64,000 nt of DNA from Adineta vaga (taxonomy: Eukaryota > Animalia > Rotifera). The notes beneath the pieces were generated by a model that worked only from the letters and a program-made list of their open reading frames with translations, made no database searches and was not told the origin of the DNA. Positions 1 to 64,000 of the stretch are shown here, piece by piece; the stretch's first letter is position 1, and each line of letters opens with the position of its first letter. Where the stretch lies: NCBI GenBank assembly GCA_021613535.1, contig CP075493.1:186001-250000 (forward strand). Direction: 5' to 3'. The translations under genes and the position numbers were made by a program.

Positions 1-59
1 AAACTGAAAAGCACATATTTAACACTACATCCATATATAGACATTATGCATATGGGAAT

Positions 60-432
60 TCCGAAGTTAGCCAATTGTGACTTTCGCCAATTATTGGCGA
101 AATTCCATACAATATATTGGCGAATTTCTATAGGACATATTGGCGAGAGTCGAGTAAATTGTTATTCATTTAAATAGGACAATCGCAAACTGTGAGTGCA
201 TGGAAGTTATGTTTTACATTACATGCATGTATGAGAAGCTGCTTAGATAGAACGTCTGTCACCTCACCATTTATGAACAATAACTCTATCATTCTTTGAT
301 CACCAACTACTAGAAGTATTTATTGGCATAATTCCAATGGAAATTCGTCAATTGGCGAATGTCATGAGGGTGAATTGGCGAAAGTATAATGGATATTCGC
401 CAATTGGCGAATGGGCACTAGGACAATTCGTC
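60..432. repeat. Cluster of ATTGGCGAA/TTCGCCAAT motifs (likely TE subterminal repeats)
   Basis: Several copies of the motif in both orientations. Confidence 0.5.
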
Positions 433-1329
433 GCATATATATTATAATTAATTGACAAAGCTACATATGTAATTCAATTAATAGGATAACTACACTATCA
501 CAACAGTCGTGTTAGTAACACCAAGTGCAACCTAATATTCTAGTGGTATTGCGAACAAGAAGATACGGATTCACTTGAAAACTACATACAAAATGTTTCG
601 AAAGTACCAAAAAAGAAAACACAGAATATGAATAGTAAAAAAACTTATAAGAAAGTCTTAAGAGGAGAACGTTATTCAGTTAACTGTCAGACAAAAAATT
701 TATTTCGTTTGAAATGTTAGGTTGTATTTCAACGTTATGAATCAAACAGATTCAAGCAAACTTCTACTATAGAAAAACATTCTACAACTTAGCGAATGAT
801 TTTTATCATAGTTCATTTAGTGGATATTTCATTTTTTAGGATGTTTATTTTAGTTAGTGAAAATACAAAGATTTCTTTTATGAAATACACATTAGCTCAC
901 AACAGTGATCGCTATGTAAAATGAGTATTACCTCCAAATTGAGATTCTCGATAAAATACGGTTCAAGTTAGTACCGCTCCTTTACAGTATACATAATAAA
1001 TTATCAAGAATATCTATTCATAATTATGAAGCCTTAAAAATCCCTTATAGAATCCATCTTCCGTAAACAAAACAATCCAGGTACTGTTTTTTTCAGAAGT
1101 GTAAAGTTTTGAGTTGATTTCTGTTAAGTTTGTTTCGTTACGTATTGTACATTTTTTTAAAATTATTGTTTCTTTTTGCAACGTAATAACCCTTATACAA
1201 TGTTTATCTCGCTCTCTCTCTCTCTACCTTTATATTATGTTAATCTTGTTACAATTAACGAATTATACGACGAATCGTCCGACGACGAATTGTCTGCGAC
1301 GAATTGTCCAGTCACCGGCGAATGTCCCG

Positions 1330-2524
1330 CAGGGCTCGAAACGGGCCTCATTTTCGTGACCCGACCCGGCCCAAAATGGCCCGTGTGTTTTCTATGCCCG
1401 CCCGAGCTCAATAAAATTTGGCTCAGCCCGGACCGCCGTATTTATCATGCCCACCCGGCCCGGCCCGAGACCGAAGGATAGTTTATTATAAACATTTGCT
1501 CTTTTTATTAGGAGTAAAGGATTCTTTTAGTGATAAGCAATGTTTCCAAAAAGCAAATAGCTAGCATTATGATGTGTCCGGTGGACTTAAATTAAGTGAA
1601 TAAAACTCTACCACTAGAAAATTGTCTGAGTTAAACATGAGTGAACTTAATAAGATGGTATTTCAAAGCATATTTTGATGTGCTGGTCGTAATCAGACAT
1701 AACTCATTGTAATATGTCTCTGAATTTTTGGTAAAATAAGCCTGAACGAAGTGTATCATGTATGTAGATTATATCGTCTTACACTGTAATCGGTTAATGA
1801 AGTAGGACTCAATGAACATTTGTGCAGATGCATGATCAAAAAATGTGGATAACCATTTTTTATAGGTTAACTTTAGTCCACTATAGAAACGTATGATTTT
1901 TAGATCGCTTTGGCAATGAGCAGTAAAATTTTCTTATTGCATGCGGGCTACTTTCATAAATGAGCTAGCTTTTCATATTATTAAAGTACAAGTATTTTAG
2001 TGGAAACGTATAGAACTCATAAAACTTTCCGCTGTGTATCGTTCTATACACAGTAAATATATCTATTAGTTAAGATTAAAGTATAAGATAAACTGGCATG
2101 CGTTACTCCAAACATTGACGATGGTTTATTTGTATAGAATCTCATCTCTAAAAATATTACTATATTATTTAATTTGAATAATATATTATAGAAAGCAATA
2201 TGTAGATGACACACACTATCGGTTTCGAGAAAAAGCAAACATTAATATTGTTTTTGGTATTGAGACGCAGTTTTTGTCTATAGGATGCTTAAAAATACTC
2301 ACACCGGCACAAGAGATATGAAATAGCACAGAAAACCATAAAGACGTGAATAATACCTTCGGGTCGGGCAAGCCCAACAAAACGTCTGGCTCGCCCTGCC
2401 CAGAGGCTTTCGTAGACCGAGCAGGCCGGCCCGAAGTAAAAGTTTCGTTGGGCCGGGTCGGTCCTGGCTGGGCCGGGCCGCACCGAGCCGATCCACCGGT
2501 CCGAGCAGCCCATTTCGACCCCTG
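1330..2524. mobile_element. Non-autonomous hAT-like element with GGCCCG subterminal repeats
   Basis: TIRs CAGGGCTCGAAACGGGC / CAGGGGTCGAAATGGGC; clustered GCCCG motifs at both ends; no intact TSD. Confidence 0.6.
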
Positions 2525-2649
2525 GTAAATAGCTTGTGCAAAATACTTCAAATCCCATATGATGATAATATAAAAAGAAGTTTTTTATTTAAATATGGGT
2601 TAAATAGTGACGAAATGAAGGATTTTCGGCGGGTATAAGTTATCCCATA

Positions 2650-2962
2650 TTTCATAACGAATTTGCCCCACTCTGAATTTTATACCATTCAATAGAGGTT
2701 TTCATGGGGAACAAAACCACGTAGAATTCGTTTTAAGAAAACGCTGCCGGCATGCCCATAATTATATCCCTTTTGGAATATATGTTGAGGGTGTGGGTAT
2801 ATGTCTCTTGTATTCGCTCACCCACACCCACACGCACACCCACACCCTCAAGATGGCATCTTGGCAGCGTTTTCTTAAAACGAATTCTACGTGGTTTTGT
2901 TCCCCATGAAAATCTCTATTGAATGGTATAAAATTCAGAGTGGGGCAAATTCGTTGTGAAAT
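2650..2962. mobile_element. Foldback MITE carrying a small hairpin element (2785-2851) in its loop
   Basis: About 98-bp inverted arms (ACGAATTTGCCCCACTCTG...AAAACGCTGCC). Confidence 0.8.
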
Positions 2963-4172
2963 AAAATCAGGAAGTTTTGTTTAGATATTCATGAGCATTT
3001 ATATTATTCTTACTATATAAGATTTAGTCTTTGAGTGAGTGTATGTGTATGAGCATAGAAATATGTCAATCTTCCATAACAAATTAATTATAAAAGAATT
3101 TCATATAACTAAAAACTAAAAGAAATAATAATTTAGAAAAATTTATTTTGTGGATAGTTACTAAGAACAAAAATACGTAGAAGATCAAAATGAACTGCTC
3201 GGTTAATATTAATCAAAACATAAATTAATAAATATGTAATTAATCATTGACTAATAAACTCGCGGGTTTCGTTTGCAATCAGACTGCATTCATCTAACGA
3301 TTGGTGTTTACTGAGTATTTTCTATTTAGTTAAAATAAAACCATAAAACTCAGTATATGTCAAATGGGTGTTCATTTATTTTGTGATTTTACTTCAACTA
3401 AATCGTGTTGCGACGTATTTCTGTTATTGTTTCCTAAAAAATTCATGTGACTAAAACTGATTTATCAAAACATTCAACGCAGAAATAGTTTATATAAATT
3501 CAATCAATACTGGTTTCATTCGTTTCTTCCCTTCTTAAAACTTTTATAAGCTGATGGTTTCAGTGATTGTTGAATGAACCAAGACTAAAATTAGGAGAAA
3601 ATGATGAAAATCAGCTCCTGAAATCAGCAGATTTTCAATCAGGGAAAACACGGAATATAAGGAGGTTTGGCAATTCTGATTATTGTCTACCTGGCAAATA
3701 AGAATAACGAAAAAGAATGCAATCTCTATGTTCCACTACACAGTTCTTACTAATGAAGTAAGTGGTTATTCGAAACGAATAAGTACAAAATACGAAATAT
3801 AAGAAATCATTTTACTTGCAACAGGCACTAACGTTCAGACGTTTTTAGGTGAAAATGTGAACATCGAAATATTTTCTCCAGTCATTTCTAGGTCTCTGTC
3901 TAGGTAGTCACAGATTTAATATGCATACTACTTATGATCTGCAACAGTAATATTTCCATCTGCGAAACAGATGTTTCTGTTTATATTTTGAGCACATTTC
4001 TTCATATATCATCAAATGCATCGTGATATATAGTTATGTGAGAAAGATTTATGTGATTTTCAGATTGGATCTCGCACTAATGCATACAAGTTTCCAGATG
4101 TCCGAGGAGTATACAATTCTCATTCGTACTCGTCGGAATTAGTAAAAAGAAAAAAAAGAGAAATGTACGTAC

Positions 4173-4748
4173 GGATAATCGGATGGAATACGAGACACAA
4201 GTTTTGAAAGATCCAGAAACCGATGCTGCTCTTTCCAGTAATCAAAGCTGGCTGATCTGTCGAACTGACGCTCATACATAATGTAATCCAAATAGGTCAC
4301 AGCGTCGGATTTAGTAGGTAAATCGCCACTTTTGTATGCTTCGGCTAAGTCCTTCAGAAAGTATTGCTGAGACGTACCGTCAATAGCCTCGTGTCGTACC
4401 GTGATGATAATGATATCGTCAACTTGCAGAATATCACTAGTGTCATCATCTTGTTGCACTTTGTTGCTATGTTTCGTATGACGACGAACAATGTGGAGAC
4501 GAACGCGTCTCATCCCCTCCATGGTGAAAAGATTTGGTGCTCTTTCTTGAAGAATAAGATCGTTGAGTACATCGGCATGACTGCCATACGGAATTTCACT
4601 TTCAACGAACGTAAATCCTTCGTCGGTTAACTCTTCAATCTGTTGATACCATTCATTTGTAGTCGGATCCATGTGAAACGATGTACGTAAAACTGTTTGT
4701 TTTGCTATCAGTTGCTGCATGGCCCGGCGCAAACGTTTTATTGAAACA
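4173..4748 (-). CDS. NRPS exon 7 (N-lobe of condensation domain)
   Basis: SIKRLRRAMQQLIAKQTVLRTSF, TVRHEAIDGTS, TYLDY, DYWKEQ, IPSDYP. Acceptor GTCAG|T and donor CC|GTACGT. Confidence 0.88.
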
Positions 4749-7700
4749 CTGACACAAAAACAGACAAAAATTATCCTATATTCACAAGATCTCATGCTTA
4801 TCGGATAATGAAACGTAATGAATTATCTAAGAAACAATAGCGTAAGTGCGACACGTTCGTGCCTCTTTCACGAGAAAGTTTTCTATTAGAGCAAGTGTCT
4901 TAGTATTTTTATGGGTGGATTTCATACTTGAAAGTCGACCTCCTGCAGATCTAGCTGAGAAAGTTGTGTTAAATATTTTAATTCTTTCGACTTACCAGCC
5001 ATGACTAATCGCGTATGTGAATGGCATATTGGCGAATTCCCATGTGACCGATGAGTCAGAGTCATGGTCAGAGATAGAAGCTGCTTGCGGTACTGACAGA
5101 GGACCTAAAAAGTTAAATCAAGTACTATAATGCGAACGATGTTGCTGGTCAATTCAGATTAATCTTTAATAATACGAATCCGTGATAACAGGACCAATTT
5201 TTCTATTTTGTACTCTTTTTATTCAATGATAAAAACTGCCGGACAGTATCTCGAAGACATAGAAATGCTAAAATACGTAGCAAGAGAGTACGCATGTATC
5301 GGTCACCGAACATAGTCTTCGACCAAAACTAAAATGTTTGACTTGACATTTCCATCTTAATCAGCGTCTTCAAAAATCTCTGAATCCAAATTTTTAGCGT
5401 TTTCAGTACGGAGAGTGAAACGTTAGGATATCCAGTTTACTAAGTACTCTTCAGTGTCTCCGAGAAAAAAAGACAAAACTGTCTTTTAAAAATTGAGTTC
5501 TTTAGTTTGCAGGTAGAATTAGCATTTTTTTGTTATATACCAAAATATAGACCATTAAAAACTGAACAAAATGCAATATTAATATATTATATTTCACATA
5601 CTGTCCAGTGCCAATCGCTTTTGGCCATGTAAATGGTAGTTTTTGGAAGTTTATCGCTTGTCATCGATTCACTTTGATAGATCTCAGGCTTATTTTCACA
5701 TATGTTGCACAACTTGTTGTTCTCTACAAAATAGTTAAAAAAAGCTACCTCTCGGCATAAAAATTGACGTATACTATGGACCAGTCGATAAATTCGAATC
5801 TGGAAGAGGAAGAGGATGTTTCTTCGTACACTTTCATGGAAATGTTTGCCTGCTAAGAACTGGAGTTCAACCCTATATACAATGAGTATAGAGGATCATT
5901 CGATAATAAAGAAAGGTTTTCGAGTAATTTCATCCCTGAGGGAAGTACAGAGATTCCAAAATAAATTTCGACATAGCAGCCTAATTGTTATCAGAGTTGA
6001 GGGGCCTTTAGGTTGTGATTGTAAAAATATAATATGAATTCAAGAGTTATCAAAACCATATGGAACACTGAGAACATTTCGGTACACGCGTATGGAGCTA
6101 TATGAGAGCCGCAGCAAACGTTTCAAATAACTCCTGAATTCATATTATATTTTTACAATCACAACCTAAAGGCCCCTCAACTCTGATAACAATTAGGCTG
6201 CTATGTCGAAATTTATTTTGGAATCTCTGTACTTCCCTCAGGGATGAAATTACTCGAAAACCTTTCTTTATTATCGAATGATCCTCTATACTCATTGTAT
6301 ATAGGGTTGAACTCCAGTTCTTAGCAGGCAAACATTTCCATGAAAGTGTACGAAGAAACATCCTCTTCCTCTTCCAGATTCGAATTTATCGACTGGTCCA
6401 TAGTATACGTCAATTTTTATGCCGAGAGGTAGCTTTTTTTAACTATTTTGTAGAGAACAACAAGTTGTGCAACATATGTGAAAATAAGCCTGAGATCTAT
6501 CAAAGTGAATCGATGACAAGCGATAAACTTCCAAAAACTACCATTTACATGGCCAAAAGCGATTGGCACTGGACAGTATGTGAAATATAATATACTAGCG
6601 GAGATACCCGCTGCAAAAACGACACAATTTACGTTTTTTATCTACAGCAGTGCTTTTCTTATCACCCACAGGACCTCCTTGTTCGTATTTATCCGTCGTG
6701 TATCAGAAAATCCTCACACCCTCCTTTTCCGCCCTGACTTAGTTAGTGTAATCTTTCAGGTCGTCACTCAGCGTATGTTACCTGTCTTCCACACGTGTTT
6801 GTCCTCCGTACTGAGATCCTTCCTATATCCCTTTTCGCGTCATGCACCAGGTCTTTTTTCAGAACTTCGCATCTCTTCATTAGTTCTTTCCTACAGATTT
6901 TGTCTGGCTTTGTATACGATATACAGCTCTGTTCCTTTTAAATCCACTCCTACTGTCCCGCTGCAACCCCAGTCCCATTCTACACCCCGTCTCGACCTTC
7001 CTCTAGATTGAGGGAAGCATTGTGGAAAGTTTGGTGACGTTAGCTATTACAGGGAACGTACGCATAACGAACAAACTTTCTTCTTTATATATATATAGAA
7101 GATTATATAGATAGATAGATACATATCGATTAAAGAACCTTTAGTTGTCACATTTATTGCAAGAAATAAATAGTATTAAATAAAAAAACCTCAAAACTGG
7201 AGCACATTCTGTAAGTTTCTACCAAAATAACGACAATTGAAATTCAATACGACTTGGGTGAAATTTCACCCAGACACCGATTCCCATCCTCAAATCAATT
7301 TATTTTGAAACGGAACATGTAAATTATCGTAGATGTGCGGTCAGACGGTCTACGGCCGCCTTCGCTATCAATTATTTAAAGTTTTTGAGATGCTGCAATC
7401 CTATTGGTCAGTTTCATAGATTGCCTGTAGGAAGCGTAGAATTCATTTTTTCGGAACAAAGTAAATGTCGACCTTCCCGTGGGCCTAGAGAAGCATTGTG
7501 GAAAGTTTGGGAATGTTAGCTATGATTGAACTGCCTGGGTGAAATTTCACCCACGCTCCCCACCCTCACCCCCCAATGACCATTCCAACCCCATGTCGAC
7601 CTTTCCTGGGACCTAAGGAAGCATCGTAGAAAGTTTGGTGATCGTGGCTATTACAGCGACTGAATGCATAGCGAACAGACAGACAGACAGACAGACAACC

Positions 7701-10700
7701 TTTCTTCTTTATATATATAGATAGATTAATATTGCATTTTGTTCAGTTTTTAATGGTCTATATTTTGGTATATAACAAAAAAATGCTAATTCTACTTGCA
7801 AACTAAAGAACTCAATTTTTAAAAGACAGTTTTGTCTTTTTTTCTCGGAGACACTGAAGAGTACTTAGTAAACTGGATATCCTAACGTTTCACCCTCCGT
7901 ACTGAAAACGCTAAAAATTTGGATTCAGAGATTCTTGAAGACGCTGATTAAGATGGAAGTATCAAATGTGTTAGATCCTTAATACGTTGTTGTATATCTA
8001 TATGTTTATTTGGGAAACGTTAGCTATACTGTTTCACAAACAACTATCTTTCCCCTAAACGCCCACACATGTTATAATCAATTAATCATTGTATGTATGT
8101 TTACATTAGGTATTTAAACCAGCGTTCGCACATGGATTGGATATTCCTAAATAGATCAAAAGATCGTTGGAAAACTACGTGAATCCGCACATAAAAAAGA
8201 AAGCGAAAAAGCGAATAAGCGAAGAGAACACAAAATGTAAAATATCTGACAACACGAAAGAAAAGAAATAAGTATGCACTACTATATATCGGCATGATCA
8301 GCCAGGTCCACTGGAAAAAAAGGAGTTTTAGCGAACCTGTATCCAGGGGAAGATCCTTCGAGGTTTAGTATCGATTTGCCAAACTAAAAAAAGATCGGTG
8401 AACATTCAACGGAACGTTTTTTGGTTTAGTAAATCGCTTCGAAACCTCAAAGGATCTTTCCCTGGTTACAGGTTCGGTAAAACTCCTTTTTTTAGAGTGT
8501 CTGCTACTGGAAGAAATTCCGTAACGTTTTTTACGATTTTTGTTGTTGGAATTAGTATCTCACAGGATTAATAAAAGAGTCTTGATGTTGCTTAGATAAA
8601 AGAAGGATGTCCCTCTTACATTATAAGATGTATCCTACATTTGTGCCATTTTTTGTCTCCAAGTATCAACTGCCAAAAATTGTGACTTTGGAAATCTAGA
8701 GAAAATGACGTTTTTCTAAAAGCAGCACTTTTTCGGTAGTTGGAACTTGGGAATAACAAATGGCACGGACGTAGGATATATATTATAATGTAGCAGGGAC
8801 ATCCTGCTTTTGTCCAAGCAATGTCAAGACTCTTTGATTTATCTGGTGCGGTACTTATTCCAACAACAAAAATCGAAAAAAACGTTACGGAATTTCTTCC
8901 GGTAGGAGAGGCCAGGCTGGTCATGCTGATATGTAAAGAAAGAAAGAAAGAAAGAGAACGAACACATATGGAATATTCCTTTACTTCTATCTTATGGTGC
9001 ACCTTATTCACGCGGCCTAGAAAAACCAAAAATTAAAGTTTTGATTAGTGTTATGATATCTGTCCTGACCACCGATGATCTTATGGGCGGTCTCTTAAGC
9101 GGTCATCTATGAAGCAATGTTTTAGTTGATTTGATACACCACTCACTTTTTACATTCCAATGGGTTTGTCAGAAATAAGGCATACATGTCATAGTAGAAA
9201 GTTGAATTCAACTATTCAATAAAATTTGTTCATCAGAAGATATCATATTGTTTAATAGTTAGTAATATTATTTCATACATTTTGAACGTGACTATCTTAT
9301 ACTTCATGTCACGAATCGCTTATTGTGAAATTAGGTAAGATAGGCGGAAGAAATTATGTTATTTATTAATGATTATACATACAACTAAAATTTCAAATTT
9401 GTTGTCAATTGAAAAAAATATTTCATCAAAGCAACATAAGTTTCGATAATTTCGAGTCGCTTGACTCATTCTGGGAAAACTCATATCCTCGAAAACATTT
9501 CCTTTCATTTCAGCGTCGCGAACCATGTGCGTCTCACAGTACACAGTGAGTGACTTGACGAACCGTATATCTTTAAAGTGAAGGAATCGAGGTGCATATT
9601 TTCGGGATGTTAACGATGGACAGGGTGGAGTAGATAAATGGCACTGCATTGGTGCTATTAAATCGGTTGTGAAGGTTTTTACGGTTAGTATGTCTCGAAC
9701 GGTGGAAATGAAATGTTATTTTTTGTTTATAGAAGTTTAAGAATTGAAACTTGATTTGAAAATTTGGATGCAAAAAGTTCGCTCGGTTTTTCCATTTGAA
9801 ATTTGGGGAGAAACATTTGGATGTAAAAATTTCTTTTTGGTATTCTATTTGCAAGTTGAATTGGAAGGTTTTAATTGCATTAAACAATTTTAAATTCGAT
9901 ACTATTTCTAAGTTCAGGGAGGAAAAATTGTATCTAAATTATGTTTAGATTTTTTATGTATTTGATAACCAAACTGAACAAAATGGAAGAATACTGTATT
10001 CATTTTGAAAGTTTTTCTGGGTGAGGATTCGTTTTTGTTTGAATTAATCAAATTGATGATTGACATTTCAACTATATACTATCATTGGGAAAAGTGTTGG
10101 GGTGATTTAACTGAATGTAGACTTGATCATGAAAAATATTTTTAATATCGAATGGAATAGTTTTAATTGAATTAGAACTGGAAGTGGTTTGTTGACATGT
10201 TGCACATAAGGGTGTTACTTTGTCTTTACTTTATTTTTCAGATTAAAGATTTTTTTATCGTATCCTTTTTCAAAATAAAAATTTTTCGTTACTTTATTCT
10301 TTATTATAAAGTAAAATTAAAATGAAGTAACATCCCTTGTTGCACATGTATCGATTGATCTTAAATAAAATATTTATTGATATTTGACATCGATGTTGAA
10401 TAGTTGAATAGTTGAATACTCGAATAGTTGAGTACTCGAATATTCGAATAGTTTAATTAATAGTTAAATATTTGAATTCAACTTTCGAGTTTGACACTAC
10501 TGCTATTATAAGGGAGATATATAAGCTAACATTCTAGTAATTTTGTTTTTTCCAGTGCAAAAATAACGCTCGACATATAATACATGTACATGAGTTGTTT
10601 TTGCGTTTCATTTTTCTATTACTTCCTACGTCTTACTAAGAAAACAAAATATACCACAAGATGCAGCGTAAAAAGCTCTACAATCTACGCAGCAAATCGC

Positions 10701-13700
10701 ATTGTAATCATGTACTTTATGTTTAAAAAAAAGCAAAATTCTATACGATTAATTTTGCCATTGCAAAAAAACTGATCGTGCAAAGTCTTGCTTTTCTTGA
10801 AAACAAAAAGCTTACATTATAAATAAGCTTTTCTTTGCAAAATTGTAGAACTTTTGACGCCTTCTCTTATGATAAATTTTATTTTCTTCTCATATAGAAG
10901 GAAGATGAAACGCAAGAGTGGCTCATTCTTTATGCGCCAGTCATTATTTTTGAACTAGAAAAAATAAAATTCCTAGAATGTTAGCTTATATATCTCCCTT
11001 ATAACGGGAGATAGAGACATGCAACTTTGGAGTCATATTTGCCTACTTACAAGGGCGAAGATACCTAAGTTTGAGCATGTTTGAGTTTACTATAAGGAAG
11101 AACGAGCAGTTTTTCTAACAACGACTAAGACTTTTGGTTCACCCTTTATTTGATCATATCTTGAAAAATCATGTACACTAAGTGATTTTGTCTGGAAACC
11201 GGCAAGAGATATAACTAATTGTTGAGCTAAATTCAACCTGGAGTTCAGAAAATATTGATATAACTGAAGCAACAAACTCTTCAATTTACTAAATTATTCA
11301 GCAACATCAAAAAAAAATCTTTTTATGATAAAGATTAGATACAGGCTGTTGATTTGAAGTCTACATTCCACAGGGTTTAAGTTGGTATAATATCTGTTTT
11401 TAACTGTTTCATGGTGCAAGAGAACCAAGTTTCTATGAAATGGTTCTTATAGGGATCATGTTGGGCTAGACTGAATGCTGCCAAGCGGGTCCACAAATTG
11501 TGGATAGTGGATCGGTCATTAGTATAATGATTAGCTGCGAATAAGAATAAGCAACTGTTCAAATAAAGAATCCTGGACAATTCAGCATCTTACCAGCAGA
11601 ATGTAGTGAAGTTTTGTATGGCATCAAAACACCTATGAACTGCTACAGAAACCCAAAGACAACAAGGTGACAACGCGAATATGGGCTACCAGAAAGAAAG
11701 TTCCCTCGAACTAAGTTCCATAAGCCTTAACCAGAATAGGTGAGGCTCGTTAACCTTCATTGGCAGTTCATGACATGGAGTAAACCATTTCAGTTAAAGG
11801 GAAGGCAGGGGAAACTCCCGCTGTATATTCTCAAGCACAATATGATTAACATCAAGATTTCCAATCAAGACAACAGCATGAATGGAGTTCTCAGAGAGAA
11901 TATCTCGCTCGGTAGAGATGGTCATGTACGACAGGTGACCTTCGATCGTCAACAGGCTACTGTCCGAACCAAGAACTCACTCAAAATTGGAACCTGGAAT
12001 GTAAGAACTATGTTTCAAAAAGGAACATTGGAGAACTTAAAGAAAGAAATGCAAAGACTGGAGGTCAATGTGTTAGGCCTATGTGTAGTCAGATGGCTGG
12101 GGCTGGATCTTTCATAACGGATAATTTTACTTTATTCTACATTGGAGGAGATCAGCACGAGAGAGGAGTAGGTATATACCTCTCCCCAGATTAAAAGACC
12201 CCTGGTCTTCTAATATGACCCCGCAAAGTTTTGAAATTTTTGGTCTTTTTTGCTGGGAAAAACACAAAATTACTAGGAAAAATATGTCGAAAGGGGTCTT
12301 CTAATATGGGAGGGTCTTTTAATATGGGGAGGGGTTTAGCTCTTGACAAAGAAATCTTCAGGTGTTTGAAAGGCTTCCATACGGTTTCAGACAGAGTTCT
12401 TCTTGTAAAACTCTACGGCAAACCTTTTAACATCTCATTAATTCAATGTTACGCACCGACGGCTAATTATGATGATGATGGCATCACGAGTTTTTATGAA
12501 TATCTAGACAAAGCCTGCAAACAGTGCAACTCAGATGACATCATCTACGTAATGGGCGACTTCAATGAAAAAGTGGGAGATAAAAAAATTGGCAATACAG
12601 TAGGACCTTTTGGTTTAGGAAACGAAAATGATAGAGGAGATAATCTGATAACCTGGTGCCAATGACATAATCTCGTCATCACAAATACATGATTCAAAAT
12701 TCATCCCCGTAGGCTATAGACATGGCGAAGCCCAGGAGGTCGGGTCAGAAATCAAATCGATTATATTATGGTCCATCATCGATACAGGAATTCAATTCTC
12801 TCTTATAAAACATTTGCTGAAGCGGACTGTGGTAGCGATCGTGTCCCAGTTGTCAGTGAAGTTTGAGTAAAATTAAAAAGAATAAAGCAGCCACAGAAAA
12901 ACAAAAAGCTTCAAGTTCACATTCTGAAAACTGATTCAGACTTGAAAGAAAAATTCAGTATCAAAGTACAGAATCGTTTTGAAGCACTAGATGAAGTTAC
13001 AAAGACTGAAGTATAGTGGGAACAGATGAAATCATCCATATTAGCATCTGCTGAAGAAATAATTCCTAAAGCTCAAATAAACAAAAAGAGAAGATGGATG
13101 ACTGACGACATTCTACAACTAATGGAACAAAGATGACTCAAGAAGGCAAACCTACATGAATACAAGTTGTTAGACAAAGAAATCAAAAAGAAATGGTCAG
13201 TACCAAACGAGAAATAGCTGAACGAACAACGTTCAGAAATTGAAAAAAGGTTGAGTGTAAACACTAAATTCGCTCATGAAAAGATCAATGAAATCACGGA
13301 GAAAGCAAGATGTACCAATTAAAGCTGTATTAAATCGAAAAAGGTGACATTCTGGATAGATGGTCAGAATATATAGAAGAACTCTTCGATGATAATAGAG
13401 CTTTTAAACCTAACATAAAGAAAAACATGGAAGGACCATCAATAATGAAAGACGAGGTGAGACAAACTATGAAGTCAATGAAAGCAAACAAAGTAACAGG
13501 TCCTGATGGAATATCCGTCGAAACGATTGAATGTCTCAACGAACTAGGTGTTGATGTCATGACAAAACTTATAAACAAAATATATGACACAGGTGAAATT
13601 CTAGAAGATCTAACTAAATCTATATTCGTAGCTCTTCCTAAAAAGCCAGAAGCTACCGAATGTGAACTCCATCGCACAATCAGTCTCATGAGTCATATGA

Positions 13701-16700
13701 CAAAGATTCTACTTAAGATTCTGATGATGCGCATGAACAATAAAATCAGACCAGAAATAGCAAAAGAACAACATGGTTTCATGGCTGATAAGGGCACTAG
13801 GAATGCAATTTTCATTCTTCGAATGGTAATCGAAAGATCCATAGAAGTCAAATATGACATATATCTCTGCTTTCTCGACAACACAAAACCGCTTGACAAA
13901 GTTAAACATGACAACTTATTCGAAACTCTTGAAAAAATGGATATCGATGGCAAAGATCTCCGATTAATACGTAATCTTAATTGGGATCAAAAAGCTACCA
14001 TAAGGGTAAACATTAAGAGAGGTGTCAGAAAAGGTTGTATTCTATCTCCAGATCTCTTCAACATCTACAGTGAAATGATACTTAGAAATCTAGAAGATGT
14101 AGAAGGAATAAAAATTGGAGGTAATAATTGTAACAATATAAGATATTCAGACGACACTGTATTAATAGCCAGTAATGAACAAGATCTACAGAAAATGATT
14201 GATAGTCTCAAAAGAAAGTATATAGATGGGACTATCACTCAATACCAAGAAAAAAGAATGTGTGAGTATTTCAAAGAATAAAATTCTACCAACATGCAAC
14301 GTAAATATCAATGAAGAACCAATCAAACAAGTTGTTCGCTTCAATTATCTAAGATCTGTCATAACATCAGATGGACGATGTGATGACGATATCAAAAAGA
14401 GAATTGCTCTCTAAACAAGCATTCCAAAAGATGAGTCCAATTCTAAAAAATAGATCCACATCGATCAACACTGAAACTAGAGTTCTTAAATGTAACGTGT
14501 GGTCGGTTCTCTTATATGGATCTGGAAGTTGGGCAATCAGCAAAGAAATGGGGAAACGCTTAGAGGCTACTGAACTGTAGTTCCTAAGAAGGATGCTGAG
14601 TGTACCTCGGACGACAAGAGAAAGCAATGAATAAATATAAAATAGAACGAAATGGAAAAGATGTTTACCGAATAGCATCCGTTATAGGCAACTGAGATTC
14701 CTTCGGCATATAATCCGTAAAGGTTGCTTGTAACATCTGGTATTAGGCGGGAAAATCAACGGAAAGAAATACAAAGGCTGACCAAGAATCAAATACCTCG
14801 AAAAAATGAACATCTGAATTGAAAAATAAGGTTACGAAAAAACAGACTTGCTTCACGCAGCGCAGGACCGAAAAAATTGGCGTATCATATTACCCAATGT
14901 CTGCAACATATAAGGATCATACTACCAGGAAGGGTTAATTTACTATTTATGAAGTTTCGGCATCTTACTGACATACAAGCATCAGTATTTTTACTTTCGA
15001 TCAAAGTAAAAATTATCAGCTTATGAACGAGCTCATAACAAGGAAAAATAAACAATCGCTTTGATTTATTTCGTCAAACTATTGTATAAATATCAGTTTT
15101 ATAGGCGGTTTGCTAGTACAGTATCTTATTGTATCATCTACAGTACTTCTCCCTAATAACGACACTAAAATGAAAAGTTCTTCTGTTTTTATCCACGTTC
15201 ATCTATTTTACGACAGATTTCAAACAACTTTATATTTGGGGAATCTTTGCATGACGCTCTTTCGAATGATATATTTTCGCGGAGATATCACCGGTCTACG
15301 ATCATGATGTCTTGCTGTCGTTATCACGTGCTACTTCCATAATAACGACACCCAACTATTTTTTCACCCTAATAACGACACTCAAGCAAAATTTATGCTA
15401 AAAAAGAATCTTTTTCAGGAAAAAGTGTTTTTGACTGGTTTTACTCAGAAATCGATGGCAAGTTCCTTAGTCAACTTTGAAGATCGTCTTAAGTTCTACT
15501 TATATTTAGCAGTTCAGGTCGATTAAATCATGTCATAAGAGAATTCCAATATCAACAAAAATCATCTTGGATTGATGGAAAAAATAGACATTCTTAATAG
15601 CAACACCTAGCAAAATTTTTAACCCTAATAACGACAGTAAGCTGGTTTTGATCGTTCTAGTAATTCTAGCTAATTTTTCCTCTAATAGCGACCCTCAGCC
15701 AATTTTTGACCATAATAACAACGTCCAGCTATTTTTTTACTTCAATAACGACAATAAGCCGATTTTTCATCATCATATTGATTCTTGTTATAGTTGCTGA
15801 AGAATCTATCAACCTTTATTAGGGATGTGTCGTTATTAAGGACAAAAATTAGGTGGACGCCGTTATCAGAACGAAAAATCAGCTTACTGTCGTAATTAGG
15901 GTCAAAAATTAGCTGAGGGTCGCTATTAAGGATGTCTATTTTTTCCATCAATCCAAGATGATTTTTGTTGATATTGGAATTCTCTTATGACATGATTTAA
16001 TCGACCTGAACTGCTAGATATAAGTAGAACTTAAGACGATCTTCAAAGTTGACTAAGGAACTTGCCATCGATTTCTGAGTAAAACCAGTCAAAAACACTT
16101 TTTCCTGAAAAAGATTCTTTTTTAGCATAAATTTTGCTTGCGTGTCGTTGATAGGGAGAAGTACGGTACTAGTTGTGATGTAAAGATATCAATCAAATGT
16201 TTACTTTTAAAAACTACTTTGCACGAAAGATTGAAAGCTAATAAACCAGTAACTTACCGCGAGTGCATCCTGTCGCGACCAGTGGCCTACTGTTTGAATT
16301 TCTTGTTTCGTATCGGTCTCCTAGAAGAAAGAAGCGATAATATTTATTAGGTGAATGATGATCAAACAAAGTCTCTCGCTCTCTTACGAGTTGGTTTTCT
16401 ATAAGGAAAGTTTCTGGTGATCCATTTTCTTCTCTTCAGAAGAGATTGTGAATAATCTCGTTCAAATAAGAAAATAGTTCATGGTAAAGAAATACAGTTA
16501 TGGAAACAAATTCTCGCATAACAAATATGGTTTTGCTGGAAAACGTCGACAAGAGTAATGTCGAAAGAGAGGAATCTGGAGAAAGAAAACGCAATACCGA
16601 AAATATCGAAAAAGAAAAACGGGAAAAGTACAACATCAGAAATAAAAACGTCTTAAAAGAAAAGGACCGAAAATGAAAATGTCGAAATGATCAATGTATT

Positions 16701-19700
16701 CCTTATGCTACATCATAAATACTATGTTTTATTAATTTAGAATAGAAAAGACGAGAAAATTGAGAACGTAATAAGATCTTATTTTTTTTCTTTCCGATTC
16801 ATAATGATAAAACAGACCAGTTCTTTTGCGTTGATGTATTTCTTTAGAAAGTTGTAGTGTAGAGTATTAGATCTCATTTGAAAAGCTTTTATTTTTCTTG
16901 ATAGTACTGACGCAAATGCAGATGCATCAGCATCACATTGAATTGGAATATGTGTATTCACCTTGGCCTAATTGTGATAGTTGGAAAACAATATTATTCC
17001 AGGGGGTAATGGTGTGGTTTCTCATAGCATTAACAACAAGTTTCATGCTGAATTAAGCGCGTCAAAAAAAAGACTTCTCAAAACTAAATAGTAAGAACTA
17101 CGCCAATTTTTCAGTGTCAAATGCGAGACACTCCTAGACTCTGACGCTGTATTGACATAGGAGAGTTCCCCTTATGAGGTAGTTTAAACTAGATATCATT
17201 CAAAATGATAAATCTCACAAAGTAATATTTATTTTTTTTGAGAATTGACGAATATAATTAATGATTAGTATAACGACCATCGGCGTTCTTTCCAACACTA
17301 AAACGAAACGTATATGAATATAAAAAAAAGGTTTCACAGAATCCAATGTTTGCTTTCATGTTTGTTAAAACATCTGAAACATGCTTTTTCAAAGGTTTTT
17401 CGTGATAGCGATTTTGCTTCGTTTTTGATAGTATTTTTTTAACTCTAGTTTCGTTTATTGTTTCCATGTCTCCGACTCCGGCATCGATTACTTTGTAATA
17501 TTCTTCATTAGTGAGATCTAATGTGAATTACGTCGTAAAAGAAACTTTCCTATGGCCATATGGCATCAACATCTAGGAATTTCTTGAATTCGACACCGAG
17601 AGCTTAATACAGCTCTTACTATTTCATACCTATAAATCCTGTTTTTGATGTGCTTTAATCTGGTATAAACCTTGTTACCGATGCTGTTTGAAACTACAGC
17701 GTCACCCCCTGAAATAATATCAATTCCCATCCAGCATAAAACTCGAAATAGTCGGATGCTTTTTTGTGAAACACGATCTGAAAGAGAGTGTTGAAGTATT
17801 TTAGGATAGAAATTTGCACCCCCGCTCGCCCCCCCCCCCACAGACTTCAGCGACAGCTTAACTTGCCCCCTCACAGACATGACCGACAAGGTAAAAGAAC
17901 CTCACACACGTTACCGACAAGGTGAATAAACCTCACAGAGGTGACCGACACAAGCAGCGATTCATCACAGACGTTACCGACCGGGGGCGATCATCTATCA
18001 CGGACGTTACCGACAGACTCACTGATTTCATCACAGACGTGACCAACAGACTGACAACCCCATCACAGCGTTACGGGCAGACGCAGTGAGCCCATGTTAA
18101 GGGTGCGGACGCAGTTGAGAGTAGCTTGTTTATATTTTAGATTTACCCACAGTCACCCTCGTTCATTCACACCCTCTATTCATTTATCTGTGAAAATTAA
18201 CACAGATAACTCAGATTTTGGCAATAATCTAAACACAGAACAATTATCGATTAGAGATCTCCGTTGCAATTATATCAACAGATTTATCGTGTTTCACATT
18301 TTTAATCCCACAAGGGATTACGCTGAAAGCTTTTGATAACCAAGTTGCAAATCGCATAGTTTACCTTTGTCATCTGTGGCGAATGATATAGCAATTTGAT
18401 CATTTTTAAATTCACTATTTTCAGAAGCTGAGTCTATGACTATTTTGATGATATATCTATTTAACGTTAGAAAATTTCTTTATTCCATGTAGAATAAAGT
18501 GTGCTGGTGGGATGAAGGCATGGGCGGGATCGCCCCAGTGTCGGTCCCGAGACAGAAAATAAAATATCTGTTTAGGTCGAGCCTGGGATAGAGATCTAAT
18601 TTTTTCTACCTGGTCCCGCAAAGTTGAAGGCTTCCTGTACAATCACACGGCAGATTTCGTTTATAGATCCGTTGATTGGAATGAGAAGAGAAAAATCTTA
18701 CAAGGGAACATTCCTAAGTGCCCATTCGCTTTCGAGCAGAGACTGTGCATCTTTTAGACCTTGTTAAATTATGTCCATCCATAAAAGAGTTCATGCCCGA
18801 TGATTGTTTTCGCAGAGATATCGACGTTTTCATAGAATTCCTTTATAGAACCTTACATTTGACAGTATAGTCATACTTTCGAATTTTGATCCGAAACTCC
18901 GTCTACATAAATGACTTAGCTGTACCAGTTTGTACAAAAACTTTTAGGACGTTCGAGTTAACTATATGTGAGATATGGAAGTTTAAAAGACATGCTTGGT
19001 TTATACACTATTTGTGACAAACAGCCCATATGTTGATACCTTTATGTCTGACATATACTTTGCTCAAAAGTTCTGAAATTTTTTGTACAAACTGGTACAG
19101 CTAAGTCATTTATATAGACGGCGTTTCGGATCAAAATTCGAAAGTATGACTATGCTACCAAATGTAAGGTTCTATAAAGGAATTCTATGAAAACGTCGAT
19201 ATCTCTGCGAAAACAATCATCGGGCATGAACTCTTTTATGGATGGACATAATTTATCAAGGTCTAAAAGATGCACAGTCTCCACTCGAAACCGAATGGGC
19301 ACTTAGGGATGTTCCTTTGTTAGAAATTCTATATACGCACACGTTTTGATTATCGTATATTTGAGTAAGATCGTGTTTTGTATAGGCAAAACAGCATAAT
19401 GAACCACTCCCAGAATAATTACAGTAAAGTAATGAGCGCCGAAAGAAGTGTTGTAATGATGTGGAATGCTCTTCAACATTGTATATCAACAGAAAAGGGT
19501 ATACAACGTTGTATTAGCGTCAGAAAATTTTTCAATCTCTGTCATCAAACTTTTATGGAGACGCCGACTAGAATCCGAACTGGAGTAAAGAACGTTTCGG
19601 GATTGTGACTAAATAAATGCGGAAACTTTGGACTTTATCTGAAAGTTACGTGTATTGCAAAAAGTGTATGAAATAGAACATATAGGGAAGTCATGGAGGG

Positions 19701-22700
19701 ATATCAGTATTTTTTCAATAATTCAGGGACAGTTCGCCCAATCAGACTCATCTTCGAAATCGATCGAGATATTTATGTGACAATACTCTCTAGAAAATTT
19801 CATCACAACTAAATTAACCTTTCAGGAGTTATCATGTAAACGAACGGATGGACGGACACATTGATTGATTCTAGTAGTGCGTTCACTTTTTCCATATGCT
19901 AGAAAAAGTTAGACGTTTCATATCTCTTGTCAATAACATGTTGTTGATACTTTGATCATGTTCAGTTGAAGCCTACCATTTTAAAAAATTGTGTTTTTGA
20001 ATGGATTCCTACACTTTACACCATCTAGCATATTTTTAATGCCTTTGGTAAAGCTAACCAACAGAAAGCTGACTTGGGTGAAATTTCAACCAGGACAGCC
20101 TTCCCCACCGCCTACTTATGTGGCAATACTCTCTTCAACTTGCCCTAGGCCTAGGAAAGTACCATGGAAAGTTTAGTGACCTCAGCTATTACAGGAATTG
20201 AATGAATGGCGAACAGGCAGACGAATATTCTACTTTATATAGAGATATTAAGGAATTTTTCTGTAAATCAACAATGGTACAAACGATTGAGCTCATCTTC
20301 AAACTCGAATGAGATATGGACGAGATGATGCTGTGTACAAAGTTTCATGACAATTGGATCAGTCTTTGAAGAGTTATCGTGTAAACGGACGGACACATTG
20401 ACCGACTCCAGTAGTGTAATCACTTTTTGAGTACACAACAACTTTGATAATGACATTTTTCAAAATTATTTGGTGTTTTATTTTCGATGTTTCCTTTCTG
20501 ACTTTTTTTCAATCTTTTGTTACCCACGACTTGAAAGTGTTGAAGTGTTTAAGGGTAAAAATTTGGACTCCCTACGCTCCCCTCCCCCACAGACAACTAC
20601 CGATACTGTTCACAGGGTGCTGGTCCTTGTAAAGCATCATAGTCCGTTACCGACGTCTTAACTAATTAATTAACTGTTCAGTACAGATCGTAATAGAAAA
20701 AGCTCTTGTGATAGTGAGGGCGTCAAAAAAACGGTCTGGAGGACATAATATACTGTGACAGACAGGTTCGTGGTACAACAAAGGTCATTCATAACTCAGG
20801 TTTAGTTAAAATACTCACGAAGCACCTTCTCGTCGGACTTCTACGGTATAAAGTAAGGGAAAAGTTTGAGCCATATCTATATATATTGGGTTGTCAACAA
20901 AGTTCTGTCGTTTTTTTCTAAAATCATGTAGAATAACCTAGAAAGTTCTAGAAGTTTCCATACTAAGGGTATATATATATATAGGACATGAATGTCTTTC
21001 GAATGATAAAAAAATCATCGATATGGACGTTGATGTCGAATCAGAAATAAATCTTTCTCATAGAGAGATTCGGGTGCTTTTACTTCATGAATTTCGTTTG
21101 GGTCACAAAGCAACGGAAGCAGCCAACAACATATGCGGCACGATGGGTCAGGGTCTAGTCTCCACTCGTACCGCGCAACGTTGGTTCAATAATTTCAAGA
21201 ATGGGGATTTAGAACTCGACGATGCACCTCGATCCGGTCGACCAATGGAACTGGATGTGGATTTTCTAAAGCAGCTTATCGAACAAGATCCTCGATCGAC
21301 TTTACGGTGTTTAGCAGAGCAGCTTGGGTGTTCTCATACTACGGTGGAAAAACATCTGAAAGAATTAGGCAAGACCTGAAAATATGGAGTATGGATACCT
21401 CATGAATTATCGTCACATCAACTGCAACAGAGAGTTGATACATGTATGGATTTAATCACATCTCATCGCAACTATCAATTGTTATCCAATCTGATTACTG
21501 GCGATGAGAAGTGGGTGTTGTATGTTAATTACACGCGTGGACGTCAGTGGTTGAGCACTGGTCAAACAGGCGTAGCAACACCGCAGACTGATCCACATCC
21601 TAAGAAGTTGATGCTGAGTGTCTGGTGGAGTATTAAAGGAGTTATTCATTGGGAAATTCTACCAAATGGTTACACCATCACTGCTGATCTGTACTGTCAA
21701 CAATTGGATCGGGTTGCAGAGAAACTCAAAGGAAAGCAGGATCGAGTTTATTTTTTACATGATAACGCAAGACCACACATTGCAAAGTTGACCCGTGAAA
21801 AATTATTGAAGCTTGGTTGGATTACGGTTCCTCATCCACCTTATTCTCCTGACTTGGCTCCAACAGACTACCATTTGTTTCGTTCTCTTTCGAATGATTT
21901 ACATGATAAAAAGTTCAAAGACGAAAGCGATGTCAAAACGGAGCATGTCAAGTTCTTTGATGAAAAATCTCAGGACTTCTACGAGCGCGGGATCATGTCT
22001 CTGCCAGAACGTTAGCGACAAGTGGTAGATAGTAATGGTAAATATATATCTGAAAACTAGTTGTACTTTTGAAGTGAAAAAACAAAAATAAAATTTTTGA
22101 AAAAAACGCCAAAACTTTGTTGACAATCTAATATATATATATATGAATAGACAAATTTTTACTAAAGTAGCAACAATGCGTGTATCGTGTCTCACATTTT
22201 AATCCCACCAAGGATTGCTCTAAAAGTTTTTCGTCTTAGATGTTTCTTTTTATTTCGACGTTTCCCTTGTCGACACTTTTCTTTTTTGTTTGTTCTTCGA
22301 CGTTTTCCAACAACCCCATAAATATCATATATAAAACCACCATGATTCAGACAGATCATTAATTCAAAAACTTCGAAAAATCCTTTAAAATTAATGCGTA
22401 CGTAGGCGAGAAAGGAAGCAAAATATGTCGTACTGGATAATAAATTTCAGTCTAATTGATTCTGTATCAGCTCTTATTTTAACAATTTTTTTTGACAAAG
22501 AAATACTTGTAAAAGTCAGCAACGCAAGCAACGCAAGCAATTAAATGATATTTAATTATTGCAAGAGATGAAGCTTCAATAATTACCCGAATGCTTAACG
22601 AGGCCATCAAGAATAGGTACTAGAGCTCGAACCAAGCTTCGAACTGATGGATTGTCGAAGAGCGTTGCAGCTTTAATGGATACATTAAATCGTTGCTGAA

Positions 22701-25700
22701 TTAAAATAATTACTTTCATGACTCCGACTGAACTCCCACCTAGTTCAGTAAATGAAGCATTCGAACTAAATGAACTGGCAACGATCTCTGAAAGCGAGAA
22801 AGCATCGACAAAGATTTGACGCAGTTCATGTTCAAGCTGTTCATCCTCTGGCGTGGTAGCAGACCTAGAATTTCATAACAAAGCCGTTACAACCATTAGT
22901 GCCATCGTATGTTACAATTAAAAGTATATTTTTAAACGCACTACAATCTCTTAAGTCAACTGCATAAAGAGGAAAATATGAACATTCTTCTGTTTCTAAT
23001 CATTACCAAACTTAATACTTTAGCTTTCATTTGTGTGCGTCACAACGTGTTTTTTTGAAATTTTTGCTCGAAAAGAAATCTCAAGAGTCGATTATGACAG
23101 CTTTTGTTTATAACTATACGTAAGATGCATCAAATGCAAAATTCGAGCAACTTGTTTTTTTTGCTGGCTGTTTTGCATGGATCGATAGAGCTCGACGAAC
23201 TCTGCAAAACTGTATACGTGAAACAAATTTTTAAATCTTCTTATAGAGGACAACTTCAAAAATCTGTCTAAAAATTTGAGGAACAACCGTATTTTTATAT
23301 ATAAAAAAGGGTAATTTCTGAGCAATTTCGCTATTTTTCAATGTTTCCGTTACGGAAGTCATTTGAAAATAGCCCCATTCGATCTGTCGTGTCAAGCTGC
23401 ATATGCTGATACCAAATTTTATATGCTTTTGTGAAATCTTTCTAAACAGATATTTCTTTTAAGGAAACGTTTCTATTCAAAATCAACTAACCTACACTAA
23501 AAATCTATGCAGCTACACATGAACTCCTGTAACGATAATGATATCGTTCATCTCTTTCTGTTCTCTATTCTCTCACCTCTATATCATATTGTCTCCGGGT
23601 CATCTCTCTCTTTCCTCTTCTCTATATAAACGTGTGTCTTATTGTGAAATCGGCACATTCTGGTCATGTAGAGTAGTCAATAAACATCATACCGTGAGAG
23701 GCGGTTAGCTACTCAACCAGTTTGTCGTTACAACTCCGTCACTAGAATCATAATCCGGTGATTTTTGTACCGGTCGCAAGTCCGGAAAAAGGAGGGGCGT
23801 TAAACAGAAGGGGTTCAGATACCGTCCTTTTGTAAAAATGAAAAGACGAAAGAAACCAACCATGAACGGTCATATTCCGCTATTATACCGGTTTGAACGT
23901 CGCCCGGGTGAACAATATCAACACTAGCAACAACATACAAGCCAATTTTCAACAAAATAAAACTAGCAAAGAATGTCTTTACAATAGGTACATGAAATGT
24001 ACGAACACTATGGACAAGTTGCAAACTGGAATTATTCAGAAATGAAATGAAATGAATCGATACAGATATAATACTAGTGGCATTTCAAAAGTGAGTTGGG
24101 CATGTAAAGGTGAAACAGCAAATGGTGATTTTATTTGGTCAGGTGAAAGTAGCGCACATATCAGAGGAGTGGGCATGCTACTCAGCACAAGAGCTCAAAG
24201 AACACTGATGAGCACAATCCAATAAATTCAAGATTAATCACAGCAAGATTCATGGCAATACCATTCAACATAACAGTAATCAATGTATACGGTCCAACAT
24301 CTGAAGCCTCAAAAGATGATATCGAAACATTCTACGACAACATAAAAGATGCAATATTAAAAACTCCGAAAAAAGATATACTTATTATAACTGGTGATTC
24401 GAATGCAAAGGTACGCGATAACAATGTGGACTGAGAATGTGCAATGGATAAGTACGGTTATGGGAGACAAAATGAACATGGTGAACAACTATTAGAATTC
24501 GTAACATCACACAACTTATTCATTTTCAACACAGAATTTCAACAAAAACCAAATTGGAAGTAGACATGGAAATCACCGGATGGTACACACAAGAATATGG
24601 TTGCTGTAATTCTTATTCAACAGCGCTGGAAATAATCAGTCATCAGCTGTAGATCATTTCAAGGAGCTGATATCAACTCCGATCATTCCTTAGTTTTGTG
24701 CAACATAAAACTAAGATTGAAAAATCTACCGACAAAACCAAAACAAAGCGGACGACCTAATACAAAGCAACTCAATGACTCAACAACACGACACTTATAC
24801 TAGATCCAACTCGAAAATCTTCTGAACAACATGGACATCAATTGCAATATCAACGAAGATGCTCTACAAATTGAATAAGCAACCAAAGAAGCAACACAAA
24901 CAAACACAACAACCCAAAGGTAGTCAAGAAACCCTAGATTTCTCTTCACACATTTAGTTTAGCCGAAGAAAAGCGAAAGGCAAAACAAACAAAAAAACCG
25001 CTCGTCAACCGCCAATCAAAAATACATAAACCTCTGCAACCAACTGAAGAAATCACCGAGAATGGACAAAACAACTGGATTTAACAACAATGCGAAGCAA
25101 TTCAAAAGGCACTAGCAGTAGGGAACAGCAAGCAAGCATATCAACTGGTGAATCTATTAAAGAAAAAATATGTACCAGAATTGAATATTATCAAAAATCT
25201 CGATGGTTCATTATCACAAACAAGACAAGAAGTAATGCGAACTTGGACAACATACTGAACCAAATTATACCAAGATAATCGTGGTGATGGCAACAAAATG
25301 GCAGAAGAATTAGAAAACATAACCTCATCAGTCAACGACGATTCAAATGGTATTTTGTATAGTGAAATGGAAGAAGTCATAAACAAGCTAAAGAAAAACA
25401 AGAGCCCAGGTAACGATGGCATTACGGCCGAAATGCTTCAGGCTGGAGAAGAAAGTCTGAAACGCAAAATACATGCGCTGTGAAACAGAGTATGGGACGA
25501 GGAAAATATTCTTGAGCAATGGGGGGAGATGAGTATTAATACCAATCCCTAAGAAAGGAGACCTCAGTCAATGCTCGAATTACAGAACAATCTCTCTCAT
25601 TAACTATACGAAGAAAGTTCTACTTATGGTGTTTTTAAACAGACTAGAACATCATCTAGATCCATACTTGTCAGAAGAACAAGCCGGGTTAGAAAGGACC

Positions 25701-28700
25701 GAAGCGCAGTTCAACAAATTTTAATACAGACTTCTAACATAAAAAGCGAAACGCAATAGCAAGAAAATTTACATTTGTTTCAATAACTTTCAAAAGGCCT
25801 TCGACACAATCAAACACAAAATTATATGCACAGTTCTCAGATCGTCCGGTGTAAACAACAAGGTGATAAAATTATTACAAAAGATATATCGAAAGTCACG
25901 ATCAGCAGTTCGAATAAAAACGGACCTTGGTGAATGGTTTGAGTCAAGCGTTAGGACCAGACAAGGGGACCTTTTGTCACCACTTCTGTTCATTGCCTAT
26001 TTAGAAAGAATAATGGATCAAACAACATTAAAAACCAACGGAATCAACGTCGGTGGAGCAGTTATTAACAATCTAAGATTTGCCGATGATATTGATCTTC
26101 TGAGCGAAGATTATGTCACTCTAGAACCAAATCGAACAACTCACAAAAGCGGCAGAGGAAGTTGGTCTCGTGGTGAATATTAAGAAAACAAAGACAATGG
26201 TGTTTGGGGATAAAAATATTGATAAACAAGTCGAAGTCAACGGTGAACCAATTGAAAATGTAGAAGAGTTCGAGTATTTGGAAAGTTTATTAACATGGGA
26301 CAATAATTGCTCGAAAGAAATAAGAAGAAGAAGCAACAAAGCAACTGGTGTAATGGCAAATATGAAGCATACAGTATGTAGGCAACTGGTAAACTAACAA
26401 CCGAAAGTAAGATAAAGCTGTTGACAATGTGCGTTTTTAGTGTAATTCTCTATGCCTCGGAAATGTCGGCAATAAAAGAGGCTCACAAACCAAAACTATC
26501 GGCTTTCGAAATGCGATGCTAGCACCACGGAGCTAGCACGAAAAACAAAGATTTAGCTAAAATATTTTCTAAAATGAATTCCCGTCCCTAAAAACTAGCC
26601 CATTCCATTCAGAATTTAATTCTGCATCAAATGGTGATACTTTTATTCATGGGAAAACGATTGGGAAATTTTCAGCTAGATTTTTTCTTCTATACAGGAG
26701 AAGAATACAGATCTAGGTAATTTTTTTCCAACCGTTTTCCCATGAATAAAAGTATTATCATTCGATACAGCATTAAATTCTCAATCGAACGGACTAGTTT
26801 TTTTTATGGGCGAGAATTCATTTTTAGAATTTTTTTATATAAGTCGTTTTGTTTTGTGCTAGCTCCGTGGTGCTAGCTTCACACCGATAGAATACTTCGA
26901 ACACGTTGGACAGATATGGTGAGGAATGTCGCTATACGAAAACAGGGTGTGGTTGTGGGTGTGAAAGAAGAAGTGACACCCACACCCACACCCTCAAGAT
27001 GGTATCTGATCGGATATTCGCCGGATTCTGACCATCGAATTTTGTAGAACTTGATGCAGACTTTATATCATCTCTTTGGTCAACATAATAATGAGTAAAC
27101 ACGCACTATTGAGGATAGTTGTCCCTAAAGGAGATAAATACGGAGTGTCTTCAAAGAAATATCAATAAAAAAGATACAAGAAGATGTTAGGCCGTCATCA
27201 GATATATCTTATAGTGATGGTTACTACTGTAGTTGTCGAAAACCTCGAAACTATATGATATCATCACCATATAAAAACTTACCCGAAACCAATGGATTTT
27301 TCTGCTGACATTGTAGACGTGCCAGTGCGTGGTAACGGTGAGAAGTTTTTTCGATCGATTTTTCCTACACTTAGGTGCGGAAATGCATTATATACTTTCC
27401 ACGCTGCCGGTACCATGAACGGGGGCAAATTTTTCCGGCAGAATGTTTCGAGTTGACGAATGAATTCAATATGTTTTGCTGAACTGACAGTTGGCGCAAG
27501 AATATGACATGATAAATATTCGTCACTTCCACTACTACCAAGAGCAACTCCACCTTCCTTTCGTACAACGCAGGCTGCAACTTGATCAGTTGCTCTGATA
27601 ACCGTTCGCTCAACCTCTTCTGGTGCCACTAATTGTCCAAAAATTTTCACGCGAAAGTCCTCACGACCAAGAAGTATGATTTCTCCAGCACTATTGTAAC
27701 GCGCCAAATCACCAGTGCGCATAAACAAACCTGGTCCCACACTAGGTAGTGGCACTTTCACTTTAGCAGTAAGATCATCCTGACCACGGTATCCTTTAAA
27801 GACGGCTGGATCTTAAAAATAAAAATAAAAGTTTACTAATACCTGACTATTAGAAAACAGATTTTATAGCGGTGATTTGGTATCCCAGAGTATTTGTACG
27901 TCTGTCTATTTGTCAAAAACATAGTTATATAAGCAGCAGTCTTCTTGATATATAATGTATCAGACGTAAATGATTTCAATATGTCTACGGTAAAGTAGTT
28001 TTTGAGGATCTTGTAGATCGATCTGGTTTCTGATGTTTGATAGCAAACACATCGTAAGAAACTGGTTGGTTAAGCTGACAAATACTCTCACCTGAAAGAC
28101 TTAGTTACAAATCGGCCCAACAACTGCTTTGATGAAAATAGATAGAGTCAGCATGAATGATTAGTTAGTCAGGCCAATTTTAGAAACGGTGTCAAAATGA
28201 CTATCTACTTTACCCTGAAGAAAAGTTGCAGCCCCCGTGAACAGGATCTATAGAGACCATTGTAGACAGATCGAAATGACTAAAAGTAAGTATTGTGCGG
28301 AACAAGATGCAAGAAAATGGCCTCCTTGCGGCTGCTACTTGTTTGGGTGGCAAACTTTCGATCATTCCAACTGACATACATCAGGCACGTAGCCAGAAAT
28401 TTTTTTTTGAGGGAGGCATTGACTATAGCGATAGTTTGAGAGCCTAAAAATGCTAACAACATCGATATCTTTTTCAAAATTTTACGAAAAAATGTTAAAA
28501 TATTCAAGAATATTTAGGGAATTTTCAGAGATTTTTGAAAGATTTTTAAAAATTGATTGAAAATTTTTTACATTTTTAAGGATTTTGTTCGAAATTTTGT
28601 GAAAAAGATGTTTTGGAAGGTTCCTAAAAACTTTTCGACAACTCGAAGAATACCTCTAAAACTTTAAAACAAAGTATTATTTCACTTGACAGAAAAAAAA

Positions 28701-31392
28701 AACTTTTGGTCTATGCTACTCTACATAGGTCTAATCTTTCGATCTGAGGGGGGGGAGATCATCTAAGTTCGCCTCCCGTATCCTTTCCCTATATATACGC
28801 ATGTTGTTTTCCTTTTTTGTGGGATCATTTCATTCTTCATATTGCAATAACCCTTTCGTTATATTTTTTTCTGCATTGAAAGGAAGTAAATTAATAAATT
28901 AGCATTTTTTAGAGACAGAGACTAGTGACTAATGGGGAAGCGGTCGAAAAAGTGCTCGGCCTCATTTTTTTTCAAAATCCTTAGTTCACCACTGATAGGA
29001 ATATATAAAAGTGACTCATGTGTTCTCACAAGTGATTTACTGAATGTAAGGTATATAGAACCTTCTTATACTTGAATCGAAATTTTAACCGCTAAAGTTT
29101 ATTAGTGACAAAACTTATAGAGAGTTAAAAGTCATACATCACACTTCTGTTTTCGAGACGATCTATATTTCGTCGTACACTAGTTTTTGCTGATGGGAAC
29201 AGGCGTAGCTTTTTTATACCATGATAACAAAATGGCTAAGTAAAAACGAAAGATCTACGGAACTATGTCGAATTTTTCTGGTTGCTTTCCAATAGACGAA
29301 GAAAAATACGATGCTTGTAATTAGGGGAGCATTTTCCATTTCAGTTTAATTAGAATTTTGTATAGTAAAATACAGCAGAACTGGTCGTAATGGTCGCTCA
29401 AAATGCTTATTGTCTTTGACAGCATTTATCTCTAACCTATCGGATATTTTGATGATATGCAAGCAAAAAAAAATAACGAAAGCTCACCACTGACGTAAAT
29501 CACACCAATATTATTATCATTTGTGATCAGTTGATTGTTACTATCAATTAGAAAGCATCGACGTCCTGGTAGCAGTCGGCCAATTGGTATACTCTCGTCA
29601 AGGAGTGTTTCATCGTCCAACAACAGCATATCAGGACTGACAGTGTATGCTGTAAGACCGCACCATTCAGCTGATCCATAGTGATTGATAATACGAGCTT
29701 TAGAAAAGTTCTTCTCCATTAGAAGTGCTAGAGTAGTCAACTGTCGTCGAATTAATAGTGCACCTTTTAACACAATTGAGTAAGATGACTATAGAAAGAA
29801 TATTTACAATATATTATTACCTCCCATAACAAACGCTCTTAGGTATCGGAAACAGGCCCCTTTCTCTTCATTGATTGTCACGTAATCAGTTAGCAGTCGT
29901 CTCGTTGTTGCCGAAACTATAAGTGCGGTAACTTGTTTCTCAGCCATGATCCTTGTTAAATAAGATATATCTAGCTGGCCACCTGATCGAATAAGAACAA
30001 GGGATGCACCTGTCGTAAGTGTATTGATGATTTCGAAATTATGTAGCGTCCATTGGAATGATGCTAGCTGGAGAATGTTGTCCGATGAAATGAATAAACC
30101 CCCTTCGGAAAGGGCACGCACATGATGCATCTCACTTCCGTGAGTGTGTTCGACTGTCTTAAATTTCCCCGTACTTCCAGATGTACAGACTACAAAGGCG
30201 CTCGTTTCTCTTGTGATATTGATGATGGAAAGATGAAGAAAGTCTTCGTCAGTAATACTTCGTTTATATTCTTGGTTCGTATTAGCTATCACGGTGGTTA
30301 TGTTGATTGGAATAAGAGAATTAGTTGTCGCTGAAAGACGCCGAATGCGTTCACAGGTGGCATCATGAACCATAATAACCACGGATGGATGAGCCTTTTG
30401 GGAAAAAAAACAAGATCATAGCAAAACTTTAGGTGCTCGTTTGCCTGAAGTCGTACTTTAACGAAGAACAACGAAATAGCAAACTATGCAGGATGGGTGA
30501 AAATATTTTACCGCGGGATAGTACTATGGCTTATTTGAAATGCCATGATTGGTGAATTTTATACTAAATGAAAGCTCGTGGAAAATGGGATTCAGGAGTA
30601 TGACTCGTCATTCATAAGATGAAAATAAGCTACAGAGTTACAGAATGTTTGAAATCTCAGAGATATAGCTGGGCACTTCATTATATGGTGCTTCGTTTTT
30701 GTATACTTTGGTACACTTTGCCCATGAAAACTCAGCGTAAAAATACATTTTGTTTTAGATTGTCGTTAGAAACACGGGTACTAAAATGCAGAGAACTGCA
30801 AATCTTCGTTAATCCTCTTAGCTCAGTGTATCAAACGGTCTAGATTTTCGTGTTAATTTGTTTTCTTTCTTTCGGTGCCTTTGAGAAATATTTTGTGGAT
30901 CTTTCGCAGAACCTAGTGTAGGGGATCATTTACTATATAGAACATCTTACTTAAGCATTTCAGAAATAAAAAATGATAGTAATATAGTAAAAAACGTCCC
31001 ATCGACCCTTTGCTCCGCTATGTGCAAAAGATTTTCCTTACTTGTACGGGGCTTTGCGTTGCTGTTCCATCAATGAGTGCCGAAAGTCGATCGTCGGGAT
31101 CATCAGGAGAGAGCGCCAGATAAATACCACCTATCGTAAAAACAGCAAACATTACTAAAGGCACCTCAATACTACGTTCCACTAGTTGATAGATAATCTC
31201 ATTGTTGATAGAAGAATCATCTCGCGACTCTAAGATTGCTAGAGCTATTTTCTGCACATGATAACCCATTTCAGCATACGTCAGACTCTGGTCATCCAGC
31301 TCTACTGAAATCTTTTGCGCATTGATTTTTGTTTGTTTGAAGAAATGACTATGAAGCAGATCGCTGTTGCTCAAGTTGTCCAAATAAACCAT
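4173..31392 (-). CDS. Non-ribosomal peptide synthetase, A-T-C architecture, at least 7 exons; 3' end not located
   Basis: Exons 31392-31042, 30394-29821, 29763-29488, 27811-27283, 22864-22587, 5104-4996 and 4748-4173. All junctions are GT-AG with matching phases (0,1,1,2,1,2) and give about 897 codons with no stop. Motifs: LTYAEM (A1), CTSGSTGKFK (A3), NHYGSAE (A5), RTGDLARY (A7), GKIDRK (A10), FTELGGSSV (PCP), VLRTSF and RHEAIDG (C). Confidence 0.88.
4996..5104 (-). CDS. NRPS exon 6 (start of C domain), absent from the ORF track
   Basis: Acceptor TTTTTAG|GT; PLSVPQ...ANMPFTYAISHG resembles the PLS..Q / YNMP start of C domains; donor TG|GTAAGT; phase-compatible on both sides. Confidence 0.78.
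5343..7965. mobile_element. Large foldback element, about 710-bp arms, right arm interrupted by a Helitron
   Basis: Left arm 5343-6050 is the reverse complement of 6127-6594 plus 7726-7965. Confidence 0.9.
6595..7725 (-). mobile_element. Non-autonomous Helitron
   Basis: On the minus strand it starts TC and ends CTAG, inserted between A and T with no TSD; the empty site is preserved in the other palindrome arm. (GACA)n near the 5' end; a second internal 5'-end copy near 7100. Confidence 0.85.
8283..8936. mobile_element. Foldback MITE with a nested CACT-terminated MITE (8309-8499)
   Basis: Diverged inverted arms GAAGAAATTCCGTAACGTTTT. The inner element is palindromic, CACT...AGTG, with a 2-bp TC duplication. 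Confidence 0.75.
9183..10499. mobile_element. Degenerate DNA transposon with GAATAGTT subterminal repeats
   Basis: Inverted termini sharing GAAAGTTGAATTCAA; tandem GAATAGTT/GAATACTC at 10398-10470. Confidence 0.5.
10506..11004. mobile_element. MITE
   Basis: Inverted termini TTATAAGGGAGATATATAAGCTAACATTCTAG. Confidence 0.8.
11640..14930 (+). mobile_element. Decayed RTE-clade non-LTR retrotransposon (APE endonuclease + RT)
   Basis: LKIGTWNVRT, CYAPT, MGDFN, GPDGI, HRTISL, GVRKGCILSPDLFNIYSE, RYSDD; many stops and frameshifts. Ends approximate. Confidence 0.92.
12177..12336. mobile_element. 160-bp Tc1/pogo-type MITE inserted in the LINE
   Basis: About 25-bp TIRs and TA duplication; removing it restores GVGIALDK. 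Confidence 0.8.
15141..16166. mobile_element. pogo/Tc1-type foldback element with TAATAACGACA repeats
   Basis: TA|CAGTACTTCTCCCTA ... TAGGGAGAAGTACGG|TA; about 220-bp internal inverted arms. Confidence 0.8.
17838..18080 (+). repeat. Array of about 8 copies of TCACAGACGTKACCGACA at 31-33 bp period
   Basis: Copies start at about 17838, 17871, 17902, 17933, 17965, 17998, 18031 and 18063, with variable linkers. Confidence 0.85.
18695..19327. mobile_element. Foldback MITE, about 245-bp arms
   Basis: 18695-18945 is the reverse complement of 19080-19327. Confidence 0.85.
20886..22131 (+). mobile_element. Mariner element, transposase inactivated by two nonsense codons
   Basis: TIRs TTGGGTTGTCAACAAAGTT / AACTTTGTTGACAATCTAA and TA TSD. 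ORF 21023-22060 has TGDEKW, HDNARPH and YSPDLAPTDY, with stops at 21377 and 22013 in place of Trp codons. Confidence 0.95.
22587..22864 (-). CDS. NRPS exon 5 (thiolation/PCP domain), absent from the ORF track
   Basis: Manual translation: SATTPEDEQLEHELRQIFVDAFSL...ASFTELGGSSVGVMKVIILIQQRFNVSIKAATLFDNPSVRSL. Acceptor TTCTAG|G and donor G|GTAATT. Confidence 0.88.
23690..26945 (+). mobile_element. Decayed RTE-like non-LTR retrotransposon
   Basis: IGT*NVRTL, VYGPT, KSPGNDGI, NYRTISL, RQGDLLSP, LRFADDIDL; many lesions; ends approximate. Confidence 0.9.
26518..26877. mobile_element. MITE inserted in the second LINE
   Basis: Inverted termini GCTAGCACCACGGAGCTAGCAC. Confidence 0.8.
27283..27811 (-). 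CDS. NRPS exon 4 (A7-A10 region)
   Basis: Acceptor TTTTTAAG|ATCCAG; AVFKGY, FMRTGDLARY, LPPFMVP, GKIDRK; donor GG|GTAAGT. Confidence 0.9.
29488..29763 (-). CDS. NRPS exon 3 (A5-A6 region)
   Basis: Follows a 57-nt intron; NHYGSAE and IPIGRLLPG; donor G|GTGAGC. Confidence 0.9.
29821..30394 (-). CDS. NRPS exon 2 (A3-A4 region)
   Basis: Acceptor TTTTTTCCCAAAAG|GCTCAT; AFVVCTSGSTGKFK; donor G|GTAATA. Confidence 0.9.
31042..31392 (-). CDS. NRPS exon 1 (A domain N-terminus)
   Basis: ORF 31018..31392 contains LDDQSLTYAEM and GGIYLALSPDDPDDRL. Donor CAA|GTAAGG at 31041. In-frame TGA just upstream of the ATG. Confidence 0.9.
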
Positions 31393-32395
31393 TCTTACTC
31401 CTCAAATCTAGAAAATGAAGTGCTTGAAAAAACTAAATTTTTTCGTTAATATTAGCATCAGGCATTGAACGCAAGTACTGTCGAAGTACTTGCGTCCAAT
31501 GTTTGATTAGCATTGTGCATGTAGCTGGTGAAACGAAAAAAGCAACTTTTCTTCCTAATCAAAGTAAGATTAATCAAAGTCGTATATATTTCAAATTTCC
31601 TTGTCGTTTATTATGGTTATCACGTTCTTCATGATTATTTATTTATTTCTAAAGTATTTCTCCTGATTCTTGTACACTATTAATGAGGATCTGATCGTTT
31701 TCATTTTTCAGCTCTTCTAAATATGAAAGCCAAAAAAACTGCAGTAAAAAATATGAAGGAATGTCTTCGAACGCATTATCATTTGTTGACCTAGACTACT
31801 TCCATTCCATATATCGTTAGTAGTGTTAGCAAAATCTATTTCGATTTGGTTGTTTGAGCTTTTCTTGTCGAATAATGGGTGGTTCACTTGATTTCAAGCC
31901 TATAGGTAGCATTGCCTGTAAAGCTGATGGTCAATTTCCAACCTGAAATATTGTCCCTGTAGACGTCTTTGAGTCAATAGAATAGTTGAGAAACTTTAAA
32001 TAAAATAAGCTGTCCGTTTTTTTAGATACAATCGAGACAAAAATTATTCGTACAACGTCTTTTTTGATCAAATGTACTCACATTGCGGACTTTTAAAGAT
32101 TCTGGGGATATGAAAAGAACAACCACGTCATCTAGTATTTACACCATGAAAACCAGCGCTGTTGAATGAGCCTATATTAAATGAAAGTTCAATCTTTGAA
32201 AATCATGCATGTTTTATTGGCAAAAATTATTCGTATAATGAACAAAAATGACTTTTGTTGTTTCAGAAACTTTGAAAATCCTCATAATAATGGCAAAAGC
32301 CGATCGAAATAAACTAATCATGCTTTTATGAAAAAATCTTCGAATCTTTTTCTACTGAGATGAACACTTCTCGAGGCAAAGATGCTATCTTTTTA

Positions 32396-33634
32396 TTAGG
32401 TTGGTAAGAAATTTTGTGCGTTTTTTTGGAATTTCCTACAACAATCGAGAAAGTTCTAGAAAGTTCCATATTAAAAGTTTATAAAGGGACTATGAGTGTC
32501 TTCCGAATGATAACAAAATCAAGAATATGGACGTCGATCTCGAAGTAGAAATAAATATATCTCGACGAGAGCTAAGAGTGCTTCTGCTTCACGAATTCTG
32601 TTTGGGTCGTAAAGCAACGGAAGCAACGAGCAACATATGCAGCACGATGGGCAAGGATGCAGTGTCCGTTCGTACAGCACAACATTGGTTCCATCGATTC
32701 AAGAATGGCAACTTCGAACTCGATGATTTACTTCATACCGGAAGACCACTGCAGGTGGATATGGATGGATTAAAGCAGCTTATCGAAGAACATCCTCGAT
32801 TGACAACACGATGTTTAGCAGAGCGACTCGCATGCTTCCATGTTACAGTGGAAACACATCTGCAGGAATTAGGCAAAACGTGGAAATATGGTGTTTGGAT
32901 ACTACATGAGTTGTCATCACATCAGCTTCAACATAGAGTTGACGCTTGTATGGAATTAATGACATCTCATCGCAACTACCAATGGCTTCACAATCTTATT
33001 ACTGGGGATGAGAAGTGGGTATTATATGTTAACCACACGCATAAGCGGCATTGGTTGGGAGCAGGAGAAACAGGTGTAGCAACGCCCAAAAGTGACCTTC
33101 ATCCAAAGAAGATTATGCTGAGTGTTTGGTGGGTTGTAAAAGGAATTATTCATTGGGAACTTCTTCCGTCTGGTTGCACAATCACTGCTGATATCTACTG
33201 TCAACAATTCAACCGAGTTGCAACAAAACTTCAGGGGAAGCAAGACAGAGTTTATTTTTTGCACGACAATGCCAGACCCCACATTGCAAAGTCAGCGCGT
33301 GAAAAATTATTGAAGCTCAGATGGGTTACGGTTCCACATCCGGCTTACACCCCAGACTTGGCTCCTACCGACTACCACTTGTTTCATTCTTTGTCGAATT
33401 ATTTACGCGAAAAAAAATCGACGACGAGAATGACCTAAAAATGGATCTGCTCAACTATTTTCGCCAAAAGTCCCAGGAGTTCTACGAACACGGGATCCTT
33501 TCTTTACCACAGCGTTGGCGACAGGTCATAGACAATAATGAAGCATATATCGTTGAAATTTAGTTGTATTTTTTAAGTTAAAAAATAAAAAGAAAAATTT
33601 CAAAAAAAACGCAAAAAATTTCTTACCAACCTAA
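32396..33634 (+). mobile_element. Mariner element with a frameshifted transposase
   Basis: TIRs TTAGGTTGGTAAGAAATTTT and TA TSD; ORF 32527-33563 with a frameshift in the A-run near 33410-33417; TGDEKW, HDNARPH, PDLAPTDY. Confidence 0.95.
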
Positions 33635-33819
33635 TACTTGAATACGTACATTGCAAAATGCAAATGTCTTATGAAAAGCACTTGCTTATGGAAATATCGA
33701 TTGCTCTCTGATCTACTTTATGACGCTATTAAGAAGTTTTTGCAAATTTTCGAAACAACAAATGTCGCGTTTCTCTATTATACGAAAAATTTTTTCCAAT
33801 AAATATACATGATTTTTAA

Positions 33820-35107
33820 GAGACAGTCCATGAGTTTCTCAAACATGACCATACTCTCACAATTTTTAACCTCCTATTTTTCGATTGCATCTTGAAGAGC
33901 AACACCAAAAACTACTATATCCAAATTTTTAGCTCATTTGAGCTTATTTTCGAAGCGTTATTAAGTACACACTGAACACTACTCACGAAAAACTCAAAAT
34001 TTTCATGTTTTTAATAGTTATTTAGTTTTTAAAATTTTTCTTCACTATACCCTGATACAATATACGAAAACCATATACCATTTTGTAGAGCAAGTTTCGC
34101 TCTACAAAACTTTTTATATGACTTCTCCCAAAACCTTAAAAAAATAGTACTTTTATGCGAAAATCTGTATTTTATGCGTCATTGTTTTTGTCGTATTTTT
34201 CAATGTGAATCATATTTCTCCACTGTTTACCAGCTACCCAGAATGATTTATACAGATTTCGATAGAGAAAATGAAGGGCTATCGAATGCATAAAAATGTT
34301 TACAGATTGAAGTTACTTCACTACCTCAAAAAAAGAAAGATAAATGATCTTAAAATTGAACAGTTTTTGTAAAGAAAGTAAGATATATGACGTTTTCAGC
34401 CATTGAACGTATTTAGCGTTTTTCTCAGCGAAACAGCGATCAGATCTAAACAATTTATATATATTCGTGATCAGCGTTTCATTCTCTATCAAACCATATA
34501 GAAATAAACGAGAGAAAAAATCCACTGGAATTTTGTATTGTTGGCACCTTACGAAAAAAGAGATTTTTTGAGGTAGTGAAGTATGTCGTGGAGCGAATAC
34601 GAAGGCTACTTGCTACTTCAATGTGTAAAACTTTTTATGCATTCGATAGCCCTTCCTTTTCTCTATCTAAATCAGTATAAATGATTCTGGGTAGCTGGTA
34701 AACAGTGAAGAAATATGATTCACATTGAAAAATACGACAAAAAAATGACGCATAAAATACAGATTTTCGTATAAAAGTATTATTTTTTTAAGGTTTTGGG
34801 AGAAGTCATATAAAGAGTTTTGTAGAGCGAAACTTGCTCTACAAAATGGTATATGATTTTTATATATTGGATCAGAGTATCGTGGAGAAAAATTTTAAAA
34901 ACTAAACATCTATTAAAAACATGAAATTTTCGAGTTTTTCGTGAGTAGTGTTCAGTGTGTACTTCATAACTCTTCGAAAATAAGCTCAGATGAGCTAAAA
35001 ATTTGGATATAGTAGTGTTTGATGATGCTCTTCAATATGCAATCGAAAAATAGGAGGTTAAAAATTGTGAGAGTATGGTCATGTTTGAGAAACTCATGGA
35101 CTGTCTC
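33820..35107. mobile_element. Foldback element with about 500-bp arms at a TTAA-like site (Kolobok-like termini)
   Basis: TTAA|GAGACAGTCC ... GGACTGTCTC|TTAG. Confidence 0.8.
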
Positions 35108-35448
35108 TTAGATGTAATACAGTGGCAGTTTATATAGTGTCTTCGAAAAATTGAATCCTTGAGCTTTAAGGAACTTTTTACAAAAAATAGTAATGACCCC
35201 ACCCTCAAACACTATTGTTTTGAGAACTATATATTTCAAGAATGAATCCTCGAACTGGATGGAAATATATCATGAATCGATACATCGTTGAGTTGTACTC
35301 CGAAAAAATTGAGCTCAAAAATATATTTCTTTGATATGTTTGAACAAGACTTGGTTACGTATATATTGATGACAGATGACAAGAGACTGTATTGTCTAAC
35401 AACTCGTCATCAGATTTTAATAAAACAATTACTTTAGAACCTCGTTAA

Positions 35449-38400
35449 ATGTTTTCTAGTTCATCAATCGTTGAGGAAAAAAACTACAACTCTTCGATGT
35501 TCGTTAGCGTCATGAAAGCTGATCTTACATATACTAAACCTTTGTCCCATTCTGAATCCGAAAAAATTGATATGACCAATCAAACAGTAGAAATCGACTC
35601 AAATGAACGCATCCGTCGATGTTTATGGTACAAAACTGTTGATATATGGACATTTTACAAATCCATGTACCCACATGTGTGTACACTCGGTGATCTTCTT
35701 CATCAAGGATTGATCGAGTCGAATGATGGACCGTGCATTGGTCGACTAGTTCTCGATCAGACAACTCCCACTACTGAAATTGAATGGTTTTCTTATTCAG
35801 AAATTATAGAACGTAGTCGCGTGATTGGTACTCATTTGTGGTCGTCGCTAAATCTAACTCCGATGGTTTCGAAAGTGGCCACTATTTCAACTAATCGTTT
35901 AGAATATACATGTCTCGAACATGCTTGCTACATGTATGGATTTATCGTCGTTGGATTACATTCTGCTTCTGACTCATCGACTATTCTTGATGTCTTAACA
36001 AGATCGGAGGCTTCGGTCTTAATTGTTGATAATTTAAAACGAATATCATCGATGATAGATGACATAAGGAAAAGGACGAATGTCGAAAAAATTATAACTA
36101 TAGATGGTGAAGAAGAATTAAATGGAAAAATTGAAACTATCCCGAATATATTGAAGAAAATGGGGAAAATCGTGAAACCATCACCAAAAATTGATCCCAA
36201 TAGCATCGCTATGTTTCTACTGACTAGTGGAACAACTGGTGAGATTACATACATATTAGCGTTCAATGTCGAATTCAGGCCAATCTGAAATCCGCCTGAG
36301 CTATTCATTGAATCCCATATTCCAATAGTCTAAACGTGGAATAATGATATCACCTGGGATAAAATTCGATTTAGTTTAGAAATCAACGTGGTTTTCTAAT
36401 TTCTTTTGATGGAATGTGTGAAGGTAAGAGTGTTCCACCTACGGATATCATTAGTATCAAAACTGCAATTAAACAGAAGCATATATTGAGGCACTCGAAA
36501 CATACGACAGGATTTTGAAAGAACAGATAAAAATAGCAATCGGCTCCAATTTAGATATTAATGATATCCGTAGGTGGAACACTCTTACCTTCACACATCC
36601 CATCAAAAGAAATTAGAAAACCACGTTGATTTCTAAACTAAATCGAATTTTATCCCAGGTGATATCATTATTCCACGTTTAGACTATTGGAATATGGGAT
36701 TCGATGAATAGCTCAGGCGGATTTCAGATTGACCTGAATCCGACACTGATCGCTAATATGTATATATATATATATATATGTGTTAACTATGTGATCTTGC
36801 TTTTAATTTTAAAAATAATATAAGAGAAAGTACACCATAGCAAGATAAAAAGGGCGGGGGGCGTTTCCATTGTATATTGACCTATGGACAAAAGTACGGT
36901 TAATTCTATCGAAATTTCCAGAAATTGAAGTCTATAGCTAGTAGCAACTCGTCAAAATTTCAGGTCGATCGGTTGAACTTTTCTCCTAAGATCACCGTCA
37001 CCAAAGTAAGGCCCATATATAGCTTAGATAAAAATCTTGTGGACGTTCGTTCTCTACGCTGTAAAAAATAAGAGCATAATACGAAATCCTTAAAGGGTTT
37101 TTGGAAGTGCAACGGATAATATACCCTTTTTAAGCGTTTTTGAAGTGATCAAAAACCCTTTGCAAAAACCTTCTAAAAATGGCAGGAAAGCGTTTTATAA
37201 AAGTTAAACAAGCTTTAAGCTGACCAGATCCGTAGGTTTCCAGTGGCTTCTCTCCAACCTTTTGTTTATTTCCTCTCCTGCAAGAGTTTCAGGTGGTATT
37301 CAATTCACTAGGTATCCATACCCACACTTACTTACATTGTTAAGCACATCTGTGCTAGCACACATCCCTCCTCGCATTTACTCGAAGTAAATCAGAGATT
37401 TGGAATATTTTTTGTTGTTGAAACCTCAACTAAAAGAAAAATAGGAATCAACTTCTGTGCCACAACTAAACAGAAGTCTGCTGTCATCTGTACTCTAAAT
37501 GGATAAGAAACTCGTGTCTCATAGCTTCATTAAAGTTAAATAAAATTTAATTTTCATTACTGTTTGGAATAAAAAGTTGAAATACCATAGTATATTCGAA
37601 CTAACCTAAAGCAAGTGTATCGATTTTCGAACTGAATGAAGAAAAGATTGTTTCTTACAAAAAGGATGAAGTATTCGAACTGAGCATCTATATCTCACAA
37701 TAAAAAGAGACCTGTTCTTCTTATCATAAAAGAAAAATGAAGAAACACTGATCAATACGCAAATATATCTACGAAAAAAGTGTCTCATCTCAGGAAATGT
37801 GTAAAAAAATTGTCTTGTTTCGTCTTAAAAGCTCACAGATTTTTAATTGGACGGAACCGAATGAAATGGAGAAAGTTTTTCGTGTGATCGAAGATACGAC
37901 TGAGCGATAGCATGCTGACAAGTTTATGATGTCTTGATCCGTATGACTCGAATATAGTCAATCTGTGTTTATCGGGCAGTTAACTTATTGAGTAGAAATT
38001 TTCTAGTTCAACCACGTCTTTGCTCCAGAAATTACCTATAAATAACTATTATTACAAGAAAATCACTTGAAAAATTCTGCACGTAGGTGGTACACGGTGT
38101 TTTTCATTTTCGATAACATCACAGCGCAGCGTTGTTCAGAAAAAGATAGGAAACACTTATTCGGAAAATAAAAGTTTATTTGTTAGAATCGTAGATTAAC
38201 ATACCCTTGATCGCAGAAAACAAAGCCCTATACGGACAACCGTAGAACAAAATACCGTTGTCCTCAGATCCCGAAACCCTATGTGCATCATCGCAGATCA
38301 AAATACCTTTGATCGTAGATTACGGAACCCTATGTGAACAATTTCAGATCAAGGCAATTTTATCCGTCGAACAAAAACTTCTGTCGCTGATTTTCAGGAT

Positions 38401-41400
38401 AATAAACCTTATTAATTTTAATATACCTTTGATTCCATAAACCCTTGGAATGAAAAACCTTTTAAGGTTTGTAACATGGTCTGAAACCCTTCAAGGGTTT
38501 ATGGATGCGAAGATAGCGAGTGAGAGTTTTGTGTTCTACCATTATTTTTTACAGTGTACGAATTCAGTAAGAACCGGAGCCATTTTATCATCATGAATAG
38601 CAACCATGATGGGCTAGAAAACTAGTCAGAAAAGAACTTCGGAAAATGCTGTCTTCAGGCCTCTTGTCAACTATACACGATTCTCCAATGTCCGAAAGGT
38701 ACTTTTTGATGACTTTTTCGTTTACTAAAATACTCTGGTTTATCATAAAAATATCATATTCGAAATCAGCAGAGGCTGTGAGGGTGAAGGTGAGAGTAAA
38801 AATAGGAATGAGGGCACCGGAAAGACACCCACAAGAAAACACTGCAGATCACAAATATAGACTTTTTTGTCAGTAATACTTCCCAGTATAGCAGTAATAT
38901 ATTCTACAGAATCAAATAATCGATTAGTAGTTAATGTACAGAATTGAGACACTATTCAATAGCCATCAGATTCATTATTTAAGTCAGCGTTTATCTTATG
39001 TGTGTATGTCAAGATTGAGCTCACTGTCCAGGTAGGAATTGTTCGAAAAATGACTTAAAATGAGTAGATTTATTAATAGCTCTAAGCTTTCAAAACCTGA
39101 ACAAAACACTATGAATTTAGCACCAAAACGTTCGTCTCAACATGTTCATTCTAATGACATAAAATTCAATAGGGTTTTAGAAAAGAAAATACAAAGGGTC
39201 GATTCACTGTCTTATATACCCCCTCCTTTTATGAACTCATCCGTCATATAGAAAGCGGTCAATAAAGTTCACTGATCAGTTCGGCTATATGTAATTATTG
39301 TTAGAAAGAAACTTTGGAACACTTTATAGAAAACTGATCGATTCTTAAACCTCGAATTTCTATTTTTATGATATATTCAATAAAACTAACTGCTCCATTA
39401 AACATATAATCATTGTATTGTGTTCGGAAATTCCAAATATATGTTCTATAGGTGACTCAAAAATGGCGATGATCACACACGAGAATATTTTGGCCATGGT
39501 TAAAGGTGAAGCTGAGCGTCGACGTCGTGAAAATATCAATATCGAGTCCAGCGATCGTCATCTTTCATTTCTACCAATGACTCATTGTTTTGAACGAACG
39601 ACCTTATTCAGTTTTTTTCTCAAAGGTGGTAAGGTTGTGTTTTGTCCGTCGGTTGATAAGGCGTTCGACTATATGGCTATAGTGAAACCTACTCACATTT
39701 GCATGGTTCCAAGAATTTTGAACAACATTTACGAGAGATTTTTGGCTCCATTAGAAGCGACGAACAGCAATAACAAATTTAGTCAGATTTCGATAGCAAA
39801 AGCTACCGCCAACGAAGATAAGTCTATTGTTAATATGGTCGACTTAACAAATTATCTTCCGATTTTTCGTCGAGTAAAACAGATGTTCGGCGGTAAAGTC
39901 AAGTCATTGTTAAGTGGTTCAGCTCCCATTGCGCCTGAAGTACTTGAATTTTTTCGTCTTGCTTTGGGCGTGTCTTTAGTGGAGGGTTACGCACAAACAG
40001 AATCCTCAGCAGCCGGCGCCTGGACTCATGTTACAGATGAGTCGAACATTGGCACGGTGGGTGTACCCATGCCGACTGTTGAAATTAAGCTGACAGATGT
40101 CGATGGAACTTCCTATAGAGCAGAGAACAATCAGGGCGAAGTAAATATTCGTGGACCAACAGTATTCAAAGGTAATTACTTAACTAAGGATCAAACAGTT
40201 AACTCGAACAATTGAGAAAGAAAATAGCTAGCTAGTAAACACTAAACTCAGCATTAATTAAAGTTTCCGTGAAATTGAAATAATCTGCAAATTAATGGAT
40301 TTATTTTAAGATTTGAAATATACAGTTCAATCGCTTTGAATAGACACTCATTAATATCGAACAATTCTTGTTGAAAATAGATATCTTCATAAAGGCATGC
40401 ATCACTCATATATGTCTACATGATCTGCTAATTCAATTATTGAATACGTAAAACTTAAAAAGCTCAACTATTTCAATTTGATAGGTCTCAAATATGTTAT
40501 GTTCCACGTAGAAATAAGATCGAACTATATTAGACAATTAACAGTAGTAATATTTTATAGATAAATTCTTTCGAAAAAGTAAATTATGGAAATGTTTGTC
40601 GAATTGACATTTGCACATGGCTTCACCATTTTGCAAGTAGCGGCCTGTCCAAACGTAACGGAATCACGGTTTTTGACTCTAATAATTCAATACCTAAATG
40701 TGAAGATGTTGGATAAGGCTGAATATGTTCACAAGTTATGTAGGTCGGGTGCCGCTATATATACCAAAAGTTCTGTAAGAATTTCAAGTTGTCGTAGACA
40801 TTCTTGTGACTGAAATATACAGGGTATCCCATAATTATAGGAAAGCTTTTGTTTTTGAAATATTTTCTGTAAGACAAATTTTATCTCGGATCTAAATTAT
40901 GGTATAAATAGCCCTTGAAATTCTCTACTAGATGCACTACATAACAAAATCAGCAATAAACCTTTAAACACAAATGTTAAAAAAATACCACGATAGCGAA
41001 ATTTTGACTTTTTTGAAATGATTGTCTAAAACTTAAAAAAACTGGCCATCTGAAAGAGTACACCATTCGGCACAAGGTACTGGTTTTCTCCAGTTCTATG
41101 TGATGTGTCATTGTACAGATATAAGGAGAAAAATATTGAAAAAAAGTGCGTTTTTCACTGAGTTTTCACGAAATTTAGCGATTTTTCGACTTTTCTTGCG
41201 GTTATATCTGTACAATGACACATCACATAGAACTGGAGAAAACCAGTACCTTGTGCCGAATGGTGTACTCTTTCAGATGGCCAGTTTTTTTAAGTTTTAG
41301 ACAATCATTTCAAAAAAGTCAAAATTTCGCTATCGTGGTATTTTTTTAACATTTGTGTTTAAAGGTTTATTGCTGATTTTGTTATGTAGTGCATCTAGTA

Positions 41401-43109
41401 GAGAATTTCAAGGGCTATTTATACCATAATTTAGATCCGAGATAAAATTTGTCTTACAGAAAATATTTCAAAAACAAAAGCTTTCCTATAATTATAGGAT
41501 AACATATATGTGCGTGACAGAATCATCAAAAAATGGCTTTGACCTTTGAATGTCGTTCGCAGAAGTGAAAAACTTGCTACAGCAAAGTGGTACCTCATAT
41601 GACGACCTATGTATTTAAAAAAGAAACCGTGAAAATGTGTTCCTAGTTTTTAGAGTAGTAAAAACCGTCGTGATAAAATCATATTTTTGTGATGGAATCA
41701 TGTTTGAAAAATAATGACGTTTACATCTTTTGTTCCCTGTAAAAATTTTAAGATAATGCCTTCCAATGCACAATGTGTTGTCATGTGATTAAATCAGCTA
41801 GGAAAAATTTCAGATTACGACTTCGTTGAAAAAACAAGTCTTTATTCTGAAAGCATCATAATATTTTATAAATAATCACTGCATCATGATTCTTCACTAG
41901 CTCTTCAATCGCTATGGAATCTGAACTATCTATATGGATAATATATATTTTTAATGCAATATGAATATCTCGATAAATTTGGGGCTGTTAGTTCACTCCA
42001 TTTGAGATATTGTTTTTTTTATAGAATTTATTCCGGATAATGCAGTGGTCTCCATGTGAAACAACAGAATACTTAGTTATAAGGGTGTGAGGCTGTGGTA
42101 TGTCCCATTTACCCACAAGCCCTCACCCACACTTACCCACAACCTGAAGGGTTTCGTAGATTTTGAAAACCATTTGTCTTGATTTGTCGCCGCATTCTGA
42201 AGCTTTTGAAATCTACGAAACACTTTTGATGGGTTTGGTCACATTACCTCTTTTTTTAGAGTACGATGTGTGCACTGTTGGATTGCTTTTTATCTACATA
42301 TGTCGTGAGAAAATACTGCATTCCATTCCATTTTCAAAATACTTATTTTTGAAGAAAACTACATCGACATTTCTTCGAGGTTTTTTTATAAATTAATCTC
42401 TGTCGTTTATAAGAGAATCGTAAGTCTGTTTCAAGATTTAGTCTTTTGTTTTGATCTGTGCTATCTAAAAGAACACTTGGTTCGCAAAAATTCACAAAAT
42501 TTCTCCACATTGAATTGAATAGGTTACTATGGAGACGAAGCAAAAACACGTGAGACCATCGATATCAATGGTTGGCTGCACACAGGTGATGTCGGCGAAT
42601 GGACATCGTCAGGAACCCTACGAATTATCGATCGATGTAAGAACATATTCAAATTGAGCAATGGCAAGTATGTAGCACCTGAACCGCTTGAACGTGTCTA
42701 CCTTCGATCTCCTTGGATAACTCAAATTTTTGTCGATGGTGATTCAGCTCAGTCAACCGTAGTTGCCATCGTCGTCCCAGATGAAGCCTACGTTGTCGGA
42801 CACTTTCATTCATCTACCACAAATAAATCCGGATCATTATTCGCATCACTCTGTCAAGATCCTCACTTGAAACAAATTATTCATATTGAACTCATTAATT
42901 TAGCCAAACATTATAATTTACATCCTTGTGAAATTGTTAGCAACATCTATCTTAGCCATGAACCATTCACACAAGCCAACGGTCTATTGACATCAACCAT
43001 GAAAATCCGTCGAACAGTCGGTCGACAACGTTTTCATGAGTTGATTAAACAACTTTATACGACGGCGGAGAGTGCCATTGTCAGCCATACAATTTTGTCG
43101 AAAATCTAA
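35449..43109 (+). CDS. Long-chain-fatty-acid--CoA ligase (ACSL-like), 3 exons, about 698 aa
   Basis: Exons 35449-36238, 39452-40171 and 42523-43109; both introns are phase-1 GT-AG. Motifs TSGTTG|DSK, SFLPMTHCFE, SGSAP, GYAQTE, VFKG|YY, GWLHTGDVG, IIDRCKNIFKLSNGKYVAPE, NGLLTSTMKIRR. The start ATG is uncertain. Confidence 0.92.
36247..36765. mobile_element. Foldback MITE, about 205-bp arms, 8 nt inside ACSL intron 1
   Basis: 36247-36453 is the reverse complement of about 36560-36765. Confidence 0.85.
37057..38556. mobile_element. Non-autonomous CACTG-terminated (EnSpm/CMC-like) element
   Basis: TA|CGCTGTAAAAAATAA ... TTATTTTTTACAGTG|TA; AACCCTT-type subterminal motifs. Confidence 0.65.
40820..41505. 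mobile_element. Tc1-like foldback with about 300-bp near-identical arms
   Basis: Left end TA|CAGGGT; about 40832-41125 is the reverse complement of about 41203-41495. Confidence 0.85.
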
Positions 43110-43339
43110 CTAATACCTGTTCTAAACTTGTTAAAAGAGATATTCACAAAAAACGATCATCCTATTACAGAAACCGGTAAAAAATACAAGAAATTCAATA
43201 GCTATCGTAGGAAACATGGCATTAAATTTATTGTTTTATTTTGAAGTCTTTCTCTATCACCTGCCTTCAGACGAACTATTAGAAATAAATAGTCGTGAGA
43301 AATAAATGAAAAGTAGAATTCAAACATGTCGGGTGCTAA

Positions 43340-44067
43340 CGGGTGGTCGGAAAGTTTTGGGACAATATGATTGCTCAATTTTTGCCCATTTGAAAATACT
43401 TCAGACGAGTCAAGATCTATGGGTTAGGAGCAGAATTCTCTGCTCTTTCATAATATGAGCTTAGAAAGTTTGTATCTATTTTTGTTCAAGAGGGGCAAAG
43501 AAATCTGTGAAAGGCTCGAAAACTTTGTTTGGACGGAAATTTTTTTCGTATATTTTTGTATTTTATCTATTGCGATTCGAAAGCAATAGTTGGAGCCTTT
43601 ATTTTTCTATGAGCTTGTAGAGCGGACTCTGGTCTACAAAATATACCGTTTGCATTTTTTTGTTTTTATGCAAGAAATCTCAAATTTCCTTTTCGTAAAA
43701 ACTCATTTTTTTGGAAAAACGAAAAATTGAGATGCCTCGTCTAAAAACAAAAACTATTCAAATGGCACATTTTGTAGCGCGGAGTTCGCTCTACAAAACT
43801 ACCGTGTCCGATATCTCTTAGCATCTTCCTAGAAGGGAATCTATTGGTTAGCAAAAAGCTATATTTGCATCTTCCAAACAAAGTTTTCGAGCCTTTCACA
43901 GATTTCTTTGCCCCTCTTGAACAAAAATAGATACAAACTTTCTAAGCTCATATTATGAAAGAGCACAGAATTCTGCTCCTAACCCATAGATCTTGACTCG
44001 TCTGAAGTATTTTCAAATGGGCAAAAAATTGAGCAAGCATATTGTCCCAAAACTTTCTCACCACCCG
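43340..44067. mobile_element. Foldback element
   Basis: CTAA|CGGGTGG ... CCACCCG|TTAA; outer arms near-identical, inner arms diverged. Confidence 0.85.
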
Positions 44068-44364
44068 TTAAAACACTCCTTTGCAGTGATATTACCCAAT
44101 TACAATTTATCATTGATTTGTCACTGATCAAGCTACCCACCATGGATGAGGGTAGGTGTGTGTAAATGCAAGAGATCGTCACCCACACGCACACCCACAC
44201 CCATCCTCGAGAGAAGAGTAAGCATTCACTGTGATACAGGGAGTGCTTCGCTGCATGTTTGTATCGCAGAAATAAATTTTCAAATAAGCATGTCAACACA
44301 GAAGAATTTATTACGCAAATCGAGTCGAGACTTCTAGTATGACCAACATATTGTTTATGCTTAG

Positions 44365-44911
44365 ATCGTAGTACTATTGTCATTGCTCATCGTTTGAGTA
44401 CGATTCAAAATGCCAATCATATCTATGTGTTAGACAATGGAAGAATTATTGAAGAAGGTAAACATGAAACTTTGATAGCCAAACATAGGAAATATGGAAC
44501 AATGATAAAAGTTCAGTAAATGACAAGAATGATTGATAAAGGTCGAGATGATCTAATGCGTATGGTAATAACTACAGCTGAAGATCAAAAACAAATATGT
44601 ATATAAAAGTTTAAATAAAAATTATTCAGATTTAGTTCAATACTTTATCTATTGTCTAGCACAACAAACCCACGCATTGATAGAAGGGGAACTTCTCACT
44701 ACAGATCAAATAAATATTGATGCACTAATATTAGAACTAAGAGTTTCTTTTGCAGAAGGATACGCCATCAGCCGAACAAAACAATATATTTCGAAGACTC
44801 TTAGCAATGAATAAATCCGAATGGGTTACTATCTTAGTTGGTTGTTCAGAATGTGGGTTGAGTGGTTTGACCCAGCCAGTATCTGCAATATTATTGACTA
44901 AAATCGTCAAT
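44365..44911 (+). pseudogene. ABCB1/P-glycoprotein-like fragment (end of NBD1, linker, start of TMD2)
   Basis: [37 protein letters not shown] followed by an in-frame TAA at about 44517; short intron; FRRLLAMNKSEWVTILVGC. No other exons found. Confidence 0.8.
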
Positions 44912-45050
44912 GTAAACATCTCATCGAGTTCTATGAAACTGTTCAACAATTAAAACTATGTTATTTTGTATGTGTAGGCATTGAGGGTGTGGGTAAAGTT
45001 ATCTCTTATTCATCCACACTCACACCCAAACGCTCACCCACACTTACATC

Positions 45051-48000
45051 TAGAGCCCGGCGGTTCCCTGAAAAATGGAACCGAGAGCCGAACCGTAACC
45101 GTTATATTTTAAGTTTTAATAACCGAGACCGGAACCGGAACCGTTAGAACCGAAAAACTAAATAACGACAACTGGTACCATCTTGTGTTTTATTATCTGC
45201 GAATAATCTTTTCGGAAAGTGATTCGTCGATCGATTTATCATCTCATACTATTGAAGAACGATGATATAGATACAGACCAACCTATCTTCTCTTTTCGTT
45301 TTTTGTCGATACGTAGTTGATATTTCATCATCTTTTGCATTGTCTGACTTTTATTATCTTTTGTATTGCATGATTTTTCTCTTTTTAATGGATCATATTC
45401 TTGTTCGGGTTTGCATTTGTTGATCTTTACTTCAATGAAGTATATATAATATTGATTTTATTTGATAAATTACTTATTATTTTTACATGTGTATGAATTT
45501 GCTTCGATTTAAATACAAATGGATGATTTATTAACAAAACAACAAATTATCGAATTGATTAAGAATCAAGATGGTCGTTTAACATTTATAAAACCAAATA
45601 ACACATCATCCTCTAAAGTTTGGTCAAACTTTAGTTATGTTTATATTGATAATCGACAACAAAATTTTGTGTGCTGCCAAATATGTAAAGAAGTTTTGCA
45701 TCACAAATCAATCAACGGTACTAGTAGTATGATCAAACACAAAAACATGTGTGAACAAGTTAAGAAAACTGTGAATCATAATTCTACTAGTACTCAACAA
45801 TATTTTCGACCTAAAGCAACTCAAACTGTTTCGAAAAAAGTGAAGGAAAAAGTCACTATTGCTGCCGTTGAATTTGTTTCATTGGATAATCGAGCGTTTG
45901 AACTACTAGCTGGTGATGGATTTGTTCATTTGGTACAAACAATATTTGAAGCTGGTCAAGATTCATATTGATCACATAATGTTAATGTTCTGAAATTATT
46001 ACCTGACTCAAGAACTGTAAGTAAACTTTTTTCTATAGAAGATTCTTATTTTGCTTTTAACTCTTGCTAGATAAGTCGGAATGTTGACAGATTATATATA
46101 TACAGGAAATCACAATTGGTGAAGTTGTGTAAAGAGATGAAATCTTATACGATTATCGTTGACTTTTGGACTGATACTTATACAGGTAAAGTATAGGTTT
46201 TCAATCCTATTGTGTACATATTTTTAAGAAAAAAAATGATTTGATACACAGAAATATGAAATTTTACCAAGGATATATCTTTTTAGGTATTCATTATGGT
46301 GAAATTGGTCTTTCACATTTGAACAATGATTTAAAATTACTAGTTTTTATTTTGGGTTGTTTTCTATACGACCGCGAGAACCAAACTGCAAATCAAATTC
46401 GAAATTTTGTTAATGCAAAACCAATGGATTTTCATTTCTCATTAGATGATAATAAATCTATTGTCTCAGATAATGAGAACAAAATGAAAGCAGCTTTCAA
46501 AGATGGATGTACACGAATTGGATGTTCAATTCATTATGTTAATAAACAATTGGAACACTGTTTTACTTCGGAAATAATTGATAAAGTTCCAGTAAAATGT
46601 GAAATTATTCAAGACATGTTTTCTCATATAAGAAAAATTGTATCCCATGTTCGACACGCACATAAACAATCAAAATTATCTCGTAAACTTCAATCGTATT
46701 CTGAAACTCAATTTAATGGAGCATTCTATACAATGAACGTTTTTCTTATAGTATTTGATGAATTAATTGGTATTTTAGATCGTAATTATTTGAACAATTA
46801 CGAATCAATTGATAAAGATTTACTTTCATACGTTTGTAAATTTTTGGAATCATTTGACGAAGCAATTACGGATTTTAGTTCAGATACAACACCAACAATA
46901 TACAAAGTGTTACCTTTTAAACAAGAATTAATAAACAACTGCAAAACTCATCCAGATGATCATGATGGTATTCAACAAATGAAAATTTTTCTAGGTAATG
47001 TATCAATCTGAAAATCTTTTATGTTTCTTGAATATAACATAGACATAAAAATATCTAAAAAATAGTAGATAAGAAAAACACTCATCTTGTATTCATTACA
47101 CAATAAATCATATCTCATAAGATCGTATATAATGAAGTAGAGATTTGTTGGTTGCATATACAATAATTTTGTTTTAAACGAACGTCTTTCTTTCTTTTTA
47201 GGAAAACGTCTTCAAGAGATTTGGATATTAAATGATGTTCATTATATTACTACACTTCTTCATCCTTCTTTCAAAAATTTTGATGTAAATCCTGATCTTC
47301 GTGAGCAAGCTATCAGTTTAGTAAAAAAAGAAATATTAAAACGTCAATCATCAATATCAAATATCAATAGTACATTGATTGTAGATACACCTGCTGATGT
47401 ATCTAAAGTTGATCATTCATTGCCAACTGCTAAAAGTCTTTTATCAAAATGTTTTGATTTACCAAAAACAAATCCAAAACTTGCATCTACACCATATAAT
47501 GAATTAGAAGAATATATTGCATTGAATTTTCATTTAAAAGAAAATGACGATATTTTATTATTTTGGTTACAAAACAAAATGAAATTCCTTGTGTTGTTGT
47601 CTATTGTACAAGATTATTATGCGATACCAGCATCAAATACGTTGGAAGAACGTTTATTTTCTTCATCAAAACGAACGATTAACGATAGGCGCACCAGTCT
47701 TGGTGCAGAAAAAATAAACAAACTTTTATTCTTGCAAAAGAATTTAAAATTACTAGAACAACTTCATACAGAATCAAATAAAGAATCTAGTACAACAAAA
47801 ATCAAACGTAATATGAGTGAAGAATCATTTAATACAACTTCAAATGTTGATCAAGAACAATTATTGGCCATGGCAACCAGCAAAAAGTTTAAGTTAATTG
47901 AAGAAGATTCGATTCTACTTTGCGATAGTGGTAAAGAAAATGATGACAATGATTTGTTTTAAAATTTATTTATTTGTGGTGTCATGCTTCGTTGCATTGA

Positions 48001-48295
48001 AATATTTCGTGTTATATAGATGTTTTCATTTTCTTTCTTTTTATAATTTAATTCGAAGAGATTGCTTTTGGATAAAACAATAAAAATGAATAATTCGAAA
48101 TAAAAAAAACAGATATTACTGATAATAGAACCCTATGCACAGTTTAATACAACATGACTAAATTAGAGCGTTTCCATCTAAATTTTTTCGGAACCGACCG
48201 TAGAACCGATTTTTTTCGATTTTGCTGACCGGAGCCGGAACCGGAGCCGCGGCTCCGGTTCGGTTCCGGGTAATTTTTGGAACCCCCGGGCTCTA
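45051..48295 (+). mobile_element. hAT transposon with an intron-containing, inactivated transposase
   Basis: 17-bp TIRs TAGAGCCCGG(C/G)GGTTCC; perfect 8-bp TSD CTTACATC; GAACCG subterminal repeats. BED finger, VDFWTD, SDNE, CSIH, ERLFS; in-frame TGA at 45969. Confidence 0.95.
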
Positions 48296-48517
48296 CTTAC
48301 ATCCACATTCTCAAGATTATGTCACTGAGATTATGCTATGTTGCGAACTGTACTAAATTAACGTTATAAGCATTCTGTACTTAATCAATACTCTAGCAGC
48401 TATTGTATTTTAATTATCTTAAGTGACAGCAAAAAGATTTCGGTTTAAGAACGATTAAATCTACTTGTCTGTTCATAGTTCCTGTGCTGTTCCTACATTT
48501 TACGAACAATCTTCAGA

Positions 48518-51500
48518 TTATTTTGGTGGTAATATTTGGTCAGAGTAGCGTTTGGAACGAAGCCAGTCAATCGTTGGTTTTAATGACTTAAAGAGACATC
48601 CATTTTCATCCATGATAAGAGCTTTCGTCACACTACTGATATGCTCGTCCAAAGCATATTCACCATCATCCCAGATATATGGACGATCGTCAGTCATTGG
48701 CACATTGATTGTAGATTTAATCGCTTCATAAACTGGCCGTGTCTTCTCAGACAGTAATGAACGGACATCGTACCCACCATTTTCCTGTATTAAGCTGGCA
48801 CGTAAATCCAAGGCTTGTATGCAAACTAGGAAACATATACTTATATGTTGGCTTAGTACGGATATAGATTTTCGAGCAAGGCATGCAGATATATGACCCA
48901 TCGAATTAATATTTTGATTATATTGTTCAGCATGAGTTGCGAATTTATCAGCTATAGGTGCGCCCAGAAATAGTAAGTATGGCATAATGGAATTGCCGGT
49001 TAGCTGAAGGGCTTTTACTCCGATATTAACTTGTCGAGCACGATTACCAACGAGACAGCCAGGTAAACCGTTGCTAAATTCAGGAGTAACCATTTGAGCA
49101 ATCTGTACATCTAAATGTTTAGCCATAAGACCTACAGCATACCGAAGTCTATCCATCGATACAGCAACATATTCACCGAGAAAATTACCGCCACCTATAT
49201 GTGATAAAAAGAGGCTATGAGATGAATTTCAATCCATATATGGCTCTAGAGAAATTTCGAGGACCCCTCTGGTATAGCACCTGAGGATTTAAGGTTCCCT
49301 TCAATACATAGTGAAACACTCCATTATGTTTTTCTACTAAGATTGTTTTCAGAGAGGGTCTACGAAAAGATGGACCTACACAGAAAACACAAAAGGTGTT
49401 CTACGAAGTCATTTTTGCAACGAAATAGAAACCCTTTTAAACATTTCGTACGAACATAACATGCTTCTATTGAACTTGTTAACAGTTCAGTAAGCTTTTT
49501 TGACGGTTTAGAATTCGTTGCAAACTGCGAAGCCCTCTAAAGTTTGCATTTGATCTAAAAAACGTTTCGAAAACGTCTTTATTTTCTACGAAACCTTTTT
49601 TTAGTACACGAAACCCTCTTTGGTTTCGATTAACACCTTTTTTGTTTTCAGTCTATTTACACATTAGCTTGCATACAAAACATTTTGGATTTTTGATTGA
49701 TATAGCTCATTCGATAGAGCTTGAAAAGTTATTCTTAGAACCAAATTTTTAGCATTTTCTGACACTCCCTTCAAGATATATGAGAGATAATCTTTACGCC
49801 ATACTCAAGTCCTACTTTGTGCAATTAGGAGATTTTCGACACTTCGAATGTGCACTTAATAAGTTCATAAAACAATATTAAAGACCATTTTGCAATGATT
49901 TCTCGCTAAAAAAATGTGTTTTTTTTCGGAGGAAAAATTTACGTGTTTTTGCGATGAAAGTCTATCAAGATAGTTCCTGCTTAAAAATCTTTTTAAATCA
50001 AAAGATAGGCCGTGAAAAACTGCATCTTTTTTTATATGAAAAAATAAGATAAAACGTCGGGAGAATTATAAAGTTTTCATTACAAAGAGAGCCATTATCA
50101 TGCATTGTTATTATAGGCTTATGATCTCGTTGATTTATGTGACATTTTTCATAGCACAGATGAATACTAACATATATACAATTTCAAATGTGTTTTTAAT
50201 GCTGAAACAACTGTATATCATCTCGGTTGAGAATGCTTCATTTCTAGTCCTAATTAGCTGTAACCACCTTCAACTTTATGCACATACATAAGGTTTCTAT
50301 GCACAACTCATCAATGCTAACTTACTCCTAACTTCTCTCATTTCTCAAAGTGATGTGCGTACTAGCATATAGAAATGATTCATATGATACATCAAGATGG
50401 ATCTTTCAGTCGTGTATGCAGCGTTTTCTCAGTTACGGAAATGAACACTCTGAGTGAATCTAGCAAAGTCGTGCCAAGTATACATCAAAGTTTTCTGAAT
50501 CAAAACGTCATATCTATTTTGGACTACAGATTCATAGAAAGAGTTTCGTTATTACCCGTATGAACTTTTCTGTGTGAACTGACTACTTCCTGCGGATATT
50601 TTAATTCGTTTCGAATAATTTCACATGTCAGGCAAGCAAAAATTGTATAGAGCGTTACAGAGCAAAGGATTTGTGTAATTCATAGTCATTAACAATTGGT
50701 TGTATATCATCGAAAGTCTGCTTCTAACTGACTCTAGGGCTCTCGCTATGCAGAAGTATGCTAAAAACTTCGAAATCTTAGTGTGTGTTGAATCGACCGT
50801 CTTGGTTATTACATCTAATGAACACTCTCTCCAGAAAAGCTCCTTCAGAATCAGTGGATGCTAATATTTATGATTGATTTTTAGGTAGTTTCTAGATGTT
50901 TTCGAAAAGGTTTCGAAGCCTGGTACTTTAAAGATTATCTTGTTTCCATTCAAATATAGGCAACCACGATCGTCTAGTGATGTGAATGAGGATTAATAAC
51001 ACTCTGTTTGCGTCTTTTTACAGATAAGCTCTCTGACCATTTTATCTGTAACAATTATCGATGATTTTTCAAAGGTTATCACCATCTCTTCCAATGTGGG
51101 CGATCAAACAATGTCGCTATTCGAAGTGGATCATCGTCAGTTACATATAAGTTCTCGTATCTTTGTATTCCAGGCAGCATCTGCCGAAGAGAAACGAACA
51201 GTGGGGAGGTACGAAAAAAAGCATAGTCGAATCAAGAGCGAGAAAACTTAGATAGTATAAGAGGAAAATGTCAAACCACGAATAATAGTCAGAATCATGA
51301 AAAACTTCATAAGATTTTCTCTCTGTTCTTATGCAAGTAGATAGTTCACAAGTCTCTAAAAATCAGCCTTGTTTGTGAGATTTATTCTGAACCTATATTA
51401 TTAATATAGCTGCATTTCTAGTATGCTGTGTTGTTTCGTAAATGTAAAGTTAGGCATGCACCGAATCGGCGAACTGTGATGCTCAGTGCATACTTATTTC

Positions 51501-54500
51501 TATTTATATAGCATAGGTCTTATAAAACAATCATGTTATAAGGAAAAATGTATAGATCGACTTATACTACATCAGAAATGTAATAGTGCACAATCTTATA
51601 ATCATCATCAGTTGAGACTACTCTTTAGCGCTGTTTTCTATTAATCATTGCGATCTTGGACAGTGAATATCAAACATTTCATGTCTAAATGAAAAAAACT
51701 TTTTCGAAAAAATATATGCTATTGCCAATCCCCTTCGTTATCGATTTATGTAAGTTTTCATATTACCGATGTGCTTCGGTTTTATTAAGATTCATATATT
51801 TCAACTGACCCCCTAAAAACCTGTACAGAATAACTTGTCAATGATATGAAACGCAAAATGATCTTTTCACAGAACAATACTTTCAGTGAATTAGATACGA
51901 ACTTTTATCCAAACTTCGTGTCTCTGTACAACCATCTAAGTCAGGAAGAAGCTGTTGCTAAAACTGTAAGAAATCTATTGTATCCAAGAACCTACCATAT
52001 CTCAGTCTATATATTCACAGTCGGATCTTCCTAGCTCTTCAATGATTTAAAATAGCCACAGGAAACCGAACTAACATACATATTATTAAGTTACGAGAAC
52101 AAGAAAAATCTATTTTTCAACCGATTACGAGAGATTCTCATTGTCAGATATAAAAAACATCAAAACTAATTCAAAATATAATCTGCAAAGCAGCAAGTAC
52201 TACCAGTCTCAAAATTTCAGAATATTTTCAAATCATTTTCCGGTCAGTTCTGGGTATACCTCAGAGGCGGGCAACCCGAAACGAGTCAAGTCAATTCTGA
52301 CTCGACTTCACTGGGAAATTTCCGTGCAGGCCAAGTCACAAGTCGCATATCAATCATAAATATAATTACGTGCTTTATGCATCTCATACTTATGCAATTA
52401 CTACTGACTATCCATATCTGGACGAAAATGAAGAAAAAAATTCGAACAGACACACAAACGTTAACGAAAGAAAGATATATAGCAGGTTTTCAACTAAATT
52501 ATCTCAAATGAAGTCAAAAACGTTTCTATCGAGGTATTAAATTCCTCTAATTTGCGAAACGCTTTGACTTCCCCATCCCTCGTGTACATGAAGCTCAACT
52601 AAAAAATAAGTCGTGAGAAACTAGCGAGTTCAAAATATATCATGTCAGCTTACAATCACCACCTTTTCTGTCATATAAAACTTACTGAAACTATCTCAAA
52701 ATACGGTGCTAAAAATACTTCAGACTTACAGTAGTACACAGCCAGAGAATACATCCGAAATATCATTTTACATTCTTTAGATAACCCTGCACTCTTTGGG
52801 AATCGCCCCCATCAACTGATGAATACATTTCTGTAACTGAGAAAACGCTGCATACACGACTGAAAGATCCATCTTGATGTATCATATGAATCATTTCTAT
52901 ATGCTAGTACGCACATCACTTTGAGAAATGAGAGAAGTTAGGAGTAAGTTAGCATTGATGAGTTGTGCATAGAAACCTTATGTATGTGCATAAAGTTGAA
53001 GGTGGTTACAGCTAATTAGGACTAGAAATGAAGCATTCTCAACCGAGATGATATACAGTTGTTTCAGCATTAAAAACACATTTGAAATTGTATATATGTT
53101 AGTATTCATCTGTGCTATGAAAAATGTCACATAAATCAACGAGATCATAAGCCTATAATAACAATGCATGATAATGGCTCTCTTTGTAATGAAAACTTTA
53201 TAATTCTCCCGACGTTTTATCTTATTTTTTCATATAAAAAAAGATGCAGTTTTTCACGGCCTATCTTTTGATTTAAAAAGATTTTTAAGCAGGAACTATC
53301 TTGATAGACTTTCATCGCAAAAACACGTAAATTTTTCCTCCGAAAAAAAACACATTTTTTTAGCGAGAAATCATTGCAAAATGGTCTTTAATATTGTTTT
53401 ATGAACTTATTAAGTGCACATTCGAAGTGTTGATGAGCTAAATCAACGCACAAAAGTTTGGTGGCAATTTGTTTATACTTTGAAAACTTATGTAAACTTC
53501 TTTCGTAAACGGTCGATTGGACAAATTAACCGATTCGGTTGTGTACTTAGTTTTTTGGGTACAGAAAAAACTATAATCCTCTTAGTGTGTGTCTTCGTTG
53601 TACTCAGATAAAAGAGTACTTCTGTAGTACACTAAATGTTCATAGTATCCATGAAACGTACCGGATCCATATCGATAAAGCCAAGAATTCTCACTAAATG
53701 ATTTGATCCTTCATAACTCTGTTTATCACCAACTTATTGCTAAGATTGGTCCAATTCTTGTCGATTATTAGTGATTTCAATCTTTTCTGACTGAAGATTG
53801 ATATTCGGCGACTTGTAGAGAATATCTCAAGAGGATGCTCTCAGAGTATCCATACTGTAATAATTTTGCCTCACATAGTAGGGCACTAGATTAAAAAAAT
53901 GAACAGTAGTGGATTTTCTTTTTTGTCCATCGTGATGAATCAGTGAAAAACGTCACATGCTTATATTTGTCGTTATTCTGTATTCTATCTTTATAATTCT
54001 TTTCTCTTTCGAAAGGGTATATAAGTGACTGTTTTGTGTGAGAACGATGTAATATGCGGTATGAAAAAATTAAGAGATGCGTAGCTGCATCAGCGCTAGA
54101 GCCTCTTCTCTCAAAAATCGTTACATCCCTTTTATCGCTGAGATCGATCATTCGACAGATTTGAACAGTTAATATAGTTTAATATTGCCATTTGACAGCA
54201 TCAAACTGTTAACTACTAAGTGACTACCGTTTTGTTGCTTGAAAAAGCTTCGGTATTTTCATAGCATTCATTCAAAACCTTAAAAAAGTCGAAAAATCAC
54301 TGTCTTTACAGTTTGTAAAAAGTATTTTAGAACGTGTAAAAAGATCTGTATGATACGAAAACTATTTAAAACAAGTTGATTACGTCATGTAAGAGTGTTG
54401 TATGTTGCAAATAAACTTTGTTTGGAGGATCGAGACTTTTCTATATAAACGAATCTGATCCGAGATATTTATACAAATAAAGTTTCATATCCACACTATA

Positions 54501-57500
54501 CATTATAATTGTATGATACACTAGAAAAACAAATTGTAGGATAATTAACGGATAAAGTGTTTTACGAGTTTATAAAATATAATATACCCTTTTCCGAGCT
54601 TATTTGACAAAGGTATAAACTATTTTTCATTTATGAGACACTTCAAAAACGGAAAAAGGGTTTATTAAACGTTGTAAATTCATTTCTTGCACAAAAACTT
54701 AATACAACGCATGTTTCTAGTAGGAAACATAACACATTGAGATTTCTACGAATAATCAGGTAACGACTGGAGAGACGTTAAAAGATTGTTAATATCATCT
54801 TGGGAAAAGTGTACTCGTTTTCGATTATAATTAAAGTACTATGCTCGAACAATAAAAGGGCCGATATATGATACTTACAATAAACTCTGCCAGCATCAAC
54901 ATCAATTAATGGATTGTCGTTGGCAGAATTCATTTCAATTTCAAGTATACGCGCAATATCATGCAGTGTTTCAACCATTGGGCCAAGAAATTGTGGACAG
55001 CAACGCATTGAATATCGATCTTGAATTAATGCGTCTACGCTTCGCTTTGTTAATTTACCATCCAGAGCATCATAAATCAACTTTGAACCATCAATTAAGT
55101 CGAGTAAAGCGGTTGCTATGTCAATCTGTAATAGTAGTAAATACATAACAAAATACAGTAAAACCTTTCTATAGTGGACACTCTCGGGACAATTCAAAGT
55201 GTCCAGTGTAAAGAGGTGTCTATTATATAGAGGTGAGGTATTTTATAGAACAGCTCTTTCAGACACATAGTAAATATGTTTTGTAAATACCTAAGGGTTC
55301 CTAGTGAACACTACAAGATACTACTGTGTATTGTTAGTTGTTCTTACATGCATATTTGCTCTCGATAACTTCATAGTTGTCAAAAATCTAGTCGAATTTC
55401 TCTTATGAGCACCAATACACTTTTCAAAAATCTTCATCGTATATAATTATATTCAAATATCCACTATAGGGAGGTCCATTTGCTGCAAAAACTAACATCT
55501 GGTACTTTCAAAACTGTCCACTATACAGGAGTGTCCACTATGAGAGGTTCTACTGTATATTAATAGGCCTTCCGCGCACTTCAACAAAGTTTATGAACGC
55601 GAGCAGATAAACTCTTACGAGGGAACCTTTCCAACTGGCCAATCGCTTTTTAAATAAAAGTCACTGGGATAGAGGTTATCGACCATACTGATTTCGAATA
55701 TTTGTACGAGAATTCTCTTAAGCCTTCTGTCCGAACTTATATGTATTTTGCCGAAAATTTAGTCTGGGACATGGTATATATTGAAAATCGAAAGACGATA
55801 TTTTGAGCTGACATTTTGCCCAGAGATAGGGCTATATACAAATAGGAAGCCCTGAAATTTTCAGCTCAAAAGAATGTTTCTTTCTCACGCTATTGCACTT
55901 CAAAAAAAACGCTTGTATATTCTTTAAGCAATGGTAGACACTTTGAAGTTTTGACAGTGCAATAGCTTGAGAAAGAAACATTCTTTTGAGCTGAAAATTT
56001 CAGGGCTTCCTATTTGTATATAGCCCTATCTCTGGGCAAAATGTCAGCTCAAAATATCGTCTTTCGATTTTCAATATATACCATGTCCCAGACTAAATTT
56101 TCGGCAAAATACATATAAGTTCGGACAGAAGGCTTAAGAGAATTCTCGTACAAATATTCGAAATCAGTATGGTCGATAACCTCTATCCCAGTGACTTTTA
56201 TTTAAAAAGCGATTGGACAGTTGGAAAGGTTCCCTCGTTAGTCACATGTTTGAAGTTCAAATTCTCTGGTGTTTGATATTTTCAGTCTATATTATTTTTT
56301 TTTCAAATCTTTTTAAGATCCTATTCAAAATCTTTTACTTAAAAAGACGAATTTATATAGAATATTTCAAAAAACAGAACCGTTAATTTAATAAATTGCT
56401 ATTATGAGAAATGAATTACCACTCACAGTTTTTTGCCACGGATCATTGCCCGCGTGAAAGACCTAAGGTTGGGGAATAGGAAAGTGTAAATAAGTATTTC
56501 GAAATTTTTCATATATTGGGATGGAATGATGGAAAAGGTAAGATTATACATCCATATGACTACTTTCACAATCCCTGCTCCAGGCAGCATTCATCGACCT
56601 AACCCCTCCGCCCGCGCAACTAAAGACCTCAGGCCTTCTATAGTAGAGTACTTGACGAGCTTACTGATACTAAGAAAGATTTTCTTTCAACTGTTTTCAT
56701 TTGTACAAAAGAATGAAAAATATAAACGTAACGCTGAGTCATTTTCATAACGTTGTGACACAGTTTTTGGTTAATAATTTTCAGATCCTTAAGATATTTA
56801 GCATAATATGATATTCTGAAGTGTTAGCCTTCTCGGTATTTGTAAAATTTCTATCCAAGAATGGGATCGATATATTCACGTGAAAACCTGTACTATGAGC
56901 AGCATGTCACGAAATTTACAGAAGTCCAGGAAGTGCCTTTGACCACAAAAACTAAAACCAAATAGTTCATTTTGTGGAGAATGAAATTCTGCATCGAGTG
57001 GTATGTCAAGCAACATGTTTTGGAGATTTCATCTCATAAAAACATCCAAAATACGATTTTCGAAAAGTTTTAGAATCTAATTTCTTAAATAAAGAATTCA
57101 CTTTTCCAAAAAAATAAATGTCAAATTTGTGATCAATATTAAAAACTGTAGCTAGAATGATGTTTAGGAATGTTGTTATCGACATACAAAGTTTCAAAAC
57201 TTCATCAGCGAAGTATCACTTTACGTGGATATACCGTCTACAGAAATTAAATGGGTTTCACGGGAAGTGGGGGAGGTAGCTATTCATTTGGATACACCAC
57301 AAGAAAATTTTCGAGGGCTTTGATAAAGAAACCTTTTCTTTTACGTGTAATCATACCCTCAAAAACAAGGAATAAATCGACGCTAACAACTTTCAAAAAA
57401 ATTATGGTTGAAACACGACTATCCACGCCAACGAAAGTGACGCGAAACTCTAATTAAGTTGGCGAATATGAGAAGCACTCAAATTGTTCAAGAGATGAAT

Positions 57501-60010
57501 ATATTTCAAATATGTTCCTTCCTCAACTAAAGTTAAAATCAGAACCAATCAAAATACATTAATTTAAAGACAAAATTCGAGGTACTAGATATAATCAATA
57601 TGTTACGTTCTTACTCGTACACACGAAATTCTATTTAATCTCACGTTTTGGCAAGATTTAAGACAGCATGACGAAATAAACAGCTAAAAATTGTTCAGAC
57701 TCAAAGCGCGTGGTATCAGAGTACGAAAGCACAATCCATGGTAGTTTATGACTAAATACGAGAATGTATTCTACATTTTTAGACTATCACAGGAGAGATA
57801 GTAGACAAGATAATAGTTTCAATTGCTAATCATATAACGGCAAGTTTCGCGGAACCGTACAACTTAAAATTGTACTTGCGCAGTCTTCATCTGGAAGTTG
57901 CGCACTCTCATTCATAATTAAACGTAAACAGGCTTATCCAACCATCATTTGTTCTTAATATAACATAATAGCTCATGCAATTATTCTCTACGGTGTTCAG
58001 TGTGATTTGAATTCTGATTCTAAGATATATGTTGTTTAATTGGACAAACAAGGTTTCATTTACAAATCTGACGAATTCTTACAATTTGTTCAATAAAAAT
58101 GATTAACACGTTCAACACAATGGGACCCACCGGTGAGTCCCACTATATTGTACAGTGGTTTGTCGACTATGAAAACAAAAAGATTTTCGGAGACTTTTAT
58201 TGTTTATCAGACTTTATAAAGCTCTTTTGCCGATAATTTTAATAAAAAAATTTAAATCTGATAAATAAATGGCGATGCTACAGTGGAAATATGAAAATCT
58301 TTTTTTTATTAAAATGATCGGCAAAGAGAGCTCTACAAAGTCTAAAAGACGAAAAATTCCCGAAGAACCCATTTTTGCTCTTTCGGGTCGACTGCCCATG
58401 AAAATACTCAGTCGTATGTCTGAAAAGTTTGGAACTTTTGATAATTCTTGAGCTCATACTGTGAAAAAAAAGGTTCTGTAGAAGAACAAAAGCTTCTATT
58501 TGAGTCAAAAGTTCCCAAAAAACGAACATCAAATTAGACAAAACCTTTTCTGGTTCTGAATTTTACCAGCTGGTCGAGCCCTCTTATACAGAACCTTTTC
58601 TTAAGTTTCGGAGAGCAAAAAAGGGTTTCGTAGGAGAATACTAAAAGCTTCGAGGGTTCAGATTTAATTCTACAGAACCATAATGGTTTATTTCGAAATC
58701 CTGATGGTTCCGTACTAAACCCTGACAGTTCAGATACTTTACTACAAAGCCCTTTTTTGCTCTGCGGAACTTACGAAAAGGTTCTGTAGAAGAAAGTTCG
58801 GCCCGCTGGTAAAATTCAGAACCATAAAAGGTTCTGTCTAATTTGATGTTTGTTTCTTTGGAACTTTTGACTCAAATAGAAGCTTTTGATCTTCTACAGA
58901 ACCTTTTTTGTGGGTTCGGGAAAGCTCATTTATTTTTTTCAGAGTAGTTGTTCCATGAATTGGTAGTTATACTCCTGAATCCCGTTTTCAACGAGGTTTC
59001 GTCTGACATAAAATTCAATGTTGATATCATTTGTATTTGGAGGTGTACTCTCTAGAGAAATATTATTTGCTACCTTGTAGAATCAAATCGTGCTGAACGT
59101 GTTAATGCACAGATATATTTATTATGCCTTAAAGTTAAAAATTACTATATTCTTTGCTTTTATTTACCTGTCCTGAGTGGCCTTTGATCCTGTGTAAAAA
59201 TGGGTGAAATGGCTGGTTACTGGAACCTAATGCTTGAAGAACCATCGCATGAATGTGAAGAATAGCAGCCATCAACGTATATAGATCATAGCATGCAAGT
59301 GAAGCAGAAGCCGTCATCATACTAGTGCCGTTTAGCAGAGCCAAACCTTCTTTTGGATTAAACCGTTTTGTTTCGTATCCAAGTCTGTGTAGTGCTTCAG
59401 GTGCGTTAATCGTTTCACCACGAAAATCGACATAGAGTGTTTCATCTTGTCCAGCAATAGCAGAGGCAATATATGACAGCGGAACAAGATCACCCGATGC
59501 TCCTATTGACCCAAATTCAGGAACTAACGGTGTAACTCCTTCACATACAAATCGTATTAGTCGTTCGTCCCACAGTCGACGAATGCCAGAAGCTCCAATT
59601 AGATGAGCATTGGCGCGTAAAACCATGGCTGCTCGGATAGACTCTAACGACATATTGGCACCACTGCCCGTCTTGTGAGCACGAACTAAGTTGTTTTGTA
59701 GTTCTTCAGCATATTCTCCGCAGACGAGTCGATTGGCAAGGCCGCCGAATAAACTTGTGACTCCATACAGAGGCTGCGAAGCAGTGACGATATCGTGAAT
59801 GATGCTAACTGATTGTTCCATTCGATGACATATATTCACATCATTTGATAATTCAACCTCGTGATAATGACGAGCAATCAGAACTAAATTTTCCAATGTG
59901 AGATTTTTGCCATTAATTACGATTGATTTCGATTTTTCTTCTTCATCATTTTTGCATACCATTATAGCATTAGTGTACCCATTGTGTACAGAAGAATCTG
60001 TATTATTCAT
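48518..60010 (-). CDS. MIO-dependent aromatic amino-acid ammonia-lyase/aminomutase (cyanobacterial PAL-like), 3 exons, about 588 aa
   Basis: Exons 60010-59168, 55125-54879 and 49194-48518 (phases 0 and 1). MIO motif GSIGASGDLVPLSY; LYGVT; PKEGLALLNGT; QDRYSMRC; NSANDNPLID; GGNFLGEY; SNGLP; THAEQYNQNINS. Confidence 0.94.
49839..53430. mobile_element. 3.6-kb non-coding element with about 600-bp terminal inverted repeats in lyase intron 2
   Basis: 49839-50445 is the reverse complement of about 52826-53430; no recognisable ORF in the interior; no clear TSD. Confidence 0.85.
55156..55555. mobile_element. pogo/Tigger-type MITE
   Basis: TA|CAGTAAAACCTTTCTATAGTGGACAC ... GTGTCCACTATGAGAGGTTCTACTG|TA. 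Confidence 0.8.
55617..56238. mobile_element. Mariner-type foldback MITE, about 285-bp arms
   Basis: ACGAGGGAACCTTTCC ... GGAAAGGTTCCCTCGT. Confidence 0.88.
58107..59101. mobile_element. piggyBac-type MITE with a nested foldback (about 58457-58946)
   Basis: TTAA|CACGTTCAACAC ... GTGCTGAACGTG|TTAA. Confidence 0.8.
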
Positions 60011-60536
60011 ATTTGAATATGTAGACGTTAATAATATACTATGTTAAAATAAATTACCGAAGACTGATAATACTTAGAGCAATCTAAAAGTGATATCGTA
60101 TAGGTTTCATTTACTACCAGTAAATAAACAAATATTATCTTTTTTGTATGAATAGACGGAGCTTCTTTCGCTCTTTCGTTCTATGCTATTTGATCGCCAT
60201 TCAATTAACTCCATAGTAAAAACGTCGATGAAAACTATTTTGATCGATACCTGACTAGCTGTTTCAGATTATTAAGAGGTGTAAATTTTGTATTCTATCT
60301 TGTTTTTATTTTACATGTCGTATTGAAAAATTCAAATATGCCTCAGGATGTTCAGTGAAAAGCTCTACTACTTACAAGCAACTGCTAATTTGATAGCCGC
60401 ACTTTTTTCTTTTAAATAAACAAAATTTCAGCGACCAAGTTTCCATGTTGCAAATAGGCATGTGACAGTTCCATCTCAGTTCATGGAACTGGGTCTGTTA
60501 CGACAGTTCCTTTTCATTTGAACTGTAACTGTTGAC

Positions 60537-60768
60537 TAGTTTGTATCATCTGAACTGAACTGCTGACCAGTTCGTATCATCTGAGCTGAACTGCTGACCA
60601 GTTCGTATCATCTGAACTGAACTGTTGAGCAGTTCGTATCATCTGAACTGAACTGTTGAGCAGTTCGTATCATCTGAACTGAACTGCTGACCAGTTCGTA
60701 TCATCTGAACTGAACTGTTGAGCAGTCTGTATCATCTGAACTGAATTGTTGCCCACTTCGTTTCATTT
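60537..60768 (+). repeat. 31-bp tandem repeat, about 7.5 copies (hAT subterminal)
   Basis: Unit CAGTTCGTATCATCTGAACTGAACTG(C/T)TGA(C/G), head-to-tail with no spacers. Confidence 0.92.
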
Positions 60769-61319
60769 ACGAATGCTTTCTCAGAAGTCGAAAACACGTA
60801 AATACTGGATTAAATCAGCATTATCATTACTTGCTTTTTGAGAACAAATTAGTATAATTAACTGATTTTTTTAGAGATGGTAATCTATATTTGCTACGGT
60901 TAGGAAAGCACTGTTAAATGTCTACCATAAGTATATCTATACATTAGTGAAAGTATATGTGGCGAGAATACCTTCTTTTTTATAAAGTATAAACGTTTTG
61001 TATAATCTGATCTATAAGAGTAATTTATATATATATATATAGATATATATATAAAGATTATAAAGAATACCTCTCGTAGCGACTTATTATCATTAGCAAT
61101 AAAGTCTTGTTTTTCTATTACATAAACAATGCTAGCCAAAAACTAAACTGCGTCATTTATCTTCCTTGACTTCGTATTTATAAAACCAGTTCTTTATTTT
61201 CAAGATGAAAAAATAAAAAAATCATATATAAAAAAATGTTTTAAAAACAAATAGCAACAGAACAAATATACTCCTATCATTTCTGTTTGATATGTTACTT
61301 TTTAACGCGTTTAAAGAGT

Positions 61320-64000
61320 TCAAATCTTGTCCTTTAAAAACATTGTATACTTAACATTTTTTGAAGAAAGAGCAAGTCGATTCTTTCGAAGAATATAATT
61401 GGATATTGAGAAGGCCGACTCACTAGGTACACTGCTTGAACAAATAGGTAAATATTTGCGAGCAAGTTTTGCCAGCTTTGGAAGTGAACTGCTATATTCT
61501 TGCCAGAACGAATTGAATTGATAATCATCCTTCGGAATTGAAGATAATTTAGCGAGTTCTTGTTCGATAGTTAGTAGTTTTTTCTCATTGGATACAATGA
61601 TACCAGATTCCATACCACATTTATTTAAAAAATTGTTGATAGTCAATGCACCTTTTGACAAACTAGAACGAGATGGTGTCTTTGCAGTTACATCTGAAGA
61701 AGTTGGAGCAGCATTTGTTGCTGTTGTATAAGAGATAGACGTTGACATCAACGACGTTTTTGAACGAGATTTTTCTTTGACCTAAATATAAATATGTATA
61801 TTACTCGTTTAATCGTGACATAAGGTATGTAAAAAGAAGCCTTCAGATGCAACCCAAAATGACTGCTTCGATCTTTTACACTTAGCTTTTTCATTCGATA
61901 AATTTCCATTTTGACTCGTTTCTATCGACACATGTGTATTTTTATATTTGTTCTTTGCCTTACTTCCTTATTTTTTTTATAAAAATCGAAATCATTCGGG
62001 GAAACATAACAAATGTGCAAATCTGAAGAATATTTACTGTTGTCACTCGCGAACATATAGTTTCTCAACTTATTTAATAATATGTCAAACAAAGAACTAA
62101 TTGCTTCTGATTACAATTCGAACCTTTCTTTTAATAAAAGATGCTGTAACTATTACCTCTTTGATGATGAACGATTCGGCAGCATGTTTATCTTCAAGGG
62201 TGAGCAGATCATATGTAAGAGGATCAAGTAATGCAGCTACTTTAATAAATTCCATTTGTTTGCCATCACGAATCATGTATTGATTGTATGAACTGAGAAG
62301 CAGATCTTTGATTTCATTTTCGAGTGGATCGACTGATCGATCGTTCAAATAATATGCTAAACTAATTACGATTGCATAAGATAAAGATAATGTCGGGTAG
62401 TTTTGACCCGATAAAACTTTCGTTGCTCCGTCGAATCTGTCTAGAACACAACTAAGAGCTTTAATTAAATCCCAATCATCTTGAGTTAACCTTGAATTGA
62501 AAAGTTTTTTTTGTTGTCGATCAGTAACACCATCTAAGAATTGAAGTTGTTTATATAAATTTTCGAGAACAGGTTGATATAACAAAATTCGTTCCAGCAT
62601 TTTGTATGTTGAGTTCCACCGAACTCGCATGTCAATGATAACACCGGCTTTGATTAACTGATCAGTGGCAAGAGTATGAACAAATTCGGAAAGAATACTT
62701 GATTTTCGAATGGTGACAACAGTTGTTCTGCATTTTTCCATTACCGTAGTAATATCGTTCATCATACTGGATGATAAAGAATCGTCTATAGAATCGTCGT
62801 CGTTCGTGGAAGATGATACTGAAGAATCATCATCCTGTTCAAGCTGATCGTCTTCGTCTTCCTCGCCACCTTCACTGGTTGATCCGCTTGATTCTTCATT
62901 TCGATCAGTTGTCACGTCGTCGTCCGAAGTATCATCCTCCGACGACTCCTTTGATTCACTGTGAGAAAATAAAAAATATGACAAATTTTCTTTCAAAATT
63001 GACGAATAAAACTTACGTGCTCTTAATCAAATTACCACCTTCCTCTATGGATGATTTTTTCTTTGGCCAAAGATGTAAACCTTTATGAATTGATAAATTC
63101 AACGCATGTGCCATGCAGTGAAAACGAACACCAAATGAACGAAATTCATTTGCCGCTGCCTTCACATTTGATCCATTATCTGTTGTCGACGCGACGATTT
63201 TTTCCATGAGATTATAATCCGTTAGAATTCGTTTCATGTGCACGCGAAGACGATGTGATAGATGACGTCCTTTGAATTGACGAAAACTAAGGACTTTTCC
63301 TTTCAAATTGAAATTCGAATCGAGCCAATGACCTGTCATACAAAAGTAATGATGGCATCGTTTGCTTCGCCATAAATCAACCGTGATTGATAAATTAGAT
63401 ACTTCAGCTAATTCATTCTTGAAATCGTTTTGCTTTTCGAAGTATAATTTCGATAACTTTCGTTGAACTGTTCGGCTTGATGGACCGGTGTAACCAGGAA
63501 CAACAATCGACAAGAATTTCATCATACCAGGACGTTTGAAATCACCCCAAGATCGAGAATCAGAAATTATGCAATCGAAGGCAGCGTTATCAAACAAACG
63601 CTTCTTTTCTCCAGAAACTCTACAACGTTGTGTATGATGAGACTTCGAAGCTAAATGCATTTTACCATGGCGTAATGCAAGATGTCGTCGAATGTTACTG
63701 TTGGTATCCACTGCACAACGGACAATCTTAAAAAAATTGAAAAAAAGATTAACAGATTTTTTTTCTTCGATCATGCGTAATAAAAGTGATTTCTGTAGTG
63801 ATTATTTTGAATAGATCGATCTTTTTAATCTCATGTAATCTTCGTGCGAAGGCTATCTACCAAAATATAACGAACACTTACTTTACTGCATAGTTTACAT
63901 TGATACTCATTTGGTGATAATTTCGATGCATAATCATGGACTGCTGATACTTTACGAGGAGCCTTTTGTACATTTGTTCGACGCGTTGTTTGCTCATCAT
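61320..64000 (-). CDS. hAT transposase, apparently intact, 5' partial
   Basis: Exons >64000-63882, 63726-63017, 62958-62157 and 61781-61320 are in frame. BED finger CKLC...HLALRH, TVDLW, TTDNGSN, CMAH, RWNST, SESAFS. Confidence 0.9.

Follow-up and report, generated by a model that had tools for sequence, protein, structure and literature searches.

A stretch of 64,000 nucleotides from Adineta vaga (hereafter the window: Av20 chromosome 1, C1, 186–250 kb, subtelomeric) was found to hold three intact, intron-bearing enzyme genes near one chromosome end, namely an NRPS, a putative fatty-acyl-CoA ligase and an ammonia-lyase. We tentatively read the region, as a proposal somewhat short of probable, as a horizontally acquired, transposon-rich piece of the chromosome 1 subtelomere in which the lyase and the NRPS make up a small pathway, the lyase product being loaded by an Asp-less adenylation (A) domain. 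The two genes lie on one strand, with the lyase 17 kb upstream. Within the window Pfam marked Condensation at 4142–4795(-), PP-binding at 22579–22872(-), AMP-binding at 27.3–31.4 kb(-), a second AMP-binding gene at 35.4–43.1 kb(+), and Lyase_aromatic in three pieces at 48.5–60.0 kb(-). The other long ORFs with a Pfam match were transposon-derived (LINE RT, mariner, hAT), and a scan of the remaining long ORFs in the window returned zero matches. Each exon was searched separately, with no joined protein used, and the junctions were read to verify that the frame continues across them. The NRPS, ligase and lyase each have canonical GT..AG junctions, matching phases, and a CDS length divisible by three; Pfam and the junction phases thus confirmed the original prediction that the non-TE genes are these three, with open spliced frames, plus pieces of an ABCB gene. 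Values of dN/dS against relatives were 0.05–0.36 overall (NRPS, 0.09–0.32 vs Rotaria, A. ricciae and a further bdelloid; lyase, 0.05–0.24), and both the NRPS and the lyase are under purifying selection. The features are collected in Table 1.

Table 1. Features of the A. vaga chromosome 1 window, in window positions except where a C1 coordinate is given.
Feature	Position	Strand	Remarks
NRPS exon 8 (C-lobe)	C1:181,756-182,524 (L012:5756-6524)	-	3.5-4.2 kb beyond window; phase fits exon 7
NRPS exon 7	4173..4748	-	C domain N-lobe, RHEAIDG; Pfam Condensation 2e-09; orthologues 60-67% identical
NRPS exon 6 (inferred)	4996..5104	-	linker and C1-like PLSVPQ; AG/GTAAGT boundaries; phases fit exons 5 and 7
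LINE-like element (endonuclease and RT)	12219..14278	+	in 17.5-kb NRPS intron; RVT_1 5e-23; Exo_endo_phos_2 weak
Mariner-type transposase remnant	20942..22012	+	in 17.5-kb NRPS intron; Pfam Transposase_1, DDE_3
NRPS exon 5	22587..22864	-	T domain, LGGSS; PP-binding 4e-12; loose end of RNA contigs enters
NRPS exon 4	27283..27811	-	A7 RTGDL, A8, A10 GKIDRK; 1,676-nt intron before; donor GTAAGT at 27282
NRPS exon 3	29488..29761	-	A5 NHYGSAE; preceded by 57-nt intron
NRPS exon 2	29819..30393	-	A3 TSGSTGKFK; A4 region SFQWTLH without Asp; 647-nt GT..AG intron
NRPS exon 1	31041..31409	-	ATG 31392; A domain N-terminus; Pfam AMP-binding; contig pieces end 31409, junction 31041
Mariner-type transposase	32485..33435	+	NRPS-ligase interval; Pfam HTH_48, Transposase_1
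ACSL-type ligase exon 1	35449..36238	+	Pfam AMP-binding; donor follows TSGTTG, phase 1
ACSL-type ligase exon 2	39452..40171	+	Pfam AMP-binding 2e-41; phases checked
ACSL-type ligase exon 3	42523..43109	+	GWLHTGD ... IIDRCKNIFKLSNGKYVAPE
ABCB remnant	44343..44950	+	NBD1 end 44343-44516 (58 aa); TMD2 start 44741-44950 (70 aa)
hAT element	45513..47959	+	ABCB remnant-lyase interval; Pfam zf-BED, Dimer_Tnp_hAT
MIO lyase exon 3, through stop codon	48518..49194	-	Pfam positions 331-464; phases checked
MIO lyase exon 2	54879..55125	-	Pfam positions 240-317; phases checked
MIO lyase exon 1	59168..60010	-	ASG triad 59489-59503, pair A-H; Pfam 1e-72; = I4U23_000039

The NRPS gene, on the minus strand, consists of eight exons spread over 35.6 kb and encodes a single-module A-T-C protein of 1,153 aa; the annotated protein P0121 / I4U23_000033 begins in its exon 1. 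The gene is transcribed and spliced: RNA contigs of three studies, 3,617–3,678 nt long, connect exons 1–4 at GT..AG borders and then run into the T exon, so that the RNA check called for in advance upheld the model over this part. The length of the 3,676-nt contig is accounted for by the eight-exon model and some 195 nt of UTR, and all phases fit, the junctions past the T exon being drawn from phase and length alone, with exon 6 unseen in reads. Position 4173 had been taken for the end of the gene, which was wrong; it is the end of an exon, and the C-lobe exon lies farther out. That exon was located only via the orthologous exon on the contig of a relative (L021; tblastn), since tblastn with paralogous NRPS ORFs gave no C-lobe below 4178 nor in C1:166–186 kb. 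The A domain, the T domain and the N-lobe of the C domain thus lie in the window, as anticipated for an A-T-C enzyme, and the C-lobe lies outside. Two other candidate exons were rejected: 4830–4991 ('FNTTFSARSAGG') has no phase-compatible donor/acceptor, and exon 6 joins exon 7 directly; 7569–7742 is a (TGTC)n-containing repeat present also in A. ricciae. The expectation that transposon-swollen introns break up the gene was correct, LINE and mariner elements being found inside the 17.5-kb intron. The Rotaria orthologue (T exon, 57% identical) retains the same exons with introns that are larger still.

Motifs A3 (TSGSTGKFK), A5 (NHYGSAE), A7 (RTGDL), A8 (GREDFRVKIFG) and the A10 Lys (GKIDRK) are present in the A domain, for which the best PDB matches were LgrA and ApnA A1; TIGR01733 reached 194 bits on P0121, short of its 317-bit cut-off, and the protein clusters with NRPSs of bdelloids and bacteria. 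The A4 FD is replaced by WT, SFQWTLH aligning to the canonical bdelloid SFDIH, and the Rotaria orthologue has W-A at the same position, also without Asp. Alignment with canonical bdelloid A domains therefore puts a Thr at the Asp235 position and not the Gln first assigned there; the Asp is absent regardless. Asp235 of A4 (FDxS) binds the alpha-amino group of the substrate, so that an A domain without it is expected to use a non-amino-acid or otherwise unusual substrate, and the claim that this domain is suited to a non-standard acid is upheld to that extent. The 'SWxxH' A domains grouped together in an ML tree (support 90/88), and both P0142 and the lyase-linked A. steineri NRPS carry one at the N-terminus, in the loading position; judged from sequence, the window A domain belongs to this bdelloid clade of "loading" A domains. 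The carrier domain (PF00550, 4e-12) has the LGGSS serine motif. The N-lobe of the C domain scored 37 bits with PF00668 and reads RHEAIDG (second His kept, the first replaced by Arg), and the C-lobe exon scored 22.6 bits, under the cut-off when scored alone. RHEAIDG is kept in eight of the nine aligned sequences, the window's own included; the ninth, the A. ricciae orthologue, has RNEVFDG, which we list against the lyase–NRPS reading.

The lyase gene (three exons; CDS 1,767 nt; 588 aa) has an intact MIO triad (GSIGASGD), and PF00221 positions 1–247, 240–317 and 331–464 are spread over its three exons. The closest PDB entries were 2NYF of Nostoc punctiforme (1.6e-67) and 2NYN of Anabaena variabilis (2e-64), with AdmH and tyrosine aminomutases also among the matches, and the bit scores were 231 for Nostoc PAL, 221 for Anabaena PAL and 124 for HAL. 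Compared with the cyanobacterial PALs the length is close (588 vs ~565 aa) and the MIO segment GSIGASGDLVPLSY is identical, whereas RAHK is found where PAL has WFLK. The selectivity switch of these enzymes is Phe-Leu in PAL, His-Leu in TAL and Ser-His in HAL. The pair in the A. vaga lyase is Ala-His (LVRAHKTG), against the Phe-Leu of PAL; other bdelloid copies have A-H, V-H, S-H, F-H, A-L, S-L, N-L or T-L, and the nearest bacterial relatives (uncharacterised; Nostoc, Waterburya, Chloroflexi) have WYHK, i.e., Y-H. Because of the WYHK of these relatives, the donor clade was probably not canonical PAL. The gene is predicted to encode a working MIO ammonia-lyase of the cyanobacterial kind, and the PAL type first proposed for it holds for the triad and the closest structures but not for the switch pair. 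A search of bacterial genomes for related loci (non-conserved peptides) returned one irrelevant locus, from Fluviispira, at 32%. On the Nostoc contig, the single bacterial context seen, DAHP synthase adjoins the lyase; 10 kb of sequence on one side contain no NRPS, and on the other the contig stops just past the lyase.

Linkage of the lyase to an NRPS was seen in A. steineri: on four contigs, three in one assembly and one in another, the lyase orthologue (80% identical, 582 aa) is located ~215 bp upstream of a multimodular NRPS on the same strand. The first A domain of this NRPS is without Asp235 and falls in the same clade as the window A domain. Identity between the partner NRPS and the window NRPS is only 27–40%, and an A. 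steineri A-T-C gene was rejected as orthologue on identities of 27–40%. The A. vaga gene most similar to the partner NRPS (55%) is at C6:1.14 Mb, with no lyase there. Since the A. steineri NRPS is a paralogue, the pairing of lyase and NRPS is recurrent, not orthologous; the synteny looked for in relatives was obtained only in part, as a lyase beside an Asp-less loading NRPS but not with the same synthetase.

It is a real possibility, though clearly less than probable, that a rearranging subtelomere rich in foreign genes has brought these genes together by chance, each of them functional in a process of its own. The lyase would then act alone or with a decarboxylase and a 2OG dioxygenase (e.g., amino acid to aryl-acrylate to vinyl-phenol), with a FAD aromatic hydroxylase as partner at the paralogous locus; the NRPS product would be unrelated, and the ACSL-type ligase, which has 47–52% identical paralogues at mid-chromosome positions, would activate fatty acids. 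PA_decarbox genes were found at C1:276.8 kb and 432.7 kb, each no more than ~35 kb from a lyase copy; the 2OG dioxygenase at C1:284.8 kb is matched near the second lyase copy, at a distance of 9 kb, by a 62% paralogue with order and orientation alike, and a FAD_binding_3 hydroxylase is 6.5 kb from that copy. That the window lyase and its paralogue each have a dioxygenase on their other side, with a phenolic-acid decarboxylase in the vicinity, suggests a different partnership. The flanks fetched for the lyase copies at C1:52–56 kb and 467–475 kb contained no homologue of the window NRPS or ACSL, the sole adenylating gene there, located ~10 kb from the C1:52 kb copy, being an acyl-CoA ligase that is only distantly related. 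Among relatives, two compact contigs (L024, L025) have the lyase without an NRPS, and on L021 the 3' end of the NRPS orthologue adjoins an ABCB pump gene instead of a lyase; the relatives' contigs with orthologues are short, and the lyase or the NRPS was seen on them without the other. Two of three lyase copies are within 20 kb of an adenylating gene (chance p ~0.2, a rough estimate), and such proximity by chance is not improbable because NRPS genes take up a large part of the first 500 kb of C1. Against mere chance, the A. steineri lyase is inside an NRPS cluster with gaps of ~200–550 bp on all four contigs of the two assemblies, the A domains there and in the window share one clade and the loss of Asp235, and the decarboxylase and dioxygenase of the A. 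vaga locus are 31–39 kb off, farther than the NRPS.

In the pathway of lyase and NRPS that we prefer, the lyase would deaminate an aromatic or imidazole amino acid to an aryl-acrylic acid (or give a beta-amino acid, if it is a mutase), the Asp-less A domain would adenylate this acid and load it on the T domain, and the terminal C domain would hand the acyl group to a free amine or alcohol, so that a small acyl-amide or ester would be released. We infer the substrates, the hand-over from enzyme to enzyme, and the product. A broader version, unlikely as we judge it but worth stating, is that bdelloids run a lyase-primed nonribosomal pathway in which a lyase with the unusual A-H switch makes an aryl- or imidazolyl-acrylic (or beta-amino) acid, which a clade of loading A domains, Asp-less and dedicated to this use, takes up in two Adineta NRPS contexts. 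If true, these contexts, beside which the lyase would have been kept, would be a multimodular NRPS for A. steineri and an A-T-C enzyme standing alone for A. vaga, and the pathway would yield a family of acylated metabolites new to animals.

The possibility that all three enzymes form one cluster, in which the A-T unit loads the lyase product, the C domain joins it to an acyl-CoA supplied by the ligase, and the ABCB pump once exported the result, appears improbable. The ligase (three exons; CDS 2,097 nt; 698 aa) has an intact frame with correct phases and is divergent from the NRPS, 4 kb apart, and the ABCB gene abutting the NRPS in L021 also fits such a cluster. However, the ligase shares with the ACSL / FadD11 type the TSGTTG..K P-loop and the GWLHTGD...IIDR.K..FKL..G.Y.APE signature, and we take its post-hinge motif to be the ACSL signature and not that of coumarate ligase. 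Its best NCBIfam matches were long-chain-fatty-acid-CoA ligase, FadD11 and the CAR A domain, all under cut-offs (exon pieces were scored) and none of them an aryl-CoA ligase; an Atlas search returned generic AMP-binding clusters only. The gene reads as a generic long-chain acyl-CoA synthetase, so that the acyl-CoA ligase of the original prediction is present as an intact AMP-binding gene, but one apparently of ACSL type, with mid-chromosome paralogues. The other lyase copies and the A. steineri cluster are without a ligase copy, and the C domain follows the A-T unit, unlike a starter C domain that takes acyl-CoA. Of the ABCB gene only a dead remnant is left: its two fragments are 53–57% identical to the complete ABCB gene of L021 (tblastn), and Pfam gave zero matches on them, whereas the L021 gene does match. 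Fragments of an efflux pump are thus present as noted earlier, with no working pump among them, and the ligase and the ABCB remnant are probably bystanders. Very improbable is a decaying locus with functionless transcripts, in which the transposon-stretched NRPS and its neighbours are becoming pseudogenes: introns of 4.4, 7.6 and 17.5 kb with LINE, mariner and RT-like elements (~30–130 nt in NRPS paralogues), the ABCB gene already dead and the absence from 40 curated clusters speak for it, but all frames are open, the splice sites are canonical and in use, the NRPS dN/dS is low (0.09–0.32), and the exons are conserved in the Rotaria orthologue despite its larger introns.

An MIO lyase or aminomutase reportedly feeds NRPS or ligase loading in several bacterial pathways, namely SgcC4/SgcC1 (C-1027), AdmH (andrimid), CmdF (chondramide) and EncP/EncH (enterocin). 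The A. vaga locus shares with these an MIO enzyme beside an adenylating enzyme whose pocket is unlike the ordinary alpha-amino acid type, and differs from them in that the genes are intron-bearing and in an animal, with the switch A-H in place of F-L, H-L or S-H. Insect Ebony is a monomodular, NRPS-like animal enzyme in which an A-T unit is followed by acyl transfer to a free amine. The A. vaga NRPS likewise has one A-T unit and then a third domain predicted to transfer the acyl group, but that domain appears to be a true Condensation domain, PF00668 matching its N-lobe and, under the cut-off, its C-lobe. To our knowledge, no product of a bdelloid synthetase has been identified so far, and one A-T-C module with a neighbouring lyase is a simpler target for reconstitution than the clusters of 5,000–13,000 aa studied to date.

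Bdelloids carry more foreign biosynthetic genes than any other animals known, and some of these genes respond to fungal attack (PMC11258130); their horizontally acquired NRPS/PKS clusters have been described (Nowell et al. 2024, PMC11258130; van Straalen-group survey 2023, PMC10531068). Bdelloid NRPS clusters are thus already known, and the A. vaga locus adds one more; with ~40 bdelloid clusters published (PMC11258130), the statement that multi-enzyme clusters are rare in animals is not so for this group. The locus has in common with the published clusters the genome, the subtelomeric setting, a bacterial-type synthetase, spliceosomal introns and conservation among bdelloid genera, and differs in being a monomodular A-T-C gene over 35.6 kb with an MIO lyase alongside. 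None of the 40 merged clusters includes it (region1.1 stops at 40,179, and the next, region1.2, begins at 865,834; PMC11258130), and the words 'ammonia-lyase' and 'phenylalanine' were not found in the main text of that paper, but domain pieces of the locus are included in the published tBLASTn sheet (PMC11258130). The NCBI annotation is partial, I4U23_000033 being the A domain only and I4U23_000039 lyase exon 1 only. Much as had been foreseen for automatic finders, the cluster lists and the NCBI annotation miss the locus or break it up, and published inventories and that annotation under-count transposon-stretched genes of this kind. A bacterial-type gene can apparently be stretched to 35.6 kb by transposons, with one intron of 17.5 kb, and still be spliced correctly.

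The window at C1:186,001-250,000 is subtelomeric DNA of the bdelloid rotifer Adineta vaga Av20. A Pfam scan of its long ORFs found three genes, namely an NRPS, a second AMP-binding gene and a Lyase_aromatic gene; the remaining Pfam-matched long ORFs were LINE RT, mariner or hAT, and the rest of the long ORFs scanned gave no Pfam match. The NRPS, acyl-CoA synthetase and lyase of the original prediction were confirmed, with in-phase exons and open frames, and its efflux-pump fragment was traced to two short ORFs that match the complete ABCB gene of a relative. The three enzyme genes are alive, and the observation was correct. Values of dN/dS were calculated by Nei-Gojobori and are rough, as many dS were saturated: 0.05-0.24 for the lyase, 0.17-0.32 for the NRPS A exons compared with Rotaria, 0.09-0.19 for the N-lobe and 0.27 for the C-lobe of the NRPS C domain, and 0.17-0.36 for the ligase compared with its C4 paralogue. 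None of these rough values points to neutral decay.

Features of the window and of the NRPS 3' end (window positions, except for the last NRPS exon)
Feature	Position	Strand	Basis or remark
NRPS adenylation domain	31.4-27.3 kb	minus	Pfam on long ORFs
NRPS PP-binding domain	22.9-22.6 kb	minus	Pfam on long ORFs
NRPS Condensation domain, N-half	4.8-4.1 kb	minus	Pfam on long ORFs
NRPS T exon	22864-22587	minus	in-phase junctions read
NRPS exon	5104-4996	minus	in-phase junctions read
NRPS exon, C N-lobe	4748-4173	minus	in-phase junctions read
NRPS last exon, C-lobe	L012:6524-5756 (C1:182,524-181,756), outside window	minus	orthologous exon of relative
Second AMP-binding gene (ligase), three pieces	35.4-43.1 kb	plus	Pfam on long ORFs
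Ligase exons	35449-36238, 39452-40171, 42523-43109	plus	both junctions phase 1/2
ABCB remnant, end of NBD1	44,343-44,516		match to complete ABCB gene of relative
ABCB remnant, start of TMD2	44,741-44,950		match to complete ABCB gene of relative
Lyase_aromatic gene, three pieces	60.0-48.5 kb	minus	Pfam on long ORFs
MIO lyase exons	60010-59168, 55125-54879, 49194-48518	minus	junction phases 0/0 and 1/2

The original prediction had called for RNA validation of its gene models. For the NRPS, RNA contigs from runs of three studies, aligned to window:26800-32400 (5,601 letters), splice exons 1-4 together (31409-31041, 30393-29819, 29761-29488 and 27811-27281), then continue for 1,925 nt and enter the T exon, their loose end mapping to 22,833-22,862 and reading ATTPEDEQL, the start of that exon. 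The gaps between the joined pieces end CT..AC on the plus strand, that is, GT..AG for a minus-strand gene. Since a genome search found just one 100% copy of exon 2, the contigs represent spliced RNA and not a retrocopy. We infer the junctions beyond the T exon from phase and length; the 3,676-nt contig equals the sum of all NRPS exons plus about 195 nt. Only a search with the corresponding exon of a relative's orthologue detected the last exon (63% identity across 230 aa), which aligns to Condensation positions 233-335 (Pfam). The resulting CDS of 3,462 nt (1,153 aa) is spread over a 35.6 kb gene with introns of 647, 57, 1,676, 4,418, 17,482, 247 nt and about 7.6 kb; the NCBI model, I4U23_000033 (577 aa), holds the A part only and runs on into intron 4. 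A. vaga NRPS paralogues have merely ~30-130 nt between successive open frames. The Rotaria magnacalcarata orthologue (L018:1956-20214, L028:1241-25755) keeps the exon boundaries and has a first intron of 14-16 kb, so A. vaga is not alone in having very long introns in this gene. An RT-like element resembling window 26.1-26.4 kb is present in Rotaria as well, in another of the gene's introns. A separate RNA contig (2,978 nt, run X1) ends at window 32026-32299, a little upstream of where the NRPS starts and beside a mariner copy, with its loose end elsewhere, and a DDE_3/Tc3-type transposase ORF lies just past the NRPS 3' end (L012:3628-4146; C1:179.6-180.1 kb).

The A3, A5, A7, A8 and A10 motifs and the carrier serine were all found in the NRPS, and the C-domain motif RHEAIDG is present in eight of nine aligned sequences, the window's own included. 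Its A4 motif is without Asp235, reading SFQWTLH in the window and SIKWALH in the Rotaria orthologue when aligned to canonical bdelloid A domains (SFDIH). The "SWxxH" A domains (n=12) formed one group in the ML tree (support 90/88) and were the first domain of the protein wherever the context is known (the protein P0142; the A. steineri NRPS). The genome searched for window matches (100.8 Mb in six contigs) is very rich in NRPS domains, with 150 six-frame matches to the window's C-domain exon alone.

The lyase product is 588 aa with an intact ASG triad. The prediction of a PAL-type enzyme held in that its closest solved structures are Nostoc PAL (1.6e-67) and Anabaena PAL (2e-64), HAL and plant PAL giving about half the bits, but its substrate-switch pair is Ala-His and not the Phe-Leu of cyanobacterial PALs. 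This pair also differs from that of HALs (Ser-His) and of the nearest uncharacterised bacterial relatives (Nostoc, Waterburya, Chloroflexi; 46-48%; Tyr-His). A. vaga has two further copies on C1: exon by exon, the one at 52-56 kb is 55-67% identical and the one at 467-475 kb 85-90%, the latter with a dS of about 0.6. Orthologues with shared intron places occur in A. steineri (80%), Didymodactylos (56%) and metagenomic rotifers. An A. vaga "histidine ammonia-lyase-like" protein is already in GenBank and UniRef (ACD54680.1 / B3G4D2), and the current annotation has exon 1 only of the window lyase (I4U23_000039). Three many-exon Lyase_aromatic genes on C3 (7,462,660-7,464,206; 18,252,054-18,254,072; 19,487,710-19,489,729), separate from the three cyanobacterial-type C1 copies, are probably native animal histidase (HAL). 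One A. vaga HAL-like gene, FUN_014988, has its best hit in Branchiostoma (PMC12220480).

The ligase (698 aa) carries the motifs TSGTTG-DSK and GWLHTGD...IIDRCKNIFKLSNGKYVAPE, the latter of which we take to be a long-chain acyl-CoA synthetase signature. The best NCBIfam matches of its pieces were long-chain-fatty-acid-CoA ligase, FadD11 and carboxylic acid reductase A domain, and its best PDB matches were CAR. Its paralogues (47-52%) are mid-chromosome, and their introns, at matching sites, are tiny. No feature connects the ligase with aryl acids.

Of the proposed three-enzyme cluster, then, the genes are real and intact; the cluster itself is not established, given a ligase with no tie to aryl acids and an ABCB gene present only as fragments. 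A link between lyase and NRPS alone fares better. The A. steineri orthologue of the lyase, 582 aa long, is embedded in a tightly packed NRPS cluster. C- and A-containing genes are upstream of it, and ~215 bp downstream there follows a co-oriented NRPS, as long as 4,928 aa, whose first A domain belongs to the Asp-less clade; three contigs of one assembly show this arrangement, as does one contig of a second assembly. On contigs L026:1-23777, L029:1-21251 and L017:1-17692 that first domain reads SWIPH / SWILH, lacking Asp235. In the window, too, the lyase is upstream of a co-oriented NRPS whose A domain is Asp-less, at a distance of 17 kb, with the ligase, ABCB remnant and transposons in between.

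A lyase beside an Asp-less-first NRPS thus recurs in A. steineri, but that NRPS is a paralogue of the window's (27-40% identity); in A. vaga it is matched best at C6:1.14 Mb (55%), and C6 has zero lyase hits. On the other contigs and flanks covered, the pairing was not seen: relatives' contigs L024 and L025 have the lyase alone; the Rotaria NRPS has no related gene within 10 kb downstream of its T exon; and the flanks fetched around the two further lyase copies of A. vaga have no homologue of the window NRPS or ACSL, the sole adenylating gene seen there being a distant fatty-acid-CoA-ligase-family gene ~10 kb from one copy. In the stretch that separates the end of published cluster 1.1 from the first lyase copy there is an uninterrupted 468-aa ORF (L001:448-1851; C1:40,448-41,851, minus), which scores 436 bits to the NCBIfam entry PRK12583, "fatty acid CoA ligase family protein". 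On L021, from a relative, a complete ABCB gene and the NRPS orthologue converge at the latter's 3' end. In A. vaga the two surviving ABCB fragments flank the opposite side of the NRPS, so a rearrangement is implied. The complete ABCB-type transporter occupies L021:3521-9193 (Logan SRR23617210, bdelloid).

Aromatic-compound genes of other kinds recur near the lyase as well. Phenolic-acid decarboxylase genes are at C1:276.8 kb (276,844) and C1:432.7 kb (432,721); a 2OG-Fe(II) dioxygenase at C1:284,790-285,688 (L010:4790-5688) has a 62% paralogue at C1:483,587-484,283 (L006:8587-9283), 9 kb from the second lyase copy (467-475 kb), both dioxygenases being 5' of their lyase copies in like order and orientation; and an FAD aromatic hydroxylase (C1:481.3-482.6 kb) is 6.5 kb from that second copy.

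In bacteria, MIO enzymes are known to feed NRPS loading steps. We tentatively favour a two-enzyme, lyase-to-NRPS link as the best single explanation of the locus, possible if somewhat short of probable; a chance neighbourhood of the two genes is nearly as likely. The lyase-NRPS locus is a tractable target for biochemistry.

That bdelloids carry foreign NRPS genes, as the original prediction stated, is already published; such NRPS/PKS genes and their concentration in subtelomeres have been well documented (PMC11258130; PMC10531068). A full-text literature search for bdelloid or rotifer lyases returned native HAL alone, in one paper, plus one unrelated paper, and "ammonia-lyase" and "phenylalanine" have zero occurrences in the main text of PMC11258130. 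The expectation that cluster finders would miss the locus was borne out, in that it is outside the 40 merged clusters of Nowell et al. 2024 (PMC11258130). The tBLASTn sheet of the same study includes pieces of it, at Chrom_1 190,223-191,032, 208,621-208,833 and 213,330-217,323.
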